Virus record (IMG/VR): IMGVR_UViG_3300028859_000013
Location: 32,001-96,000 of that record
Reading direction: 5' to 3' (one strand)
DNA length: 64,000 nt
DNA from: a virus
Part shown: piece by piece, positions 1 to 64,000 of the stretch
Layout of the letters: each line of letters starts with the position of its first letter
How positions within the stretch are numbered: position 1 is the first letter of the stretch
Program-made: the position numbers and the translations under genes
The notes under the pieces: model-generated
What the model saw: the letters and a program-made list of their open reading frames with translations, nothing else
Told to the model about the DNA's origin: nothing
Database searches by the model: none

Positions 1-17
1 GAGTTAAATAATAAAAA

Positions 18-896
18 ATGGGAAAAAGATTAACTAATGATATATTTATAGAAAGATCAAATATAATTCATAATAATTTTTATAGTTATCCAAATACTAA
101 TTATATAAATAATGATTGTTATGTGAAAATTGTATGTCCTAAACATGGAGAATTTATTCAAAATGCTAAATCTCATTTGGATGGACATGGATGCTCGGAA
201 TGTGGAAATAATCATTTTACTACAATTAATTATATAGAAAAAGTTAATATTATTCATAATTTTAAATATAAATATGATAAAACTATTTTTATTAATTATA
301 GTAGCGATATTATTATTTATTGTGATAGACATGGATATTTTTCACAAAATACTAAACTACATTTAAATGGCCATGGATGTCCAAAATGTGCAAATAATGT
401 TTATACTAAAAAAGAAATATTAGAAAAAGCTAATAATATACATAATTTTAAATATAAGTATGATGATTTTGAGTTAGATAAAAGAATGAATGAAACTATT
501 TTAACTATTTATTGCAAAAAACATGGTAAATTTAATCAAAGATTGAACAATCATATACATCAAGCTAATGGCTGCCCGCTGTGTAGTGAATCTAAAGGTG
601 AGATTGAAATTGAAAATATATTAATTGATAAATTTATTAAACACGAAAGACAAAAAAAATTTGAAAAATGTAAAAATAATAAAAAATTACCTTTTGATTT
701 TTATCTAATAGATTATAATATATGTATAGAATATGATGGTATACAGCATTATAGTCCAATATATGGAGAAGATAATTTAATTAAAACAAATAAAAATGAT
801 AATATTAAAAATGAATTTTGCTTAAATAATAATATAAGATTAATAAGAATAAAATATGATGAGAATATCATTGAGAAATTAGAATTTCTCAAATAA
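18..896 (+). CDS. Putative homing endonuclease (CxxHG/CxxC zinc repeats plus C-terminal PD-(D/E)xK/Vsr-like nuclease)
   Basis: Three CPKHG..GCxxC repeats; C-terminal LPFDFYL..CIEYDGIQH motif. Confidence 0.75.
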   Translation: MGKRLTNDIFIERSNIIHNNFYSYPNTNYINNDCYVKIVCPKHGEFIQNAKSHLDGHGCSECGNNHFTTINYIEKVNIIHNFKYKYDKTIFINYSSDIIIYCDRHGYFSQNTKLHLNGHGCPKCANNVYTKKEILEKANNIHNFKYKYDDFELDKRMNETILTIYCKKHGKFNQRLNNHIHQANGCPLCSESKGEIEIENILIDKFIKHERQKKFEKCKNNKKLPFDFYLIDYNICIEYDGIQHYSPIYGEDNLIKTNKNDNIKNEFCLNNNIRLIRIKYDENIIEKLEFLK

Positions 897-917
897 AAAT
901 CAATTAATAATTAATAA

Positions 918-1625
918 ATGAAAAATGATGAAGAAATAAATGACGATTTGAATGAAGATTTGGATAACGATTTAGATTTGGAAGAAGATTTAGAAGAAGA
1001 TTTGAATCTATTAGATGAAAATTTAGATGACTCGTCTGAAGAAGATGCATTAGTATCTGATGAATCTATTGATGAAGATGATGAAGATGATGAAGATAAT
1101 GAAATAGATATAATGGTTAAATTCAATACAAATAATCATAAAATTGAAGGTAAACATGCATTATCTAGAGATACAATATTTAAAGGTAAAGTTGAAGATA
1201 ATGTAGATCAGCAAGAATATGATTATAATATTAATCAACAAGAAGATTTTAATTTAAATGATGGATTGCCGATAGAAGCTGGATCATCGTATGAATTTGA
1301 AAGTAAACATTATGAAGATTACGTAGATAGATTAAATTTGCAAAGAGATATTTATGATTTATTAAGTGAGAAAACAGATTTGGATTTTTCTTCAAATAGA
1401 AGAAAACCAAATAAGCAAGCATTTAACGATTATTATAGAATGTTATTAAATAATATTGGAAAAGAATATAGTAAATCTGAAATATTTGTAGAACTTTCTT
1501 ATTATTTCACAGACAACATCTTCAATATGTTTAAATTATTAGATAAAGAATATGCAACACGTATAATAGTAGAATTAAAACAGCGTGGTCATTTAACAAA
1601 TTTAAACAATATAAATTTTATATGA
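918..1625 (+). CDS. Hypothetical phage protein with highly acidic N-terminus
   Basis: 235-aa ORF; first ~65 aa are D/E-rich. Confidence 0.6.
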   Translation: MKNDEEINDDLNEDLDNDLDLEEDLEEDLNLLDENLDDSSEEDALVSDESIDEDDEDDEDNEIDIMVKFNTNNHKIEGKHALSRDTIFKGKVEDNVDQQEYDYNINQQEDFNLNDGLPIEAGSSYEFESKHYEDYVDRLNLQRDIYDLLSEKTDLDFSSNRRKPNKQAFNDYYRMLLNNIGKEYSKSEIFVELSYYFTDNIFNMFKLLDKEYATRIIVELKQRGHLTNLNNINFI

Positions 1626-2491
1626 GCAAAGTAAAAAATGTAGATGATTATATAAAAGAAGTTTCAATAATACATAATTATTATTATGATTATAGTTTAG
1701 TTTTATATATTAATGCTCATACTAAAATAAAAATTATTTGTCCAATACATGGAATATTTGAACAAGAACCTCTTAATCATAAGAGATATGGTTGTAAAAA
1801 ATGTGGTAAATTATTAGATGAAAAAGTTGTATTAAATAGATGTACTAAAATACATGGAGATAGATATGATTATTCTAAATTTAAATATATTGGTATGTAT
1901 AATAATTCTACTATAATATGTAAAATTCATGGTGAATTTGAACAACAAGTGATTAATCATTTAGCAGGTAAAGGTTGTCAAAAATGTGCACCAAATTATA
2001 AAAAAGATAAAAAAACGATTTTAAATAAATTAAATAAAGTTCATAATAATAAATATGATTATTCATTGTCTATTTTTAATAGAACAAAGGATATAATAAA
2101 AATAATATGTCCTTTACATGGAGAATTTGAACAAATATTAAATAATCATTTAAGAGGAAATGGTTGTCCTTTATGTGATGAAAGTAAAGGAGAAAGAGCG
2201 GTAGAAAGTTATCTAATAGAGCATGATATTATTTTTGAAAGACAAAAAAAATTTGAAGGTTGTATGAATAAAAGATTATTATCTTTTGATTTTTATTTAC
2301 CTGATTATAATTTATGTATAGAATTCGATGGTGCTCAGCATTTTATAGAAGTTCTTAATTGGGGTAATCTTGAATATACTAAAGAAAATGATGAAATTAA
2401 AAATATTTTTTGTTTAAATAATAATATTGATTTATATAGAATATCATATAAAGATAATATACTTGGTAGATTAAATGCCAAATTTAAATAA
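1622..2491 (+). CDS. Putative homing endonuclease, paralog of 18..896
   Basis: Same CPxHG repeats, ESKGE linker and FDFYL..CIEFDGxQH nuclease motif. Confidence 0.75.
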   Translation: MSKVKNVDDYIKEVSIIHNYYYDYSLVLYINAHTKIKIICPIHGIFEQEPLNHKRYGCKKCGKLLDEKVVLNRCTKIHGDRYDYSKFKYIGMYNNSTIICKIHGEFEQQVINHLAGKGCQKCAPNYKKDKKTILNKLNKVHNNKYDYSLSIFNRTKDIIKIICPLHGEFEQILNNHLRGNGCPLCDESKGERAVESYLIEHDIIFERQKKFEGCMNKRLLSFDFYLPDYNLCIEFDGAQHFIEVLNWGNLEYTKENDEIKNIFCLNNNIDLYRISYKDNILGRLNAKFK

Positions 2492-2568
2492 TATAAAAAT
2501 ATCAAAAACTAATATAAAAATATCTACTAATATAGTAGATTAATAATTATAAAATAAAATAGAATAGA

Positions 2569-5127
2569 ATGAGTTTTAAAAGAGAAGAAGCGTTTGATGC
2601 AGCATTAAAATATTTCAAAGGAGATACATTAGCTGCTGATGTTTGGGTTAATAAGTATGCATTAAAAGAAACGGTAGATAATGAAACAGTTTATTATGAG
2701 TTGACTCCTGATGATATGCATAGAAGATTAGCTAAAGAAATATATAGAATTGAATTAAAATATGAAAATCCGTTATCAGAAGATTTTATATTTGATTTGA
2801 TAAAAGATTTTAAATATATTATACCTCAGGGCTCTCCAATGTCAGGGATAGGTAATGATAATCAAGTAGTGTCCATATCAAATTGTTTTGTTATTGGTAA
2901 TCCTTCTGATTCTTATGGATCAATTATGCAAGTAGATGAAGAACAAATTCAATTAATGAAAAGGCGTGGAGGAGTTGGACATGATCTTTCACATATTAGG
3001 CCAGCAGGAATGCCTGTTAAAAATTCTGCATTAACTTCAACAGGTTTAGTTCCTTTTATGAGTAGATATTCAAATTCAACAAATGAAGTTGCTCAAGGAG
3101 GAAGAAGGGGTGCGTTGATGTTATCTTGTTCTGTTCTTCATCCTGATTCTGAATCATTTATTGATGCTAAATTAGAGCAAGGAAAAGTAACAGGAGCGAA
3201 TATATCAATAAAATTAACGGATGAATTTATGGAAGCAGCTATGAATTCTGGAATGTTTACTCAATTATATCCAATTGATTCTGAAACTCCATTAATTACA
3301 AAACAAATAGATGCAAATAAACTTTGGAAAAAAATTATACATAATGCATGGAAATCAGCAGAACCTGGTATATTATTTTGGGATACTGTAATGAGAGAAT
3401 CTGTCGCAGATTGCTATCAAGAATATGGATATAAAACTGTATCAACAAACCCTTGTGGAGAGTTGCCATTATGCCCATATGATTCTTGTAGATTATTAGC
3501 AATAAATCTTTATAGTTATGTTATAAATCCTTTTACTAAAGATGCATATTTCGATTGGAAATTATTTAAAGAACATACAATTTATGCTGAAAGATTTATG
3601 GATGATATTGTTGATTTGGAATCTGAAAAAATAGATAAAATTCTAGAAAAAATTGAATCTGATCCAGAAAACGAGAATACAAAAATGGTTGAAAAAGAAA
3701 CATGGGTCAAAATAAAAAATATGACTATTAAAGGGCGTAGAACAGGATTAGGTGTGACTGCTGAAGGTGATATGTTAGCTGCTCTTGGTATGACTTATGG
3801 AACAACAGAAGCAACTGATTTTTCAACAGAAGTTCATAAAAATTTAGCTGTATATGCTTATAAATCATCTGCTATTATGGCAAAAGAAAGAGGAGCATTT
3901 TCTGTTTATAATTATAATAATGAGATAAATAATCCATTTGTTCAGAGATTGAAAGATATTGATCCTGAATTAGATACTATGATGAAAGAATATGGTAGAA
4001 GAAATATAGCATTGTTGACGATTGCGCCTACTGGTAGTGTAAGCATTTTATCTCAAACTACATCAGGTGTTGAACCTGCATATAAAGTATCATATAAGAG
4101 AAGAAGGAAGATAAATCCAAGTGATAAAAATGGTAGAGTAGACTTCATAGATGCAGAAGGACAAAAATGGGAAGAATATTACGTATTTCATAAGAAATTT
4201 GAAGTATGGTTGGAAATAAATGGATATAATGTAGATGAAGTTAAATTAATGAAAGATGTAGATTTAAATCCAATTATTGAAAAATCACCATATTATAAAG
4301 CAACTGCTAATGATGTTAATTGGGTAGAAAAAGTAAAAATGCAAGGTAGTATTCAAAAATTTATTGATCATTCTATTTCAGTAACAGTAAATTTACCAAA
4401 TAATGTAACAGAAGAACTTGTTTCAAAAGTTTATGAAACAGGATGGAAAAGTGGATGTAAAGGAATCACTGTTTATCGTGATGGATCTAGAGAAGGAGTT
4501 ATCATGTCAAATGAAGGTACTACTCAAAATGTTGTATTAGAATCAGGTGAAAATAATGCAAAAAAACGTCCAAAAAAACTTGAATGCGATGTTGTTAGAT
4601 TTACAAATAAAGGTGAGAAATGGATTGGATTTTTAGGATTGAATGTAGATGATAAAGGTGAAAAATATCCTTATGAATTATTTACTGGTTTGGCTGAATC
4701 ATTTCTTATTCCTGTTAGTGTAGAAAAAGGAGAAATTGTTAGATTTAAAACTGAACCAAAAAATGGTGAAGAAGGTAAGAGTAGATATGACTTTGTTTAT
4801 AAAGATAAAGATGGATATAATGTGACTATGGAAGGATTAAATAGAGCTTTTAATAGAGAACTATGGAATACAAGTAAATTATTATCAGCTTTCTTAAGAC
4901 ATAGAATTCACTTACCAAGTGTTATTCACCTTATCGATACTTTACAAATGACAGACAATGCAGCTTTTGGTACATGGAAAAGTGGAGTGAAACGAATTAT
5001 TAAGAAATATATAAATTCTGCTGTGGTTGGAGAAAAATGTCCAAATTGCGGAGCAACTGGAGATGACTTGGTTTATGAGAATGGATGTCGGACATGCAGA
5101 AAATGTGGATATTCGCGCTGTGACTAG
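2569..5127 (+). CDS. nrdJ: Class II (adenosylcobalamin-dependent) ribonucleotide reductase
   Basis: SNCF, GGGVG, TNPCGE, RRTGLG, TIAPTG and ITVYRDG motifs; C-terminal Zn ribbon; no beta-subunit gene adjacent. Confidence 0.92.
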   Translation: MSFKREEAFDAALKYFKGDTLAADVWVNKYALKETVDNETVYYELTPDDMHRRLAKEIYRIELKYENPLSEDFIFDLIKDFKYIIPQGSPMSGIGNDNQVVSISNCFVIGNPSDSYGSIMQVDEEQIQLMKRRGGVGHDLSHIRPAGMPVKNSALTSTGLVPFMSRYSNSTNEVAQGGRRGALMLSCSVLHPDSESFIDAKLEQGKVTGANISIKLTDEFMEAAMNSGMFTQLYPIDSETPLITKQIDANKLWKKIIHNAWKSAEPGILFWDTVMRESVADCYQEYGYKTVSTNPCGELPLCPYDSCRLLAINLYSYVINPFTKDAYFDWKLFKEHTIYAERFMDDIVDLESEKIDKILEKIESDPENENTKMVEKETWVKIKNMTIKGRRTGLGVTAEGDMLAALGMTYGTTEATDFSTEVHKNLAVYAYKSSAIMAKERGAFSVYNYNNEINNPFVQRLKDIDPELDTMMKEYGRRNIALLTIAPTGSVSILSQTTSGVEPAYKVSYKRRRKINPSDKNGRVDFIDAEGQKWEEYYVFHKKFEVWLEINGYNVDEVKLMKDVDLNPIIEKSPYYKATANDVNWVEKVKMQGSIQKFIDHSISVTVNLPNNVTEELVSKVYETGWKSGCKGITVYRDGSREGVIMSNEGTTQNVVLESGENNAKKRPKKLECDVVRFTNKGEKWIGFLGLNVDDKGEKYPYELFTGLAESFLIPVSVEKGEIVRFKTEPKNGEEGKSRYDFVYKDKDGYNVTMEGLNRAFNRELWNTSKLLSAFLRHRIHLPSVIHLIDTLQMTDNAAFGTWKSGVKRIIKKYINSAVVGEKCPNCGATGDDLVYENGCRTCRKCGYSRCD

Positions 5128-5197
5128 TTAATACAATTAATTTAAAATAAATCCACATATTTCACGGTTATGACTACCATAATTTAATATATAGATT

Positions 5198-6229
5198 ATG
5201 GTAAAATATAAAAAATGTGAAATATGTGGATTAACTTTTCCTTATACTACTGGAAAATTTACAATTCATTTAATGGAAGAACACAATATATCTTTAAAAG
5301 ATTATATTATTAAATATGAATTAGATGGTATAACTCCAAAATGTCAATGTGGTTATTGTGATGATGATGCACCTTTTTATAGAGGTACATTTTTGACTAA
5401 AAGTAGTGAACATAAAAAATATAAATCTTTAAAGGAAGGTTATATAAAAAAATATGGTATACCTAAATGTGTAAATTGTGGAGAAGATGTAAAATGGCAT
5501 AGAGGAATACCAAATATTTATTGCTCACCAAGTTGTTTTCCTTGTCAATGGAATCAAGAGAAAGTTAAACAAACTGTTAAAGAAAGATATGGAGTAGATA
5601 ATGTATCATTTTTAGATGAAGTTAAAGAAAAAATATCAAAATCTAAAAATGAAAAAAATGAAAATGAAAAAAATGAAATTTTAAATAAAATTAAAAAAAC
5701 TTGTTTAGAAAGATATGGTACAGTATCTTTTTTTAGTACTAAATTATTTTATGATAAAAATAAAACAACTATGCTTGAAAGATATGAAGTAGATCATCCT
5801 TCTAAAATGATGAAGAATAGGGAGAGTGCAAGTAAGAGAATGATAGAAAATAATTCAAATTTTGATTTGGATTTTAGAAATTGTTATAACATTAAGAGAT
5901 ATAAAGATACTGATTTGTGTTATCAGAGTTCATATGAAGAAGACTTTTTAGATTTATGTGATAAGTATCAAATACTTAATAAAGTTGAAAATGGACATAC
6001 ATATAAGTTTTTAGAAGAAGATTATTCATATGGATTAAGGACAATTACTGATTTTTGTATTGATGATATGGAGATTGAGATTAAATCATCTTATATATTA
6101 GAGAAACAAGGAGGAGAAGAAGTTATTGATATAAAAAGAAAATCTGTTAAAAGAGCAGGTAAATATTATTTATTAATTTTAGATAAAAATTATTCTGAGT
6201 TTAATAAGTATTTCAAAAAATTATTTTAA
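5198..6229 (+). CDS. Putative homing endonuclease (zinc fingers, ERYG repeats, C-terminal PD-(D/E)xK)
   Basis: CxxC motifs, three ERY(G/E) repeats, YQSSYE..DF..EIK; lies directly downstream of nrdJ. Confidence 0.7.
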   Translation: MVKYKKCEICGLTFPYTTGKFTIHLMEEHNISLKDYIIKYELDGITPKCQCGYCDDDAPFYRGTFLTKSSEHKKYKSLKEGYIKKYGIPKCVNCGEDVKWHRGIPNIYCSPSCFPCQWNQEKVKQTVKERYGVDNVSFLDEVKEKISKSKNEKNENEKNEILNKIKKTCLERYGTVSFFSTKLFYDKNKTTMLERYEVDHPSKMMKNRESASKRMIENNSNFDLDFRNCYNIKRYKDTDLCYQSSYEEDFLDLCDKYQILNKVENGHTYKFLEEDYSYGLRTITDFCIDDMEIEIKSSYILEKQGGEEVIDIKRKSVKRAGKYYLLILDKNYSEFNKYFKKLF

Positions 6230-6362
6230 AATATGAGTAATTTAATATTTAATTTGAGGATTTATAAGTATCATTTTCAAATAACAAAGAAATTAAGAAT
6301 GAGTATTTCTTATAATGAAAGTTATGATTTTCATAAAGATCCGTTCATAAGATTATTCAAAT

Positions 6363-6393
6363 AAAAAACTACTAATTTAATTAGTAGTTTTTT
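6363..6393. terminator. Bidirectional intrinsic terminator
   Basis: AAAAAACTACTAAT / ATTAGTAGTTTTTT hairpin between convergent ORFs. Confidence 0.7.
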
Positions 6394-6407
6394 ATTTTGT
6401 GAATTTT

Positions 6408-6635
6408 TTATTCTTCATTATCAATTAACTTACAACCTTCTAAATGACAAAAATCATCTATGTGACAATCATAACAACAAGTTAAATTTGGACAATTACT
6501 TTCCACAATTCTAAACACTTTTTATCCAAGTTCATCGTATAGTTGATTGAATATTTTAGTTAACATTCTTGAATTAGGTTCAGTCAATAATGGACAGTTA
6601 TTGCAATTAGAATCACATACTCTATCATTTTTCAT
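6408..6635 (-). pseudogene. Cys-rich small protein interrupted by one in-frame TAA (not in ORF track)
   Basis: Manual translation MKNDRVCDSNCNNCP...YDELG*KVFRIVESNCPNLTCCYDCHIDDFCHLEGCKLIDNEE; TAA at 6522-6524. Confidence 0.6.
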
Positions 6636-6653
6636 AAATTTTACTTTTTAAAT

Positions 6654-6686
6654 AAAAAAAGTCACTCAATTTGAGTGACTTTTTTT
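6654..6686. terminator. Intrinsic terminator after MoxR gene
   Basis: AAAAAAAGTCACTCA / TGAGTGACTTTTTTT inverted repeat. Confidence 0.75.
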
Positions 6687-6698
6687 ATTAATTATTAA

Positions 6699-7976
6699 TT
6701 ATTTTTTATCATCACTATCATCACTATCATCAACATGTTTGAAGATAGATTCTCTAAATTTATTAAACCTCTTATCTGCTAAGAATTTTTGTGCAGCTTT
6801 ATTTGTTTTAGAGTCTTCAGATAAAGTATATTCTGTATCAAGAACATGAAGTAAATAACCTACAACTTCATCATCTGAAATGGTTCCAAGAAATTTGATA
6901 AGATTTTCAACTTCTTTAGATTTCAATACTGAAACACTACGTTCTTTCATGTTTGCAAGAAGTTCAGATTTTTTATCACGATTGAAGTTTTTGATGTCAT
7001 CAATAATATCATCAAAACGATTAAGAACATCATCAAGAGTTATTTTAAGAGTATCTTCACAATATCTAATGAATTGTACATTTGATGCACCAACATAACC
7101 ATGACCAATTTCTTTAATGTCATTTATCCAAGTACGAATAGATGGGAATTTTTTGACCATTATTGAGTTACCTTTTTCATCTTTTATAGAATTTCCAGAA
7201 ACATCAGTTTTTTCAACAAATCCTCCAAAATTTTCAAAAATATAATCACTTAAAAAAGTCCAAGAACGAGGTGTAGCATATGCTTTATTCGTTTTATTTG
7301 TGATGTTCCTTTGATCAGGTTTTTTATAATAATGTTCAGTTTGATTTTTCAAAAATTGAACAATTATTGGAGCTACATTTTTATTTGCATATTGATCAGC
7401 CCATTCTGTAAATGGTAAAGTATGTTCAATATGAATTAAACGATTATTAAGAGCTTGATCAAATTCTTCTACATCTGTACCATCTTCTTCTCCAAGGTTA
7501 CCAGAAGAACACATAAATACATTTGAATTAAAAGCGAAAAATGAACCAATTTCTCTTTCAAGTAATATTTGAAGAGCAGCATTCCTTACTGCAAGAGTAG
7601 AACGATTTAATTCTTCAAAGTGAATAATGGTCGGACGTTTATTAGCTTCATATGCCCATTTAGGTGCAACGTGAGCTAACATTCGTTGCATTTTACCATC
7701 TACCATTTCTTCATCCAATGATGGGTATAACCCTACATCTGTTTCATCAATCATTGATAACCTGATATCAAAATATTGAAATCCTACTTTATTCGCAATT
7801 GATCTCATAATTGCAGACTTGGCATAACCAGGAGGAGATGTTATAAAAAGAACTCCACTTTTGGAATTCATAATTTTAAAATACCTTTTCTCTCTTTCTG
7901 ATAGAGATTCATACCCTTCTGGAAATCTGTTAGCTGGAGTCAGTGTTACACCTTTACCCATGTTTTTTTCTGTCAT
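6699..7976 (-). CDS. MoxR-family AAA+ ATPase
   Basis: Variant Walker A SPPGYAKS, Walker B IIHFEELNR, sensor SGN, ALNNR Arg finger, TPRSW motif. Confidence 0.85.
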   Translation of the reverse strand: MTEKNMGKGVTLTPANRFPEGYESLSEREKRYFKIMNSKSGVLFITSPPGYAKSAIMRSIANKVGFQYFDIRLSMIDETDVGLYPSLDEEMVDGKMQRMLAHVAPKWAYEANKRPTIIHFEELNRSTLAVRNAALQILLEREIGSFFAFNSNVFMCSSGNLGEEDGTDVEEFDQALNNRLIHIEHTLPFTEWADQYANKNVAPIIVQFLKNQTEHYYKKPDQRNITNKTNKAYATPRSWTFLSDYIFENFGGFVEKTDVSGNSIKDEKGNSIMVKKFPSIRTWINDIKEIGHGYVGASNVQFIRYCEDTLKITLDDVLNRFDDIIDDIKNFNRDKKSELLANMKERSVSVLKSKEVENLIKFLGTISDDEVVGYLLHVLDTEYTLSEDSKTNKAAQKFLADKRFNKFRESIFKHVDDSDDSDDKK

Positions 7977-8042
7977 AATTAATTCAATTTAATTTTAATT
8001 TAATATTTATTATTTAATTGATGTTTTGTTTTTTATACATTA

Positions 8043-8050
8043 CAAAGATA
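8043..8050 (-). promoter_or_regulatory. Bacteroidota-type -7 promoter element (TAnnTTTG)
   Basis: TATCTTTG on the minus strand upstream of MoxR; the same element recurs at 9596, 13173, 13959 (-) and 40974, 52385, 60544 (+). Confidence 0.7.
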
Positions 8051-8208
8051 CTACTTATTTCTGATATAAAAAAATATTTTTGTACTTATTATTAAAGAAT
8101 ATCATCATATTCTTCATTTTTATTTTTATTTTTTTCTATTGTATTATTAATTAAGTTTTTATCATCTTCTGAATTTTTATCATAAAATGTATCAATAGAA
8201 TTTTTTAA

Positions 8209-9267
8209 TTATTCATTTACATTTTCTTCATTTTCTTCATCAGTTAATGTTTTTAAATATTCTTGAGCTTTATCATCTTTTATTTTTTTGAAAATAGGAA
8301 CCAAATAGTCAATGATATATTCAAACCGTTCTGTTTCATTTTTAAATTCCCAATCTTTTACAGATTTTAAATCAACATCATATAATATTGATAATACATC
8401 ATAATCTTGTATAATATCTGGTATAGTATCGCCATATTCAATTTTTACGATATTTTCAGTATCAATTATAGTATCTTTAAATATTAAAGTTGCAGTATAT
8501 GAATAATCATTATTATCTGTTAGATATACATTAATTCTATCTTTCTCCAAGGATAATACTTTAATTATACAAACATAAGGTTTATCATTAATTTTTATCC
8601 ATGTCTCAGGATTAATTAAATTTCCTATTATTTTTTGTAATTCTACCTCAAATGAAAAATCTTGTTTTTCATATTCAATTATACTTTCAAAATACTCTTT
8701 TAAAAGTTTAATTAAGTCATTATCATATGCTAATAATGCATCTTTTCTATCCTTAACATCATTCTCTATTTGCTTAGCATATTTATCCCATAATTCTTTC
8801 TGATGATCTATATGTTCCTTCTTTTTAGCTTCTTCATAAGCTTCAGGATCTTTCTTATATAAAAGAGAATCTTTTACTTCTAATATTCTATACTCATCTT
8901 TTATACTTTCAATAAAATTAGAAAACTCAATATTTTTAATCAATTTATTATTTAATTTACTAGATAATAAATTAACATCAGTTTCTTCTGTGAAATAAAT
9001 AGCAGGTGCAAATTTTTCAATTTTAATTGAACATTGCTCAATTAATTCCTCAACTATTTTCAATGGAGAAAATTCTAATGAATCTGTATTTAATTCTAAC
9101 CCATTTTTAATTAAGTAAATGAGACTACCACTTGGCTCAATCGTAGATATAATATGATAATTATATTCTACATCTTGCGTAAATAATGATAATAAATCTT
9201 GTTTTTTGCCCATTTTATTTTTTGTTTTTAAATAATAATTTTGTATATATTTTGCTAATATATTCAA
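8209..9267 (-). CDS. Hypothetical protein
   Basis: Long ORF, no recognisable motif; true start may be the internal MGKK. Confidence 0.55.
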   Translation of the reverse strand: MNILAKYIQNYYLKTKNKMGKKQDLLSLFTQDVEYNYHIISTIEPSGSLIYLIKNGLELNTDSLEFSPLKIVEELIEQCSIKIEKFAPAIYFTEETDVNLLSSKLNNKLIKNIEFSNFIESIKDEYRILEVKDSLLYKKDPEAYEEAKKKEHIDHQKELWDKYAKQIENDVKDRKDALLAYDNDLIKLLKEYFESIIEYEKQDFSFEVELQKIIGNLINPETWIKINDKPYVCIIKVLSLEKDRINVYLTDNNDYSYTATLIFKDTIIDTENIVKIEYGDTIPDIIQDYDVLSILYDVDLKSVKDWEFKNETERFEYIIDYLVPIFKKIKDDKAQEYLKTLTDEENEENVNE

Positions 9268-9396
9268 TATAATCTTTTCCTGATATAATATATGGAATAG
9301 TTGTGAATATAGCTGATATAAAAAATACTATTAATATAATAAACCATAATACGCTTTCATATAATCTATATGAGTATTTTTTTAATGCTTTCATGT

Positions 9397-9576
9397 TTAA
9401 AATTTTTTGTTTTTTATAGAGTAATAAACAGAATAAGGAAATATTATCAAATTCATTAAAAATGTACGAATTAAATTGCTAAATTTCTTACCCAAATTAC
9501 CCATTTTATACGTTCTGTGTAAACAATAAATAGCCCATATTATAGCTAAAATTAAATATATCAGTATATAAATCAT
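9397..9576 (-). CDS. Small membrane protein
   Basis: Two hydrophobic segments; start placed at ATG 9576 downstream of the TACTTTTG element at 9596-9603. Confidence 0.5.
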   Translation of the reverse strand: MIYILIYLILAIIWAIYCLHRTYKMGNLGKKFSNLIRTFLMNLIIFPYSVYYSIKNKKF

Positions 9577-9700
9577 GTTTATGTTTTTTGTACTACAAAA
9601 GTAATAAAAAAATCTGATATACCATAGTAAAATCAAACTATTTTTTAAAAAAAAGATAAACTTTTATCTTTTTTGATTATATATTATTTATATATAAAAT

Positions 9701-9862
9701 ATGAAAAATATGAAAAAACTAAAAAATATGAAAATTGATGAAAAATTGCATACAGAATTAAAAAAATATGCAACTGAAAATTCATTAAAATTAAATGATT
9801 GGGTTGAAAAAATAATCAAAAAAGAATTCGAAAAAATAAAACAAAATAATAATGATTATTGA
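9701..9862 (+). CDS. Small ribbon-helix-helix-like DNA-binding protein (not in ORF track)
   Basis: MKNMKKLKNMKIDEKLHTELKKYATENSLKLNDWVEKIIKKEFEK; overlaps the start of the HNH gene. Confidence 0.65.
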   Translation: MKNMKKLKNMKIDEKLHTELKKYATENSLKLNDWVEKIIKKEFEKIKQNNNDY

Positions 9863-10886
9863 TAAAGAAGTTATAGTAAAACCTAATAATCACAGTATTA
9901 AACATTATATAGATAAAGGATATGATGCTAAATGTAAATGTGAATTGTTAGTTAAAGTTGAAGATTTAACAACATCATCTAATGTTAGAGTTAATTGTAA
10001 GTGTGAAAACTGTAATGAAATAACTAATATAAAATATCATGATTATAGTATATGTTTATCTAAAAATAATTTTTATGTTTGTAAGAAATGTAAATTTGAA
10101 AAAATTAAAATAACTAATAAAGAAAAATATGGAGATGAAAATTATTCTAATTGTGAGAAAAGAAATAAAACTATGATTGATAAATATGGAAGTTCAATTC
10201 CATTAAAAAATATTAATATAAAAAATAAAAAAGAACAAACTTGTTTAGAAAAATATGGTTTTAAAAATGCATCTGAAAATGATGAAATTAAAAATAAAAT
10301 AAAAAATAGTCATATAATGATATATCAAGATGATGATAATAAAAATAAAATTGTAGATAAAAGGAGAAAAACTTGTATATTAAAATATGGAGTAGATAGT
10401 TTTACTAAAACAGAAGAATATAAACAAAAAAGTGAAAAAACTTGTAGTAATAAATATGGATATCTACACAATGGTTCAGTTCCAGAATTTATTTTAAAAA
10501 GACAAGAAACTCATTTAAAAAATAATGTAGATGATAATAGAACAGATTTCTATTTATATAAAAGAAAAGTGAATAACTATACTAGAATATTTTTAAAAGA
10601 ATTGTTTTATAAATGGAATGGTTTTGATTATTACGATAATGAATATATAAAAAATAATTTAAGTTATGACTCAGGTTGTTCATTATACCCATCAGTTGAT
10701 CATAAGATACCAAAATATTTTGGATTTAAAAATAATATAGATCCTAAAATAATAGGAGATATTAATAATTTGTGCATAACAAAAAGATCAATAAATTCTA
10801 AGAAAAAAGATAAAATTTATGATATAAAATTATTAATTAAAATGAAATTGATAATAATAAGTGATATAATAAAAAAAGAGAGTTAA
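9852..10886 (+). CDS. Putative HNH homing endonuclease with KYG repeats
   Basis: CxCxxC motif, five KYG repeats, SVDHKIP..NL...NSKK HNH-like motif. Confidence 0.7.
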   Translation: MIIDKEVIVKPNNHSIKHYIDKGYDAKCKCELLVKVEDLTTSSNVRVNCKCENCNEITNIKYHDYSICLSKNNFYVCKKCKFEKIKITNKEKYGDENYSNCEKRNKTMIDKYGSSIPLKNINIKNKKEQTCLEKYGFKNASENDEIKNKIKNSHIMIYQDDDNKNKIVDKRRKTCILKYGVDSFTKTEEYKQKSEKTCSNKYGYLHNGSVPEFILKRQETHLKNNVDDNRTDFYLYKRKVNNYTRIFLKELFYKWNGFDYYDNEYIKNNLSYDSGCSLYPSVDHKIPKYFGFKNNIDPKIIGDINNLCITKRSINSKKKDKIYDIKLLIKMKLIIISDIIKKES

Positions 10887-10904
10887 AATAACTCTCTTTT
10901 TTTT
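10871..10904. terminator. Bidirectional intrinsic terminator
   Basis: AAAAAAAGAGAGTTA / TAACTCTCTTTTTTT. Confidence 0.75.
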
Positions 10905-10919
10905 ATTTAAAAATTATTA

Positions 10920-12506
10920 TTAATCTTGTTTACCAACATTAACAATTTGTTTTACTTTTCCATTATCAAATGTAATAGGACATTTTTCTGCAGTCGATAA
11001 TATTAATGTTCTTGATTTAATATTTTTAAAATCCAAAGAATCTGTGTATCCATCTGTTAATATGACATTGTTAAATCCTGAAATTCTATTTTTAGGATCT
11101 GAAATAAAGTCCAACCCCGGCATAAGTGTGGTACCACCAAGTCCGGAAATTTTCATTTTTTCAATTTCTTTCTTATTTTTGATATGTAAAACCTTTTGAA
11201 TCTGCGCATCGCACTGTATTAAATTAATTTCGATGTCATTCTGAAAGATATAGGAAAGAACTTTTTCAAATTCACCGTTCATTGATCCACTGGTATCAAG
11301 AAGAACATTAATTTCATTTTTGAATTTTTTATGACCTTTTAATCCTTGTATACCTTTTCTATTAGGACGTACTATGGTTTTTTCTTTTTTTGAACCAAAA
11401 ACATGACTGCTCATCGCTCTTTTAATTTCTTTCAGGTAATCTTTTTTTGTTTTTCTAAGTTTATTAAGAATAGCATCAACATCTCCTGATTCAAGTCCAC
11501 GATTTTTCAATCTTGACATAACTCCTTCAACTATTTCTCTTTTTAGTTCTTGAGGTATATCATCTCCTAAATGTACATCAAGTGTATTTTGTTCTTGACG
11601 TTCTTCACCTTCAAAAATAGTTTCAAGAGAATAGCATTCTGCATCATTTTTGCCATATTTGCCATATCTATCTTTTCCAGATGTATCAGTTTTTCCTTGA
11701 CGAGATTGATTATTTTTGTGTTCATGCCCACAATTTGGACATTTATTGCTATTGCTTTGACCTTCACCATCACCTCCTTGACCTTCACCATCACCTCCTT
11801 GACCTTCACCATCACCTCCTTGACCTTCACCATCGCCTTCTTGACCTTTACCTTGTCCTTTTTCTTTACCTTCATCATCTTGATGTTCTTCTCCTGGTTG
11901 GTTCATAGGTGATCCACATTTAGAACATTTATTACTTTGACCTTGCATTTTTTTAATGCTTTCCTTATTTTTTTCTTGCCATTCTCTTTTTTTGTTGACA
12001 AACCATTCGTATAAGTCTTCAAATATTTGTTCTCCTTTATAATCTTTAGGAACCATAAGAGCACTATTATTTTTCAATTCATCTTTTGGAATATCAATAA
12101 AAGGTTTAGCTCCTATACCAAGACCTTGTTTTTTCATAATTTCGTCATATATGATTTGGTTGATAATCATATCTTGAACGATATTAGCATCTTTTTGATT
12201 ATATCCTACGCTTCTTTTAATATGTGAAAAAAGAATATGGAATTCTTCGTGTATTAGCAGAAAATTTATTTCAGGTTGTGGTAGAGAGTCTATAAATTTT
12301 CTATCCCAATAAAAGTTCATACCAGCGGAAGTAACATTAACTCCTGCTGTAGGAATATAAGGATTGTTTTTACTTTCGAAAAAATTAATAAACAAAGCGA
12401 ATTCACCATAGTATGGTAAATTGCCAGTTGCCATCATAGCCACTACTGCTTCAGTAAGCTTTTCGTGCATTTGATCTGGAATTACGTATTTATAAAAATC
12501 TATCAT
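10920..12506 (-). CDS. DUF2201-type metallopeptidase plus VWA protein (MoxR partner)
   Basis: HEEFH zinc-site-like motif, G/Q/E linker, MIDAS DTSGS, GGT and LTDG. Confidence 0.85.
   Translation of the reverse strand: MIDFYKYVIPDQMHEKLTEAVVAMMATGNLPYYGEFALFINFFESKNNPYIPTAGVNVTSAGMNFYWDRKFIDSLPQPEINFLLIHEEFHILFSHIKRSVGYNQKDANIVQDMIINQIIYDEIMKKQGLGIGAKPFIDIPKDELKNNSALMVPKDYKGEQIFEDLYEWFVNKKREWQEKNKESIKKMQGQSNKCSKCGSPMNQPGEEHQDDEGKEKGQGKGQEGDGEGQGGDGEGQGGDGEGQGGDGEGQSNSNKCPNCGHEHKNNQSRQGKTDTSGKDRYGKYGKNDAECYSLETIFEGEERQEQNTLDVHLGDDIPQELKREIVEGVMSRLKNRGLESGDVDAILNKLRKTKKDYLKEIKRAMSSHVFGSKKEKTIVRPNRKGIQGLKGHKKFKNEINVLLDTSGSMNGEFEKVLSYIFQNDIEINLIQCDAQIQKVLHIKNKKEIEKMKISGLGGTTLMPGLDFISDPKNRISGFNNVILTDGYTDSLDFKNIKSRTLILSTAEKCPITFDNGKVKQIVNVGKQD
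11758..11841 (-). repeat. 21-bp tandem repeat encoding (QGGDGEG)n linker
   Basis: TTGACCTTCACCATCACCTCC x3 plus a degenerate copy. Confidence 0.85.
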
Positions 12507-12573
12507 ATTTATTTATTTAATTATTTGTTTATTATTTATATGTAAAAGTACTACAATTTTTTCTAATCACCTA

Positions 12574-12912
12574 TTATTTTTCTTTATTTTTTAGATAAAG
12601 TAAGAAAAAAACAATAAATATAAATACAGGTACAAATATATTTGAATTTGCTTTTATTGTTTCTTTTAATCCATATACACGAATTTCAGTAGTTATAATT
12701 GAAACTCCTTTTTTTCCTATTACAAATGTGTCGTCCATGATTTTTTTGTTATCATTGATATCTTTAACTACTTGTTTTGGATCCAGTTCTTTTTCTTTTG
12801 CTGATACATTAGAATATGTAAACATAGGAATTAATATTAATAGAATAATAAATATTTTTTTCATAATGATATTATTTATAATTATTGTATATGGTTTTTT
12901 ATATTTGAGCAA
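12574..12912 (-). CDS. Hypothetical secreted or membrane protein
   Basis: Signal-peptide-like MKKIFIILLILIP and C-terminal TM helix. Confidence 0.5.
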   Translation of the reverse strand: MLKYKKPYTIIINNIIMKKIFIILLILIPMFTYSNVSAKEKELDPKQVVKDINDNKKIMDDTFVIGKKGVSIITTEIRVYGLKETIKANSNIFVPVFIFIVFFLLYLKNKEK

Positions 12913-13148
12913 TTTGAATTATATCCTATTTTACAATTTTGACAACCTTGTATTTGTTCTGTATAATATTTACAAGTTAGATATCCTTTTTCACATCCTA
13001 TTATTTTTATAATTATGTGCATATCTGCATCTAATTCATTTTTAAAATGTTGAATATCATTTTGAGTTTCAACATTCCAACATGATGTAAATCCACTTTT
13101 GAATTTTATATAATCTCCGTTAGTTTCATAGCCTGATTTTGTTTTCAT
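12882..13148 (-). CDS. Hypothetical Cys-rich protein
   Basis: ORF downstream of the TATCTTTG element at 13173. Confidence 0.45.
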   Translation of the reverse strand: MKTKSGYETNGDYIKFKSGFTSCWNVETQNDIQHFKNELDADMHIIIKIIGCEKGYLTCKYYTEQIQGCQNCKIGYNSNCSNIKNHIQ

Positions 13149-13202
13149 ATTATATTATTTATAATTACACTACAAAGATACTACATTTATTTGATATAAT
13201 TA

Positions 13203-13934
13203 TTAATATGTATGAATTTGTTTTTTATTTTTCCAATATAGCATTATTAAATATCCTCCAATTAGTCCTCCTAGATGTCCAAAGTGTGCGATTCCAAATC
13301 CTAATGATGGATTTATCATAGATAGTAATCCAAATACTAATGAAAATGCTGCAAATCCATATAAAAAAAACTTCACTTTCATTGGTATAGCAAAAAACAA
13401 AAAAATTTTTGATTCTGGAGCTAAAAATAAAAGTGCTATCATTGCTCCACTAATTGCTCCTGATGCTCCAATTGCAGGAACTGGACTAAGAAACATGCAT
13501 AATATACTTGAAGAAATACCACTTAAGAAATATAATATTAAGAATTTTTTACTACTGATTGTTTTATCTATAAAATTACCAGTAAACCATAATGCAAGCA
13601 TATTACCAAGTAAGTGTATAATACTACCATGTAGAAACATTGATGTTATTATTTGATATGGCTGAAAATCTGGACTGGATATATTATAAATAGCTCCTTT
13701 ATCTATTAAAGATGGTATGAAATAATAACTAATTATAAATATTATAGTATTTATGATGATTAAATACTTTATGACGTCTGTTGAATTTCCAATAGATGTG
13801 AATTTATAAGTTGTTTCTCTTCGTTTTTGAATTTTTTGTTTTTTACTCTTATATTCTCTATATTCAGGAGTATCAAGAAGTTCTTTAATTGATTTCTTTT
13901 TAGATGAAAAATCATATCCATTAGTATTGCTCAT
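13203..13934 (-). CDS. Rhomboid intramembrane serine protease
   Basis: SMFLHG..HLLGNM, catalytic GASG, AHFGHLGG; start moved to ATG 13934 downstream of the -7 element. Confidence 0.9.
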   Translation of the reverse strand: MSNTNGYDFSSKKKSIKELLDTPEYREYKSKKQKIQKRRETTYKFTSIGNSTDVIKYLIIINTIIFIISYYFIPSLIDKGAIYNISSPDFQPYQIITSMFLHGSIIHLLGNMLALWFTGNFIDKTISSKKFLILYFLSGISSSILCMFLSPVPAIGASGAISGAMIALLFLAPESKIFLFFAIPMKVKFFLYGFAAFSLVFGLLSMINPSLGFGIAHFGHLGGLIGGYLIMLYWKNKKQIHTY

Positions 13935-14039
13935 AAAAAATAGTTTTATATTGAGGTACAAAGATAATATATTTTTTTTATTAAATGAATATAAATTTGA
14001 GATATTTTTTAGTTATTATTTAAATATCTGATTATTAGA

Positions 14040-14324
14040 TTAATCGTCTCTTTCTATTTTTGTTGAAAATTTATACATTTTATTTATTTCTACGAGAGTT
14101 TTTATTTCTCTCCATTTTTTTCTAAGTTTAGCAGAATCATTAGAAATTCCATTATTTACTACATTTATTGAAATTCCGCTATTTATTAAATAGTCTATCC
14201 ATAATTGCAAATTTATAAAATTTTTAATATGAAGAAAGATGGCATATAAATACCATCTATTTCTCCACAATTTTACAATTTTTGAAGATGATTCATATGA
14301 AATTATTTCATTTTTAACCTTCAT
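14040..14324 (-). CDS. Hypothetical protein
   Basis: ORF overlapping the end of the sigma gene. Confidence 0.5.
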   Translation of the reverse strand: MKVKNEIISYESSSKIVKLWRNRWYLYAIFLHIKNFINLQLWIDYLINSGISINVVNNGISNDSAKLRKKWREIKTLVEINKMYKFSTKIERDD

Positions 14325-14934
14325 TATAATCTATATCTTTGAATTTTTTTTCTACTTTTTTTCTAATTATTGTTCTTCCTTTTTTAATTTGAGATTTTAT
14401 AGTAGATAGATTTATATTTAGTTCATCTGAAATTTCTTTATATTGCATACCTTCGATTTCTCTCATTATAAGAACTTTTTTATATTTTGAATCTTTTTCT
14501 GGTAAATTGTATATAGCATCTTTTATGATAGATGCTTTTTTAACAAAAATATTATATTCTTCTATTGGTTTTTTGCTATCATCATATGCTATCACATTAG
14601 ATAAACTAAAATTTATTGCTAAATCTTTATCAATTGAATCTGTTGGTAACCTTTCATTATCTTTGTGTACTTTTTTGACAATATTTTCTGCTATTTTATA
14701 AATCCAAGTATTTAGTTGTGCTCCTCCTTCATCTGGTCTTTTATATGTTTCAATATTCAGTAATGCTTGAATAAATGCATCTTCTACATGATCTTCTGCT
14801 ATTCCAGAATCTTTAGTATATTTTGTGATATACCATATTAATTTAGGTTTGTGATTTTTATAAAAATCTTGAAAATTTATACCTGTGCGAGCTTCGAACT
14901 GTATTTCAAGTTCATTATTTTTAGTTGATGTCAT
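14314..14934 (-). CDS. ECF-like sigma-70 family RNA polymerase sigma factor
   Basis: Region 2 AEDHVEDAF..TWIYKIAEN; region 4 LP...EGMQYKEIS..INLSTIKSQIKKGR. Confidence 0.88.
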   Translation of the reverse strand: MTSTKNNELEIQFEARTGINFQDFYKNHKPKLIWYITKYTKDSGIAEDHVEDAFIQALLNIETYKRPDEGGAQLNTWIYKIAENIVKKVHKDNERLPTDSIDKDLAINFSLSNVIAYDDSKKPIEEYNIFVKKASIIKDAIYNLPEKDSKYKKVLIMREIEGMQYKEISDELNINLSTIKSQIKKGRTIIRKKVEKKFKDIDYNEG

Positions 14935-15367
14935 AAAGTTTATATTTGAGTTGTTATATATATAAAATGTATTGGTTTGTTTTTAAAAAATACATTTTTT
15001 AACTATTTTTGGATATTATATAATTCTATCATACCTACCACTTGAGTAGGACTATGTTGCATAGTTATGATCGTTGAGAAATTAATTCATTTTATGATAC
15101 ATCAATAATTTATGTACTGATAATTTTAATTCGTTCAACATTAGAATTTTATATAAGTTTATCCTATATTGATTATTTTTATTATAATCATTTTTTTATT
15201 TCTATAATTGATATTTATTATAATTTATTTTCTGTTTTTGTTATTTTTATTTTTTAATTGTTAATATTAATTTAGTTAATTATCTCATTTCTTATTTTAT
15301 AAATTTATATATTTCATCATTTTAAAAGTCAACGTTTTTAGCTCACTTAACATCATGTAATTTATAT

Positions 15368-15841
15368 CTAAGATTCTGTTATTTTATTTAATTTATTTCT
15401 TCTTGTTCTTTTTATATTTTCTTCGAATCTAAGCTCGTAAATTGGTAGGTGTTTATCTATGAAATTTTTATATTGAACATCAACATAAATAATATCTTCT
15501 GCATTTATTATTGTACCCTTATATCTATGCGATAATAATTCAACAGCATCTCCAATTATAGGTTTGTATATTATACGATTTTTCTCCAAATAATTAAATG
15601 GATTGAAATAATTTGCAAAATTAATAAATTCTTCATCTGTAACTCTTATGCTTTGTTTAAGTTCACTATCACTTTTATGATAACCTTTTATTATTTTTTC
15701 AAATTTTATTCCAAAAAAATAGCATGTATTAAATATTATATCATCAGTAAATATTGGTTTGTTATATTTGTCATATCCTACCAAATATGAATCTGGCTCA
15801 ATTGAAGTATATTTCATTTTTCTGTCTGTGTATGTTTTCAT
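15368..15841 (-). CDS. Hypothetical protein with C-terminal RxxKL motif
   Basis: ORF ending RRNKLNKITES. Confidence 0.5.
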   Translation of the reverse strand: MKTYTDRKMKYTSIEPDSYLVGYDKYNKPIFTDDIIFNTCYFFGIKFEKIIKGYHKSDSELKQSIRVTDEEFINFANYFNPFNYLEKNRIIYKPIIGDAVELLSHRYKGTIINAEDIIYVDVQYKNFIDKHLPIYELRFEENIKRTRRNKLNKITES

Positions 15842-16067
15842 ATTTCATTAAACTTATTGTTATACAACATAAATGTTTTTTATTGTTTGTTTATATAAAG
15901 GTAATAAAAAAATTGGATAAAAAAAATAATATCATGTTTTATTTTGCATCTTTTTTAGCTATTTTTCAAAAAAACTATTTAATATATATCGTACGTAAAA
16001 AGTAAATATCAACAAATAGTTTTTTTATAAAAATATTTAATATATACATAAAAATAATTTTTAAATT

Positions 16068-19000
16068 ATGCCAATAAAAGACGCAGATTTCGGAAAATAC
16101 AAAAGACCAGGTATTTTCTTTGAGGAAATTGACCAGAGTATTGTTCAACTTCCAGTACAAAATGTTTTAATAAATTTAGTTCCTGGTTTTTCAAAAAAAG
16201 GTCCTTTTAATACTCCACTTTATGTTACAAATCCTACAGATTTTAGTACAATATTTGGAGATGATGATACTAGATTAGAAAATAAGGGATCATTTTTTCA
16301 TAAAACAGTTAAACAAATGCTAAAAAGCGGTCCTGTTTGGGCGTTAAATCTTTTAGCAACAGATCCAAATAGAGATAAAGTGGACTGGCAATCAATAGGT
16401 GTGTCAGCAAGTGTAAAATCTCAAAATAGTAATGTTATAAGATCTGCTTATGAATCATTTTATAATAGACAAGCTTTCTGGGAAAGAGATACTGATTCAT
16501 TTTTAAATGTTGTACAAGCAAATAATTATGGTGTTCAAGATACTGATAGACTTTTTCATATAACAAACATGGGATATACAGATATTAGTATATTTATGTT
16601 TAAATCATCTATAACTGGTTTCGATGTTACAGCAGAATCATGGTACGGTGATAGAACAAAAGTACCATCATATCTTGATTATAGAGATTGGATTTCAGAT
16701 TATTTAGTAACTATCATTGTAGTAGCTGGTGATTGGTCAGATTATAAAACATTATCTAATGATACTACATATGGTAAGTATTTTGATAAAAATGGATTAA
16801 TTAAAAATAACGTATCTTCATTTCTTAATGAAAGTACTGTATCTGTTCTTGCAAATTATGATTGTTCTTTAATTCCATATTTTAAAGATTTGAATAATAG
16901 AGATATGTACATTAAAAATATTATAAATAATGATACAGATAAAACTGGTTTATTCTGTACATATAATGAAGATGTATTACTTGAAGCTGATTTTAGAGTA
17001 AGTAGTTTGGATATTATAGGTGGAACAATTGTTGGAGAAGATGTTAGTAGTATTAATTTTATGTCATATAATACAATTCTTAATGAACAAATATCATATT
17101 CTCAAACATATTTGGATTCAACTAATAATGTTATTACTAATAATTATGATAGTTATAATCAAGATTTTGTGTCAAATAATGTAGATGTTAGATCAGGTGC
17201 ATATGTGAATGGAAATATATTTGGTGTTAGTTGTAATACAACATCATTAACAGGAACAACAGGAACAACTTTATTAACAACGTTTACTATTGATCCTAAC
17301 GCATATTATGTATTAAATGGAGTACTTATTACTGGTAATACATTTGTTGTTAATGCATCAGATGGTGTTTCATATCCAAATGGATCAAGATATGATGTTC
17401 TTTATCTTACTAATGATAATACTATTAACGTGCTAAAAGGAACAGAATCTAATTCTAATACAGGAGCAATTTTACCAGATTATTTATATAGTTTAGATAG
17501 TACTATAATTTTAGGATATGTGTATATATTAAATTCTGGATTAACTGCAACATTAACATATAATTCTATATCTGTAGGAACTAATGGTTATATTGCTCTT
17601 GGAACTACAACAGGATATGAATCAGTAATTACTGATGGTTTTGATACACAAAATTATATGAATATTCAATTTAATGGCACATCTGGTCAAACAGGAATTT
17701 ATAATGATTATAATTATCTTAGATTAGCTCAATGTTTTTATGAAATATATGAAAATATTACTGCAAAGAGCGTTTTTATTCATCAAACAAGTGGTGATTT
17801 TATTGGTGGAGATAAAGATCCTGTTGTTTCAGTTTTAGCAACTGAGGCTACTTCATTACAAAATGCGAATATTAAAATTTATATTGATAGTGATTCTCCT
17901 GCTTTATGTCATTCAGGTAATACATTTTTATTATATTATGTGGACAATGAATTTTTGTTACATGAAAATTTTGTTGATACTAATACATTGGTAACTATAA
18001 ATTCTGTTTTATCATCAGGAACTAATGGTATTGTAGCAACATATTCTCAATTTTATTTAGATTATTATAATGGTAATATTAATAACGATGATTATTTTTA
18101 TGTTAATAATAATAGTGGATTGACAACTAAGATATATTTGGATATGTTTATTGATCAAAATAATATATTAACTGTCAATTTTTTATCTGCAATCAATCCT
18201 CCAATAACATATAGTGTTTCACATACAGATTGGGATAATTCTAACTATTATAATTATAGTTTAATAGTATATTCCGATAGATCTAATTGGAAACAATCAG
18301 TTCAAATCGATCAATGGTACGGTGATGATCTTACAGATTGTAGACAAATATCTATAGATAAAAATAGATATTCAGAAATAACAATAGGTAATTTTTTAAC
18401 CGCTTATTATGATGAATCATATTGGACTGCACCTAATGGAGAAGGATATTTAGAAGGATCTGTTCCAAGAAAAATAACTAGAATTATAAATATTAAAAAT
18501 GATCCAACAAATGTTAATAATAAATATATTTATACAGATTCTCCTATTAAAATTGATAATTATAATTCATTAAATCCAAGTGGTACTACATCATTACAAA
18601 CATTTACATATCCAGAAATTGATGAATATGTTGATGAATATAAAGCATTGGTATTATCGCCTTTTACAGTAAATGTAGCATCTATACCAGATGGTACTGA
18701 TATTAGACAAAATTCAATATTGGATATTATTGATATTGATACAAATCTTGGAAAGGCTCTGGCAGATAAAAATAAAATATCATGGAGATATCTTGTAGAT
18801 TCATTTGGATTAGGATTGACTCCAATGGACGGATATGGATCAAAACAACAACTTGCTAATGTTTGTGGATTGAAACTTAATTGCTTAGGATTTATAAGTA
18901 TGCCATCAGCTAAAATATTTAAAAATTCAACTAATCCATCATTTATAAATGACGATTATACTTTAAATATTCAATATGTTGCTGCTGGAGCAGATGATAG

Positions 19001-19733
19001 TAAAAATCCAGATTATTATTATCAATTTGCTCAACCTTATACAGACGCTGTAGATAATGTTTCTGTTGATGGTAGAAGTTGTGTTGGTTATTTCTTCCCA
19101 TATATAAGAATATATGATAATGGTGTACCAAAATGGGTTCCGCCTGCATCTTACGCAGCAACAACTTATATGCAAAAGTTTGTATCTAATACAGCAGGTA
19201 TGGTGCCTTGGACAATATGCGCTGGTATTACTAATGGTAGAGTTCAAACTATAACTAAAACTGAAATGGACTTTAATGATACTGATCTTGATTATTTACA
19301 TGGCATGAATGCAAATCCTATTGTATATAAATTAAATAATGGATATTGTATTAATGACGATGCATCAGCACAAGTATTTCCATACTCATCTCTTAGCTTC
19401 TTACATTCAAGAGAAGTTCTTATTGAACTTGAAAATAGAATGTACGATATGCTATTAAAATATCAATGGCAATTTAATACTGCAGAAATTCGTTCCGAAA
19501 TCAAATACAATGCTAATAAAATCTGTAAAGATATGTTGGATAACAACGCATTATATGACTTTTGGAATGTTTGTGATGAAAGTAATAATACTGATTATGT
19601 TATAGATTTACAGATGGGCGTAATTGACACGTATGTAGAGTTGATAAAAGGAATGGGTATTATTGTTAATAATATTACAATAATGAAGAAAGGTGATATA
19701 CAATCTATGGGATTTTCATCAGTTGGTAGCTAA
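16068..19733 (+). CDS. Contractile tail sheath protein with large insertion domain
   Basis: N-terminal RPGIFFEEIDQS..GFSKKGPFNTP; C-terminal VPPA, AGITNG, CDESNN motifs typical of sheaths. Confidence 0.88.
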   Translation: MPIKDADFGKYKRPGIFFEEIDQSIVQLPVQNVLINLVPGFSKKGPFNTPLYVTNPTDFSTIFGDDDTRLENKGSFFHKTVKQMLKSGPVWALNLLATDPNRDKVDWQSIGVSASVKSQNSNVIRSAYESFYNRQAFWERDTDSFLNVVQANNYGVQDTDRLFHITNMGYTDISIFMFKSSITGFDVTAESWYGDRTKVPSYLDYRDWISDYLVTIIVVAGDWSDYKTLSNDTTYGKYFDKNGLIKNNVSSFLNESTVSVLANYDCSLIPYFKDLNNRDMYIKNIINNDTDKTGLFCTYNEDVLLEADFRVSSLDIIGGTIVGEDVSSINFMSYNTILNEQISYSQTYLDSTNNVITNNYDSYNQDFVSNNVDVRSGAYVNGNIFGVSCNTTSLTGTTGTTLLTTFTIDPNAYYVLNGVLITGNTFVVNASDGVSYPNGSRYDVLYLTNDNTINVLKGTESNSNTGAILPDYLYSLDSTIILGYVYILNSGLTATLTYNSISVGTNGYIALGTTTGYESVITDGFDTQNYMNIQFNGTSGQTGIYNDYNYLRLAQCFYEIYENITAKSVFIHQTSGDFIGGDKDPVVSVLATEATSLQNANIKIYIDSDSPALCHSGNTFLLYYVDNEFLLHENFVDTNTLVTINSVLSSGTNGIVATYSQFYLDYYNGNINNDDYFYVNNNSGLTTKIYLDMFIDQNNILTVNFLSAINPPITYSVSHTDWDNSNYYNYSLIVYSDRSNWKQSVQIDQWYGDDLTDCRQISIDKNRYSEITIGNFLTAYYDESYWTAPNGEGYLEGSVPRKITRIINIKNDPTNVNNKYIYTDSPIKIDNYNSLNPSGTTSLQTFTYPEIDEYVDEYKALVLSPFTVNVASIPDGTDIRQNSILDIIDIDTNLGKALADKNKISWRYLVDSFGLGLTPMDGYGSKQQLANVCGLKLNCLGFISMPSAKIFKNSTNPSFINDDYTLNIQYVAAGADDSKNPDYYYQFAQPYTDAVDNVSVDGRSCVGYFFPYIRIYDNGVPKWVPPASYAATTYMQKFVSNTAGMVPWTICAGITNGRVQTITKTEMDFNDTDLDYLHGMNANPIVYKLNNGYCINDDASAQVFPYSSLSFLHSREVLIELENRMYDMLLKYQWQFNTAEIRSEIKYNANKICKDMLDNNALYDFWNVCDESNNTDYVIDLQMGVIDTYVELIKGMGIIVNNITIMKKGDIQSMGFSSVGS

Positions 19734-19752
19734 TTAATTATAAATAATAATG

Positions 19753-19789
19753 AAAAAAAGAGAAATAATTTAATTATTTCTCTTTTTTT
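19753..19789. terminator. Intrinsic terminator after sheath gene
   Basis: AAAAAAAGAGAAATAAT / ATTATTTCTCTTTTTTT. Confidence 0.75.
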
Positions 19790-19846
19790 ATAAACTTTAT
19801 ATTAAAATATTTATATATAGGAGAAATAGAAACATATATAAAGTTT

Positions 19847-21601
19847 ATGAATAAAGAAGAAAATATAGAAAAAATAAAAAAAGAAAATGGTACATCAGGA
19901 AAAATGTATAATGAGAAATACATTAAAAATAATTATCCTGAAATTTTTAAAGATGTTATAGAATTTTGTAGTAGTGATAAATTGATAGATTTACCTTTTA
20001 AAGAAAAAATTTATCATTATGTTAATGATTTAAAAGAAATTTTATATTGTTCAAATCCAAATTGTAATAATATAGTTAAGTTTAAGAATTCAACGATAGG
20101 ATATCATAAACATTGCTCTAAAGGTTGTACGAGTAAAGATCCGAATATTAAACAACAAAAAGAAGATAATTCATATATAAAATATGGAACTAAAGCACCA
20201 GGAATGAATAATGATATTAAAGAAAAAATGATAAAAACCAATCAGGAAAGATATGGCGGTAATAGTCCTATGCAAAATATTGAAATACAAGAAAAATCTA
20301 AAAAAACATTATTTAAAAATTATGGTGTATATAATTTAAACGATTCAGAAGAAATTGTAAAAAGAAGAATCGAATCATTTAAAAAAAGTAATTATAAAGA
20401 AAATTATACTAATACTATGATGTCCCGTTATGGAGTAAAATATACATTTCAAAATGAAGATTTTTATAAAAAATCTAAAGAAACATTATTTAAAAATTAT
20501 GGAGTATTTAATCCTTATGAAAATAAAGAGATATTAGACAGAGCACAAAAGAAAAGAAAAAATACTATTAAAAATAATAAAATATTGAATCAAGATAATA
20601 ATATAATTGATGTTGATTATGATACAAGAGAATATTTGATGAATTGTGATGTTGGAAAAAATCATACATTTAAAATTAGTTTTGAATTATATAAATCTAG
20701 AAAGCAATTTGCTAATTATAAATGTACTGAATGCTTTCCAGAACATTTCAATCAAACTTCAATGAGTGAATTCGAATTATTAAATTTTATACAAAAACAT
20801 TATAAAGACGAAATAGTAGTTAATAGCAAAAAAATTATTTATCCTTTTGAATTAGATATTTATTTACCAGAAATAAATATTGCATTTGAATTTAATGGTA
20901 TTTATTGGCATGATGAACAGCACAAATCAAGTGATTATCATTTAAAAAAGACTGAATTATGTGACGAAAATGGTATTAAATTAATTCATATATGGGAAGA
21001 TGATTGGATGTATAAAAATGATATAGTAAAATCAAATATTTTAAATATTTTAAGTATAAAAACAAATATTATAGATGTAAATGATTGTGATATAAAAGAA
21101 ATAACTAATAGTGAAGTTATTAAAGATTTTTTAGAAAAAAATCATATTCAAGGATTTATAGATTCACAAATTAAAATAGGATTATATCATAATAATGAAT
21201 TAATTAGTTTAATGAATTTTGAAAATAATATTGAATCATATGAATTATTAAGATTTTGTAATAAGTTAAATACTAATATTATTGGCGGATATGATAAATT
21301 ATTCAAATATTTTGTTATAAATTATGAACCAACGGAAATTATAGCATATTTTGATAGAAGTTGGAGTTATGATAAAATATATGAAAATTTAGGATTTGAA
21401 TTAGTACATAAATCTCAATCTAATTATTCTTATGTTATTGATGGTATTCGTAAAAATAGATTTAATTTTGGCAAATCTATTTTAATAAAAGAAGGATATT
21501 CAAGTGAAAAAACTGAAAGTGAGATTATGTTAGAAAGAAAAATTTATAGAATTTATGATTCTGGACAATTAAAATTTATATGGAAAGATAAACAAATTTG
21601 A
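19847..21601 (+). CDS. Putative homing endonuclease (YG repeats, ELDIY..EFNGIYWH nuclease, C-terminal accessory domain)
   Basis: Repeated (K/R/N)YG units, Vsr-like nuclease motif, IHIWEDDW. Confidence 0.72.
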   Translation: MNKEENIEKIKKENGTSGKMYNEKYIKNNYPEIFKDVIEFCSSDKLIDLPFKEKIYHYVNDLKEILYCSNPNCNNIVKFKNSTIGYHKHCSKGCTSKDPNIKQQKEDNSYIKYGTKAPGMNNDIKEKMIKTNQERYGGNSPMQNIEIQEKSKKTLFKNYGVYNLNDSEEIVKRRIESFKKSNYKENYTNTMMSRYGVKYTFQNEDFYKKSKETLFKNYGVFNPYENKEILDRAQKKRKNTIKNNKILNQDNNIIDVDYDTREYLMNCDVGKNHTFKISFELYKSRKQFANYKCTECFPEHFNQTSMSEFELLNFIQKHYKDEIVVNSKKIIYPFELDIYLPEINIAFEFNGIYWHDEQHKSSDYHLKKTELCDENGIKLIHIWEDDWMYKNDIVKSNILNILSIKTNIIDVNDCDIKEITNSEVIKDFLEKNHIQGFIDSQIKIGLYHNNELISLMNFENNIESYELLRFCNKLNTNIIGGYDKLFKYFVINYEPTEIIAYFDRSWSYDKIYENLGFELVHKSQSNYSYVIDGIRKNRFNFGKSILIKEGYSSEKTESEIMLERKIYRIYDSGQLKFIWKDKQI

Positions 21602-21628
21602 AAATATATAATATATAAATAAAAAATT

Positions 21629-21814
21629 ATGATAGAACAAAAACAGAAGGATGATTTAAAAAACCAACTTTTAGATATGACTGAATTGAGTAAGAATTTA
21701 CAAGAACCAGTATCTGAAGAAGAACAAAAGTCTTTAGATGATATTATGAATCAAATTCAAGAAGCTAGAGATTTTTTAGATGAATGTATTAAAAATAATA
21801 AAAAGGAGAAATGA
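21629..21814 (+). CDS. Small coiled-coil hypothetical protein
   Basis: ORF with TATATA upstream and a terminator downstream. Confidence 0.5.
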   Translation: MIEQKQKDDLKNQLLDMTELSKNLQEPVSEEEQKSLDDIMNQIQEARDFLDECIKNNKKEK

Positions 21815-21849
21815 ATAAAAAAGAGAAATGATTAAATCATTTCTCTTTT

Positions 21850-22251
21850 TTATATGTTAAATTTTTTAGTGCTTTTTGCTAATTCTAATTCAGTTTCTAA
21901 CTTGCCTTTTTTATGATTATATAAAGTGAATGATTGAGTTTTATTTATTTTCCGATCTGTCAACTCATACCATTTATTATTCATTTTTACTAATATATCA
22001 GATTCATAAGTACTTGATAGTTCATCTACTAATTTAATATCTTCACACCTCCCAGTTATACTTTTATTTATAGTTAAATAATTAAAATCATACTTATAAA
22101 TTTTAAAGCATTGAAATGTTATCATATGATTTAATATCATTTCAGAAATTAAATCAAAAAAATCAATATTATATGTTATGCAGTCATTCATTAAATTCAT
22201 GATTGATATTTCTGTGTTGCGTAAATCTTCAAAGGTTTTTATATATTTCAT
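21850..22251 (-). CDS. MKxxKxFE...KFNI family protein
   Basis: Starts MKYIKTFE, ends KKFNI. Confidence 0.7.
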   Translation of the reverse strand: MKYIKTFEDLRNTEISIMNLMNDCITYNIDFFDLISEMILNHMITFQCFKIYKYDFNYLTINKSITGRCEDIKLVDELSSTYESDILVKMNNKWYELTDRKINKTQSFTLYNHKKGKLETELELAKSTKKFNI

Positions 22252-22296
22252 GATATTATATATTAAATTAAATATTTATTTTTTATATATAATGCT

Positions 22297-22656
22297 ATGA
22301 AGCATTTAAAAATATATGAAGCATTTAAAGAATCTGATGTCAAAATAGGAAATTATGTAATATTAAACGTTAAATTTAAAGATTTTGGATATTCTTTATC
22401 TGATAATCAAAAAAATACTCTTGTCGAATATTTAAATAATACAATATGTGAAATTGTTAATATAACTACTAGTTATTCTGGTATCCAAGAGATAGATGTT
22501 AAATATAATAATATACCGTTTACTCTTAATGATTGGTTCGGTGTAGGAAGAACTATTACATTAGATATTACAGATATTTTTGATATGTCAGATTCAAAAA
22601 AAGAACTAATTGATAGACATAATTTAAGGCAAGTAGTAAATAAATTTAATATATGA
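22297..22656 (+). CDS. MKxxKxFE...KFNI family protein
   Basis: Starts MKHLKIYE, ends NKFNI; contains IGNYV. Confidence 0.7.
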   Translation: MKHLKIYEAFKESDVKIGNYVILNVKFKDFGYSLSDNQKNTLVEYLNNTICEIVNITTSYSGIQEIDVKYNNIPFTLNDWFGVGRTITLDITDIFDMSDSKKELIDRHNLRQVVNKFNI

Positions 22657-22958
22657 AGTATTTAAAAATATATGAAAAATATAATAATTTGCCTATTCTT
22701 GGTGATTATGTCGTAGTTTATTGTGAATCAATGAATGAAAAATTTAACGATTTTATAAATAATAATATTGGTAAGTTAAATAATTACGGTAGAATAACAG
22801 ATCTTGCTTGGGTTGAGTATTTTAATATTCCAGAAGAATTAAAAAAACATTTTGATGATGATAAATATGCTATACTTAATACAAATACTATTAAATATTT
22901 TTCTAGTGACAAAAAAAATGTAGAAGCGTATTTGAAAGCTCAAAAATTTAATATATAA
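22653..22958 (+). CDS. MKxxKxFE...KFNI family protein
   Basis: Starts MKYLKIYE, ends QKFNI; GDYV..NNIGK. Confidence 0.7.
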   Translation: MKYLKIYEKYNNLPILGDYVVVYCESMNEKFNDFINNNIGKLNNYGRITDLAWVEYFNIPEELKKHFDDDKYAILNTNTIKYFSSDKKNVEAYLKAQKFNI

Positions 22959-22961
22959 AAT

Positions 22962-23477
22962 ATGAAATTGAAAAGATTTAATGAAAGTGTTCATGAAGAT
23001 TATGTCGAAATACTTCAAGATAAAATTAAAAATGATAAAAAAATTATTAATAGATTTGAATTTTATTTTGATAACATGAGTAATACATTTGAATGGGATT
23101 CTGATAATATTACAATATTTGCAACTCCTTATTGGGAAGAAAATTTAAATTTACCTATTGATATTCTTATTGATGATACCGATCGTAATATTGTTTTTGA
23201 ATTAAAAGAATTAACTTCACAAAAAGACGTTGATAATACTATAAATTATTATTATGAAATAATAGATTCATTAACATTAAAATTAAATAAAATATCAGAA
23301 TTGAATAGTGTTATTCCTATTATATTAAATAAATTGAGTATTATAAAATTTGATAATATTATTATAAAATCTATTGACGATATAAAAAAATATGATATTG
23401 ATGAATTAGTAAAATTATATAATTACTTATATAAACAATATCCTGAAATATTTTTAGCTAAAAATTTTAATATATAA
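22962..23477 (+). CDS. MKxxKxFE...KFNI family protein
   Basis: Starts MKLKRFNE, ends KNFNI. Confidence 0.7.
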   Translation: MKLKRFNESVHEDYVEILQDKIKNDKKIINRFEFYFDNMSNTFEWDSDNITIFATPYWEENLNLPIDILIDDTDRNIVFELKELTSQKDVDNTINYYYEIIDSLTLKLNKISELNSVIPIILNKLSIIKFDNIIIKSIDDIKKYDIDELVKLYNYLYKQYPEIFLAKNFNI

Positions 23478-23480
23478 AAA

Positions 23481-23822
23481 ATGAAATATTTAAAAAAATT
23501 TGAAAGTTTCAATTGGAATTCTTTAATAGATATTAAAATAGGAGATTATGTGATAATTGATTCTAGTAAATTGTCAAATTTTATGATTAAAAATAATGTT
23601 GATATATATAGAAATTTTTTGAATAGTAATATAGGTAAAATTATTAATATTAGTCGTGTGCTTGATAATATTAGAGTTAAATATGAAAATATACCTGATA
23701 TTATTAAAGATTATTTTGAAGAAGATAATTCTATATTTTTACATCCGTCAAAAATAAAATATTTTTCTAAAACAATAGATGACTTAAAATTGAAATTAGA
23801 TACTGATAAATTTAATTTATAA
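23481..23822 (+). CDS. MKxxKxFE...KFNI family protein
   Basis: Starts MKYLKKFE, ends DKFNL; GDYV..NIGK, paralog of 22653. Confidence 0.7.
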   Translation: MKYLKKFESFNWNSLIDIKIGDYVIIDSSKLSNFMIKNNVDIYRNFLNSNIGKIINISRVLDNIRVKYENIPDIIKDYFEEDNSIFLHPSKIKYFSKTIDDLKLKLDTDKFNL

Positions 23823-23825
23823 AAA

Positions 23826-24521
23826 ATGAAATATTTAAAAAAATTTGAAGGATTGATAAAAACTTATGATTATAATATAATCATAAAATTATTAAATAAT
23901 TTACTTGTTAAATATAATGAAAATGATAGTAATATAAGGCAATCCGCACAAGGTATTTATGCTAGATTTTCAAAAAAATTCATTAAAAAATCATATCTTG
24001 ATATTTTAAATATATTGAAAGTTTGTGGTTATGTAATATCTTCATATAGTTATGATGAGAAAAAAAGAATTAATAAACAACCAGAAAATAATAATATTTT
24101 ATCTGATATTTATACATATATTAATTTTACACTTATAAAAAAGTTTGATATCGAAAATATAGATAATATAGATAATTTATATCACGTTACTGATAAAAAA
24201 AATATTAAAAATATATTAAAAAACGGATTAATTCCAAAATCAAATAATAAAATAGAATCACATCCAGATAGAATTTATTTAATGAGTAATTTAACTGGAG
24301 CTAATCATTATTTGCGATTACTAGAAGATAAATATGGAGATTATTCTGGCGATAGGTTTATAATATTAAAAATTAATAAAAAATTAATAAATATAAAATT
24401 ATATTATGACCCAATGTATCTTAGGTCAGAAAAAAACGTTGAAGTATCTGGATTTGACGCATTTTATACATATGATAATATTTCACCTGATTCTATAGAA
24501 TTACTTACTATTGATTATTAA
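23826..24521 (+). CDS. Putative ADP-ribosyltransferase-fold (KptA/DUF952-like) protein with capsid-targeting-like N-terminus
   Basis: LYHVT....I..ILKNGL.P, RIYL and terminal ISPDSI motifs; starts MKYLKKFE. Confidence 0.6.
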   Translation: MKYLKKFEGLIKTYDYNIIIKLLNNLLVKYNENDSNIRQSAQGIYARFSKKFIKKSYLDILNILKVCGYVISSYSYDEKKRINKQPENNNILSDIYTYINFTLIKKFDIENIDNIDNLYHVTDKKNIKNILKNGLIPKSNNKIESHPDRIYLMSNLTGANHYLRLLEDKYGDYSGDRFIILKINKKLINIKLYYDPMYLRSEKNVEVSGFDAFYTYDNISPDSIELLTIDY

Positions 24522-24691
24522 AAATATGTCATAGTTAATAGGTGTAATCTTTTTTTAAATTTACATTATAAATATCTTTAATTTTTGTATATGTTTCCTT
24601 CTATGAATTCTAATATAGAATCATAAAAAAGTTTCATATTTATTTTTTAATGTAAACAACATTATCACCAATTTTAATATTTTATGATATT

Positions 24692-25009
24692 TTATATTAA
24701 CCAATTATTTTCATCAATAATCTCAATTTCTAATATTATTTCATTATCTTTTTTTAAATATATTTTATTATCGTCCCATTTCTGATAAGTATTAACATTT
24801 AGTGTAATATTATTAAATAAACCAACAGTATATATTTTTTGATCTTTATTTAAACTTGGTAATTTATATAAACTACTATCACACAAAATAGTAGCAATAT
24901 TTCCATTTGTTTCTATATTATCAACATTTTCATCAATGTGTGATATGATATCATCTTCTAATTGTTTTTGTGATAAAATACCGGTTTTTTCTGTTATTTT
25001 AATTTTCAT
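24692..25009 (-). CDS. Hypothetical protein
   Basis: ORF coupled to 24999..25592. Confidence 0.5.
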   Translation of the reverse strand: MKIKITEKTGILSQKQLEDDIISHIDENVDNIETNGNIATILCDSSLYKLPSLNKDQKIYTVGLFNNITLNVNTYQKWDDNKIYLKKDNEIILEIEIIDENNWLI

Positions 25010-25592
25010 GTTTTTTAATTATTTTTATTATATAATATGCTTTTTCAGGAAACATTCCTATATCAATTAATGCTATTTTAATATTATTTTTATCATTTAA
25101 AGCATTTTCGTTAGTAGCTACAATGATACCTGGCTGATCAATATTAGTTTTATACCCAAATATGATTTCGTCATTTAAATATTCAGAAATAATGATAGGT
25201 ATATTAATATTTTTTTCATTTATAATATCTATTAAATCATTATTGTTTTTTGTGATATGTATTTTTTTAGGTATTATAATAAATTTATCATCATATCCAA
25301 TTTTGATAGTTGATTCTTTTAATATTTTAAAATTATCATTAATATAATTCGCTATTTCATCAATATTAATATTAATATTTGTTGAATTTCTTTTAATATC
25401 TTTAATTTTATTTATAAAAATTTTTTCAATAAGTTCAGGAATATTTTCTAAATCATCAATTTTAAACGTGCCTGCAGATACTGTCTTAGTATATACATTA
25501 TTATCTTCATTAACATATAGTAAAGATATTTTTTCTAAATTGTCAGTTTCTTTTACTGATATATAATCTAATGTTTTTATTTTTTCTAACAT
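24999..25592 (-). CDS. Hypothetical protein
   Basis: ORF preceded by AAAC-N16-TATATA. Confidence 0.55.
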   Translation of the reverse strand: MLEKIKTLDYISVKETDNLEKISLLYVNEDNNVYTKTVSAGTFKIDDLENIPELIEKIFINKIKDIKRNSTNININIDEIANYINDNFKILKESTIKIGYDDKFIIIPKKIHITKNNNDLIDIINEKNINIPIIISEYLNDEIIFGYKTNIDQPGIIVATNENALNDKNNIKIALIDIGMFPEKAYYIIKIIKKHEN

Positions 25593-25640
25593 ATCATTTT
25601 TATTTTAATATATATACTAATAAAAAATAAGTTTAAAAAT

Positions 25641-26384
25641 ATGAAGACATATATTCAATTTATAAATGAAGCAAGTATTGGAGATCTTTTTAAAAATCAA
25701 GTAGAACTATTTCTATCTAATGATAGAGAAGATAAACAATTGTTTGCTGAAAGTAAAACATTAGGTAAAAAAATTTTAGAAGATTCTACCATTGTACTTA
25801 AATGTAAAAATTATATAATTAATTCATTTTCTCAAATGGGATATGATAAATTAAGCATAGAAAATATAGAATTAACTTTTTATGAACCTGAAAATATAAT
25901 AGTCGGTATTATTCCAGATGGAGTTCTAAAAAATTTTGGTAAAACTGGTCATAGTGTATCTTTAAGAAAACTTAATATAATAGTTTTTGAAAAATCTCAA
26001 TGGAAAAATGATGTTGAAGGTTGGATAATACATGAAGTTGGTCATGTTATATCTTGGAGAGATTATAAAGATTCACCGAAAATAAAAAATGAATTTATTA
26101 CTGGAACTAAAGTCGATGCTAATTCTAATGTATTTGACTCAAAAGATTGCTTCGGTTATAATGGATATCCAAATGTTTGGTTCGAATATATACCATTTAT
26201 AAATCAAATTAAATTTTTATTGAAATCAAATTCTCCAGAAAATACAATTAGATTAATGATGAAAGATTATGAAGTAGAACATAATCCTGACGAATTGATG
26301 AAATATGAACAAATTTTTATAAATTATTTGAATTGCGTATTAGGTGAAAAAAGTGAAATAAAAAATAAATATATAACATTATAA
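25641..26384 (+). CDS. Putative zinc metallopeptidase with T4 capsid-targeting-like N-terminus
   Basis: HEVGH (HExxH); starts MKTYIQFINE. Confidence 0.6.
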   Translation: MKTYIQFINEASIGDLFKNQVELFLSNDREDKQLFAESKTLGKKILEDSTIVLKCKNYIINSFSQMGYDKLSIENIELTFYEPENIIVGIIPDGVLKNFGKTGHSVSLRKLNIIVFEKSQWKNDVEGWIIHEVGHVISWRDYKDSPKIKNEFITGTKVDANSNVFDSKDCFGYNGYPNVWFEYIPFINQIKFLLKSNSPENTIRLMMKDYEVEHNPDELMKYEQIFINYLNCVLGEKSEIKNKYITL

Positions 26385-26395
26385 AAATAATAAAG

Positions 26396-26773
26396 ATGAA
26401 AAAAATAAAAACATTCGAAAATTTTACAGCACAAAATGAAATTAATGTTATTATTGATACTTCTGCAAGTATGTCAGATGATCAATTACAAAAAGCTATA
26501 ACTGAAATAGATATGATAGATGATTACTGTTGTAATATTAATGTTATACAAGTATCAGATAAAATTGATGATGTTACTGTAATTAATAATATACATAATT
26601 TATTATATTTGAAATTTAAATTTGGTGCTGGAGGTTCTGATTTACGTGCAGCAATAGATTATATTATTGATAATGACTTAAATGATAATAAAACATATAT
26701 TATATCAGATTTCATTTTACCTAAAATAGATTTCTCAGAATTATCAGATTACGAAAAAATAGTAGTAGAATAA
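26396..26773 (+). CDS. Stand-alone VWA-like domain protein
   Basis: INVIIDTSASM, GGSD and IISD match the VWA of 10920..12506; starts MKKIKTFE. Confidence 0.7.
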   Translation: MKKIKTFENFTAQNEINVIIDTSASMSDDQLQKAITEIDMIDDYCCNINVIQVSDKIDDVTVINNIHNLLYLKFKFGAGGSDLRAAIDYIIDNDLNDNKTYIISDFILPKIDFSELSDYEKIVVE

Positions 26774-26814
26774 TTAATTTTATTCTTGATATATTATAAA
26801 ATAAAATATGAAAT

Positions 26815-27066
26815 ATGAAATACTTAAAAAAATATGAGATCGTTAATCAAAACCCAAAAATTGATGATTATGTTATTTTAAATGATATGCCATCAGTAAT
26901 AGGTAGAATAAAAGAAGTCAATAGAAATTTTACATATTATATTAAATTTATAGGTAATAGTTATATTACTGATAGAAGAGTTTTTTCAACATCTGAGATT
27001 AAATATTGGAGCGAGAATAAGAAAGAATTAGAGTTAATAGCTGATACAAATAAATTTAACATATAA
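26815..27066 (+). CDS. MKxxKxFE...KFNI family protein
   Basis: Starts MKYLKKYE, ends NKFNI. Confidence 0.7.
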   Translation: MKYLKKYEIVNQNPKIDDYVILNDMPSVIGRIKEVNRNFTYYIKFIGNSYITDRRVFSTSEIKYWSENKKELELIADTNKFNI

Positions 27067-27076
27067 TATTTAAAAA

Positions 27077-27565
27077 ATGAAGACATATATACAATTTATA
27101 AAAGAAGATAATAATTAAAAATTATCTGATGATAAATATGAAATTAAATATGAAAAATGGAAAAAATCAGATTATTCTGAATGTTATATGGCATATAACC
27201 TTTATAAAAATGATCAATTAGTAGCTGGTATTTCAAATGATAGTAAAGATAAAATGAAAGTTGTTGTTAGACACATTGAAAATTTTTCAACTGAAAAAGG
27301 AATGACAACAAAATTATTATTTATGTTGTTAGATATGAATGTTTCTATTGATACTGGTAAACCAAATTATAATTCAATTTCAACTACTGCATATAATATG
27401 AATAAAAAAATAGTGGAAATAATAAATAATAGTAAAGGTAAATATAAAGCAACTATTTTAGGTCCTGCTAATAATAAAGGCAAAGAAAATGAAGAAAAAT
27501 ATAAAGATGTCGCAGGTAAAAATACTAAATCAGATAATTATCATTATAGATTTCAAAAAATATAA
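27077..27565 (+). pseudogene. Capsid-targeting-like protein interrupted by in-frame TAA at codon 14
   Basis: MKTYIQFIKEDNN*KLSDDKYE... is in frame with track ORF 27188..27565. Confidence 0.6.
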
Positions 27566-27747
27566 TATATAAATCTATTATATATAAATATTTTTTTTTA
27601 CTTTTTCATTTTTTATTAAAATACTCAATATATAAGCACCTATTTAGGTAAATAAATTTATTTATTGGTTTTTTTCATTACAGTGTGTTAGATTTAATAT
27701 ATAGACTGAATTATATATTTAATTTATAAAAAATAATCTAATAAAAA

Positions 27748-28311
27748 ATGGGATTAGCACACTTTACAGCAGTGGATACGGCAAGAGAAAAATGGGAACC
27801 TATTCACAAGAATCTATACGAGACTACAATTATTTTACCAACTGTTCTCCAATCACTACATCCAAACGCAACACACTTACTTTTGGAAAATACAAAATCA
27901 GCAAAGTTTCCAGCTTATCCTGATTTATCAACTGGTGTTCAAAGATTTAAATACTCTACAAGAGTTTTTATTATGATGCCAGAAAAAACACATATAGATG
28001 ATTTATCTATTGTATTTAATCTTAACCAAAATGATGACTATCAAATATTTTGCTTTAAAATGCTAAAAGATTGGTACGATTTAGGCTGGAATAACGAAAC
28101 TGGTACTCTTCATTATAAGAAAAATACGGTTGGAGATATTATTATTCATGCTCATGATAAAGAAGGTAAAGTTATTCGTAGGGTAACATACCATAACGTT
28201 ATGATGAAAAGCTTTACAGGATTTGAAGATCTAAGTTGGGAAAGTTCAACTGATATTTTCGACCTTACTGCAAACTTCGTTGCAGATTATTGGGAAGATT
28301 TCTACTATTAA
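27748..28311 (+). CDS. Tail tube protein (T4 gp19-like)
   Basis: 187 aa; EP..KNLYE, W.DL, YKK, LSWE and F..DYW tube-like motifs; TTTAATATATA upstream; near sheath. Confidence 0.75.
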   Translation: MGLAHFTAVDTAREKWEPIHKNLYETTIILPTVLQSLHPNATHLLLENTKSAKFPAYPDLSTGVQRFKYSTRVFIMMPEKTHIDDLSIVFNLNQNDDYQIFCFKMLKDWYDLGWNNETGTLHYKKNTVGDIIIHAHDKEGKVIRRVTYHNVMMKSFTGFEDLSWESSTDIFDLTANFVADYWEDFYY

Positions 28312-28425
28312 AATTTTATGAATTTTTAAAAATTAATAGGTATAAAAACCTATTAATTTTTAAATTTTTAGATTACTGGGAAGAAAATAAATTAAACAAA
28401 AAACAAAAAATCATATATATAAAAT

Positions 28426-29112
28426 ATGAAAAAAATATGTAGAATTTGTAAAGAAAATAAAGAATTAAGTGAGTTTCATAAAAAATGTAATACTTTTGAT
28501 GGTCATAGAAGTGAATGTAAAGAATGTATTAAAGATATTCAAAAAAAATATAAAGAAAAACCTGATTTTAAAGAAAAAAGAAAAGAATATGATAAAGATC
28601 GTTATGATGAAAATAGAGAAAAAATATTAGATAGGAAAAAAGAATATCACATTGAAAACAGAGAAAAAATATTGGAGAAAAAAAAGGAATATCATAGTAA
28701 ACCAGAAGTAAAAGAAAAAATGAAGGATTATAGTAAATATTATAGAACAGAATGTAAAGATAAGTTTTATAAGTATAGGAACAACAATCCTCACATTATA
28801 GTATGGCGTTCGGTATTAAATTCCACGTTAAAGAGATTAGGAACTATGAAGGAGGGTAACACGATAGATATATTAGGTTATTCTGCATTAGAGTTAAAGG
28901 AGCACATTGAGAATTTATTTACTCCTGGAATGACTTGGAATAATCATGGTGATTGGCATATAGATCATATAATAGGTGTTATAAATTTTACCAGTGATTC
29001 TGACATTAGGGAAGTATGTTCATTAAGTAATTTACGTCCATTATGGTCGACTACGAGGGAGATAGATGGTATAATATATGAAGGAAATTTAAACAGGAGT
29101 AAGATTAATTAG
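28426..29112 (+). CDS. HNH homing endonuclease
   Basis: N-terminal CxxC..CKEC; GMTWNNHGDWHIDH..NLRPLW. Confidence 0.78.
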   Translation: MKKICRICKENKELSEFHKKCNTFDGHRSECKECIKDIQKKYKEKPDFKEKRKEYDKDRYDENREKILDRKKEYHIENREKILEKKKEYHSKPEVKEKMKDYSKYYRTECKDKFYKYRNNNPHIIVWRSVLNSTLKRLGTMKEGNTIDILGYSALELKEHIENLFTPGMTWNNHGDWHIDHIIGVINFTSDSDIREVCSLSNLRPLWSTTREIDGIIYEGNLNRSKIN

Positions 29113-29124
29113 AAAAAGATTCCA

Positions 29125-29340
29125 TTAGGAATCTTTTTCTATATTTTTAGGTTTTTTATCGAACATTACGATTAATGCGATTGCTGCAAAAATATCTACC
29201 CATAATATATTAATTGGATGTATACCTATTAGTCCGCATGTTGCTCCGATAATAAATGCTACAGTTATTGGAATTAAAGCATACCATTTCCAGCCTTTTC
29301 TCCACACTAAGATTGTTAAAATAATTTCTATTATACCCAT
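29125..29340 (-). CDS. Small membrane protein
   Basis: Hydrophobic helices; AAAC-N16-TATATA upstream. Confidence 0.55.
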   Translation of the reverse strand: MGIIEIILTILVWRKGWKWYALIPITVAFIIGATCGLIGIHPINILWVDIFAAIALIVMFDKKPKNIEKDS

Positions 29341-29385
29341 AATTTATTTTTATTTTTTATATAGAAATAGATTATTAAAGTTTAA

Positions 29386-30486
29386 TTAAAAATAATAGTT
29401 ATCATCATAGAAATCTGATAAAAAATTTAGCCAAGCATTTATTGCATTTTCATTATATTTTTTAAGAGATATTAAGTTTTTCTTAGTATATGATTCTTTA
29501 TTTTTTATAGTATTACTTAGTTGTTTACACATTGAGTTTACACTATTTGGATCTGATATTCCTGTAGATACCCAATTTATTTCGTTTGATACTACAACAG
29601 GAACGTTCATAAATACAGCATCTGCTGTTACGATATTAAATGTTTCAGTTAATGATACTTGCATTAATATATCCATTTTACTTAGTAGATTAAGAAAGTT
29701 TTCTCTATTTAGCCATTCAATTTCGATTAAGTTATGTTTAGTATTATTGAATAATGCTTTAATATTTTTATAAACATTAGCGCCAGATTGTTCTAGTCTA
29801 CTATAATTGATATAGAAATTTACAATTGTATTATTTTCTTCTCCAAATTTTATAGCTGCAACAGCTTGGTTTAGTTGATTTTTCAATGGTCTAATTGCGC
29901 CGAAGCATCCAATATTATATGATTCTTTAATTTTTATTTTTGAAAATAATTTAAAAAAATTACCACATTTTTTTTTAATTATAATATCTTCATATATATT
30001 TGGTAGATATATATTTTTTATGCCTATTGAATTTAGATCTTTATGAGTTATTTCATTATTAAATGAAACTTCAACATTTTCAATTTTCAAATATTCTTTA
30101 ATCCATGTAATAGCGATTCCTTCCATTGCTAAAAATGGAATTTTACTATGTATTCTTATAATAAATTTTATATTTGGATATAATTTATGTAATTCTGATA
30201 TTTTTTCAGGAGTTACCCAAATTGCTTCAATTATACATATATTTGGTTTTATTTTGAATAATTTATTATCAATGTCGTTACCATCAATACACAATTCTAC
30301 ATCAGATTGAATATTTGGTAGAGTTGATATAAAATTTGAAACAAGTCTAGCAGAATTATACAATCCAGATTTTAATTTACCAAATGAATAATCTGGTGAA
30401 TCATTATAGCCTGAATTGTCACTATACTCCGAATTATAGTCTGAGCAATAAGTTTGAGATTTTTTAAGTAAGAATAAAATTTTCAT
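29386..30486 (-). CDS. GT-B (GT4-like) glycosyltransferase
   Basis: GAIRPLKN and SLTETFNIVTADA....PVV motifs. Confidence 0.8.
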   Translation of the reverse strand: MKILFLLKKSQTYCSDYNSEYSDNSGYNDSPDYSFGKLKSGLYNSARLVSNFISTLPNIQSDVELCIDGNDIDNKLFKIKPNICIIEAIWVTPEKISELHKLYPNIKFIIRIHSKIPFLAMEGIAITWIKEYLKIENVEVSFNNEITHKDLNSIGIKNIYLPNIYEDIIIKKKCGNFFKLFSKIKIKESYNIGCFGAIRPLKNQLNQAVAAIKFGEENNTIVNFYINYSRLEQSGANVYKNIKALFNNTKHNLIEIEWLNRENFLNLLSKMDILMQVSLTETFNIVTADAVFMNVPVVVSNEINWVSTGISDPNSVNSMCKQLSNTIKNKESYTKKNLISLKKYNENAINAWLNFLSDFYDDNYYF

Positions 30487-30662
30487 ATATAAGTTTTTTT
30501 TTTAATTGTTAAATAAGTTTTAATATTTTTTATAACTTATATATAAAAATATATTGTTAAATAATTGATAAAATACTAATTATTATGATATAAAAATAAA
30601 AAAATATATTTTTATGGTGGGACAGAATCTTTTTTATATATAATCAAAAAATAATTAATTAT

Positions 30663-31619
30663 ATGAGTAATAATTCAAATAATAAGAAAGAAGAAGATGC
30701 ATTATCTTATTTAGAAAATAATTTTGTTGATGATAAAGATGATATTGTTTCTATAAAAAAGCCAGATATGTCATATTTAGATAATAATGTACCATCTAAT
30801 GAATATATTATTATTCCATTAAATATTTTACCTTGCGGAATATTTTATAAAAATGGTACAAAAATTAGTATTAGAGCGGCTAGAGTACAGGAAGTTCAGG
30901 CTTATTCGGTAGTTGATGATAAGAATTACCTTGATATTACTGAAAAAATGAATCAGATATTAAGTGGATGTGTAAGATTTTTTAATCCAAATGGCAAACA
31001 AGGTTCATATAAAGATATTAGAGATGGTGATAGATTATTTCTAATTTTCATGATTAGAGAATTAACATTTCCAGGTGGTAAAAATTTATCAAAAGAAGTT
31101 GTATGTGGTAATTGTGGTAATGAATTTAAGATGGAATTAAGAGCAACAAGTTCAACTACTGTAGAGAAATCTTTTGTAAATCATGATATACCTGAAAAAT
31201 TAAAGAAATTTTTTGATCCTATTAATAAAGTTTTTGTATTTAAAATTGATGGAGTTGATTATAATTTAGCTCCTCCTACAATTGGAATTCAGGAAACATT
31301 TTTTGGAGATATTAAAAATAAAATTCAAGGAGAAAAAAATCCAAACGTTGCATTTTTGAAATTGGAATCATTTTTGTTACATGATAGAAATAACATAACA
31401 GAAGATGGTATAAAAGTAAAAGAGCAAGAATTTAAAAGAATGGATATGAAAACTTTTCAAATTTTAAATCAAGCAGTTAATCAAATGTTATTTGGTATAA
31501 AAGAAATGAAAAATCAGTGTCCAAGTTGTGGAATGGAGGTCCATACTGATATGAGCTTTCCCACAGGAGCCTCAAATATTTTCGTTATTCCAGATGCCTT
31601 TGGAGACTATTTTGGATAA
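30663..31619 (+). CDS. Baseplate hub assembly protein (T4 gp26-like)
   Basis: LP..G..Y, D..FL..IR..T and two CxxCG motifs; tail gene context. Confidence 0.6.
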   Translation: MSNNSNNKKEEDALSYLENNFVDDKDDIVSIKKPDMSYLDNNVPSNEYIIIPLNILPCGIFYKNGTKISIRAARVQEVQAYSVVDDKNYLDITEKMNQILSGCVRFFNPNGKQGSYKDIRDGDRLFLIFMIRELTFPGGKNLSKEVVCGNCGNEFKMELRATSSTTVEKSFVNHDIPEKLKKFFDPINKVFVFKIDGVDYNLAPPTIGIQETFFGDIKNKIQGEKNPNVAFLKLESFLLHDRNNITEDGIKVKEQEFKRMDMKTFQILNQAVNQMLFGIKEMKNQCPSCGMEVHTDMSFPTGASNIFVIPDAFGDYFG

Positions 31620-31848
31620 TAAATTTGGATTTATGGATGTTGATCATATTGCGCCTAGATATATAGATGAATTAGCTTGGTGGGAATATGAAGAATATGT
31701 AAAAAGATTAAATGCTAGAATTGAAAGAGATAATAAGCAGCAAAAAGAAACATCATCATCAACTGATAATTCAAGTATGTCAAATTATGCTAATAAAATG
31801 CCTAATATGAATTCTATGATGAACAATCTTGGTAAATATAAACCTTAA
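31594..31848 (+). CDS. Small baseplate or tail assembly protein (T4 gp51-like)
   Basis: F.FM..H....IDELAWWEYEEYV pattern directly after the gp26-like gene. Confidence 0.5.
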   Translation: MPLETILDNKFGFMDVDHIAPRYIDELAWWEYEEYVKRLNARIERDNKQQKETSSSTDNSSMSNYANKMPNMNSMMNNLGKYKP

Positions 31849-32059
31849 TAAAAAATCACTATTTTTTAATAGTGATTTTTTATATATATCGAATCCAGAA
31901 CATAAAAAATATTATAAATTATATTATTAAAAAATATTCTGATTTCATGAAAGAAGTATAAATTGAAAGAAGTATAAAAAATTTTTTAATTTATAAAAAT
32001 ATTGTTAATTTAATTGATTTTTTATATTTATATATATACCAAATTAAAAAATTATAAGC

Positions 32060-32266
32060 ATGTCAAGAATAAATACTTATAGACAATTTTTAAATGAATT
32101 ATTTACTATAACATCTGATGAATTGCCTATAATTGATGATATGGCAGATAATATACATTGGAGAAAAGGTGATAAATTTGCGTTTATTGATTTTAATGGA
32201 ATAAAAGATATCCCAATTAGTATTAATAATAAGGAATTAATAAATACTACTATTAAAAATAAATAA
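32060..32266 (+). CDS. Small protein with capsid-targeting-like N-terminus (possibly truncated)
   Basis: Starts MSRINTYRQFLNE. Confidence 0.45.
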   Translation: MSRINTYRQFLNELFTITSDELPIIDDMADNIHWRKGDKFAFIDFNGIKDIPISINNKELINTTIKNK

Positions 32267-32279
32267 TAATTTATACTTT

Positions 32280-32753
32280 ATGATAAATTTTGATGAATAT
32301 ATAACAGAACTCAAATCTAATAAGCAAAAAACTCATAAACTTTCTGGAGTAGTTTTAATATGTAATAATAAGATATTATTAGTAAGACCAAAAAAGTTTA
32401 AGAAAAAAGAAAAAAAATGGTCTATTCCTAAGGGACATGTTGAAGATGATATGAGTATAATAAAAACTGCAATTATAGAATTAAGAGAAGAAGCAGGAAT
32501 AAAATTATCGAAGAAACAGATGAAATCAAGTGATAAATTTGTTATAAAATATGAAAAATCTGGAGTTAATAAAATATTAACTTGTTATGTTGTAGATATT
32601 GAATATGGTGATATTAACATTAAATTAGTTAATGATATGATTTTAAAAAATTTTTTAAAGAATGAAATTATAGAAGCTGGATTTTTTTCAAAAGAAGATG
32701 CAGAAAAACTTATAGAATCACAACAATTAGAAATTTTAAAAATTTTAAAATAA
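32280..32753 (+). CDS. NUDIX hydrolase
   Basis: Nudix box PKGHVE.....TAIIELREEAGI; starts MINFDEYITE. Confidence 0.85.
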   Translation: MINFDEYITELKSNKQKTHKLSGVVLICNNKILLVRPKKFKKKEKKWSIPKGHVEDDMSIIKTAIIELREEAGIKLSKKQMKSSDKFVIKYEKSGVNKILTCYVVDIEYGDINIKLVNDMILKNFLKNEIIEAGFFSKEDAEKLIESQQLEILKILK

Positions 32754-32754
32754 T

Positions 32755-33645
32755 ATGAAAAAAGAAATTGCATTTTTTGATTTAGATAATACACTTTGGT
32801 ATATAAAGAGTGATATTTGGTTAATTGATAAAAATAAACCATCTATACCTATATTAAAAATTTCTCCTATTGAATTTGCATTAATAAATAATGGAATTTA
32901 TTCAAAAGATGAATTATCTATTGATTATAATGGAGAAACTTTTTTTATATCTAAAGATATGTTAGAACGAGTTCAAAGAAAGCACAGAAATATTAGATTA
33001 TCAAATTTAGGGATATCTTATAGTGAGTTTTTTAATGAAGATATTTTAAATAGTAAAGAAGTACAATTATTATTAGATAATGTTAAGCATCTTATTGGTA
33101 AAAATATAGAAATAGGAGTTTTAACAGCAAGAAGTGATAGAAAAAAACATGCAAATTTATTAAATAAATTAAGAGAAAAATTAAAAGAGTATGGTTTAGA
33201 AATAAGTAAAATATATTTTGTTTCTGAATCAATTAGATCTACTGGATTTATGGATAAAATAATTTATGATAAAAATAAAATTTTATTGGAGCATTTAATT
33301 GGTTTGACAATTGAAGATAAACGTTTTATTCCTGTTAAAAAAGAAGCTTATGATAAAGTTTATTTTTATGATGATGTTAAATCTAATTTTTTAAATACTA
33401 ATAATTTACAAGATTATTTTGATTTTTTGATTAGAAATAGTGACGATGAATGTATTGAATATATTAATAATAGATTACAAAATAATAATATATTTTTAAT
33501 AAATAATTTAATAAGTAATAATACAGTAAATCCATTTGAATCAAAAACAATAGAATTGAAGCCTCCTATTAAATTTCCTATTAAAGTTTCTGATAATAAA
33601 TTAACTGTTAAATTTGAGAATTTTAAAAATATTAATCTCTACTAA
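32755..33645 (+). CDS. HAD-superfamily hydrolase
   Basis: FFDLDNTL, LTAR and FYDD motifs. Confidence 0.75.
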   Translation: MKKEIAFFDLDNTLWYIKSDIWLIDKNKPSIPILKISPIEFALINNGIYSKDELSIDYNGETFFISKDMLERVQRKHRNIRLSNLGISYSEFFNEDILNSKEVQLLLDNVKHLIGKNIEIGVLTARSDRKKHANLLNKLREKLKEYGLEISKIYFVSESIRSTGFMDKIIYDKNKILLEHLIGLTIEDKRFIPVKKEAYDKVYFYDDVKSNFLNTNNLQDYFDFLIRNSDDECIEYINNRLQNNNIFLINNLISNNTVNPFESKTIELKPPIKFPIKVSDNKLTVKFENFKNINLY

Positions 33646-35083
33646 TTTTAACTGTTGATGTTGCAATTTTTCCAGTTCCGTCAGTTACTTTTACAGTATA
33701 ATTTGAAATCTCAATTAATGGTGTTATCAAAGTTTTAGATATATATGGTATATATGGTGTTAATGTTCTAGTACCATCGTCATAATCAAGATTAGGATCA
33801 TTTGCTATTATATTGCCATATGAATCTGTCCATTCAAATGTATAATTATAATCACCTCCATTTGCTGTTACACTTAGAATTGCTATTTGATTAATTTTTA
33901 CATGATCAGGATTTGCTGTTGCTGTTATTTTAAATTGTACATTATCTGAACGTTTTTTTATTTTATTAAATAATGCTATTATAACCGCTAAAATAGCGAA
34001 TATACTTGTTATAGAATCAGTTATAGATTTAATTATTGCTAATATTCCTGTAATGGTTGCAATTATACCTACCAAAAATGTCATAGGTAATAAATAACCT
34101 ATTATATCAAATGATGCTAAAAAAGGAAATATTTCACCTATTTTTGATTTTAAAGTTTTTATTGCCATCATCATAGTTTTTACAGCGGTTAATGCTGTTG
34201 GCATTCCAGCTCCAAATGGTAATATTATAACTGATGATACTAATGATGTTAGTGCTAATGCTATAGTTACTGTAGTATCAGCTATCAAATCAATAAATTC
34301 TCCTAATTTTATACCTAATTGTATTAATGAATCTTTTAATTCTTTTATCCATTTATCAATTTGCTTTGATATTGGATGTGAATCATCAATAGGTTTGTGA
34401 TAATTATCGTCTGTTGGTTTTGATACACAACTTGGATCTAAAATATCATTATCATATAAAATTCCATTTTTATAATATAATTTTCCATATATAAATAATT
34501 GAGCATCTTCTTCTGTCATTAATGGATTTGATATTAATAATACCTTTTTAGCTGTTTGTCTTTTTGTTAACAATAAAGGTTCAATAGTATTCCATAAAAT
34601 AGTTGTCACATCTTTTATTGCAGATAATCCTAATCCTTGTAGAATAATCATATCATTCTTTATTCCATCTATAATCTTTGTTAATTCATCCGTACCTAAA
34701 CTTATAGTATTACCTGTTATTCCAGATGTTACTCCTGATATTATCGTTGTTCCTGATGTTGATCCTGACCTTGCTATAGCATCTATACTAAAATTTGATG
34801 TTGTATTATTACTTGATGTTATACCTGATATAGATGAATTGTAAGTACCGTCATAGTAACCTGTAAATGGATATATCATAAATGGATTACTTGTTGTATA
34901 ATTTTGATATCTATTTATATCACTTTTAATTGTTTGTATTGCTCCATCTATTCCATGATATTCAATTCCATTAATTGAAGGATTGAAGTCCGAAGAAAAT
35001 AGTTTAGTATCTATAACTACTCCATTATATCTTATTTCTATATAAATTGTATCTCCTACTATATGACCTATAAATTCGAACAT
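33632..35083 (-). CDS. Hypothetical protein with hydrophobic helices and C-terminal Ig-like beta domain (possibly virion)
   Basis: Hydrophobic segments; GG..NYTFEW..YTVKVTD pattern. Confidence 0.5.
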   Translation of the reverse strand: MFEFIGHIVGDTIYIEIRYNGVVIDTKLFSSDFNPSINGIEYHGIDGAIQTIKSDINRYQNYTTSNPFMIYPFTGYYDGTYNSSISGITSSNNTTSNFSIDAIARSGSTSGTTIISGVTSGITGNTISLGTDELTKIIDGIKNDMIILQGLGLSAIKDVTTILWNTIEPLLLTKRQTAKKVLLISNPLMTEEDAQLFIYGKLYYKNGILYDNDILDPSCVSKPTDDNYHKPIDDSHPISKQIDKWIKELKDSLIQLGIKLGEFIDLIADTTVTIALALTSLVSSVIILPFGAGMPTALTAVKTMMMAIKTLKSKIGEIFPFLASFDIIGYLLPMTFLVGIIATITGILAIIKSITDSITSIFAILAVIIALFNKIKKRSDNVQFKITATANPDHVKINQIAILSVTANGGDYNYTFEWTDSYGNIIANDPNLDYDDGTRTLTPYIPYISKTLITPLIEISNYTVKVTDGTGKIATSTVKISRD

Positions 35084-35170
35084 ATTAATTTTTTAATTTT
35101 AAATATATATATAAAAATATTAATGTTATATTTCATTTTTAAATTTTTATATATAAAATAAAATTTTTAT

Positions 35171-36409
35171 ATGAAAAATATATATTCAAAAAATGAATTT
35201 TTAAATATTCATAATGATAGTAATTTAACAAATGAAGGATTATTTAATTTTATAGGTAAATTATTTAATACTATTTCAACTTACATAAAAAAAGTAAAAG
35301 GAGGACAAGAAATTCAAGATATTTATAATAAATTTCTAACAAAAATTAATGATGATATTAAAAAGAAAGTTCAAGTAGATTTAAGTTTAACTGCAGATAA
35401 TCAAATAAAAACTACTATAACTACTACGATAGCAACTACTCCAATAGTTACTACAAATACTACTACAGTACCTGTAAAAGAAAATAATATCGTAAGGGTA
35501 CATTTAAAAAATAAATTAAATGAAGCAGATGTTGCGACAGCAGTTAATAACGTGAAAAATGTAGTAAATCAAGCTAAAGATGCTATAAATCCAAGCATAG
35601 AAAAAAAAGAAGCAGGAACAAATGTAAAAATGACTATAGATGCATTAAAGAGCAAAGGTAATCTTATTCAACAAATAATTGATACAGACGCTGCTGTTGC
35701 AAGAAATGAAATGAATAGAGTACTAGCTAAGTATGGTGGACAAGAAAAAAATCCAAAATTAGCTGTTATTATAGGAAATAAAATAGATGAGTTTAAATTA
35801 GCATATTTAAATGCTAAAATAAAAATATATGACGCTGGCGGAGATAGAACAGCTTCACTTGCTGTAGCTAAAAATAGAGATGTATTATCTAAACAATTAG
35901 ATGAAAAATGGAAAAACTTATCAAAAGAACAGCCTGCTGGTCAATCAACAGATTTAAAAATTGGAGATACTGTTAAATTTCATTCTGATGCGTTGAATAA
36001 AGATGTTGAAGAAAAAATAATTAAAGTTGAAGGAGATACGTTAACATTTAAAGGAGATAAAGGAGATTTTACTAAAAAGAAAACTGAGGTAACTAAAATA
36101 GTACCAGTAGAAACCCCTGCTAAACCTGTTGAATTTAAAGTTGGAGATAAAATTACTTGGAAGCCAGATGGTCAAGATAAAGAAATTATTAGAACTATAA
36201 CAAAAGTAGATAAAGATATATTAACTTTTAAGCAAGGAGATGAACAAGATGGACAAGAGCAAACTAAAAAATCAAGTGATGTTAAAAAAATAGAAGCACA
36301 GCCAGCGTCAGCACAAGTTCAGAAAGCAGCGCCAATAACACCTGCAGCACCAATTACACCTGCAGCACCAATTACACCTGCAGCGCCAATAACACCTGCA
36401 GCAAAATAA
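35171..36409 (+). CDS. Putative virion-internal protein with duplicated KxGD domains and AAPITP tail
   Basis: MKNIYSKNEF start; two K(I/V)GD..K repeats. Confidence 0.55.
   Translation: MKNIYSKNEFLNIHNDSNLTNEGLFNFIGKLFNTISTYIKKVKGGQEIQDIYNKFLTKINDDIKKKVQVDLSLTADNQIKTTITTTIATTPIVTTNTTTVPVKENNIVRVHLKNKLNEADVATAVNNVKNVVNQAKDAINPSIEKKEAGTNVKMTIDALKSKGNLIQQIIDTDAAVARNEMNRVLAKYGGQEKNPKLAVIIGNKIDEFKLAYLNAKIKIYDAGGDRTASLAVAKNRDVLSKQLDEKWKNLSKEQPAGQSTDLKIGDTVKFHSDALNKDVEEKIIKVEGDTLTFKGDKGDFTKKKTEVTKIVPVETPAKPVEFKVGDKITWKPDGQDKEIIRTITKVDKDILTFKQGDEQDGQEQTKKSSDVKKIEAQPASAQVQKAAPITPAAPITPAAPITPAAPITPAAK
36326..36403 (+). repeat. 18-bp tandem repeat encoding (AAPITP)x4, followed by an (AAAAT)n run
   Basis: GCAGC(G/A)CCAAT(A/T)ACACCT x4. 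Confidence 0.85.
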
Positions 36410-36433
36410 AATAAAATAAAATAAAATAAAATA

Positions 36434-37324
36434 ATGAATATAATATTATATAATAATTTTTTAATAGAGAATGCTGAATCTTCTATATCTGATTTTTTGA
36501 AAACTCAATATAATCATATATTTCCAGATCCTACTCAATCATTAAATAATCTATTTTCTGATTTTAATAAAAAATTATATACAGAAAAAAATATTTCTAA
36601 TTTATATCAGATGTATTTGAAATCAAGTCAAACTCTTACTCAAAATGAAATTAATAATGCTACTGATATTATTGGAGTAGATAAAATATTAACAGAAAGC
36701 ATTAAATATTTTTATTTTTCTTTGAAACCAATTATAAATAAATTACAAAATGATCAATTTACAGTTACTGAAATATTTGGAAGATCAAGGGATAAAAGAT
36801 TAGCTACATTAATGAGTTATTCCGAAGATCAATTTACAAATGCAGCAGCAACATATGCATCAACAGTAATTACCGAAATTAAAACATCTGCAGGTATAAA
36901 TTCAAATACAGGTACAACTACTACTAACACTACTAGTGTGAATCCAAATACTAGTACCAATACTACAACTGTTATACAAACTACATCAGAATCTATAACA
37001 GATAGAATAAACTATAAAATTAATAGAATATTAGAAGCCGATAATATTGTTAATAATACAAATTTAATAAATTATAAGAAATCTGCAATAAATTGGATAA
37101 ATATATCATTATTTGATATGATAAAACCTAAAATTCAGTTATTGAGTCAAATAAGTGCTAATACAAGTAATAGCGTTGATCAATTATCAACTCAAATGAA
37201 AGGTACAACTAACGAAAATGCAAAAAAGATTATTCTTAATAAAATTCTTAATATGAATAAAGAAGAATTACAAACATTAGTAAATACATTAGGATTAACA
37301 AAAGAGCAATTGGGAGATTTATAA
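36434..37324 (+). CDS. Putative virion-internal protein with Thr-rich linker
   Basis: Starts MNIILYNNFLIE. Confidence 0.5.
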   Translation: MNIILYNNFLIENAESSISDFLKTQYNHIFPDPTQSLNNLFSDFNKKLYTEKNISNLYQMYLKSSQTLTQNEINNATDIIGVDKILTESIKYFYFSLKPIINKLQNDQFTVTEIFGRSRDKRLATLMSYSEDQFTNAAATYASTVITEIKTSAGINSNTGTTTTNTTSVNPNTSTNTTTVIQTTSESITDRINYKINRILEADNIVNNTNLINYKKSAINWINISLFDMIKPKIQLLSQISANTSNSVDQLSTQMKGTTNENAKKIILNKILNMNKEELQTLVNTLGLTKEQLGDL

Positions 37325-37576
37325 AAAACTAAATAAAATGAAAATATAAAAATTTGAAGCATATAAATATAGAGGTAAAAAATTAGATATTATAAATAGA
37401 AAGGAATTTATAAGTGTAATTTCTTCATCTTTTGCATCTGATATGTTTGAATTCCAAAATAATGGAAATAGTTATTATACTGATTCAGAAATTTTACTAA
37501 TTTATTTGATGAATAATGAAACAGGAGAAGAAAAAACAATTAGATTGGATTTATCTGATATGGGAATTGAAATAGG

Positions 37577-38944
37577 TAGTATTTAATATCTTTAATTAAA
37601 TCAATGAAAAACAATGATTTTTTAATGAATATTTTCATTAAAATTATTATAAACTTTAAATTAAAATAATACTATAAATTAAATGTTAAAGGCAATTAAA
37701 ATAAGACTGTATCCAAGTGAAGATAAAATTATTGATATAAATAAATTGATTGGATCTGCACGATTTGTTTATAACAAATGTCTTAGTTTTAAATCAATTG
37801 AATATGGGTTATTTAATACTTCAACAGGCATAGGTCAAACAAACAAACACTACATAGAATTAAAAACTAAATATTCATGGCTTGGTGAAGCACACTCAAA
37901 GGTAATGCAACAATCCATGATGAATCTTGAACAGGCCTTTAGTAATTTCTTTAAAGACCTAAAGAAAGGTGATAAAAAGATCGGAGTTGGTTACCCAGAC
38001 TTCAAGAAAAAGAAATTTAAAGAAACATGTAGATTTCCAAGTGATGCGATATCAAGTGTCAAAGGAAATAGAATTAATATCATTAAATCTTTAAAAAATA
38101 TTCATTTTAAATGTTCCGTAAGTGATGAAAAATACCTAAACAAACATCAAAAAGAAATTAAATCAGGGACGTTAACTAAGACTAAATCAGGACATTATAT
38201 ATTTAGTATTTTAATTGATCGTCCAAATAAAACTTTAAAGAAAGCTACAAATGATGTCATTGGTTTAGATTTAGGCATTAAGGATTTCATCGTAACGTCC
38301 GAAGGACAAAAGTATGAAAATCTTAAAATTAAAAGAAAGAATGAAGTCAAATTATCAAGACTTTACAGGCAATTATCAAGAAAAAAGAAAGGTTCGAAGA
38401 ATAAAAATAAGACAAGGATAAAGCTTGCTAAGTTTCATGAAAAATTAAATAATCAAAAAGAATACTACTTACATCAAACGGTGAATCAAATCCTTAGTGA
38501 AAACCAAACTATCGGTATTGAAAACCTTAATGTAAAAGGCATGATGAAAAATCATAATTTAGCTAAATCTATCCAGGAAGTGTCCTGGTCAAGGTTTAGA
38601 ACGATATTAACCTATAAATCTGAATGGTATAACCGTGAAGTAATTGTTGTTGATAGATTTTTCGCTTCCACTAAACTATGTAGTGAGTGTGGTTACAAAA
38701 ATGATGACTTGACGTTGAAAGATAGATTCTGGATTTGCCCTAAGTGCGGTAAATTACATGATCGTGACATCAATTCAGGAATAAATATTAAAATAGAAGT
38801 AATTAGAATTAAAATAGGACTGAGTTCACCCAAATCAACGCTTCAGGAGAGTAAATCCATTAGATCCTCTGTGAATGAAGAAACAAACAGTAAAAGACCT
38901 AAAATGATTAAACAGTGATTTCATTGTTTTTCATTATTTTACCG
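37577..38944 (+). mobile_element. Non-autonomous tnpB-only element (IS607/IS200-IS605-like)
   Basis: Interrupts a gene; perfect 15-bp subterminal inverted repeat AATGAAAAACAATGA (37603-37617 / 38921-38935); no tnpA, no TSD. Confidence 0.75.
37683..38918 (+). CDS. tnpB: TnpB RNA-guided endonuclease
   Basis: KIRLYP HTH, RuvC-I GLDLG, RuvC-II IENL, CxxCG..CPxCG Zn finger, RuvC-III HDRDINSGINI. Confidence 0.93.
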   Translation: MLKAIKIRLYPSEDKIIDINKLIGSARFVYNKCLSFKSIEYGLFNTSTGIGQTNKHYIELKTKYSWLGEAHSKVMQQSMMNLEQAFSNFFKDLKKGDKKIGVGYPDFKKKKFKETCRFPSDAISSVKGNRINIIKSLKNIHFKCSVSDEKYLNKHQKEIKSGTLTKTKSGHYIFSILIDRPNKTLKKATNDVIGLDLGIKDFIVTSEGQKYENLKIKRKNEVKLSRLYRQLSRKKKGSKNKNKTRIKLAKFHEKLNNQKEYYLHQTVNQILSENQTIGIENLNVKGMMKNHNLAKSIQEVSWSRFRTILTYKSEWYNREVIVVDRFFASTKLCSECGYKNDDLTLKDRFWICPKCGKLHDRDINSGINIKIEVIRIKIGLSSPKSTLQESKSIRSSVNEETNSKRPKMIKQ

Positions 38945-39115
38945 AACTATGGAATGGTATGATGAAGATGAGATAGAAAACCATGATGATTTAGGAGTAT
39001 TTACTCCAGAAAGAAATTTAGATGAAGATATAACAAAAGCATATAAATCTAATAAAAAAGATTTTACAAAATTTAACATATAAAATAATTTAAACATTAT
39101 TTATAAAAAATAATA

Positions 39116-40161
39116 ATGATTATCCGCAAAGTATGCAGTTCTAAATTTTAACTTTACTGTATGTTAAATGTTTAAAGTTTGATTCGTAAGATGCGGTAAC
39201 AGCGAGTAATCTTTCAAAGGGGTCAAGGGGTATTTTGATCCGATTGAATTTGTAGCAAAATTCATTCAAATACCCTTGAAGGAATTCTGATTTTATACCG
39301 TGATACATATCATCAATCAATGATTTTGCATTACTTATGGCTATGTGTACCCAAGGCAGTACCTTAGCGATTTTTTCAGGTGGAACAACCGAAGCATCGT
39401 GTTGGGCAAAATGGTCTTTGAAGTTCGTGTATGAGGTAGAGCCGTCAGTTGTAATTTTTGCATCTTTATCTATCGATGTATTTGCTTTCTGATCTATAGT
39501 TACTGCTTTTAAGTCGGGAATAACTATCATTTTCAGATGATTGACCCGTTTAGGCTTTTGTGGGTTTTTGGGATTTTCAACCTGCTCACTTTCGACCATT
39601 ACAAGTACTTTGCTTTTTTTCTGACTGCCACGTCCACGTTTCAATGGTTCGTTTTTTCCTTTTTCATCTCGTTCGGTAGAGAAAAAGCCTTCATCAAGTT
39701 CTATCATCCCGGACAAGGTATATTGGGCATCGCGTTGCCCCATTACACTACGGATCTTATGAAGCATTTCCCAAATGGGTTGATATCGTTTATGACCTAA
39801 TTGTCGTTGCATCTCAGAGGCTGAAAAAGTCTTTTTTGTACTTGTCATCAAATGAATGGCTTTAAACCAATATAAAAAAGGCAATTTAGAACCGTGCATA
39901 ATAGTGCCTGAACGTAAAGACCTACGACAATGACAGGATTTACATTCAAAATGCATCGAAGCAGGTAACCATGTATGCTCTTTATTACCGCAATGAGGAC
40001 ATACAATACCGGATTTAATCCGCATCTCTTTGAATTTTTCAATACAAACGGCTTCATTTGGGAAGTGTTTGTCAAAGTCTAATAGTTTCATATAACTGTT
40101 GATTTATTACTCTAAAGATACGAAATATTCTTGACAAAATGTGTTAAATGCGGATAATCAT
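39116..40161 (-). mobile_element. IS1595-family insertion sequence
   Basis: 13-bp TIR ATGATTATCCGCA / TGCGGATAATCAT; flanking direct repeat AAAAATAATA (39106-39115, 40162-40171); visibly higher GC. Confidence 0.88.
39141..40091 (-). CDS. IS1595-family DDE transposase
   Basis: CPHCG..CxxC Zn ribbon, ELDE, TDG, YHG and YLNEFCYKFNR. Confidence 0.92.
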   Translation of the reverse strand: MKLLDFDKHFPNEAVCIEKFKEMRIKSGIVCPHCGNKEHTWLPASMHFECKSCHCRRSLRSGTIMHGSKLPFLYWFKAIHLMTSTKKTFSASEMQRQLGHKRYQPIWEMLHKIRSVMGQRDAQYTLSGMIELDEGFFSTERDEKGKNEPLKRGRGSQKKSKVLVMVESEQVENPKNPQKPKRVNHLKMIVIPDLKAVTIDQKANTSIDKDAKITTDGSTSYTNFKDHFAQHDASVVPPEKIAKVLPWVHIAISNAKSLIDDMYHGIKSEFLQGYLNEFCYKFNRIKIPLDPFERLLAVTASYESNFKHLTYSKVKI

Positions 40162-40188
40162 AAAAATAATATAACAAATAAAAATAAT

Positions 40189-40935
40189 ATGATATTTAAA
40201 AGATATAACGATTTTTTGGTAGAAAATGCATTATTTAAAGGTGATTATGATAGATATGACAATTACTTTGATGATATAGAAAATAATAAAAAAACATTAA
40301 AAAATTTTGATATTGAGATAAATTTATTGATTTCTAGATTTAAAAATCTGGATTATACTAAAATAAAGTTTAGTAAATCAAGATATAAGGATGATGAAAA
40401 TTTTGAAATAAAATTTCCTATTGAGATAAAGACTTTAATTACTCCTTTTGACGGATTATTACAAGAAATAGAAAATAGAAATGATGTATTATATCATAAA
40501 ATAATTAATTCATATTTTAATGGAAATGAACCAATTTTTTTATTTGATGTTCAAATAGAAAGAAATTATTTTAATAAATTTCATTTTCCAGTTGATTTAC
40601 CAGTAATTTTTAGAAATCTTGGATTAGGTAAGAAAATAATCAAAGCAGCAATATACAATTTTGAATATTTATTATTTACAAAAGAAGATGACTCATTTGA
40701 ACTAAAAACCACAGTTCATTCTATCACAGAAATGAAAGATGTATATTCTTTCATGAAAGAACAAAATATATTAATATTTAAAGATGACTTTGATTTAATT
40801 AAAAAAATATTACCTAAGTTTTTTAGTGATGATTATGATAATAAATATACATTAGATGAAGATTTTTTTATTAAATATAAAGATGAAATAACTAACGATG
40901 AATTTTTATCAGAATTATATAAAAATAAATTATAA
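40189..40935 (+). CDS. Hypothetical protein, possible GNAT-like fold, capsid-targeting-like N-terminus
   Basis: True start likely ATG 40189 (MIFKRYNDFLVE) because the track's GTG lies inside the IS end; P..FRNLGLGK resembles GNAT motif A. Confidence 0.5.
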   Translation: MIFKRYNDFLVENALFKGDYDRYDNYFDDIENNKKTLKNFDIEINLLISRFKNLDYTKIKFSKSRYKDDENFEIKFPIEIKTLITPFDGLLQEIENRNDVLYHKIINSYFNGNEPIFLFDVQIERNYFNKFHFPVDLPVIFRNLGLGKKIIKAAIYNFEYLLFTKEDDSFELKTTVHSITEMKDVYSFMKEQNILIFKDDFDLIKKILPKFFSDDYDNKYTLDEDFFIKYKDEITNDEFLSELYKNKL

Positions 40936-40999
40936 AAATATCTAAAATATTTTGATATATAAAATGTATTTATTATCTTTGTGACTTAAAAATTAAATC

Positions 41000-41350
41000 A
41001 TGAATATAATAAATTTTTTATTTTATAAATCAGAAAAAACTATGCACATAAATAGTACAGATATTGATAATTGTACTAGATATAAAGATAAATGGATCCA
41101 ACCTTATACAGAAGTTATTAAAAATAAAATAATTACTGATTCTAATAAAATGATAGATGAAGTGAATTTGAAATATAAAAGAAAAAATAAAAAAGAACTT
41201 ATTATTGAAATAACTTTATGCTTAAATAGAATAGATAGAAACTATGATGATCACGGAATTAGTAATAAACAATATCAAGCAGAATTTGAGCATTTTATAA
41301 AATCAACAATACTAATATATAAAAATAACGTAATATATGAAAGTAGATAA
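41000..41350 (+). CDS. Hypothetical protein
   Basis: Downstream of the TATCTTTG element at 40974. Confidence 0.5.
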   Translation: MNIINFLFYKSEKTMHINSTDIDNCTRYKDKWIQPYTEVIKNKIITDSNKMIDEVNLKYKRKNKKELIIEITLCLNRIDRNYDDHGISNKQYQAEFEHFIKSTILIYKNNVIYESR

Positions 41351-41744
41351 ATTTAATGAGACATACGAAGAAATAATTCATATTGAAGGTAATGATGTAT
41401 CAAATGATTCAGTACCAATAACAAATAATCGTGATATATTAACTTATATGGTTAATATTCAAACTGATGCATTTAAATCTCATAAATTAGTATTAACTAG
41501 TAATTTAATTGAACCTTTAACAAAAATTTTTGGTACTCAAAATAAAACAATGAGACTTGAGTTTATGACAAAGTTGTGGGTTTTAAAATTTAAAGATTTG
41601 ACATTTAATGTTTATACAGCAAAGAATAGAGGAACATCTTATGAAGTTTGTGACTATTCATATGAAGATATTCGTACAGATAAATTATTAACAAAAAAAA
41701 TTATAGAATTTTTAGATGAATTGTATAAATTAATAAACGAATAA
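41337..41744 (+). CDS. Hypothetical protein
   Basis: Starts MKVDKFNE. Confidence 0.55.
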   Translation: MKVDKFNETYEEIIHIEGNDVSNDSVPITNNRDILTYMVNIQTDAFKSHKLVLTSNLIEPLTKIFGTQNKTMRLEFMTKLWVLKFKDLTFNVYTAKNRGTSYEVCDYSYEDIRTDKLLTKKIIEFLDELYKLINE

Positions 41745-41749
41745 ATAAT

Positions 41750-42091
41750 ATGAAAAAAGCTTATATCGTAAAACTAATTGATGGCGATAATGATACCATT
41801 ATGAAACTTGTTGATCAGGAAACTTGGAATTGGATAAATTTAGATAAATCTGGACAACCAACTCCTACTAAGGTGAAAAAATTTAAATTTTTTGCTACTG
41901 CTACTGGTGGTAGATGGGATGATAAATTGTGTCCAGATTCAATCCGAGAACGGATCAAAAATGATACAGAATTAAATAATTGTATTTTTGATGGTGTTTG
42001 GATAACAGAAGGTACTTGGAACAACGATAGAGCTATATTAGCACCAGCATTAGAAGATAATAACGAAGATTTTAAAAATAGAAAAAAATGA
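41750..42091 (+). CDS. Hypothetical protein
   Basis: ORF in operon. Confidence 0.5.
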   Translation: MKKAYIVKLIDGDNDTIMKLVDQETWNWINLDKSGQPTPTKVKKFKFFATATGGRWDDKLCPDSIRERIKNDTELNNCIFDGVWITEGTWNNDRAILAPALEDNNEDFKNRKK

Positions 42092-42130
42092 CTTTTTTTA
42101 TATAATATATAAGAAAGTAGAAAATAAAAT

Positions 42131-42156
42131 AAACAAAATACAAATTTAAATATATA
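42131..42156 (+). promoter_or_regulatory. AAAC-N16-TATATA promoter of the leader/tRNA operon
   Basis: Exact spacing shared with six other sites in the window. Confidence 0.65.
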
Positions 42157-42163
42157 CAATATC

Positions 42164-42262
42164 ATGAACAACATTAGTAGAAATATCACAGCAGTCACAA
42201 CAACAACTACCCCCGCAGGAGGCAGACCAGTCGTGTATTTGGGTGATAATAATCTAAGTTGA
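42164..42262 (+). CDS. Putative attenuator leader peptide MNNISRNITAVTTTTTPAGGRPVVYLGDNNLS (not in ORF track)
   Basis: GC-rich run of Thr/Ala/Val/Pro/Gly/Arg codons between promoter and terminator, upstream of tRNAs. Confidence 0.75.
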   Translation: MNNISRNITAVTTTTTPAGGRPVVYLGDNNLS

Positions 42263-42290
42263 TATTTTTATAAAATATTTTAATAGTGTT

Positions 42291-42333
42291 AAAAACCCAA
42301 AGATGATTATTCAACTTTGGGTTTTTTCTTTTT
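42291..42333 (+). terminator. Conditional intrinsic terminator (attenuator)
   Basis: AAAAACCCAAAG / CTTTGGGTTTTT stem plus U tract; its 5' arm can instead pair with TTTGGGT at 42238-42244. Confidence 0.8.
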
Positions 42334-42345
42334 AAATAATTAATT

Positions 42346-42423
42346 GGTCCTGTATTGGCAGAATTTCCTAAATTCTATGTGCATAATGGAATGAAAATGA
42401 GAGTTCAAATCTCTTCTGGACTA
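42346..42423 (+). tRNA. Atypical tRNA-Arg(CCT), D-arm absent, long variable region
   Basis: Acceptor GGTCCTG/CTGGACT; AGAAT-TTCCTAA-ATTCT; T-arm GAGAG-TTCAAAT-CTCTT. Confidence 0.65.
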
Positions 42424-42433
42424 CAATAAACAT

Positions 42434-42494
42434 CGGGAGTATGTGGTAGTGTCTCGGGTACCGACACAAGAAAGTTCGACTCTTTCTCTTCCGA
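42434..42494 (+). tRNA. 61-nt D-armless tRNA-Pro-like RNA (anticodon uncertain, CGG or GGG)
   Basis: C1-G72/A73 acceptor; GTGTC-TCGGGTACC-GACAC; T-arm GAAAG-TTCGACT-CTTTC. Confidence 0.5.
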
Positions 42495-42511
42495 CAAAGG
42501 TTGAATTAAAT

Positions 42512-42584
42512 ATGGATGTAGTTCAGTAGGTAGAATGCTTGGTTTGGGACCAAGTGGTCGGGATTTCGAGCATCCCCATCCATA
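42512..42584 (+). tRNA. tRNA-Pro(TGG)
   Basis: ATGGATG/CATCCAT acceptor; CTTGG-TTTGGGA-CCAAG. Confidence 0.85.
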
Positions 42585-42595
42585 CATATAATAAT

Positions 42596-42672
42596 AGTCC
42601 TGTAATGGCATGGTTTTCTAAACCATAAGTGCATAACGGATGTGAATGTGGGTTCGAATCCCATCAGGATTA
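42596..42672 (+). tRNA. Atypical tRNA-Arg(TCT), D-arm absent, long variable region
   Basis: AGTCCTG/CAGGATT; ATGGT-TTTCTAA-ACCAT; GTGGG-TTCGAAT-CCCAT. Confidence 0.7.
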
Positions 42673-42681
42673 CAAAAATAA

Positions 42682-42756
42682 GGGGGCTCATGTTCCAAGG
42701 CTCGGCGATGAATATTTGCAATATTTGTGAGGTGAATCCGATTTTCACAGTCTCCA
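42682..42756 (+). tRNA. tRNA-Ala(TGC)
   Basis: GGGGGCT/AGTCTCC with G3-U70, loop TTTGCAA, A73. Confidence 0.8.
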
Positions 42757-42790
42757 CTATTTTTTGTTGGGTTCAAAATGATTATAATTT

Positions 42791-42865
42791 GCAGATATAG
42801 TATAACGGCTAGTACATAACATTGCCAATGTTAAGATACCTTTTCGAGTAAGGTTATCTGCTCCA
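42791..42865 (+). tRNA. tRNA-Gly(GCC)
   Basis: GCAGATA/TATCTGC; TAACA-TTGCCAA-TGTTA; U73 and encoded CCA. Confidence 0.88.
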
Positions 42866-42961
42866 AGTATTTATGGACATTTTTTATTAATAAGTGAAAA
42901 TAATAGTTCGTTTTTGAGTTTATGCTCATCAATATTTTTATATATACAAATAAAAAGTTGT

Positions 42962-44131
42962 ATGGTAGAATATTGTAAATTTTGTGGTAAAGACATTAAG
43001 GATTTAAAGCCAACACAAAAAGGTCAGCATGTTGCAAATTGTAGCATGAATCCAAATATAAAAATAATTAAGGATAAAAGAGCATTATCAAAAATAGAAA
43101 CACAGAGAGCAAAAAATCCAATATTGAAAATTAAGTTGAGATGCTTAAATTGTAATGAGGAATTTGAAATTGATGTGATTGAAAGTTATTATAAACGTGG
43201 TAGGTATAAAAAATGTTGTTGCGAAAAATGTGCAAAGCAATATTCAACAAAAAATTATGATGACGATATATTAAAAAAAGATTTTTGTAAAGAATGTGGA
43301 GAAGAATTTTTAGTTAAAAATAGAACAAAAATAGGTATATCAACATGTACAAAATGTAGAAAATTAAAAAGAAATAGAGGCAAAAATATAAAAAATATTA
43401 ATAAAAAACTTGGTGATAAAAATATTATAGAAAAAATATTAGTATGTAAATTTTGTGGTGACGAAAAATGTAAAAAACCAGAAGTGTGTTCAAAATTTAG
43501 ACAAAAAAATAATGTTTATGAAAAATATTTAGGTTTTGATAGTAGTAAAAAAGGAAATAATGATGTGTATACTGAGTTTGATAGAATTATAAATGAATTA
43601 AAATTTGATTATTTTGATAAAGAATTGTCTATTGTTGAAATAAGCAAAAAGTATAATATGAATTATAAATCTATGTATTTAATATTTAAAAAGAATAATA
43701 TTGTTATTAGAACATTTTCTGAAGCTGTAATGAATTCTATTAAAAATGGAAAAATAAATTATAATAATATAGTGCAATATCCATATAAATCTGGAATGTA
43801 TATAACATGGAAAGGTGATAACGTACATTATAGAAGCAATTATGAGAAAGAATATTATTCTATTTTGGATGATAAAAAAGTGAATTATGAAGTTGAAAGT
43901 TTAAGAATACAATATTATGATACACAAAAGAAAAAAATAAGAATTGCAATACCAGATATTTATATTAAAGAAATAAATGAAATTATTGAGATAAAAAGTA
44001 AATGGACTTTGAATGAAATAAATATGAAAGATAAAGTAAAATCATATAAAAAACTAGGATATAATGTTAGATTGATTGTTGGTGAAGGAAATAAGAATTT
44101 TTTTAAAAATACAATTGATATAATATATTAA
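42962..44131 (+). CDS. Putative homing endonuclease (Cys-rich, TnsA-like PD-(D/E)xK) inside the tRNA cluster
   Basis: Multiple CxxC; YRSNYE..YE..PDIY..IEIK; likely start ATG 42962. Confidence 0.72.
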   Translation: MVEYCKFCGKDIKDLKPTQKGQHVANCSMNPNIKIIKDKRALSKIETQRAKNPILKIKLRCLNCNEEFEIDVIESYYKRGRYKKCCCEKCAKQYSTKNYDDDILKKDFCKECGEEFLVKNRTKIGISTCTKCRKLKRNRGKNIKNINKKLGDKNIIEKILVCKFCGDEKCKKPEVCSKFRQKNNVYEKYLGFDSSKKGNNDVYTEFDRIINELKFDYFDKELSIVEISKKYNMNYKSMYLIFKKNNIVIRTFSEAVMNSIKNGKINYNNIVQYPYKSGMYITWKGDNVHYRSNYEKEYYSILDDKKVNYEVESLRIQYYDTQKKKIRIAIPDIYIKEINEIIEIKSKWTLNEINMKDKVKSYKKLGYNVRLIVGEGNKNFFKNTIDIIY

Positions 44132-44136
44132 AATAT

Positions 44137-44207
44137 GCAAAATGTAGCTTAACGGTAAAGTATCTGATTTCCAATCAGAAGACGGGGCTCAACACCCACA
44201 TTTTGCT
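44137..44207 (+). tRNA. tRNA-Gly(TCC), divergent T-arm
   Basis: GCAAAATG/CATTTTGC; TCTGA-TTTCCAA-TCAGA. Confidence 0.75.
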
Positions 44208-44214
44208 CATAATC

Positions 44215-44287
44215 AGGACTTTAGCTCAGTTGGTAGAGCGCAACTATTACAAAGTTGATGTCATCGGTTCGATTCCGATAAGTCCTA
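44215..44287 (+). tRNA. tRNA-Val(TAC)
   Basis: Canonical cloverleaf; CAACT-ATTACAA-AGTTG. Confidence 0.88.
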
Positions 44288-44298
44288 CGAAAATAATT

Positions 44299-44369
44299 GC
44301 ACTTATCGTATAATGATATTACTTTGGCGTTGTATACCAAAAATTTCGGTTTGATCCCGAATAGGTGCT
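44299..44369 (+). tRNA. tRNA-Thr(TGT)
   Basis: GCACTTA/TAGGTGC, loop GTTGTAT, divergent T-loop. Confidence 0.7.
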
Positions 44370-44413
44370 CAATAAAATAAACTTTTATTTTATTTTTTAA
44401 TATATAAACATAT

Positions 44414-44486
44414 GCCATTATGATGTAATGGATTAGCATTAAAACCTTCTAAGTTTTTCGTCAGCGTTCGAATCGCTGTAATGGTA
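44414..44486 (+). tRNA. tRNA-Arg(TCT), canonical
   Basis: GCCATTA/TAATGGT; D-loop AATGGATT; AAAAC-CTTCTAA-GTTTT. Confidence 0.88.
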
Positions 44487-44493
44487 CAAAAAT

Positions 44494-44523
44494 AAAAATC
44501 AATCATTATTATGATTGATTTTT
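44494..44523 (+). terminator. Terminator closing the tRNA cluster
   Basis: AAAAATCAATCAT / ATGATTGATTTTT. Confidence 0.75.
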
Positions 44524-44642
44524 ATTTTTAATTAAATAATTTTTACAAATTGAATTTATTTCCGTTATATAAAAGTTCTAATTTTTCAGGTAATTTATAT
44601 ATTTTCACATTATATTATATATTAATTTTTATATATAGATTT

Positions 44643-45347
44643 ATGGAATATATTAAGAATTATAATAATTACAATGATGATATAATTTTAGAAAAATTAA
44701 ATCTTAAATCTCTTTTAGATACATTTAAATCGTTGAATAGTAAAAAAGTAGCTACTTTTATAGTAGGTGGACTTTTGACTATGATGACTGTTACACAAAC
44801 AATAAATTATATAAACAATTTAAATTTAAATGCTAATCAGAAAATAACATTAATACATACTGTTGATAAATTTAAAGATCCATTAAGTTTTGGAGTTAGT
44901 AATTTTATATATGAGCATATCAAAAACCACGAAAAATTAAAATTAAAGGCATATAGATTAAAAGATAATAAAATAACTATAGGATTTGGTCATGCTGAAA
45001 ATATTGGAGAATCTAAATTTAAAATTGGAGATCAAATAACTAAAGAACAAGCAGATCAATTATTTGAACAAGATTTACAATTTGCATATGATGGAGTTAG
45101 ACGTATATTTAAAGAATGGAATAAAAAAGGAATCAATATAAAATTAACACAAAATCAGTTTGATGTTTTAGTGTCATTAGCATTTAATATGGGAATTGAT
45201 AATTTAAGAACTTCAGATTTTATTCAAGCATTAAAACGTAAAGATATTAAGAATGCATCAGAATTGATAAAAATTACTGGATTACGTGATGGATTTGCTG
45301 GATTAGTTGATAGAAGAGAAGAAGAATATAATATATTTATATCATAA
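44643..45347 (+). CDS. GH24 phage lysozyme with N-terminal extension
   Basis: HE..L.AY....TIGFGH, LTQNQFD.LVSLAFNMG and GLVDRREEE; start ATG 44643. Confidence 0.85.
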   Translation: MEYIKNYNNYNDDIILEKLNLKSLLDTFKSLNSKKVATFIVGGLLTMMTVTQTINYINNLNLNANQKITLIHTVDKFKDPLSFGVSNFIYEHIKNHEKLKLKAYRLKDNKITIGFGHAENIGESKFKIGDQITKEQADQLFEQDLQFAYDGVRRIFKEWNKKGINIKLTQNQFDVLVSLAFNMGIDNLRTSDFIQALKRKDIKNASELIKITGLRDGFAGLVDRREEEYNIFIS

Positions 45348-45376
45348 AAAAGAGATTCAAATGAATCTCTTTTTAT

Positions 45377-45685
45377 TTATTTTAATCCTTTAAGATTATC
45401 AATTTGTTCAGTTAGCCATTTCATATCAAAATTTTGATATACATTTTTTTTAACATACTCTAATGCTGATATTCTTTCATTAAGTATATTATTTTCTATT
45501 AGACCTTTAATTTTTTCAACTAATTCTTCTTTACCATTAATGGTAATATCTTTATCAATTGAATTATCGTTTGTAATTTTAATAGAAATTGATTCATCTA
45601 TTAAATCATAAATCTGATTTCTCAAAGTATCTTTGGCTTCATACTTTTTTTCAATTACGTCTTCTATTTTACTAAATTTTATCAT
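45377..45685 (-). CDS. Hypothetical protein
   Basis: ORF. Confidence 0.5.
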   Translation of the reverse strand: MIKFSKIEDVIEKKYEAKDTLRNQIYDLIDESISIKITNDNSIDKDITINGKEELVEKIKGLIENNILNERISALEYVKKNVYQNFDMKWLTEQIDNLKGLK

Positions 45686-45848
45686 ATTTATTTATTTATT
45701 TTTTCAGATAAGTATTTTCCACCTTTTTTAAAGTATCTTCATGACTATATATCTTTGTTAAATCCAATCCAATTTCTCTAATTTTTTTTCTTTTTCTATA
45801 AGCTATTTTTTAAACTCTTTCAAATGTTTCATTTTTATATATTTATTT

Positions 45849-46115
45849 TCATTTGTAAGTATATCCTGATCTATTTGCCCAAATAAGTCCAGTAATTTGC
45901 ATATATGTTACTCCATTTGCCATAATAGCTGGATATGTATTTACCATAGTTGTACCTGTTATATATGGATATTCGTATTTCAATACTGTACCATCAATTG
46001 ATGCTCTTTTAATTGACCATATTGAGTCTGTATCTTGAGTGCCTGGTGTCGCATATCCATAATATGTTGTTCCACTTTCATCAGAAGGATCAACTCTTAA
46101 AAGTTCCATTCCCAT
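45849..46115 (-). CDS. Small hypothetical protein (possible virion component)
   Basis: TYYGYATPG..WSIKR..W.NR..Y.Y pattern; TATATA upstream. Confidence 0.5.
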   Translation of the reverse strand: MGMELLRVDPSDESGTTYYGYATPGTQDTDSIWSIKRASIDGTVLKYEYPYITGTTMVNTYPAIMANGVTYMQITGLIWANRSGYTYK

Positions 46116-46201
46116 AATTTATATTTTTCTTTTATATATAAAAAAAATCATTTCATATTTATGTATATATAAAAAAAACTTATAATTAAATTATAAGTTT
46201 T

Positions 46202-46566
46202 TGGTGGAGATGTCGGCATACAATAGCCGAGTCCAATATTGCCTTTCAGCATTTTCTACAAGTTTAGTTCATTTTTTCTAAAATAAACAAAAATACATAA
46301 TTTTTAAATGATAATTATTAAATTCATCAAACATTTTTACACCTTAAAATAGTTTGCTAACAAGGTTTCTGATTTTAGACCGATTAGGCTACTAAAACTT
46401 CATTACCAACAACAGCTTCAGAAACTGCGAAAGTTGTATTAGAAGTTAAAATATGCGTATGTGCTTTGCCATTTAAATTTTACCCATTAATTTATTAATC
46501 GCTGATAGATAATGCGATACTTGCTGATAACCTTATTCTACATTACTGTCAAAATCGTTCATCCCC
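46202..46566 (-). ncRNA. ssrA: tmRNA
   Basis: 5' GGGGATG..TTGACAG; 3' CATCTCC-ACCA with G3-U; internal tag ORF 46470-46384 ending LVA*. Confidence 0.88.
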
Positions 46567-46586
46567 TTTTGAACTGTATATAGTAA

Positions 46587-46859
46587 TTAAAAAATATAAA
46601 GTTTTTCTATTTTTTCTAATTTTAATTTTCTGACTTCATTTTTATATAATAATTTTTCATCATATGTTTCACTATCTGAAAAATTTTTAATTATACTATT
46701 TATATAATCTTTATTATTCTCATATCTTGGTAGAACATCAATTGAATCATCGTTATTTTTTCTAAAAAAAATATCACCTTTATTCAAATCTATAATTTCA
46801 ATAGCATATAATGATATTGTATTATTTATTTTTTGCACACTAAATTTTTCAGTTATCAT
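46587..46859 (-). CDS. Hypothetical protein with RKLKLEKI motif
   Basis: ORF. Confidence 0.5.
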   Translation of the reverse strand: MITEKFSVQKINNTISLYAIEIIDLNKGDIFFRKNNDDSIDVLPRYENNKDYINSIIKNFSDSETYDEKLLYKNEVRKLKLEKIEKLYIF

Positions 46860-46860
46860 A

Positions 46861-47232
46861 TTATTCGTTTAATTTTGAACTTATATCATTTTTAATTTCT
46901 TCTGCAGTTATATTTGGATATTTTTCTTTAATAGATAAATATAATCTATCTCTATCATCTTTTAGTTTTTCTATTTTATCATAGAATGGTTGAATTATAT
47001 TTTGAATAGATTTAATTTCTCTTTCTAAATATATTAATTTTTCATTTAAATCCATTGTTTTTCTAATATCATTCGCATCGGATTGAACAATAGTTTTCAT
47101 TTCATCTTGAATTTTCTGAAATGCTTCTTTTTTTTTCATTATTATAGGTTCTTGATCTACAATTTCTTTTAAGTTTTGAAGATAATATTTCCTAATTCTT
47201 ACTGCTTCATTAATATATTGATCATTAATCAT
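46861..47232 (-). CDS. Coiled-coil hypothetical protein
   Basis: ORF in operon. Confidence 0.55.
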   Translation of the reverse strand: MINDQYINEAVRIRKYYLQNLKEIVDQEPIIMKKKEAFQKIQDEMKTIVQSDANDIRKTMDLNEKLIYLEREIKSIQNIIQPFYDKIEKLKDDRDRLYLSIKEKYPNITAEEIKNDISSKLNE

Positions 47233-47629
47233 TTTCTATATTTCTTTTTTCAATTAAATATGCAACATATTCTTCGTCTGACATTGTGTTTGTTGACTTA
47301 TTTTCATCATTCTTAACAGTATCAGGAATTAATTCATTTTCAGTTTCATATTTCATTTTATACCATTCATCAATATCGAAATCTACATCTTCGATTCTAT
47401 CGTTTAATCCGTATTCATTATATTTTGAAATTAAATATCCAACATCAACAGTTTTACCTATTGTACCAGAGAAATAATCAATTAAAAAACTTGAAATAGT
47501 AGAAAAATCTTCCAATTCTATAGCTCTATCTATATAATAATCAGAAAGATATCCTGCCATTTTGATAATCTTCATTTCATATTCTTTTAATTTCCTAACT
47601 GAATCTAATTTTTTATTAATTTTACTCAT
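47225..47629 (-). CDS. Hypothetical protein
   Basis: ORF in operon. Confidence 0.55.
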   Translation of the reverse strand: MSKINKKLDSVRKLKEYEMKIIKMAGYLSDYYIDRAIELEDFSTISSFLIDYFSGTIGKTVDVGYLISKYNEYGLNDRIEDVDFDIDEWYKMKYETENELIPDTVKNDENKSTNTMSDEEYVAYLIEKRNIEND

Positions 47630-47638
47630 TTGTGTTAT

Positions 47639-48394
47639 TTATTTTTTAAGTTCGTTATCAATAATTGTTTTAAGTTGATTATATATCTCATTTTTTAATT
47701 TAGTTGGATCTTTTATTATTTTTTCTGATATTAATGTTGCGTAATATTCAACAGCATCAGCTTCTACATTTTCTTGAATCATTCCAATAAAATTAGGATT
47801 AGGAATCATTTCTTCTATAGGAATACTCATTTTTATTGAATAATTACTTTTAAACATATTAAACATCATTTTAATAGGATCAACTTTTGGTTCTTCTTTT
47901 TTTATTTCTATTGGTTTATCGCCATTTAAAAATTTTTCATCATCAATTTCATCCCAATTTTTTTCTTGTACACTTGGTATATCTGCACCTGGCATATTTT
48001 GTCTCCATTCATCTAGCATTGCTTTCTTTTGTTGCGGAGTTAAATTTACTGAGCCTTCAACCTGTTTTTGTTTTACTTGAGATTGAGACATAGAATTATC
48101 AGATAATACAACAGGTTCTTCAATGAATTTTACTTTAGCTCCAGATGTTGGATTGTCTGTTATTTTACTAGTATCTAAATTTTTTAGTTGTTGAGCCATA
48201 TTCATTAATGGATCACTAGACGGAGCTTGAAAAAAAGAGTCAGGATTTATAGATTCTTCTATCATATCATATTTTTTGGCTAATACATCTTTTTTGATAC
48301 TTACATTATCACTTAATACATAGAAATTAGTATCCTCTTTTACAATACTAACTCTTTCTCCTGTTTGTTTATTTATAAAAACACTATTCGGCAT
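47639..48394 (-). CDS. Hypothetical protein
   Basis: ORF in operon. Confidence 0.6.
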   Translation of the reverse strand: MPNSVFINKQTGERVSIVKEDTNFYVLSDNVSIKKDVLAKKYDMIEESINPDSFFQAPSSDPLMNMAQQLKNLDTSKITDNPTSGAKVKFIEEPVVLSDNSMSQSQVKQKQVEGSVNLTPQQKKAMLDEWRQNMPGADIPSVQEKNWDEIDDEKFLNGDKPIEIKKEEPKVDPIKMMFNMFKSNYSIKMSIPIEEMIPNPNFIGMIQENVEADAVEYYATLISEKIIKDPTKLKNEIYNQLKTIIDNELKK

Positions 48395-48462
48395 AATTTT
48401 AATTTATTTTTATTATATATATTGAAATATAGTATCTATAAAAAAAAAGTTTTAAATAATAG

Positions 48463-48738
48463 ATGAAATATATAAAAACATTTGAAGAAAAATTATATCA
48501 ACCTGGTAAAAAATTGTTATGTATTAATAATAACGTTGGTGAATTAGAAGATAAATATGATTTTACTATTGGTAAATTTTATAATATACATGAATATGAA
48601 TCTTGGTGGATATCATTTATAGATGATAAAGGAGTTGCACAATTTTTTAAACCTTCAGATGTTTCTAAAAATTTTTCAACTGCTTAAAGTTTAGAAGAGT
48701 ATGAAATAATAAAAAATACTAATAAATTTAATATATAG
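48463..48738 (+). pseudogene. KFNI-family gene with in-frame TAA at 48685-48687
   Basis: MKYIKTFE...FSTA*SLEEYEIIKNTNKFNI*. Confidence 0.7.
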
Positions 48739-48742
48739 ATTT

Positions 48743-49186
48743 ATGATAACAAAATTTAAAATTTTTGAGGATGTAGATTATGATGAATCTAAATATATTG
48801 GAAAGTTTTGTGCTTTAAAATCAGATGATAATGATATAAAAATGACTATATCTTTATGTACTCGTGTAGATTTTCACGATGATTTTAGTGTGTTTGCTGT
48901 ATTTGATTGTTTTGATATTGATAAAAATGATAATATTAGTGATCCAGTAGGTGATCATGAAAATTTTACTAAAGATGAATTTAAAAAAATTAATTTTATG
49001 ACATCAATTGAATTTTATAATAGTCATAAAGATATTTGTGAGAAATTATATTTTAAAATTAGTGAAGATATTAAAAAAATAGGATTAGAATATTGGAAAC
49101 TCTTAATATTAAGAGATTATAAAAAAGTATTAGATACAATACCTTATTTTAAGTTTTTTGTTGATTCTGATAAATTCAATATATAA
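48743..49186 (+). CDS. MKxxKxFE...KFNI family protein
   Basis: Starts MITKFKIFE, ends DKFNI. Confidence 0.7.
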   Translation: MITKFKIFEDVDYDESKYIGKFCALKSDDNDIKMTISLCTRVDFHDDFSVFAVFDCFDIDKNDNISDPVGDHENFTKDEFKKINFMTSIEFYNSHKDICEKLYFKISEDIKKIGLEYWKLLILRDYKKVLDTIPYFKFFVDSDKFNI

Positions 49187-49223
49187 TTTTTATATATACA
49201 TAAATAGAAAAAATATTTAACCT

Positions 49224-49844
49224 ATGATAAGTAAAGAACTTCGTTATTCGGAATTAAAATTTAATGGTAAAATTTTCACTGAACAGTGGAAAATTGATGA
49301 GATTTTAATTGATAATAAATTCAATTGGATGGTTAATGCAGAAATAAAAAATGCTAGACTTGAAATTTTTCAAGATACATTAGTTTGGAATGCTGGTATT
49401 TGGTATAATGGTGATTGGTATTTTGGAGTTTGGAGAGATGGTGAGTGGAGATATGGTAATTGGCAAAATGGAGTATGGTATAATGGAGTATGGAGAAATG
49501 GAATTTTTAAATCAGGAATTATATACAAAGGAAATTTTTTTAAAGGAAAAATAGAAGGAGGAGAAATACGTGGTGGTAATTTCATAGATGTTGAAATATC
49601 TCCAAATGTAGTTGAATATACTGGTGATGAATATCAAGTAAAAAAACAAGAAGAACAAGAAAATAAACAAGTTGCAACAGCGCAAGCACAACCTATAACA
49701 CAATCTCAGCCTAATGTAACAGATAAAGTTAAAGTTCATAGTTCACAAGCAGAAGTTACACAACCTATTCAACCAAAAAAAGAAAGTATAAAATATAAAA
49801 TATCAAGAGTGAAAAATTTTGAATCATTCTCAAAAAATAATTAA
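49224..49844 (+). CDS. WxxGx pentapeptide-repeat protein
   Basis: About 12 tandem (W/F/I)xxGx units. Confidence 0.65.
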   Translation: MISKELRYSELKFNGKIFTEQWKIDEILIDNKFNWMVNAEIKNARLEIFQDTLVWNAGIWYNGDWYFGVWRDGEWRYGNWQNGVWYNGVWRNGIFKSGIIYKGNFFKGKIEGGEIRGGNFIDVEISPNVVEYTGDEYQVKKQEEQENKQVATAQAQPITQSQPNVTDKVKVHSSQAEVTQPIQPKKESIKYKISRVKNFESFSKNN

Positions 49845-49849
49845 ATAAA

Positions 49850-50167
49850 ATGAATAAAACAACTTTAAATTTTGATGATTTCATAACTGAAAAACATCAT
49901 GACAAAGAAGATAAAATTGATACCATTACAATGGATGTTCCATTATTTATTCGTATGCTTGAATTTGCAAAAGAAGATGCTAAAACTGATATGGATTTAC
50001 ATAAAGCAACAGAAATCGCGCTTAAAATTTCAAAAAAAGAAGGTAAATTATCTATGGATAATTATTATAAAATCGTAAGTGAATGCGGTCAAGAAGAAGG
50101 TAAAGAAGATGATAAGAAAGATGATAAAAAAGACAAAGACGATAAAGACGATAAAAAAGATAAATGA
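49850..50167 (+). CDS. Hypothetical protein with capsid-targeting-like N-terminus
   Basis: LNFDDFITE; D/K-rich tail. Confidence 0.55.
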   Translation: MNKTTLNFDDFITEKHHDKEDKIDTITMDVPLFIRMLEFAKEDAKTDMDLHKATEIALKISKKEGKLSMDNYYKIVSECGQEEGKEDDKKDDKKDKDDKDDKKDK

Positions 50168-50475
50168 AAATGAAAAAAACTTTAAAATTTGATGCTTTTT
50201 TAAATGAAACATTATCAACTATTCCAGGTTCAAAAAACTCATCATCAGATAAACAGATTCTAAGAGCAGCAATTTTAGCGGAGCTAGATACTATCAACTT
50301 ATATGAGCAAATGGCTGACGAAGCTAACGATAGAAAAATTAAAGATACGTTACTAGATGTGTCTAGAGAGGAGAAGGTTCATATCGGTGAATTTCAAACC
50401 TTACTAAAAGAAATTGATGAAGAATATGCTGAGGAATTGAAAAATGGTAAAAAAGAAGTAAAAAACAAAGAATAA
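50164..50475 (+). CDS. Short ferritin-like (rubrerythrin/encapsulated-ferritin type) protein
   Basis: AILAELDTINLYEQMA...EEKVHIGEF diiron motif. Confidence 0.85.
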   Translation: MKMKKTLKFDAFLNETLSTIPGSKNSSSDKQILRAAILAELDTINLYEQMADEANDRKIKDTLLDVSREEKVHIGEFQTLLKEIDEEYAEELKNGKKEVKNKE

Positions 50476-50487
50476 AATATAAATAAA

Positions 50488-51453
50488 ATGAGTATACCTT
50501 TAAATTGTGATCATCTTTTAAATAAGTCACTTGATATTATATCAGCAAATTATAAAAATATATCAGATGAACAATTTTCAAATAATTCAAATCTATCTGA
50601 TTTTAATTTTATTGATATCGTTTATATTTATGCTCTTACAGATAACGAAAATACTGTAAGATACGTTGGCAAAACAAATAATCCTCACAAAAGAAGATTA
50701 AAACATATATCTGATGCTAAAAATTTAGTCGGAAATAGACATAAATGTAATTGGATTAGAAAGGTGATAAAATCTGGAAATTCTATAAATATTAAAATAT
50801 TAGAAACTTGTAAAGAGGAAGATTGGATTAATAGAGAAAAATTTTGGATTTCTCAATTTAAAAATTTAGTTAATATATCTGAAGGAGGAGAAAGTGGAGG
50901 AAATAAAAAATATCACAAAACATTTAAATATGTAAAAAATTGGGTTAATAAAAATATTCCAGATCTTAAAATAAAAGAAGATTGGTTAGAATATATAAAA
51001 AATAATACGTTACCTAAATTTATACCTAAACACCCGTATACAGCATATAAATGTAAAGGTTGGATTTCTTGGGGTGATTTTTTAAATAATGGAAAAGAAA
51101 CATTCTTGGATTATATTAATTGCAAAATATGGATTAAAAATAATTATCCAAATATAACAACTCAAAAAACTTGGAGACAAAATAAACATTTATTTCCAGG
51201 ATTCATTCCAAAAAGACCAGATTCTACATATAGTAAATCTGGTTGGATATCTTGGAAATCATTTTATCAAAAAGAATTTATGTCATATGATGATTGTAAA
51301 AAATGGTTAAATTATAATTATCCAAAGATTAATACTAGGAATTATTTCGATATTTTTAGCAAATCATCAGATAGACCTTTAAATATACCGAGTTGTCCAT
51401 ATATTGTATATAAAGATAATGGATGGATATCTTGGTCAAAATTTCTTAGATAA
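50488..51453 (+). CDS. GIY-YIG endonuclease with IP..P..Y..GWISW repeats
   Basis: YIY..YVGKT..R...H..E; three C-terminal repeats. Confidence 0.78.
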   Translation: MSIPLNCDHLLNKSLDIISANYKNISDEQFSNNSNLSDFNFIDIVYIYALTDNENTVRYVGKTNNPHKRRLKHISDAKNLVGNRHKCNWIRKVIKSGNSINIKILETCKEEDWINREKFWISQFKNLVNISEGGESGGNKKYHKTFKYVKNWVNKNIPDLKIKEDWLEYIKNNTLPKFIPKHPYTAYKCKGWISWGDFLNNGKETFLDYINCKIWIKNNYPNITTQKTWRQNKHLFPGFIPKRPDSTYSKSGWISWKSFYQKEFMSYDDCKKWLNYNYPKINTRNYFDIFSKSSDRPLNIPSCPYIVYKDNGWISWSKFLR

Positions 51454-51481
51454 AAAGAAACAAAAATACAAAAAAAATAAT

Positions 51482-52012
51482 ATGAAAAAATTAAAAACAT
51501 TTGAATCATATGTAGATGACGCAGAAGAATCTGGATTATATGATGATATGAGTGAGCTTCTTGATAAAGCTAATATTCTTATATGTAATTATAAAGGTAT
51601 TAATCCAGAAGAAAATAATGACGCATCAGATCCAGAAGAAACAAATGATTCATTAGCTAAAATTGCTACGCCAGAAGCAATTAATTTAATTAAAGAAATA
51701 AATGATAAATCTACTGAAATCGATGAGATGGAATCAGAATCATATTATAATGAAGACGATGAATTATCTGAATCTGTAGGTGATTTAGAAGATAGTTTCG
51801 TTAAAATTAATATAGATGAAACTGATTTAGAAGATTCAGATAGAAAAAAATCTGGTAAATTGAATCAAAAAACTGGTAATATTATTATTGAAAATCCAAG
51901 TAAGACAGATGAGTATAACGCAAAAATGAGATTAGGTGGAGAAGTTATTGTTGATCCTAAATTTCCTGAAAAATCTATACATCACGTAAAAAGTTTTAAT
52001 GATTTTCATTAA
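51482..52012 (+). CDS. Acidic protein with capsid-targeting-like N-terminus
   Basis: True start likely MKKLKTFESY at 51482; ends VKSFNDFH. Confidence 0.55.
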   Translation: MKKLKTFESYVDDAEESGLYDDMSELLDKANILICNYKGINPEENNDASDPEETNDSLAKIATPEAINLIKEINDKSTEIDEMESESYYNEDDELSESVGDLEDSFVKINIDETDLEDSDRKKSGKLNQKTGNIIIENPSKTDEYNAKMRLGGEVIVDPKFPEKSIHHVKSFNDFH

Positions 52013-52042
52013 TAGAACCATGTAAATGAAATATATAATATA

Positions 52043-52366
52043 ATGGGATATATTTATTTATTAGAATCATCTAATGATGATGGTATAATTTACAAAATTG
52101 GTTATACAAAAAATTCAGTCCAAAAAAGAATTAATTCATTACAAACAGGCAATCCTTTTTTAATAAAGGAATTGTGCTGCTTTCAAACGAAATATAATCA
52201 AAGATTAGAAAAAAGTCTACACAATTTCTATTCTCATTGTAGATTAAATGGTGAATGGTTCAAATTAAATATATCGGAGATTAATAATTTCATTACGTTA
52301 TGTAATAAATTAGAAAATAATTTTGAAAATCTACAAAATAATCATTTTATTTCAAAAATGTTTTGA
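52043..52366 (+). CDS. GIY-YIG (T5orf172/MUG113-like) nuclease
   Basis: YIYL..YKIGYT..RI..LQTGNP..LH..GEWF. Confidence 0.85.
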   Translation: MGYIYLLESSNDDGIIYKIGYTKNSVQKRINSLQTGNPFLIKELCCFQTKYNQRLEKSLHNFYSHCRLNGEWFKLNISEINNFITLCNKLENNFENLQNNHFISKMF

Positions 52367-52445
52367 TATATCAAATAAAAATACTATCTTTGTACTCAAT
52401 TCTAAAACAAATTATGTTTTTAAACATATAATAATAGTATAATAA

Positions 52446-52518
52446 GGATCATTAGCCAAGTCGTTACGGCATCTGGCTCATAACCAGAAGATCGTTGGTT
52501 CGATTCCAACATGATCCA
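52446..52518 (+). tRNA. tRNA-CAT (Met or lysidine-Ile2)
   Basis: GGATCAT/ATGATCC; TCTGG-CTCATAA-CCAGA; GTTGG-TTCGATT-CCAAC. Confidence 0.85.
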
Positions 52519-52564
52519 CAATCATAAATTTTTATGATTATAATAAAATAATAAATAAATAAAG

Positions 52565-52726
52565 ATGAAAAAAGTAATTTTAATGATCGCAGTTATTGCT
52601 GCTTTTACATTTGCTTCTTGTACTCCAAAGAGTGCAAAATCTACAACTCCTGCTCAGGATTCAATTTCTGCTGTTGATTCAGCTAGTGTTGATACAGTAG
52701 CAGTTGATACTGTAGTAGCAAAGTAA
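52565..52726 (+). CDS. Small Bacteroidota-type lipoprotein (not in ORF track)
   Basis: MKKVILMIAVIAAFTFAS-C lipobox, then TPKSAKSTTPAQDSISAVDSASVDTVAVDTVVAK; terminator at 52753-52786. Confidence 0.8.
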   Translation: MKKVILMIAVIAAFTFASCTPKSAKSTTPAQDSISAVDSASVDTVAVDTVVAK

Positions 52727-52861
52727 CAAATTTGTAAATAATTTGCGAAAATAAAAAAATCTGTATTTTTTAATACAGATTTTTTTATTTTCTATAAACT
52801 TGTAATATTTTTTGTACTATTATTGATAACTCAGTTGTTGAATATATAGGAGAAAAAATAT

Positions 52862-53356
52862 ATGAATACAATAATGGCATTTATTTTAGGAATGTTGTCA
52901 GTTATAGTTTTTGCAGCGATTGTAATGGGTGTAATTGCATTTTTTAGGGTAATAAAAATGAATAAGAAAATTATTGAATTAGAAACAAATATGACAAATA
53001 ATGTTGGTGAAATATATGATAATATGCAAATACAATCGACTGATTTATCTAATATGATTTCTAAGTTAGAAAAATCTACAGAAAATAATTTTAGTGAAAC
53101 ACACAATATTATTAATAATAATGTAGAGACATTAAATAATGAAATTTCACAATTATCTAGTGAAATTTATCGTACAATGGATTCAAGATTCAATAAATTT
53201 GAGAATAAAGTTGATAGCGAAAGAGAAACTGTTTATAGAACAATGGATTCAAGATTTGCTAATGTTGAAAATAAAATTAATAGTGAAAATGTATCTATTA
53301 ATAGAAATATTGAGTTTAGATTTAATGAACTTGATAAAAAATCAAAAGGTGAATAA
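52862..53356 (+). CDS. Membrane-anchored coiled-coil protein with YRTMDSRF repeats
   Basis: N-terminal TM helix; two full and one degenerate YRTMDSRF..ENK repeat. Confidence 0.6.
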   Translation: MNTIMAFILGMLSVIVFAAIVMGVIAFFRVIKMNKKIIELETNMTNNVGEIYDNMQIQSTDLSNMISKLEKSTENNFSETHNIINNNVETLNNEISQLSSEIYRTMDSRFNKFENKVDSERETVYRTMDSRFANVENKINSENVSINRNIEFRFNELDKKSKGE

Positions 53357-53404
53357 CCTTTATAAAAATAATAAAAATTCAACAACCGAGTTAATAAAAA
53401 ATCA

Positions 53405-53803
53405 TCAATTTTTAATTGATGATTTTTTGTTTTTATATTTTCTATTATTGTAAGGCGTGATAATTTTATTATGTGAAAATGTGAAATTTTTAAGTTTTTT
53501 AGTAAGTTGTTTTCTTGGATTAAACATCTTCATTAATTCTTTCATGATACTCTTATCAATTTCTTTTGATAGTTCTAAGCTAAAAATTTCTGAAACATCT
53601 GCTATAGTTGAATGATTAACTATATCATTAATTTTATTATATAATTTTACATTATCAATAGATAATATTTTTATTTTTCTTGTAATTTTATCAGTAGTAG
53701 AATAATAGATATTAGGAAAATCAGTAAAATATATATAAAAATGACTTTCTATAAATTTTATTTCTGATTTTCTATTTGCTGTATATTTATATAAGTTATT
53801 CAT
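53405..53803 (-). CDS. Hypothetical protein
   Basis: ORF. Confidence 0.45.
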   Translation of the reverse strand: MNNLYKYTANRKSEIKFIESHFYIYFTDFPNIYYSTTDKITRKIKILSIDNVKLYNKINDIVNHSTIADVSEIFSLELSKEIDKSIMKELMKMFNPRKQLTKKLKNFTFSHNKIITPYNNRKYKNKKSSIKN

Positions 53804-53815
53804 TTAGTTATTTAG

Positions 53816-54295
53816 TTATTTTCCAGTTGTTCCAAATCCGCCTCTATTTTCGGAATTCAAATCATCAACATAAATAATATTAATACCATTTGAGAAAAGC
53901 CATTTTAATTTTACCCAAAATGGTGCAAACATTGTTGGCTTGATTTCAAATTGACAAATTCTTTCACTTTCATTAATTGTAATATCATCCATAGCTAATG
54001 CTGCAAATTTCCATCTATCGTTATTACCAGAATATCCAGATTCTTTTTTTGTTGGACCATCAACAACTCCATAGTGATTTGTTTGTAATAGTTTAAAGTT
54101 TTTATATGTACCAGATCTTGGTACTATATTACCTTGATAATATTTAGGTAGTTTCATAGAAACTCCTAAATCAAGTAATTTAAAATCGAATTTTTTAAGC
54201 GTTGTAGTTTCAGACACTCTTAAATCTATCCAGTTTCCAAATGAAACCAATTCACAATTTTCATTGTGCAATTTAACGTATATTTTTATTTTCAT
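53816..54295 (-). CDS. dut: Trimeric dUTPase
   Basis: WIDLR, PRSG, GVVD..Y.G, RICQ and RGGFGTTG. Confidence 0.9.
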   Translation of the reverse strand: MKIKIYVKLHNENCELVSFGNWIDLRVSETTTLKKFDFKLLDLGVSMKLPKYYQGNIVPRSGTYKNFKLLQTNHYGVVDGPTKKESGYSGNNDRWKFAALAMDDITINESERICQFEIKPTMFAPFWVKLKWLFSNGINIIYVDDLNSENRGGFGTTGK

Positions 54296-54333
54296 TATAT
54301 TTTTAATTTTTTTAATTTAATTTTTCTATTATT

Positions 54334-54591
54334 TTAATTTTCAAATTTAACTATTTTATAATCTTTCAAATTTATATTATCAGTAGATGGATTTTTATAA
54401 TTCATAGAAAATTGCGGATGCACATTTATCCTGTATGCAATTTCAGCTTCATCTTTAGTTTTAACGAACCATAATGGTGAATATATACATGTAGTGAAAA
54501 AATATTCCTGTCCAAATTCAGAATCACCATTTTTTAAATCACATCTGATAATTTCGTTAGTTTCTTTGTTTATAAATGTCCAAGCTTCCAT
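54334..54591 (-). CDS. Hypothetical protein
   Basis: ORF. Confidence 0.45.
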   Translation of the reverse strand: MEAWTFINKETNEIIRCDLKNGDSEFGQEYFFTTCIYSPLWFVKTKDEAEIAYRINVHPQFSMNYKNPSTDNINLKDYKIVKFEN

Positions 54592-55234
54592 ATATTTCTA
54601 TTATTTTTTTTTCTAATTCTTCATCAAATATCAAATCATCAAATTTAAATTTTAATACGTTTGAATTATAATTTTTTAAATTATCTAAATATGTTTTAAT
54701 TTTATTATCTGATTGATTTTTAAGAATAACTCCAGTAATATCATTTGATGTGAACGCGTATAATTTTTCAGTTGTAACTAATCCATTCCAAATATGTATA
54801 GCATCCTTTGAACTGTATTTATTTGTAGTTATAAATCCTACTTTATCTATTACAAATAAATATAATTTATATCCTAAACTAATACCTCTCAATAAATCTG
54901 GAATTCCTTTTTTAAAATCTATTAAATTTAGATTATTTATATCATAAGAAAATTCAAATTGTAAATCTGTTGATATTTTAGTTTCTAAATCTTTATTAAT
55001 TTTATTAATTTTATCAATAAATATATTATCTGGTGTTATACAAAAATCATAAGATTTATCATTATAGTTAAAGTTGGATATATCATATTCAATCAATTCA
55101 ATTAATGATAATCTATAATTTTCAGCATCTTCTACATAATCACTTAATCTTCTTTTTAAATATGTTCTTTCAGTTTTTTTTAAATCAGCTAACACATTTT
55201 TAGTGAAAGCTTCAAATTGTTTTATATAACTCAT
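54557..55234 (-). CDS. Hypothetical protein, possible GNAT-like fold
   Basis: P.LLRGISLGYKLY and S..A..IW motifs; starts MSYIKQFEAF. Confidence 0.5.
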   Translation of the reverse strand: MSYIKQFEAFTKNVLADLKKTERTYLKRRLSDYVEDAENYRLSLIELIEYDISNFNYNDKSYDFCITPDNIFIDKINKINKDLETKISTDLQFEFSYDINNLNLIDFKKGIPDLLRGISLGYKLYLFVIDKVGFITTNKYSSKDAIHIWNGLVTTEKLYAFTSNDITGVILKNQSDNKIKTYLDNLKNYNSNVLKFKFDDLIFDEELEKKIIEIYGSLDIYKQRN

Positions 55235-55251
55235 TATTTAATTATTTTATC

Positions 55252-56325
55252 TTATGAATTCCAATAATCATCATCATTTTTTATGTCTACTATTTTAACT
55301 TCATTTATAACTTGATTAAATTTTGGATCCAAATCTACTTGATTTGAAATTAGTTTATCTGCGAATTCTTTAAAAATTTTAAATTTATTATTTGAATCCA
55401 TATCGGTTAATTTAATAAAAGTTTTAGGATCATAATTTAAAATCAATAATTCTGTACCTTTTGTATCTTTTGTTTCAGAAAAACTTGCAGATGAACGAAA
55501 GAAATCTTTTTGTAACCAAATATATTCATCTTTAGGTAAATATTTGGATAATTCTGGAAAATCGTAGTAAGATAATGCCCAACGGGATTTTGTTGTTTTT
55601 AAAAGTTCTAATAGTCTAATATGAGTTTTTTGATTGAAACTATCTTTTACTCCATACCATGAGGCTCTTTTTCCAGTGTCATTGCCATCTTCATCATTAC
55701 TGAAGTATGGTGGATCTAAATAAAAAAATGTATCTTTTGAATCATACATATTTATCAATTCTTCAAAATCTAAGCTATGAACGTTTGTTATTTTAGATAA
55801 TTTATTTTGATATTCTTTTTTCTTTAATTTATTTATTAATGCATATAATTTAATTTTATTAGTGCCACCTATACCACTATATCCCCCACTTCTAGGGTAA
55901 ACACCGTTAAACGTTGAAGTTAATAAAAATGCATATTTTACTCCAGCATCAAAATCTGGTATATTTGTTGGTGGATTATCTAAAAAATTAGTTTCACTCT
56001 TATCATGTTTATATGAGTAAAATATATCTTTATGAAATTTTTTATATTCTTCTCCAGTTTTATCTGTTTTTAAAAATCCATTATTTATTTCATCCTCTAT
56101 ATGAGATAAAAAAGTTTTGTGCTCTTTTAAGCATGCAAATAAATTTGCCATATGTTTATTGTAATCATTATAAATTATATTTTCAACGTGCGAATAGTCC
56201 AATTTAGGACTAGTATATACCCACATAGCGCCACTAAATGGTTCAGAAAATGTTTTTATGTCTTTTGGTATGTAGTTGTATATCCAGCCGGCCATACGGC
56301 TTTTTGCCCCGAAATATGAAATCAT
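55252..56325 (-). CDS. Dam-like (D12 class) DNA adenine methyltransferase
   Basis: Y.G.K, EPFSG, YND and LDPPY motifs. Confidence 0.9.
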   Translation of the reverse strand: MISYFGAKSRMAGWIYNYIPKDIKTFSEPFSGAMWVYTSPKLDYSHVENIIYNDYNKHMANLFACLKEHKTFLSHIEDEINNGFLKTDKTGEEYKKFHKDIFYSYKHDKSETNFLDNPPTNIPDFDAGVKYAFLLTSTFNGVYPRSGGYSGIGGTNKIKLYALINKLKKKEYQNKLSKITNVHSLDFEELINMYDSKDTFFYLDPPYFSNDEDGNDTGKRASWYGVKDSFNQKTHIRLLELLKTTKSRWALSYYDFPELSKYLPKDEYIWLQKDFFRSSASFSETKDTKGTELLILNYDPKTFIKLTDMDSNNKFKIFKEFADKLISNQVDLDPKFNQVINEVKIVDIKNDDDYWNS

Positions 56326-56349
56326 TTTTTTGTTATTATTTTTATTTAT

Positions 56350-57354
56350 TTAGTCTAATCTTTTGCCTTTGTTTAAATTTCCTTCATAAAAAACTTCATC
56401 AATTATTCTACTTGTTGCCCACATAGGGTTTAAATTTGTTAATGCATTTACAATAGATGGTAAGTCAGTTGATTCAAATGTAGCTATACTACGAACATGA
56501 TCTATGTGCCATTCTCCATAGTTATCCCAACTCATACCTATTGTAAATTTGGATTCAATGTTCATTTTAAATTCTTCTGCTGAATAACCTAATATATTTA
56601 TTGTTTTATCATATTTTGTAGTATTAAAATACGAAAATGTTCTTTTTAAAACAGCTCTCCACGCATATCTATATTTATTTTTATTGTAATTCTCATTATA
56701 TCTTTTTCTACTTCTTTCTTTATTTTTCTGTTGGTATTCTTTACGTTTTATTTTATATTTTTCTGATTGTCTTCTTTTATTTGCTTTTTTTAAAATTTCC
56801 TCTTTATTTAATTTATAATATTCTCTTCTTTCTTGTGCTAATCTTTCTTTATCTTTTTCATATTTTTCTTTATCTTTTTCATATTTTTCTTTATTTTTTT
56901 CTTTAATTTTTTCTCTAAATTCATCATTCAACATATCTTTATGATATTTTAATTTTTGTTTCTCTCTATATTCTTCTTTACTTTGTTTAACTTTTTTTAT
57001 TTTTGGTTCAAATGTAATAACTATTTTTTTACATTTTTTAATTATAGTTAAAATTTTTTTAATATTCTTATCTAATTCAATAATCTTTTTTCTGTTCTTT
57101 GAATTAATATCACTTGGTTTAATTATTTTTTCTTTTTTCTTTTTTTTATAATAAATCTTTCTATCAATTTTTAATTTTTCTTTATTTTTAATTCTATATT
57201 TTTTTGCGTTTATCCTTAATTGTTCTCTATTTTCTTTTTTATATTTATTTCTACATTCTTTACAAGAATCAGTAAATCCATCCTTACTATACTTATCTTT
57301 TGAAAATTCTTCAAGTTCTTTTTCTTCCCCACATTTTTTACATATTTTTTTCAT
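56350..57354 (-). CDS. HNH homing endonuclease, paralog of 28426..29112
   Basis: GMSWDNYGEWHIDH..NLNPMW..YEGNLN. Confidence 0.78.
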   Translation of the reverse strand: MKKICKKCGEEKELEEFSKDKYSKDGFTDSCKECRNKYKKENREQLRINAKKYRIKNKEKLKIDRKIYYKKKKKEKIIKPSDINSKNRKKIIELDKNIKKILTIIKKCKKIVITFEPKIKKVKQSKEEYREKQKLKYHKDMLNDEFREKIKEKNKEKYEKDKEKYEKDKERLAQERREYYKLNKEEILKKANKRRQSEKYKIKRKEYQQKNKERSRKRYNENYNKNKYRYAWRAVLKRTFSYFNTTKYDKTINILGYSAEEFKMNIESKFTIGMSWDNYGEWHIDHVRSIATFESTDLPSIVNALTNLNPMWATSRIIDEVFYEGNLNKGKRLD

Positions 57355-57518
57355 TAGTCATAATATTCTTTTTTATCAATAGCTTTATGCTCAATAAGAT
57401 CTGAATATATTAGATATTCAATATATTTTGATATATTGTTGATATTATTGTTCAGATATTCTCTGATATTTTCACTTAAGCACACTGATAATTTTTCTTT
57501 TGTCGTTATTTTTTTCAT
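57354..57518 (-). CDS. Small RHH-like protein (not in ORF track)
   Basis: MKKITTKEKLSVCLSENIREYLNNNINNISKYIEYLIYSDL; TAATG coupling to the HNH gene. Confidence 0.65.
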   Translation of the reverse strand: MKKITTKEKLSVCLSENIREYLNNNINNISKYIEYLIYSDLIEHKAIDKKEYYD

Positions 57519-57631
57519 ATATTATTTATTCTTTAAGGGTATATATAAATAAAGTAAGGTTATGTTTTGATATTTAATAAATTATTTTAAACAAAAAAAT
57601 AGATTTTTATTATAAATAATAAAAATCTATT

Positions 57632-57796
57632 ATGTCATTTGAAAAATTTAAAATAAAATCAAATAAAAAATCTATTGGTATAACATTAGATATAGAAATA
57701 AATAAAAATTTAGATAAATATTTAGAAAAAATTAAAATGAGTAAATCTGAATATATTGAATATTTAATAGAAAAAGATATAAAAAAAGCTGATTAA
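57632..57796 (+). CDS. Small RHH-like protein (not in ORF track)
   Basis: KKSIGITLDIEINKNLDKYLEKIKMSKSEYIEYLIEKDI. Confidence 0.7.
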   Translation: MSFEKFKIKSNKKSIGITLDIEINKNLDKYLEKIKMSKSEYIEYLIEKDIKKAD

Positions 57797-58038
57797 ATAT
57801 CAGCTTTTTTGTTTAATTTTTCAAGTTTTTTCTTTCTAATTAATATATTAACATATCTTTGATGTTCTTGAGAACCATGTCATTCATTAAATGATAATTT
57901 ATTATCAAAATCTATGATATAAATAGTATCATCATTATCTTCTTCATTATATTGTGAATCACTAAAATATTTTCTGTAAGCTTTAATATCAACTGCAAGT
58001 TTTTCCGCATTTTATAAAGGCATTCCGTAGTCTATCAT
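57793..58038 (-). pseudogene. RxxKL-family gene with in-frame TAA and TGA
   Basis: MIDYGMPL*NAEKLAV...FNE*HGSQ...IRKKKLEKL. Confidence 0.55.
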
Positions 58039-58496
58039 ATATTAGTTTTCACATCTTCTTTACCCCATTCACTTTCAAATTGAGTTCTCATTTCTTCATA
58101 TTTTCCGTACATTTCTTTGAATCTATTAGTATCTTCAATTGAAATAATTTTACAACTAAAAAAACATGGATATCCATTAACACTTCTTGGTCCTGCTTGA
58201 CTATAGCTTTCATAAAGCATACCTATTGTTCTTAAATATTCTTCACGTTTGTGAGTATTATTTTTATATTCAGTACATTCATCCAGATAGTTAAGTTTAT
58301 TTTTTCTATCAATTTTTATTTTTCCTGTTAAATCAGGAATAGTTGGAGCAGATCCTAAAAATATAAAAGGCATAAAAATCATCATCAAGTCACTTTGGCT
58401 ACATTGAAGAGATGTGAATATTTTACAATCAAATACATTTTTAACGAGTTCTTTAAGTTCATCGTTAGTCATTTTATGATGTTCCCAGTTTGTCAT
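58035..58496 (-). CDS. Hypothetical phage protein
   Basis: AGPRSVNGYP.FFS motif-like segment. Confidence 0.55.
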   Translation of the reverse strand: MTNWEHHKMTNDELKELVKNVFDCKIFTSLQCSQSDLMMIFMPFIFLGSAPTIPDLTGKIKIDRKNKLNYLDECTEYKNNTHKREEYLRTIGMLYESYSQAGPRSVNGYPCFFSCKIISIEDTNRFKEMYGKYEEMRTQFESEWGKEDVKTNI

Positions 58497-60490
58497 TATT
58501 TTCTTATTATGTTATTTTTTACGTTAAGAATAGAATTATTATCAACTGTCCAATATTCATCATTAGAGTCAGAATTTCTAATATGTAAATATTCTAAGCC
58601 AGATGTGTACAATTCTTTATTTGTTTCTGAATTGAATCCTGATAATACAGCTGAATTTGAACCAGCATCAAGAGATTCTTCACAAGCTTCTTGCATAGCA
58701 TCTAAAATCAAATCTACATTACAGTCATTGATAACATCATTTTTCAATATGATTGAATTTAGATGTTTTTCAAGAATTGTTCTTAAATTAATTTTTTCCA
58801 TTTTTAGTTTTTTTAATGATTAAAATAAATTTTCTGGATCTTCTTTTTTTAACATATTTAATTTTCTATACCTTATCTCTTGCTCAAAATTATATAAATA
58901 TTCATCTATTCTTTCTTTACCATACATAGTTTTAAAAGATGTTTCTCTTTTTTTCATTTGTGATAATGCGTTACATAAATGATTATTTTTCATATTTATT
59001 ATTTTTCTAGATATACCATTTGCTGTAATCCATTCTAAATTTTTATCTCTCATTATAAACCACTGATATATTTTTAAGTTTTTCTAAAACTTCTTTTTCA
59101 TCTTTAAATTTTTCTATCCAATCATTCAAATCACAATTATTATATACTATGCTACATGTAGCTGTCATCTCAATTTGATCAATAAATACTTCTTTATAAT
59201 ATTTATCATTTTTTTGTGTATTATCAGAAAAATAATTGTTATATGTTCTATCTATTATTTCTTTATTTTCTGAGTCTTGATATTCTTTTATTCTATCTTT
59301 TTTCATATGCTTTCAATTTTTCTAATTTTTCTTTTCTTTTCATTTCTATATAATTACACGTGAATGAATTTCTATTATTAACATATTTAAGATTTGAGCA
59401 AAATTCACAATCATGGGTACAATAGAGGCTACTAATTTTGACTCCTTTCAAATGATGGCAATCATTTAATGTACCAAATGTATAAACATCATAATATTCT
59501 TTCATTTTAATATTTTATATTTAAGTCTATTAAGTCTTTTGATTTTTCTTTTTCTAGCATCTTTTAATGTATATTTATAGGATGATTTATAAAAAAATAT
59601 TACAATAATATAGTCAGTAAATTCTTTAGCAATTATTCTAAATACAAGAAAAAATAAAAAAGTTCTAAAAATATTAAATAATGTAAATGTTTCTCCTATA
59701 TAACTAATACATATAATACCTAAAAATATAATCAAAGGTAATATAATATATAATCTACTTCTAATGTGATCTTTTTTACTATTTCTTACTTTACAATTAT
59801 TGATAATTTTTTTATCAACAGTAAAAACATAAGTATAAAATGATTTAATAAATATTTTTAGAATATTCATATTTAATTAGATATGAATTTTATTATTTTT
59901 TATCAAATTATAAATAATTTCATTCATATTTAGAATTAAATATTCTTGAACTTCATTTTTAATATATTCTATTCTATCTACATCTGATGAAGAATTCCAA
60001 TCTTCTAACTCTGGACTAGTTTTTATTTTAAACTTATCAATTTCTACTGTAATAGTTAGTTCTTTTTTCATAATTATTTTTAATATTTGTAGCAAAAAGG
60101 AGGATTTAATCCTTGATTTTCATATTCTTTCTCTTTTACCAAATCTTTCAATATAGATTGGCATTCAGCTTTTCCTTCCCTTAGAGATGATTTATACCAT
60201 ATTACAAGCTCATTTTCAGGTGGATAATGTTCTTTATCCATACTGGATTCTTTCAACAATTCTTTATACGATGATACCATATCTTCAAAACTACGTATAA
60301 TTTTAGATAGGGAGTACTCTACTACAATTTTTTCTTCTAATATTGTTATGTCATCTACATCGAAATAAAACCGAGTTGTTTCTATCATATCCTTTTTATT
60401 TGCCATTATTCTTATATTTTTAATATTCAACAAAGATAATTCATTATTTTTGAATAAAAAATTAATATCATTAAAAAATATGTTAATCAT
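58496..60490 (-). other. Run of seven short, tightly packed hypothetical ORFs (58496-58801, 58820-59053, 59043-59306, 59293-59505, 59502-59870, 59877-60095, 60080-60490)
   Basis: Coupled starts and stops on one strand; several end in RxxKL motifs. Confidence 0.55.
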
Positions 60491-60630
60491 TATTAATTTG
60501 TATTATATTTCTGTTTTTTGCTGATTTTATGACATATTATTATTACCTTTGTATATTAAAATAAATTATTGAATTATGGTTTCAATAATAACATTTTTAA
60601 TATATCCGCACAATTCAGGAAAAAGTATAT

Positions 60631-61274
60631 ATAAAAAAAGTTGTTTGCATTAAAATTCCAAACATTAATAATATTGATCATTTTAATTTAAATGAAAAAT
60701 ATGATTATTGGTCATCGTCTCATTTTGATAATTATTTTATTGTCATTAATAAAAAATATTTTATGTTCTCATTTGAAGAGCATGAATTTAAAAAATGTTT
60801 TATGAATGAAAGAAAATTCAAATTATTAAATATTAAAAAATTATTAAATGAAAAAAGTTGTTAATATTAAAAATATAGATATAAAGTTTATTGAATCAGA
60901 TTATTATACTTTGTATGTTAGTTATAACTATTATTACTCAAATAATTTAAAGAGTTATGTTGTATCAGATAACTATGATGCTAGTTGTGTGTTTGGTGTT
61001 ATGGAATTTAAAAAATATTTTATGAATGAAAGAAAATTTAAATTATTAAATATTGAAAAAATAGAAAATATAAATGAATAAAGTAATATGTATACAACAA
61101 AATCATGATAATTTTAGTTATGGATTTAAAATTAATAATATTTATGATTATTTTAAAACTGATGAACAATATTTTGTTATTAAAAATAATGTAAGATATG
61201 GATATGATAAAATACATTTTGATAAACAATTTATTGATGAAAGGAAATTAAAAATTATCAAACTAAGTAAATAA
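60631..61274 (+). other. Three tandem paralogous small ORFs (60631-60864 with ATA start, 60848-61081, 61074-61274)
   Basis: All begin xKV(V/I)xI and end F(M/I)xERK(F/L)K(L/I). Confidence 0.6.
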
Positions 61275-61304
61275 AAATAATATATAATAAAAATAAATTT
61301 ATAG

Positions 61305-61793
61305 ATGACGAATATAGATTATATAAAAACTAAATTTTATGATGATATAACCATTAATAAACAGTTAAATATTTGGAGATTAGAAAATAAAAAAATTGTA
61401 TTTACAAATGGTTGTTTTGATATTTTGCATAAAGGACATGTAGAATATTTATCAAAATCAAAAGATTTAGGAGATATTTTGATTGTTGGATTAAATTCTG
61501 ATAATTCAGTGAAGAGATTAAAAGGAGAAACAAGGCCAATAAATAATCAAAATTCAAGAGCATTCATTTTATCTGCATTGCTATTTGTAGATGCAGTAAT
61601 ATATTTTGATGAAGATACTCCATTAAATCTAATTGAAAACATAAAACCTGATGTATTAGTAAAAGGAGGTGATTATAAAAAAGAAGACATTGTTGGTTAT
61701 GATTTTGTAATAGAAAGAGGTGGTGAAGTTAAAATAATTGATTTAGTAAAAGGTTATTCAACAACTAATATAATAAAAAAAAGCAGAATTTAA
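61305..61793 (+). CDS. rfaE2: D-glycero-beta-D-manno-heptose 1-phosphate adenylyltransferase (HldC/RfaE domain II)
   Basis: VFTNGCFDILHKGH, GLNSD.SVKRLKG..RP, FDEDTP, LVKGGDY and STTNII. Confidence 0.9.
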   Translation: MTNIDYIKTKFYDDITINKQLNIWRLENKKIVFTNGCFDILHKGHVEYLSKSKDLGDILIVGLNSDNSVKRLKGETRPINNQNSRAFILSALLFVDAVIYFDEDTPLNLIENIKPDVLVKGGDYKKEDIVGYDFVIERGGEVKIIDLVKGYSTTNIIKKSRI

Positions 61794-61812
61794 AATTCTG
61801 CTTTTTTATTTT

Positions 61813-62295
61813 TTATACAGTTGGAACAACTGTGGTTTGTTGTGTAGTAGTTGTTGGCTGAACTGTTGTAGTTTCGGTTGTTGATACAGGATTTTCAACA
61901 CCATCATCATAAATTATAAGACAAGGTACCTTTGAAGAAATATTGATCATCCATGCTATTTCTTTCATTCTAACAAATGGATGATCAATATTTTTTATAG
62001 TGTCACGTAATGAATCTAAATTGTTTTTATTTACATAAACATGAATTCCACCTGATCTATTTTTACCATCCCAACCAATATCAAAATTCGTAGTAATAAG
62101 TGCTAATTTATCTGTTGATTCTAATATTTTATTCAAATTTGGATTTTGATCATTTCCACTCATATCCACATTAACCTTAAATCCAGATTTATTTAAAGCA
62201 GGATGAATAGCATTAATGATATTTGTTGCTATGGTTTTATTTTGTTCTTGTGATTGATAAGCCTTCTTTAGTACCGCCATGTATTGAGGTTTCAT
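61813..62295 (-). CDS. Hypothetical protein with Thr-rich tail
   Basis: ORF; an out-of-frame MKKLKDFIGFVNE start lies just upstream. Confidence 0.45.
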   Translation of the reverse strand: MKPQYMAVLKKAYQSQEQNKTIATNIINAIHPALNKSGFKVNVDMSGNDQNPNLNKILESTDKLALITTNFDIGWDGKNRSGGIHVYVNKNNLDSLRDTIKNIDHPFVRMKEIAWMINISSKVPCLIIYDDGVENPVSTTETTTVQPTTTTQQTTVVPTV

Positions 62296-62355
62296 TTACA
62301 AAACCAATAAAATCTTTTAATTTTTTCATTTTTTTTCATTTTTTTTAATTATATA

Positions 62356-62661
62356 TTAATAATAAACTTTTATTTTTTTAGATCCATTTTCAAAATTTTT
62401 ATTCCAAACAATTCTTGTTTTATTATCTTGAAAATCATCAAATTCAGTCCATGCAGTTTTATGCGTACCTTCATTATAACCATTCAAAGTAGATTTAATA
62501 TAACCCCTTGCTTTTATTTCTAATTTTTTATCCTCAGATTTAACTATCTTAAAATATGTTATTAGAGTAGTTGGGTTATCCTTTATATCTCTAATAATTA
62601 TTTTATAATCTACATTTACATATTTTCCTGTTCCTTCTAAAAATTCTTTGAAATTTTTCAT
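62356..62661 (-). CDS. Hypothetical protein with capsid-targeting-like N-terminus
   Basis: True start likely MKNFKEFLE. Confidence 0.5.
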   Translation of the reverse strand: MKNFKEFLEGTGKYVNVDYKIIIRDIKDNPTTLITYFKIVKSEDKKLEIKARGYIKSTLNGYNEGTHKTAWTEFDDFQDNKTRIVWNKNFENGSKKIKVYY

Positions 62662-62720
62662 ATGATATATATAAAAATAAAAACTTTGAATTTTCATTCA
62701 AAGTTTTTATTTAATAATTA

Positions 62721-63161
62721 TTAAATTAGTTTTCTTTTCATTATTGCTGCAATTTCACCATAATTTTCACTATCAGTTCCAGATAACCATTCTAATTTAT
62801 GCTCAATTATAACATTACTACCTAATTTACTCCTCCACATATCACCAAATTGTTTGCACGCATGTGTTACAAAATTATTATTAGAGTATATTGCAATTTT
62901 TTCATAATCCAATTCATATGAATCATTTTCACATATTTTATAATTATATGTAGAATAGAACTCTATATAATTTTTTACTGTTGCATATCTATCATTAGGA
63001 TTATGCCATAATTTACAATTAGCTCCGCTCCATTCATTATAAACATCTATAGCAAAAGAAAAACAATTAAAATCATCTAAATTTTTATTAGTATTAATTA
63101 TTTTCCATTTATTATTTTTTAATTTTGGATGCCAATATTCTATCTCTTTATAAATATCCAT
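62721..63161 (-). CDS. Putative papain-like fold protein (NC..A / THA / WxSKLG)
   Basis: FNCFSFA, KIAIY, THA and WRSKLG...H. Confidence 0.55.
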   Translation of the reverse strand: MDIYKEIEYWHPKLKNNKWKIINTNKNLDDFNCFSFAIDVYNEWSGANCKLWHNPNDRYATVKNYIEFYSTYNYKICENDSYELDYEKIAIYSNNNFVTHACKQFGDMWRSKLGSNVIIEHKLEWLSGTDSENYGEIAAIMKRKLI

Positions 63162-63462
63162 TTTCTGATGCCCATTTTTTCCAAATATTTTTCATTTCAG
63201 ATGTTGTTAGAGAATATTCTTCATATAGTTCAATATTGGTTATTTTTTCTAATGCTTTTAACCATATTATCGAAAAATTTTCAAATATATATGGAATAGA
63301 ATTATATCCTTGCATTATTATTTTTTGATAATTTTCATTTTCATAAATAGCATTTAAATCTGATTTATTTCCACATTCATATTTAACCTTTTCTATTAAT
63401 TCTTTAATATTAGAATTCTCATTATATTTTAAAAATTCATTATATTTTTCGATATTTTTCAT
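63148..63462 (-). CDS. Helical hypothetical protein coupled to 62721..63161
   Basis: YQKII.QG..IP..W..AL..IT..W..W. Confidence 0.5.
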   Translation of the reverse strand: MKNIEKYNEFLKYNENSNIKELIEKVKYECGNKSDLNAIYENENYQKIIMQGYNSIPYIFENFSIIWLKALEKITNIELYEEYSLTTSEMKNIWKKWASENGYL

Positions 63463-63489
63463 GTCATTTTTATTTTTATATATAATATT

Positions 63490-64000
63490 TTAAATTTTAA
63501 TATTATCAAGTAATATTTGTTCAAATCCATCTGGTAAATAATTACTACTCAATCTAGTTAATTTTCTTGAAAAAATTATATTTTCATTTACTCTTTCTTT
63601 AAAATTAACTTCTTTATTTTTTCTATAAATATAAAGAATATCACAAAGATTACTTATAAATTCATCAGAATCAAAGTCAATATCATCAGGAAATTTTAGT
63701 TTGTACATGGAATATACAGTATTTGATCCAGCATCACCAATACCTCTTGAATCTTCTTTGAATTTAACAACACTTAATATATTATCTCCTGAGTCTCCTG
63801 CAACCAATTTTTTAAAATAAGATTCTTCTTTATTTACTGGAGAAATTTTAGCTTTACTAGTTATTTTATCAAAATAATTTATAAAATCCATATCATCATT
63901 TAGATCAAAAATATCACCTTCTGTTGTATCTTCTAGATTTTTTAAAAATATATTATAATTAATAGGTACATATAATTTTTCATCTTGAAACTTGTGATTA
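63490..64000 (-). CDS. C-terminal part of a 5'-3' exonuclease / T4 RNase H-like protein
   Basis: H3TH motif GDSGDNI..GIG; frame appears open to the window edge. Confidence 0.7.
   Translation of the reverse strand, partial: NHKFQDEKLYVPINYNIFLKNLEDTTEGDIFDLNDDMDFINYFDKITSKAKISPVNKEESYFKKLVAGDSGDNILSVVKFKEDSRGIGDAGSNTVYSMYKLKFPDDIDFDSDEFISNLCDILYIYRKNKEVNFKERVNENIIFSRKLTRLSSNYLPDGFEQILLDNIKI

Follow-up and report, generated by a model that had tools for sequence, protein, structure and literature searches.

The recurrent gene ending K-[FY]-N-[IL]-COOH of an uncultivated giant bacterial virus (IMG/VR record IMGVR_UViG_3300028859_000013; contig of 111 kb, 23% GC) is likely to be a protein-level C-terminal tag, a judgement that applies to our explanation as a whole. 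The window analyzed here is a stretch of 64,000 nt, positions 32,001 to 96,000 of that record. A preliminary description had listed nine genes in it that end in (K/N)FN(I/L)-stop, and had proposed for this ending either a role in the protein or one in the DNA. All nine genes were recovered, seven intact and two broken (Table 1), and 17 intact tagged genes are present across the whole contig. One of the broken genes (37338-39083) is split by a TnpB-only IS200/IS605-type element (37597-38941; tnpB 37683-38918) with inverted repeats at 37597-37617 and 38921-38941. Most of the genes ending in [KN]FN[IL] also have an MKYLKxFE start in common, a shared N-terminal motif that the preliminary description had missed.

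Table 1. Tagged genes, neighbouring genes and gene-start motifs in the window
Feature	Coordinates	Strand	Remarks
Intergenic TTTAATATATA	5183..5193	+	4 nt ahead of ATG of DUF7487 gene 5198-6229
Intergenic TTTAATATATA	16036..16046	+	21 nt ahead of tail sheath gene 16068-19733
Tagged gene, 133 aa	21850..22251	-	Starts MKYIKTFE, ends KFNI (AAA TTT AAC ATA TAA)
Intergenic TTTAATATATA	22257..22267	-	5 nt upstream of ATG of gene 21850-22251
T-run + ATATATA	22285..22291	+	5 nt upstream of 22297, first gene of + array
Tagged gene, 119 aa	22297..22656	+	Ends KFNI (ATA TGA)
Tagged gene, 101 aa, SH3-like core	22653..22958	+	Ends KFNI (AAT ATA TAA)
Tagged gene, 171 aa, unrelated middle	22962..23477	+	Ends NFNI
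Tagged gene, 113 aa	23481..23822	+	Ends KFNL (TTA TAA), without ATATATA
MKYLKKFE N-motif gene without C-tag, 231 aa	23826..24521	+	Final gene of array
HExxH protein	25641..26384	+	Starts MKTYIQFINE; TTTAATATATA upstream at 25604-25614
VWA-like (DUF2201) protein	26396..26773	+	N-terminal motif only
Tagged gene, 83 aa, SH3-like	26815..27066	+	Ends KFNI (AAC ATA TAA); following gene 121 nt off
Intergenic TTTAATATATA	27693..27703	+	44 nt ahead of tail-tube-like gene 27748-28311
Broken tagged gene	37338..39083	+	Codon 4 is TAA (37347-37349); KFNI-TAA end at 39069-39083
Tagged gene, in-frame TAA at 48685-48687	48463..48738	+	Untranslated remainder ...NTNKFNI-TAG, KFNI-TAG at 48724-48738
Tagged gene, 147 aa	48743..49186	+	Ends KFNI (TTC AAT ATA TAA)

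For comparison we used 43 related IMG/VR loci together with the 111-kb contig, comprising 1129 distinct proteins, and the tag was found at the end of 312 of these (KFNI 114, KFNL 109, KYNL 44, KYNI 26), with Leu ending half of the tags and Tyr present in a quarter. The full consensus is [ATS]-[NK]-K-[FY]-N-[IL], with a weak amphipathic helix ahead of it, and the tagged proteins are mildly acidic with a median pI of 5.7. A profile search returned 2685 representatives of the SH3-like tagged family at E ≤ 0.001, and K[FY]N[ILVM] ended 144 of 153 proteins (the 150 representatives listed plus earlier matches); most of these ended in KYNL, which cannot spell the DNA motif. Between orthologs, K and N of the tag were identical in 76/76 pairs, while I and L differed in 31/76 and F and Y also swapped freely. 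This conservation supports the C-terminal signal proposed in the preliminary description. Terminal genes with a terminator after them still keep the tag, and gene 21850-22251, which closes its unit, is followed by a terminator-like hairpin at 21815-21853.

Could the gene ends instead be kept for recombination, as approximately 40 nt (C-tag, stop/start and N-tag) of homology for unequal crossing-over by which arrays expand and shuffle? Exact matches between junction pairs in the contig reach 32 nt, and runs of at least 15 nt are shared in 20/153 pairs vs 3/400 control gene starts. Furthermore, relatives at 77-87% identity differ by whole tagged cassettes, and an extra cassette in one relative (L016:9442-9696) lies between two perfect 49-nt copies of a junction repeat. 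However, in 11 of 12 cassette indels the flanking repeats did not exceed the locus background in length, the relatives otherwise keep the same gene order, neighbouring tags shared their I/L state no more than by chance (p 0.11), the synonymous sites of the tags are not homogenised, and the protein motif persists where lineages use different codons. Thus, of the cassette arrays suggested earlier, gain and loss of whole cassettes was borne out, whereas homology at the breakpoints was seen in 1/12 cases, that of the 49-nt repeat. In T4-like phages, short boundary sequences in hyperplastic regions, the PeSL (promoter-early stem-loop) cassettes, give homology for cassette gain, loss and swapping (PMC2839356, PMC4122927). 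Cassette-level indels are found here too, but the PeSL are non-coding composites of terminator and promoter, whereas the junctions here consist of coding C-tag and N-tag without a stem-loop, and one indel only has a long flanking repeat. We therefore consider recombination an improbable reason for keeping these ends, and the junction homology more plausibly follows from the protein tags.

Slightly less credible still is an ordinary paralogous family, in which the shared ends would be structural parts inherited with a single fast-evolving fold rather than a tag that can be transferred. The products of 22297, 22653, 23481, 26815 and others do share one SH3-like core and the family is very large, but the same ends are borne by ankyrin, LRR and DUF7487 proteins, and within the contig the N-motif occurs alone on the VWA-like protein and, as judged by eye, on Nudix-like and aldolase-like sequences. 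When the termini of 25 tagged contig proteins were trimmed, the remaining sequences fell into 19 BLAST-unrelated groups, in agreement with the unrelated middles noted earlier, and the 100 longest tagged proteins included 20 ankyrin and 7 LRR proteins. The AlphaFold model of the 23481-23822 product showed an SH3/Tudor-like barrel (pLDDT 83) with low confidence at the termini (pLDDT 54 for the first 10 residues, 52 for the last 3), which does not favour a structural part of the fold. The same is true of two natural tandem fusions, whose internal tag copies have decayed to KLQV and KYGL; the terminal copy is kept as KYNL in one fusion, while the other ends KYNMK, with the tag a single residue short of the terminus. 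Evidently, the tag sits on unrelated folds: SH3/Tudor-like barrels, ankyrin and LRR.

A T-run followed by ATATATA is a real gene-start signal that exists independently of the tag; this general promoter-like core had gone unnoticed in the preliminary description. ATATATA lies within 60 nt upstream of 57/162 genes vs 9.4 expected, and its distance to the ATG shows sharp peaks of 4-7 and 19-22 nt. The window has 11 copies of TTTAATATATA vs 1.85 expected. The intergenic sites earlier reported upstream of the 5198, sheath and tube genes were all verified; a second copy (15978-15988) lies upstream of the sheath gene, whose assignment is based on a PHROG tail sheath match (E 3e-74). In LR756501 and LR756502 (32-33% GC) the tube orthologues likewise have ATATATA upstream, and tag-like ends are nearly absent from these genomes (2 and 8 pattern matches vs 3 and 2 in the control).

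That the last codons are, as a general rule, kept because they act as promoter or leaderless-start signal for the gene that follows, with the peptide as a by-product, is contradicted by our data and very unlikely, as only 27/312 tags contain ATATATA and the TTTAATATATA spelling was discordant in 9/11 ortholog pairs. Although KFNI-TAA can spell a T-run and ATATATA, exact TTTAATATATA was found in 15/116 xFNI tags vs 32 expected from background codon usage (18 for those ending TAA or TAG only), and in 3/10 tags of the contig vs about 0.33 expected per tag. In the ortholog comparison the same-codon fraction was 0.63 for tag Asn and 0.70 for tag Phe, vs 0.84 and 0.87 in gene bodies, and 1.00 for tag Ile vs 0.75. 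Synonymous AAC and TTC variants are indeed present, and AAC makes up 43% of Asn codons in tags vs 12% in the background, counts that are not independent events since arrays grow by duplication; its use varied from 1/16 to 9/9 depending on locus. AAC may be the more accurate Asn codon, but its share was 45% in the tube gene and only 6% in the sheath gene. The general rule is also at odds with the Leu and Tyr variants, with the predominance of KYNL in the wider family, with the TGA stop of half of the tags, with the tags that precede a terminator, and with gene 48743-49186, directly after which a separate T-run and ATATATA (49192-49198) serves the next gene (49224). Hence the DNA role fails as the reason for conservation, because most tags do not spell the motif, their Phe and Asn synonymous sites are freer than those of gene bodies, and the spelling is not retained between orthologs. 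The resemblance of tag codons to the ATATATA signal is mainly due to the AT-rich genome and its codon usage.

Only one constraint genuinely acts on the DNA: the last codon has A as its third base (ATA, TTA or CTA). The preliminary description stated that Ile is always ATA; the bias is real (92% of tag Ile, and 9/10 contig cases with an ATT outside the window as the exception), but its cause is largely a stop/start overlap and not a promoter. The stop was TGA in 162/312 tags, 147 of these 162 form an ATGA overlap with the next gene, as at the end of 22297-22656 where it gives the next gene its ATG at 22653, and Ile was ATA in 70/70 of the ATGA-overlap tags. Tags without a nearby downstream gene are still biased to ATA (85%) and AAC (40%), and the overlap is thus not the whole explanation.

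A weaker form of the DNA idea fared better, as some junctions, a minority that includes three in the window, may be co-opted as internal start signals. The junctions 22958/22962, 23477/23481 and 48738/48743 match the signal in sequence and spacing, like the intergenic copies: the last codons of genes 22653-22958 and 22962-23477 are TTTAATATATA (22947-22957 and 23466-23476), each 4 nt from the following ATG, and TTTAATATATAG (48727-48738) lies 5 nt ahead of the ATG at 48743. The near-identity of the 48724 junction to the intergenic 5181 stretch, which it copies, was confirmed. Over about 30 junctions, tags that spell ATATATA lay preferentially at the canonical distance of 4-5 nt to the following ATG (Fisher p 0.002-0.003), and where a next gene was near, the Asn codon of ATA-TAA/TAG tags co-varied with spacing, AAT occurring with a gap of 3-4 nt (8/13) and AAC with one of ≤2 nt (15/16; Fisher p 0.003).

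Several known systems resemble the protein tag proposed here. In the T4 capsid-targeting sequence (CTS), MKTYQEFIAE, residues 4 and 7 drive targeting (PMC9026906, PMC8442874), and processing of T4 Alt takes place at both of its ends (PMC9026906). As with the CTS of the T4 internal proteins IPI-III and of Alt, and with the polymorphic loci for internal proteins in T-even phages, a short conserved terminal peptide occurs in a contractile-tailed phage on small proteins that are otherwise unrelated and evolve fast. The megaphage N-motif M-K-x-[LI]-K-x-[FY]-E resembles the CTS, and the start of window gene 25641-26384 is identical to it at 7/10 positions, including the I-x-E site. In contrast, the tag here is C-terminal, for which T4 has no equivalent, the main N-motif has no [LI]-x-E site for cleavage, and neither the contig nor five related records (fragments, 16-70% complete) yielded a T4-type prohead protease. 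Two further differences count against our explanation: the mildly acidic tagged proteins are unlike the basic T4 internal proteins, and a quarter of all genes is much distinct cargo for a single capsid.

Encapsulin cargo-loading peptides are short C-terminal peptides, common to unrelated cargo, that dock inside a shell of the HK97 fold, the fold of phage capsids. Their consensus is Gly/Ser/Leu-rich, unlike the tag, whose docking to a capsid protein would be a hypothetical parallel; the capsid gene is absent from the 111-kb contig. Class II PDZ ligands end in hydrophobic-x-hydrophobic-COOH, which [FY]-N-[IL]-COOH fits, and the SspB adaptor has a C-terminal ClpX-binding tail. Like such C-terminal docking motifs, which carboxylate-binding domains read, the tag decays once no longer terminal, and its carriers are binder scaffolds (ankyrin, LRR, SH3-like), as are adaptor proteins. 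The strictly invariant Lys and Asn are atypical of PDZ ligands, and no PDZ domain was found as a reader in the contig or the five related records (fragments, 16-70% complete). Poxvirus ankyrin proteins, also a large viral multigene family, combine variable repeat-type binding domains with a constant C-terminal PRANC/F-box-like end, through which all are coupled to one shared machine. PRANC folds as a domain of ~40 residues and belongs to a eukaryotic virus that uses the host ubiquitin system, whereas the tag is a phage peptide of 4-6 residues.

Taken together, we propose that, within a single subclade of megaphages with very AT-rich genomes, the tag would have been added to hundreds of small proteins whose folds are unrelated, usually paired with the N-terminal MKYLKxFE. 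At 23% GC, K-F-N-I-stop would most simply be written AAA TTT AAT ATA TAA. The third-base A of the last codon is found largely because about half of the tags end NNA-TGA, where this A and the TG of the stop would form the ATG of the next gene and could couple translation in operon-like arrays, and the few junctions that happen to be spelled and spaced like the signal may have been reused as internal start signals. Its most likely role would be that of a short docking peptide, recognized through the free carboxyl terminus. The tag could bring these binder-type proteins into the capsid, acting jointly with the T4-CTS-like N-terminus, or alternatively tether them to a common hub.

All nine genes that the preliminary description had listed with (K/N)FN(I/L) ends were confirmed. 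Seven of them (21850 on the minus strand, 22297, 22653, 22962, 23481, 26815 and 48743, named by start coordinate) are intact [KN]FN[IL]-stop genes, and 17 such genes are present across the whole contig (111,323 bp, 23% GC, estimated 16% complete; the window is its bases 32001-96000). The other two, 37338 and 48463, are broken; stop-codon recoding was rejected for their two in-frame TAA codons, as TAA is the main stop (127/162 genes) and one of the genes is also split by an insertion sequence. Absent from the earlier description was a second motif, MKYLKxFE (N-motif), which begins nearly all tagged genes and is carried by 25 genes in the contig. The tagged arrays are placed between the sheath and tube genes and have the same upstream element as these. 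As sheath and tube-like genes are present, and the best relatives of the latter belong to huge uncultured phages (the 735-kb genome LR756501 is described in PMC7162821), the contig is a fragment of a very AT-rich megaphage.

Features in and around the tagged arrays (window coordinates)
Feature	Position	Remarks
Tail sheath	16068-19733	assigned by PHROG match, E 3e-74
ATGA overlap	22656/22653	window example of the stop/start overlap
HExxH protein	25641-26384	starts MKTYIQFINE, 7/10 identical to the T4 capsid-targeting sequence; only gene with an I-x-E protease-type site
VWA-like (DUF2201)	26396-26773	commoner N-motif; directly after 25641-26384
Tail-tube-like protein	27748-28311	best relatives LR756501 (735 kb, 49% identity) and LR756502, huge uncultured phages
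Broken tagged gene	37338	TAA is the fourth codon; body split by TnpB element; KFNI end persists at 39069-39083
TnpB-only IS200/IS605-type element	37597-38941	inside tagged gene; 21-nt inverted repeats 37597-37617 / 38921-38941, 90% complementary
tnpB	37683-38918	matches OrfB_IS605 and Cas12f1-like TNB domains
Broken tagged gene	48463	in-frame TAA at 48685, then in frame ...NTNKFNI-TAG

Two explanations had been offered for the shared gene ends, a docking or ejection signal in the protein, or cassettes that each carry promoter or recombination homology for the next gene. We followed the tag in 43 related IMG/VR loci (21-30% GC), gathered with a profile of an SH3-like subfamily. Among 1129 distinct ORF products 312 end in x[FY]N[ILVM] (KFNI 114, KFNL 109, KYNL 44, KYNI 26), and any other C-terminal tetrapeptide occurs at most five times. 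The full logo is [ATS]-[NK]-K-[FY]-N-[IL]-COOH with a weak amphipathic helix before it, and 305 of the 312 tags have [FY]-N-[IL], hydrophobic-x-hydrophobic, at the free C-terminus. An exhaustive profile search gave 2685 cluster representatives; in 153 proteins, consisting of the 150 listed representatives and earlier hits, 144 had K[FY]N[ILVM] ends, mostly KYNL, which means that the proposed DNA motif cannot be spelled by those tags. Synonymous-site conservation, a check proposed in the preliminary description, was analyzed in 76 ortholog-like pairs (median identity 66%) and showed conservation at the protein level, with K and N identical in 76/76 pairs, F/Y different in 4 and I/L in 31. The tag Asn had the same codon in a fraction of 0.63 and the tag Phe in 0.70, vs 0.84 and 0.87 for those residues elsewhere in the same genes; for the tag Ile the fraction was 1.00 (18/18) vs 0.75 elsewhere. 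The part of the tag that would write TTTAAT is thus freer than average, and DNA-level constraint is confined to the last codon. A literature search on KFNL, KFNI and KYNL found nothing relevant; the tag system is real, widespread and undescribed in the searchable literature.

The label is found on very different proteins. When termini were trimmed, the 25 tagged or N-tagged proteins of the contig fell into 19 groups unrelated by BLAST. The commonest core (22297, 22653, 23481 and 26815) was modelled as an SH3/Tudor-like barrel (pLDDT 83), with low confidence in the first ten and last three residues, and a Foldseek search of the PDB yielded no more than weak Tudor, KOW and Sm-like matches (E >= 0.03), with no functional lead. 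In the relatives, 20 of the 100 longest tagged proteins are ankyrin-repeat and 7 leucine-rich-repeat proteins; a single-sequence AlphaFold model of one ankyrin-type protein (L032:15496-16263) reached pLDDT 41, at which confidence the state of the tag is not readable. The N-motif also occurs without the tag, on the VWA-like protein and, by the look of their sequences, on Nudix-like and aldolase-like proteins. When ten window proteins with the tag or the N-motif were scanned against Pfam and PHROGs, no family was assigned to the tagged genes, and only DUF2201/VWA-like to 26396; in the phage collection tblastn found no match to 26815-27066, and an Atlas search with 22962-23477 gave nothing informative. 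The tagged proteins have a mildly acidic median pI of 5.7 (6.7 for untagged). DUF7487 proteins are present in several copies (5198-6229, 19847-21601 and, in a relative, L034:1781-3361), of which the relative (526 aa) bears a KFN tag. In two metagenomic proteins, P0011 and P0144, two or three SH3-like units are naturally fused in tandem; their internal tags have decayed (KLQV, KYGL), while the terminal KYNL is kept in one and the other has KYNMK, one residue from the end. Binder-type scaffolds carry the tag as a transferable end-label, for which a free carboxyl end is probably required.

A role as docking peptide is the explanation we favour. The N-motif resembles the T4 capsid-targeting sequence (CTS) MKTYQEFIAE (PMC8442874), in which residues 4 and 7 drive targeting (PMC9026906), and the MKYLKxFE logo from 312 tagged proteins agrees with the approximately 10 conserved N-terminal residues that T4 CTS proteins share on otherwise unrelated proteins. 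Together with the CTS-like start of the HExxH protein, the location of the arrays between sheath and tube and the upstream element common to them, this suggests docking. The docking peptide would then bring tagged proteins into the capsid, as the T4 CTS or the cargo peptides of encapsulins do, or alternatively tether them to a shared hub, as C-terminal adaptor tails do. In T4 the propeptide has a prohead-protease site, [LI]-x-E, at its end, whereas the main motif here is K-x-[FY]-E, without L/I at P3; Peptidase_S77, the T4-type prohead protease, gave no hit over the cut-off in the contig and five related records, all of which are fragments (16-70% complete). [FY]-N-[IL]-COOH also fits the class II PDZ ligand pattern, in line with the decay of internal copies in the fusions, and PDZ_2 had no hit over the cut-off among the phage proteins of the same fragmentary records.

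The second explanation, that the genes are cassettes whose arrays expand and shuffle, survives only weakly and in part. Approximately 40 nt are repeated at junctions between array neighbours (C-tag, stop/start, N-tag). Exact runs of up to 32 nt are common to junction pairs in the contig, and runs of at least 15 nt were found in 20/153, as compared to 3/400 control gene starts. In syntenic relatives (77-87% nucleotide identity) the array order is kept and orthologs are 62-81% identical, with whole tagged cassettes differing; comparison of near-identical loci across samples gave no indel information, their identity being 100%. One extra cassette (L016:9442-9696) has a 49-nt perfect junction repeat on both sides, the longest in that locus. 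This was the sole long repeat among 12 cassette indels, the other 11 having repeats of background length. Arrays do, then, expand and contract by cassettes, and one event makes junction homology a plausible means of this turnover. Neighbouring genes show only weak homogenisation of their tag variants (I/L p 0.11, F/Y p 0.04, Asn codon p 0.011), and stop type is the sole tag feature strongly clustered among them. The homology is more plausibly a by-product of the protein tags than the reason for them. PeSL cassettes consist of a non-coding terminator stem-loop and an early promoter, whereas the array junctions here, of -4 to +4 nt, have no room for a stem-loop; just one terminator-like hairpin is present in 21000-29000, after the last gene of a unit.

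Upstream of gene starts the promoter idea rests on a genuine signal. The 11-mer TTTAATATATA occurs 11 times in the window vs 1.85 expected, and of its 14 copies in the contig 11 precede a start codon on the same strand by 4-44 nt; it is present, as originally noted, before the sheath, tube and 5198 genes. It is a subset of a broader element that the preliminary description did not contain. ATATATA lies at most 60 nt upstream of 57 of the 162 called genes vs 9.4 expected, and the logo from the contig pooled with its relatives is a T-run, A or T, ATATATA and then mostly A, G or C. The distance to ATG has two sharp peaks, at 4-7 nt (59 genes) and 19-22 nt (58 genes). Examples at the preferred spacings are at window 5183, 9690, 22257, 22285, 28415 and 44631; the DUF7487 copy at 5198 has a short-spacing ATATATAGATT-ATG leader, and the large gene 2569-5127, whose product appears by eye to be ribonucleotide reductase-like, stops 70 nt short of it. 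The tube orthologues in LR756501 and LR756502 (32-33% GC) have the element upstream too, and in a 40-kb region there most ATATATA copies are upstream of genes. In these two complete genomes tag-like gene ends are nearly absent (2 and 8 pattern hits vs 3 and 2 for the control), which shows that the element is independent of the tag and extends beyond tag-bearing phages. Its orientation and position mark the element as a real gene-start signal. ATATATA would most naturally be read as a promoter element of the -10 type, and mRNAs from the short-spacing class would then have no leader or almost none. Hardly any Shine-Dalgarno-like sequence can be seen ahead of the genes.

The idea that the tag codons are kept as a spelling of this signal does not hold for the tags as a class. 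The exact 11-mer is present in 15/116 xFNI tags, when 32 are expected from background codon usage and 18 among TAA/TAG ends; in this contig it is found in 3/10 tags, compared to approximately 0.33 expected per tag. ATATATA is contained in 27/312 tags, and in the 11 ortholog pairs with the spelling in one member it is common to both in only 2. The tag is also retained on last-in-operon genes before a terminator, such as 21850(-), and 3' of 49186 a separate canonical element directly adjoins the tagged gene. By these counts the promoter-spelling idea alone is mostly ordinary, a coincidence of AT-rich codon usage together with stop/start overlap.

The last codon is a separate case. Ile had been described as always ATA; the bias is real and general (92% of tag Ile vs 46% in the background and 41% of last-codon Ile in untagged genes), but not strict, and Leu is TTA or CTA in 94%. 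TGA ends 162/312 tags vs 20% in the background, and 147 of the 162 are ATGA overlaps; in these, the next gene takes the A of its ATG from the last codon and the TG from the stop, and Ile is ATA in 70/70. The constraint on this A acts at the DNA level and serves stop/start overlap in tight arrays, not a promoter. In tags without a nearby downstream gene ATA still reaches 85% (p 5e-5). Asn is written AAC, which breaks the DNA motif, in 43% of tags vs 12% in the background (40% without a nearby downstream gene), ranging between loci from 1/16 to 9/9; AAC makes up 45% of Asn codons in the tube gene and only 6% in the sheath. Possible causes of the residual ATA and AAC bias are turnover of junction type, a preference, at this invariant residue, for the Asn codon that is read more accurately, and inheritance through duplication. 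The phage has tRNA genes (window 42512-44487 and 52446-52519: Pro-TGG, Gly-GCC, Val-TAC, Arg-TCT, Met-CAT), none of which within the window matches the tag codons ATA, TTA or AAC.

Some junctions may nevertheless have been co-opted as start signals. Among ATA-TAA/TAG tags with a nearby next gene, those written with AAT, which spell ATATATA, have a gap of 3-4 nt in 8/13, and the element thereby falls 4-5 nt before ATG, the canonical distance; AAC-written tags have a gap of at most 2 nt in 15/16. The difference (Fisher p 0.003; 0.002 vs all other TAA-type tags) comes from a small sample of junctions related by descent. The geometry is exact at three spelling junctions in the window (22958/22962, 23477/23481 and 48738/48743), the last of which has a rare TAG stop and is a copy of the intergenic element at 5183 and 44643. 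Loss of the spelling between orthologs argues against a lasting role for such junctions.

A more far-reaching proposal, which we regard as rather unlikely, is that the two-ended label is an undescribed megaphage cargo-addressing system. Through it, hundreds of diversified binders (ankyrin, LRR, SH3-like) would be carried in the giant capsid and co-injected, or be attached to a single common hub, e.g. a protease. Their genes would form translationally ATGA-coupled arrays whose junctions might occasionally act as minimal ATATATA leaderless-transcript starts and as cassette homology. The two-peak ATATATA spacing gives a testable model for transcription and translation starts in these uncultivated phages. 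What is less ordinary is that in a megaphage subclade approximately a quarter of the proteins bear a C-terminal label of four to six residues, on unrelated binding scaffolds. Should this label prove to be an address or docking tag, it would be of use in engineering as a compact targeting peptide and would provide a simple handle for finding the machine that reads it; it would also reveal how large arsenals of small, probably host-directed, proteins are organised in giant phages.

Follow-up and report, generated by a model that had tools for sequence, protein, structure and literature searches.

The window analysed here is a 64,000-nucleotide stretch of the IMG/VR virus record IMGVR_UViG_3300028859_000013 (positions 32,001 to 96,000). 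The locus of interest lies on its plus strand, where two promoter-like elements precede a 32-codon leader ORF (42164–42262, ATG to TGA, identified by ORF calling), a predicted intrinsic terminator (42291–42333), and a cluster of tRNA genes interrupted by one longer ORF. We examined the anatomy of this module, its conservation in relatives, and the occurrence of similar units in other phages.

The left edge of the module was placed at 42070–42075 from homology breakpoints. The upstream gene is truncated in the window, its homology to full-length relatives ending at 42073–42079, and homology to the leader module of two relatives (L017 and L023) starts at 42070, upstream of the promoter elements; a contig from an RNA run likewise diverges past 42073. 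The relatives found via the upstream gene all lack the whole module and are hence uninformative about it. A joint in one DNA contig (42106 to 44518) would delete the entire module, with only 21 nt of support on one side.

The upstream promoter-like element (42076–42113) comprises an A-rich box, a T-run, and TAATATATAA. It is conserved in the window and both relatives (hereafter the three variants), among which one base varies, and it also occurs ahead of a Leu leader in L025 and at a third place, the contig end. The second motif (42145–42157, TTTAAATATATAC) lies 7 nt before the ATG and belongs to a class that recurs over the contig, 4 to 27 nt upstream of long ORF starts. A preliminary description of this DNA had proposed an AAAC-N16-TATATA promoter; the evidence for a promoter rests on the recurrent TTT(A/T)ATATATA-type motif at 42145–42157 and the conserved upstream element rather than on AAAC as a −35 box. 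Since the motif-to-ATG spacing of 4 to 7 nt equals that of other genes, the sequence suggests that the leader mRNA may be leaderless or nearly so. No phage promoter motif was detected between the terminator and the first tRNA gene in the window or in L023, and TATAAT occurs there in L017 only; unknown promoter classes were outside this search.

Codons 9 to 24 of the leader ORF (42188–42235), which we call the sensor run, encode only Thr, Ala, Val, Pro, Gly, and Arg. The ORF and these 16 codons match the preliminary description exactly, and its claim that such a run is rare is well founded: no second 16-codon stretch limited to these amino acids occurs in any of the six frames of the 111-kb contig, such stretches in its ORFs of at least 100 amino acids reach at most 8 codons, and in 40,000 dinucleotide shuffles of the surrounding GC-rich island a run of 16 never arose, whatever the frame. 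Over the whole leader, the set accounts for 18 of 31 codons where 6.9 would be expected (p = 1.6e-5), and the amino acid set of its own cluster ranks first among 11 sets. The peptide has no protein homologue but itself among 1.8 billion representatives, the other matches being low-complexity Thr-rich stretches in long proteins. BLAST searches of the leader against GenBank phages returned only AT-rich matches at chance level, and exact and degenerate DNA patterns of the run, the odd tRNA-like genes, and the variant junction had zero matches in viral contigs. Two further candidates for the GC-rich island, a pseudo-tRNA or small RNA and a minus-strand terminator at 42207–42225, were rejected because the amino acid restriction is frame specific and recurs elsewhere. 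A DGR-type hypervariable region was also rejected, as the changes are not adenine specific.

The terminator had been described as strong, and folding predictions bear this out: its 5′ arm (42291–42302) and 3′ arm (42315–42326) form 12 + 3 bp with −17.3 kcal/mol, followed by a U-run to 42333. The pairing proposed for TTTGGGT (42238–42244; region 2, leader codons 25 to 27) with ACCCAAA (42295–42301) is likewise present. Region 2 lies within the leader ORF and is a 7-nt copy of part of the terminator 3′ arm. Its duplex with the 5′ arm, at −9.5 to −10.4 kcal/mol, is matched by 1 to 2% of shuffles (p = 0.01 to 0.02) and ranks in the top three over the 45 terminator-like hairpins of the contig. The intervening segment (42245–42290), made up of the 3′ end of the ORF, the stop codon, and a 28-nt spacer, is predicted to supply the inner stems of an extended antiterminator, a stem-loop of 7 + 5 + 3 + 8 bp. 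RNA-library contigs span 42163–42262 and, across the terminator, 42233–42381; DNA carry-over is possible, and transcript ends are not shown.

In a simulation that masks the nucleotides covered by a ribosome, the antiterminator probability in the window was about 0.9 with a stall at codons 9 to 18 and about 0 with the ribosome at codons 22 to 32. This agrees with attenuator geometry for codons 9 to 21 versus 22 to 32, kinetics being outside the model. With a ribosome on the leader stop codon, region 2 is unmasked and the simulated antiterminator probability is 0.3 to 0.9; as such a ribosome fails to block the antiterminator in the model, termination would hinge on timing. Two caveats raised in the preliminary description remain in force, namely, that the antiterminator core is only 7 bp and that a ribosome held up late in the sensor run could cover region 2, which applies to its final three codons.

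Downstream, the first tRNA-like gene begins at about 42346, some 12 nt past the U-run. A first sub-cluster (42346–42865) holds an Arg-like gene (CCT, no D arm), a tRNA-like gene, Pro-TGG, a second Arg-like gene (TCT, no D arm), Ala-TGC, and Gly-GCC, and a second one (44138–44369) holds Gly-TCC, Val-TAC, and Thr-TGT. Between them lies an inserted Cys-rich ORF of 390 to 405 amino acids (42935–44131) with its own promoter-like motif. It has no Pfam family, its DNA relatives sit within the tRNA clusters of Lak phages, and it is missing from the compact relative L023. The last gene, tRNA-Arg-TCT (44414–44487), forms a segment (44393–44529) with its own promoter-like motif and terminator. Additional promoter-like motifs, one at 42935 and one at 44393, therefore precede the last four tRNA genes of the cluster. 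ARAGORN with default settings calls four of the tRNAs, Rfam adds Gly-TCC, Thr-TGT, and an odd Arg-like gene, and relaxed ARAGORN adds Ala-TGC and the second Arg-like gene. The cluster had been said to contain 10 tRNA or tRNA-like genes serving exactly the six amino acids of the run; nine can be assigned, all within the six, but the gene at 42433–42495 cannot. The claimed codon-anticodon match also stands in part: with standard wobble, the tRNAs of the window read 11 of the 16 run codons, but not GTC (twice), ACT, ACC, or CCC. Four of these five would be read by the Val-AAC and Thr-AGT tRNAs of the relatives. Single tRNA genes lack such a leader, namely, Met at 52446, Asn and Met in L026, and Met, Cys, and Gln in L034–L036.

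The module recurs in both relatives, where its genomic surroundings differ and the sensor run has been rewritten. In-set codons make up 16 of 16 codons of the run in the window and 16 of 17 and 20 of 20 in the relatives, the single out-of-set codon being Asn, and the tRNA clusters of the relatives serve this same set of six. The reading frame survives the indels in the run, which are of 3 and 9 nt, and the ORF stays open. Variation is concentrated in the run, which contains 10 variable columns of 48, compared with 4 of 121 elsewhere in the module (Fisher p = 6e-4), as well as all 12 gap columns of the alignment. A bias of substitutions in the run toward in-set codons was not significant with three variants (about p = 0.15). 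Region 2 and the terminator core are invariant, the A-run and the T-run of the L017 terminator each being one base shorter. Within 42245–42290 a single position differs, 42251, where C replaces U and a predicted U-G pair becomes C-G by a one-sided change. Because both helices are otherwise invariant in the three variants, compensatory changes are not available as support, and this substitution is the one structural hint. In the compact L023 cluster, promoter motifs occur only upstream of the leader, and the sole terminator is the leader's own.

A related arrangement with a different amino acid is found in a 235-kb relative, whose second cluster, of five tRNA-Leu genes, lies behind a 30-codon ORF with 8 Leu codons (p = 0.0015). 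The leader codons TTG, CTA, CTC, and TTA match the cluster anticodons caa, tag, aag, and taa. This unit, at L025 1057–1205, has its own terminator and a 7-nt antiterminator with a duplex energy of −12.1 kcal/mol (p = 0.0015 to 0.0025), and it is predicted to fold into a 1:2 hairpin, a 2:3 antiterminator, and a 3:4 terminator. Simulated antitermination was 0.96 to 1.0 for stalls at codons 8 to 16 and 0.68 at codon 17, a span that includes the six clustered Leu codons (10 to 12 and 15 to 17). It was about 0 without a ribosome or with the ribosome at codons 18 to 28, and at most 0.29 at codons 29 to 31.

Eight further leader units were identified in the unrelated megaphages LR745206.1 and Lak-B1. 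In one, a leader with seven Gln codons precedes three tRNA-Gln genes; in another, a Ser/Arg leader precedes tRNA-Arg and tRNA-Ser; other leaders are rich in His/Lys/Phe/Trp, Glu/Tyr, Ile/Gly, or Cys/His/Pro/Gly/Arg. The check put forward in the preliminary description, whether leader codons co-vary with downstream anticodons, could thus be made on 11 units of mini-ORF, terminator, and tRNA genes from four phage lineages, and it came out in favour: each of the 11 leaders is enriched for the amino acids of its own cluster. The own set ranked first in 8 units and second in 3, and none of 200,000 random pairings of leaders with clusters equalled the true pairing. In-set leader codons were cognate to downstream anticodons in 28 of 29, 19 of 19, 9 of 9, and 8 of 8 cases. 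An antiterminator segment was found with p ≤ 0.057 in 9 of the 11 units (Fisher's combined p = 1e-10 over all 11); the statistics were weak (p = 0.15 to 0.46) in the other two and in a synthetase unit described below. The segment always lies immediately 3′ of the cognate codons, so it would be free under a stalled ribosome and covered once the ribosome moves on.

Given these results, we propose that the locus is a ribosome-mediated, leader-peptide transcription attenuator gating a phage tRNA operon, a reading to which we assign a probability of roughly 0.75 in the absence of experimental data on translation, termination, or readthrough. Transcription would begin at the promoter-like elements (42076–42157), and the ORF would be translated immediately. 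A ribosome moving rapidly through the 16 run codons would cover TTTGGGT while the polymerase makes the terminator, allowing the hairpin to form and transcription to stop at 42333. Should charged tRNAs be scarce, the ribosome would stall in the run and leave TTTGGGT free to pair with the terminator 5′ arm in the extended stem-loop; with the terminator blocked, the polymerase would continue into the tRNA genes that serve those six amino acids, placing tRNA supply under feedback control. In silico, support for this model comes from the anatomy, from its conservation as a module, and from leader codons that track tRNA identity in many units. Translation of the ORF and regulated readthrough are inferred, as is the trigger: phage and host codon usage may not match, host defences of the PrrC or PARIS type may cleave tRNAs, or the switch may merely keep tRNA levels steady; an anti-defence role is untested. 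As the leader is written in the amino acids of the tRNAs it gates and the stop looks switchable, tRNA output in this large peat phage probably rises when ribosomes read the cognate codons slowly.

Co-variation proves a functional link, not a mechanism. The mini-ORF could be translated and matched to the tRNAs yet act on the processing or stability of the precursor, or load ribosomes, the hairpin being a constitutive leaky terminator or a processing signal. The terminator does resemble the ordinary gene-end terminators of this phage, and the RNA-library contig that bridges it (42233–42381) means that readthrough molecules may be common. Such a model, however, leaves unexplained the antiterminator complementarity seen just 3′ of the cognate codons across the units and the three alternative helices predicted for the Leu unit, and we regard it as unlikely, if the most serious competitor. 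We find it much harder to credit a translation-independent RNA switch in which uncharged tRNAs pair through their anticodons with the leader triplets themselves, as in a T-box with many specifiers, and this pairing stabilizes the antiterminator. It would also account for the triplet-anticodon match and the two competing helices, but every unit shares an ATG, an in-frame stop, and an N-terminal motif, the indels in the run are multiples of 3, and the match is frame specific, the other frames of the island giving different residues. Nor does Rfam show a T-box or other family at the module: cmscan with Rfam 15 (E up to 1) over 41500–45000 reported tRNAs and two chance-level matches, without the Stem I with specifier loop or the T-box sequence. 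Least plausible, and already disfavoured, is the view that an ordinary small gene, or a remnant of the junction, has come to lie with its terminator upstream of tRNAs by chance, its codon match being coincidental or a side effect of the GC-rich island; the truncated upstream gene does indicate recombination at the site, GC-rich islands remain open in this AT-rich genome, and the peptide is an orphan, but composition fails to yield the run in shuffles, and another 10 units from four lineages repeat the layout, each with other amino acids that again match.

The attenuator model has clear precedents in the multivalent leader peptides of enterobacteria, such as thrL (Thr and Ile) and ilvL of ilvGMEDA (Ile, Val, and Leu), along with trpL, hisL, leuL, and pheL. 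Like the phage unit in our model, these combine a short translated ORF bearing a run of regulatory codons with an intrinsic terminator and an antiterminator that shares the terminator 5′ arm; stalling at the regulatory codons selects the antiterminator, and one leader can sense several amino acids. In contrast, the enterobacterial systems gate biosynthetic enzymes rather than tRNA genes, do not list up to seven amino acids as the phage leaders do, and have region 2 after the stop codon rather than inside the ORF. The phage leader mRNA also looks leaderless, unlike theirs, and no sequence or Rfam relationship links the two. T-box riboswitches (RF00230) similarly sense tRNA status through competing terminator and antiterminator helices, yet they bind uncharged tRNA directly and without translation, through a specifier loop and a conserved T-box sequence, and gate synthetase or amino acid genes, features that the phage unit lacks. 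The tRNA sets of phages are viewed as compensating for codon usage or as replacing host tRNAs cut by anticodon nucleases. Both accounts, like the attenuator model, give a phage a motive to carry tRNAs on demand; to our knowledge, they treat these genes as simply expressed, without a sensing leader, and our literature searches found no such leader for phage tRNA genes.

On balance, we lean modestly toward a broader proposal, that supply control in huge phages, the Lak megaphages of animal guts among them, is modular. Its leaders would form a family, perhaps homologous given their similar Asn-/Thr-rich N termini, with a hypervariable middle listing the amino acids served downstream. An attenuator would stand before every tRNA cluster sorted by amino acid, and before one or more pairs of aminoacyl-tRNA synthetase genes, measuring decoding speed per codon class and topping up tRNAs that the host lacks or that defences destroy. 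If true, phage tRNA genes are not passive cargo but are expressed on demand via a translated checklist of the codons they serve. This would account for the sorting of tRNA genes into amino acid blocks, and it would make testable whether large phages carry tRNAs because of a codon-usage gap, host shut-off, or anticodon-nuclease defences. The module would also be a compact sensor, made by nature, that follows the decoding speed of as many as seven amino acids together. Since Lak megaphages show the same layout, it would be relevant to abundant gut phages too.

We know of leader-peptide attenuation only for amino acid biosynthesis and one synthetase operon, not for tRNA genes or in phages, and no paper describing such control of tRNA genes was found. 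A Phe-rich leader of an E. coli tRNA-Phe gene was considered as a precedent, but the one such gene examined, pheV of K-12, has a plain promoter and no such ORF. The synthetase operon is E. coli pheST, which is attenuated through the pheM leader. Like the phage leaders as we model them, the pheM peptide responds to the supply of charged tRNA and regulates part of the machinery of translation, although it gates the synthetase for a single amino acid in a bacterium, whereas the phage leaders would gate tRNA genes themselves. A direct analogue of pheM is found in a further unit of LR745206.1, in which an Asn/Arg-rich leader and a terminator precede genes for an AsnRS (equivalog cut-off passed) and an ArgRS-like protein.

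The preliminary description had proposed a leader ORF (42164-42262), an unbroken run of Thr, Ala, Val, Pro, Gly and Arg codons within it (42188-42235), a terminator (42291-42333) and a complementary pair, TTTGGGT (42238-42244) and ACCCAAA (42295-42301). All four elements were confirmed. The codon run had been called very unexpected, and so it proved: the six amino acids account for 22% of the codons of this phage, the longest run restricted to them in long ORFs is 8 codons, a search of six frames found no second 16-codon run elsewhere, and one never arose, in any frame, when the GC-rich island was dinucleotide-shuffled 40,000 times. The sensor run is not explained by composition. The 7-nt antiterminator was equalled in 1 to 3% of shuffles and ranks among the three strongest upstream complements when 45 terminator-like hairpins are considered contig-wide. 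Terminators across the contig are mostly symmetric AAAG...CTTT hairpins which, because A-runs and T-runs flank them, can act on both strands.

Segments L016/L017 were found by a search with the downstream lysozyme gene, and L021-L023 with a pattern built on regions 2, 3 and 4, region 2 being the antiterminator strand TTTGGGT. The module is present in both relatives, with homology beginning exactly at 42070 and leader ORFs of 33 and 36 codons. Their sensor run has been rewritten, with variation in 10 of its 48 columns compared with 4 of 121 across the remaining ORF, spacer and terminator (p = 6e-4); two indels (3 and 9 nt) both fall within the run and keep the frame. The rewritten runs hold 16/17 and 20/20 codons for the same six amino acids, and the clusters, of up to 15 genes, serve Arg, Pro, Ala, Gly, Val and Thr only. 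Apart from homopolymer lengths, the only difference in region 2, the 28-nt spacer and the terminator is a single U-to-C change, by which a U-G pair predicted in the extended antiterminator becomes C-G. In the compact L023 cluster, promoter motifs occur only upstream of the leader, whose own terminator is the only one. The three variants of the module are close relatives of one another. The codon-anticodon matching previously described for the window holds in part, as 13 of 18 such leader codons are cognate by standard wobble and five are misfits; four of these (GTC twice, ACT and ACC) would be read by the Val-AAC and Thr-AGT tRNAs of the relatives, genes that the window lacks.

The suggested check for co-variation between leader codons and downstream tRNAs was positive in a broader set. 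Two unrelated megaphages, LR745206.1 (635 kb) and Prevotella phage Lak-B1, supplied the additional tRNA clusters. All clusters examined were scanned for a tRNA with a terminator no more than 150 nt away, preceded in turn, at a distance of at most 100 nt, by the end of an ATG ORF. This simple custom scan over a handful of loci yielded eight further units. A Glu/Tyr leader precedes four tRNA-Glu and two tRNA-Tyr genes; an Ile/Gly leader precedes Ile, Gly, Met and Gly; a His/Lys/Phe/Trp leader, His, Phe, Trp and Lys; a Ser/Arg leader, Arg and Ser; and a Pro/Asp/Gln leader, Pro and four Asp. Three tRNA-Gln genes follow a leader in which seven of 16 codons are for Gln; an Asn/Leu/Thr/Met/Val/Ile/Arg leader lies before 19 tRNAs for exactly those seven amino acids, and a Cys/His/Pro/Gly/Arg/Met leader of Lak-B1 before His, Pro, Arg, Gly, Cys and Met. 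The 11th unit of the set is the leader heading the main Lak-B1 cluster. The tRNA sets followed a mechanical rule: tRNAs called by ARAGORN at default settings were counted as far as the next leader or for 2.6 kb, and the three Rfam-supported genes of the window were added; the sets of long clusters depend on where the unit end is placed. Among the 11 sets, a leader's own ranked first for 8 leaders and second for 3, and none of 200,000 random leader-set pairings reached the true score. The matched codons are nearly all cognate to downstream anticodons by standard wobble, and region 2 always lies just 3′ of them. The antiterminator p-value was between 0.001 and 0.057 for nine units; the other two gave 0.15 and 0.46 (Fisher's combined p over all 11, 1e-10). 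No leader was found at the single tRNA genes examined. The similar, Asn- and Thr-rich N-termini of the leaders hint at common descent. In LR745206.1 (390375-390481; L038 76-182), a 16-codon Asn/Arg-rich leader and terminator precede not tRNAs but an asparagine-tRNA ligase gene, which passes the NCBIfam equivalog cut-off, and an ArgRS-like gene; thus, the same kind of leader may gate synthetase genes too, with a weak antiterminator statistic in this case (p = 0.18).

A second cluster in a 235-kb relative has five tRNA-Leu genes (anticodons taa, taa, aag, caa and tag), and upstream of it lie the same promoter element as in the window and an ORF of 30 codons, eight of them for Leu (p = 0.0015). 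Of these, just two are the common TTA and six are TTG, CTA or CTC, so that all four Leu anticodon types are matched. The terminator (-20 kcal/mol) ends 14 nt before the first tRNA, and leader codons 21-23 hold a 7-nt copy of its 3′ arm (duplex, -12.1 kcal/mol; p = 0.0015-0.0025). In masking simulations, the antiterminator probability is 0.96-1.0 with a ribosome on codons 8-16 and 0.68 at codon 17, a span including six clustered Leu codons (10-12 and 15-17). It is about 0 at codons 18-28, at most 0.29 at codons 29-31, and about 0 without a ribosome, when the 1:2 hairpin forms.

For the window, masking with a 30-nt ribosome footprint gives antiterminator probabilities of about 0.9 for stalls at codons 9-18, 0.4-0.7 at 19-21 and 0 at 22-32; without a ribosome the value is 0.33, and 0.93 in both relatives. 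We infer from these thermodynamic models, without experimental data, that the tRNA operon is likely opened when the listed codons are decoded slowly and closed when they are decoded fast. Once the ribosome has reached the stop codon, region 2 falls just beyond its footprint, so that timing or steric hindrance would be needed for termination. It remains possible, at a low level, that the translated ORF affects processing instead of termination, or that the RNA binds tRNA independently of translation. A chance match or an ordinary small gene is very unlikely. Under control by decoding speed, candidates for what slows decoding in nature are a mismatch in codon usage, starvation and the cleavage of tRNAs by defence nucleases, none of which is established. 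The same way of working as that inferred here is found in the multivalent enterobacterial attenuators thr and ilvGMEDA and in pheM-pheST, to which the module has no sequence relation, and Rfam revealed no T-box or other family there. The suspected novelty for a phage tRNA operon stands, in that our full-text literature search turned up no account of tRNA genes, of phages or otherwise, being controlled by a leader peptide. Escherichia coli pheV, considered as a possible precedent, was not borne out when checked.

The ten tRNA or tRNA-like genes of the window had been said to serve six amino acids; nine could be assigned, all within those six. The unassignable one (42433-42495) has acceptor and T arms with only about 30 nt between them, and a 5-bp stem with a 9-nt loop that reads GGGTACC in the window versus GGGATCC in L017. 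Two paralogous tRNA-Arg-like genes (42346-42424 and 42596-42672; anticodons CCT and TCT) lack a D arm and carry an insert of about 20 nt after the anticodon arm; one scores 34.9 bits in Rfam, and both are conserved in L017 and L023. Among the relatives' Gly and Thr tRNA genes, several (84-86 nt; L017 2740-2824, 3306-3391 and 3851-3934) carry an insert of 12 to 13 nt where the variable arm lies, which is unusual in tRNAs for these amino acids. The last tRNA-Arg of the window has its own promoter-like motif, as does an inserted Cys-rich, endonuclease-like ORF (42959-44131, 390 aa, no Pfam family). Since related DNA sits within tRNA clusters of Lak megaphages, we regard this ORF as a probable mobile insert of the endonuclease type. 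Within it, a single contig from an RNA library skips 456 nt in frame, passing directly from 43373 to 43830.

The parent IMG/VR viral contig (111 kb, 23% G+C) represents only part of a very large phage genome, as CheckV puts its completeness at 16%; near-identical DNA is present in peat and permafrost metagenomes. The upstream gene (41750-42091, 113 aa) lacks the last ~30 residues of all six homologues, similarity ending at 42073-42079, and the tRNA module has its left edge at this break. In L005, the closest syntenic contig, that gene is full length and the next one is protein-coding, with no leader or tRNAs. From these comparisons, we read the module as a cassette with its left edge at about 42070; in the relatives, a different gene precedes it. 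A TTT(A/T)ATATATA-type promoter-like motif recurs contig-wide 4-27 nt upstream of long ORFs, one copy ending 7 nt ahead of the leader ATG. Such motifs often end 4-7 nt ahead of the ATG, a spacing that suggests leaderless mRNAs. A longer conserved element (an A-rich box, a T-run and TAATATATAA) occurs at 42076-42113, at 1016-1056 of L025, which carries the Leu unit, and outside the window at 111222-111270 of the whole contig. It stands at the head of the two tRNA leaders and of a third ORF, which the contig end interrupts, and may mark one temporal promoter class. A phage-encoded tmRNA gene (46202-46566, minus strand; Rfam RF00023, 48.8 bits) is also found in L017 at the equivalent relative place.
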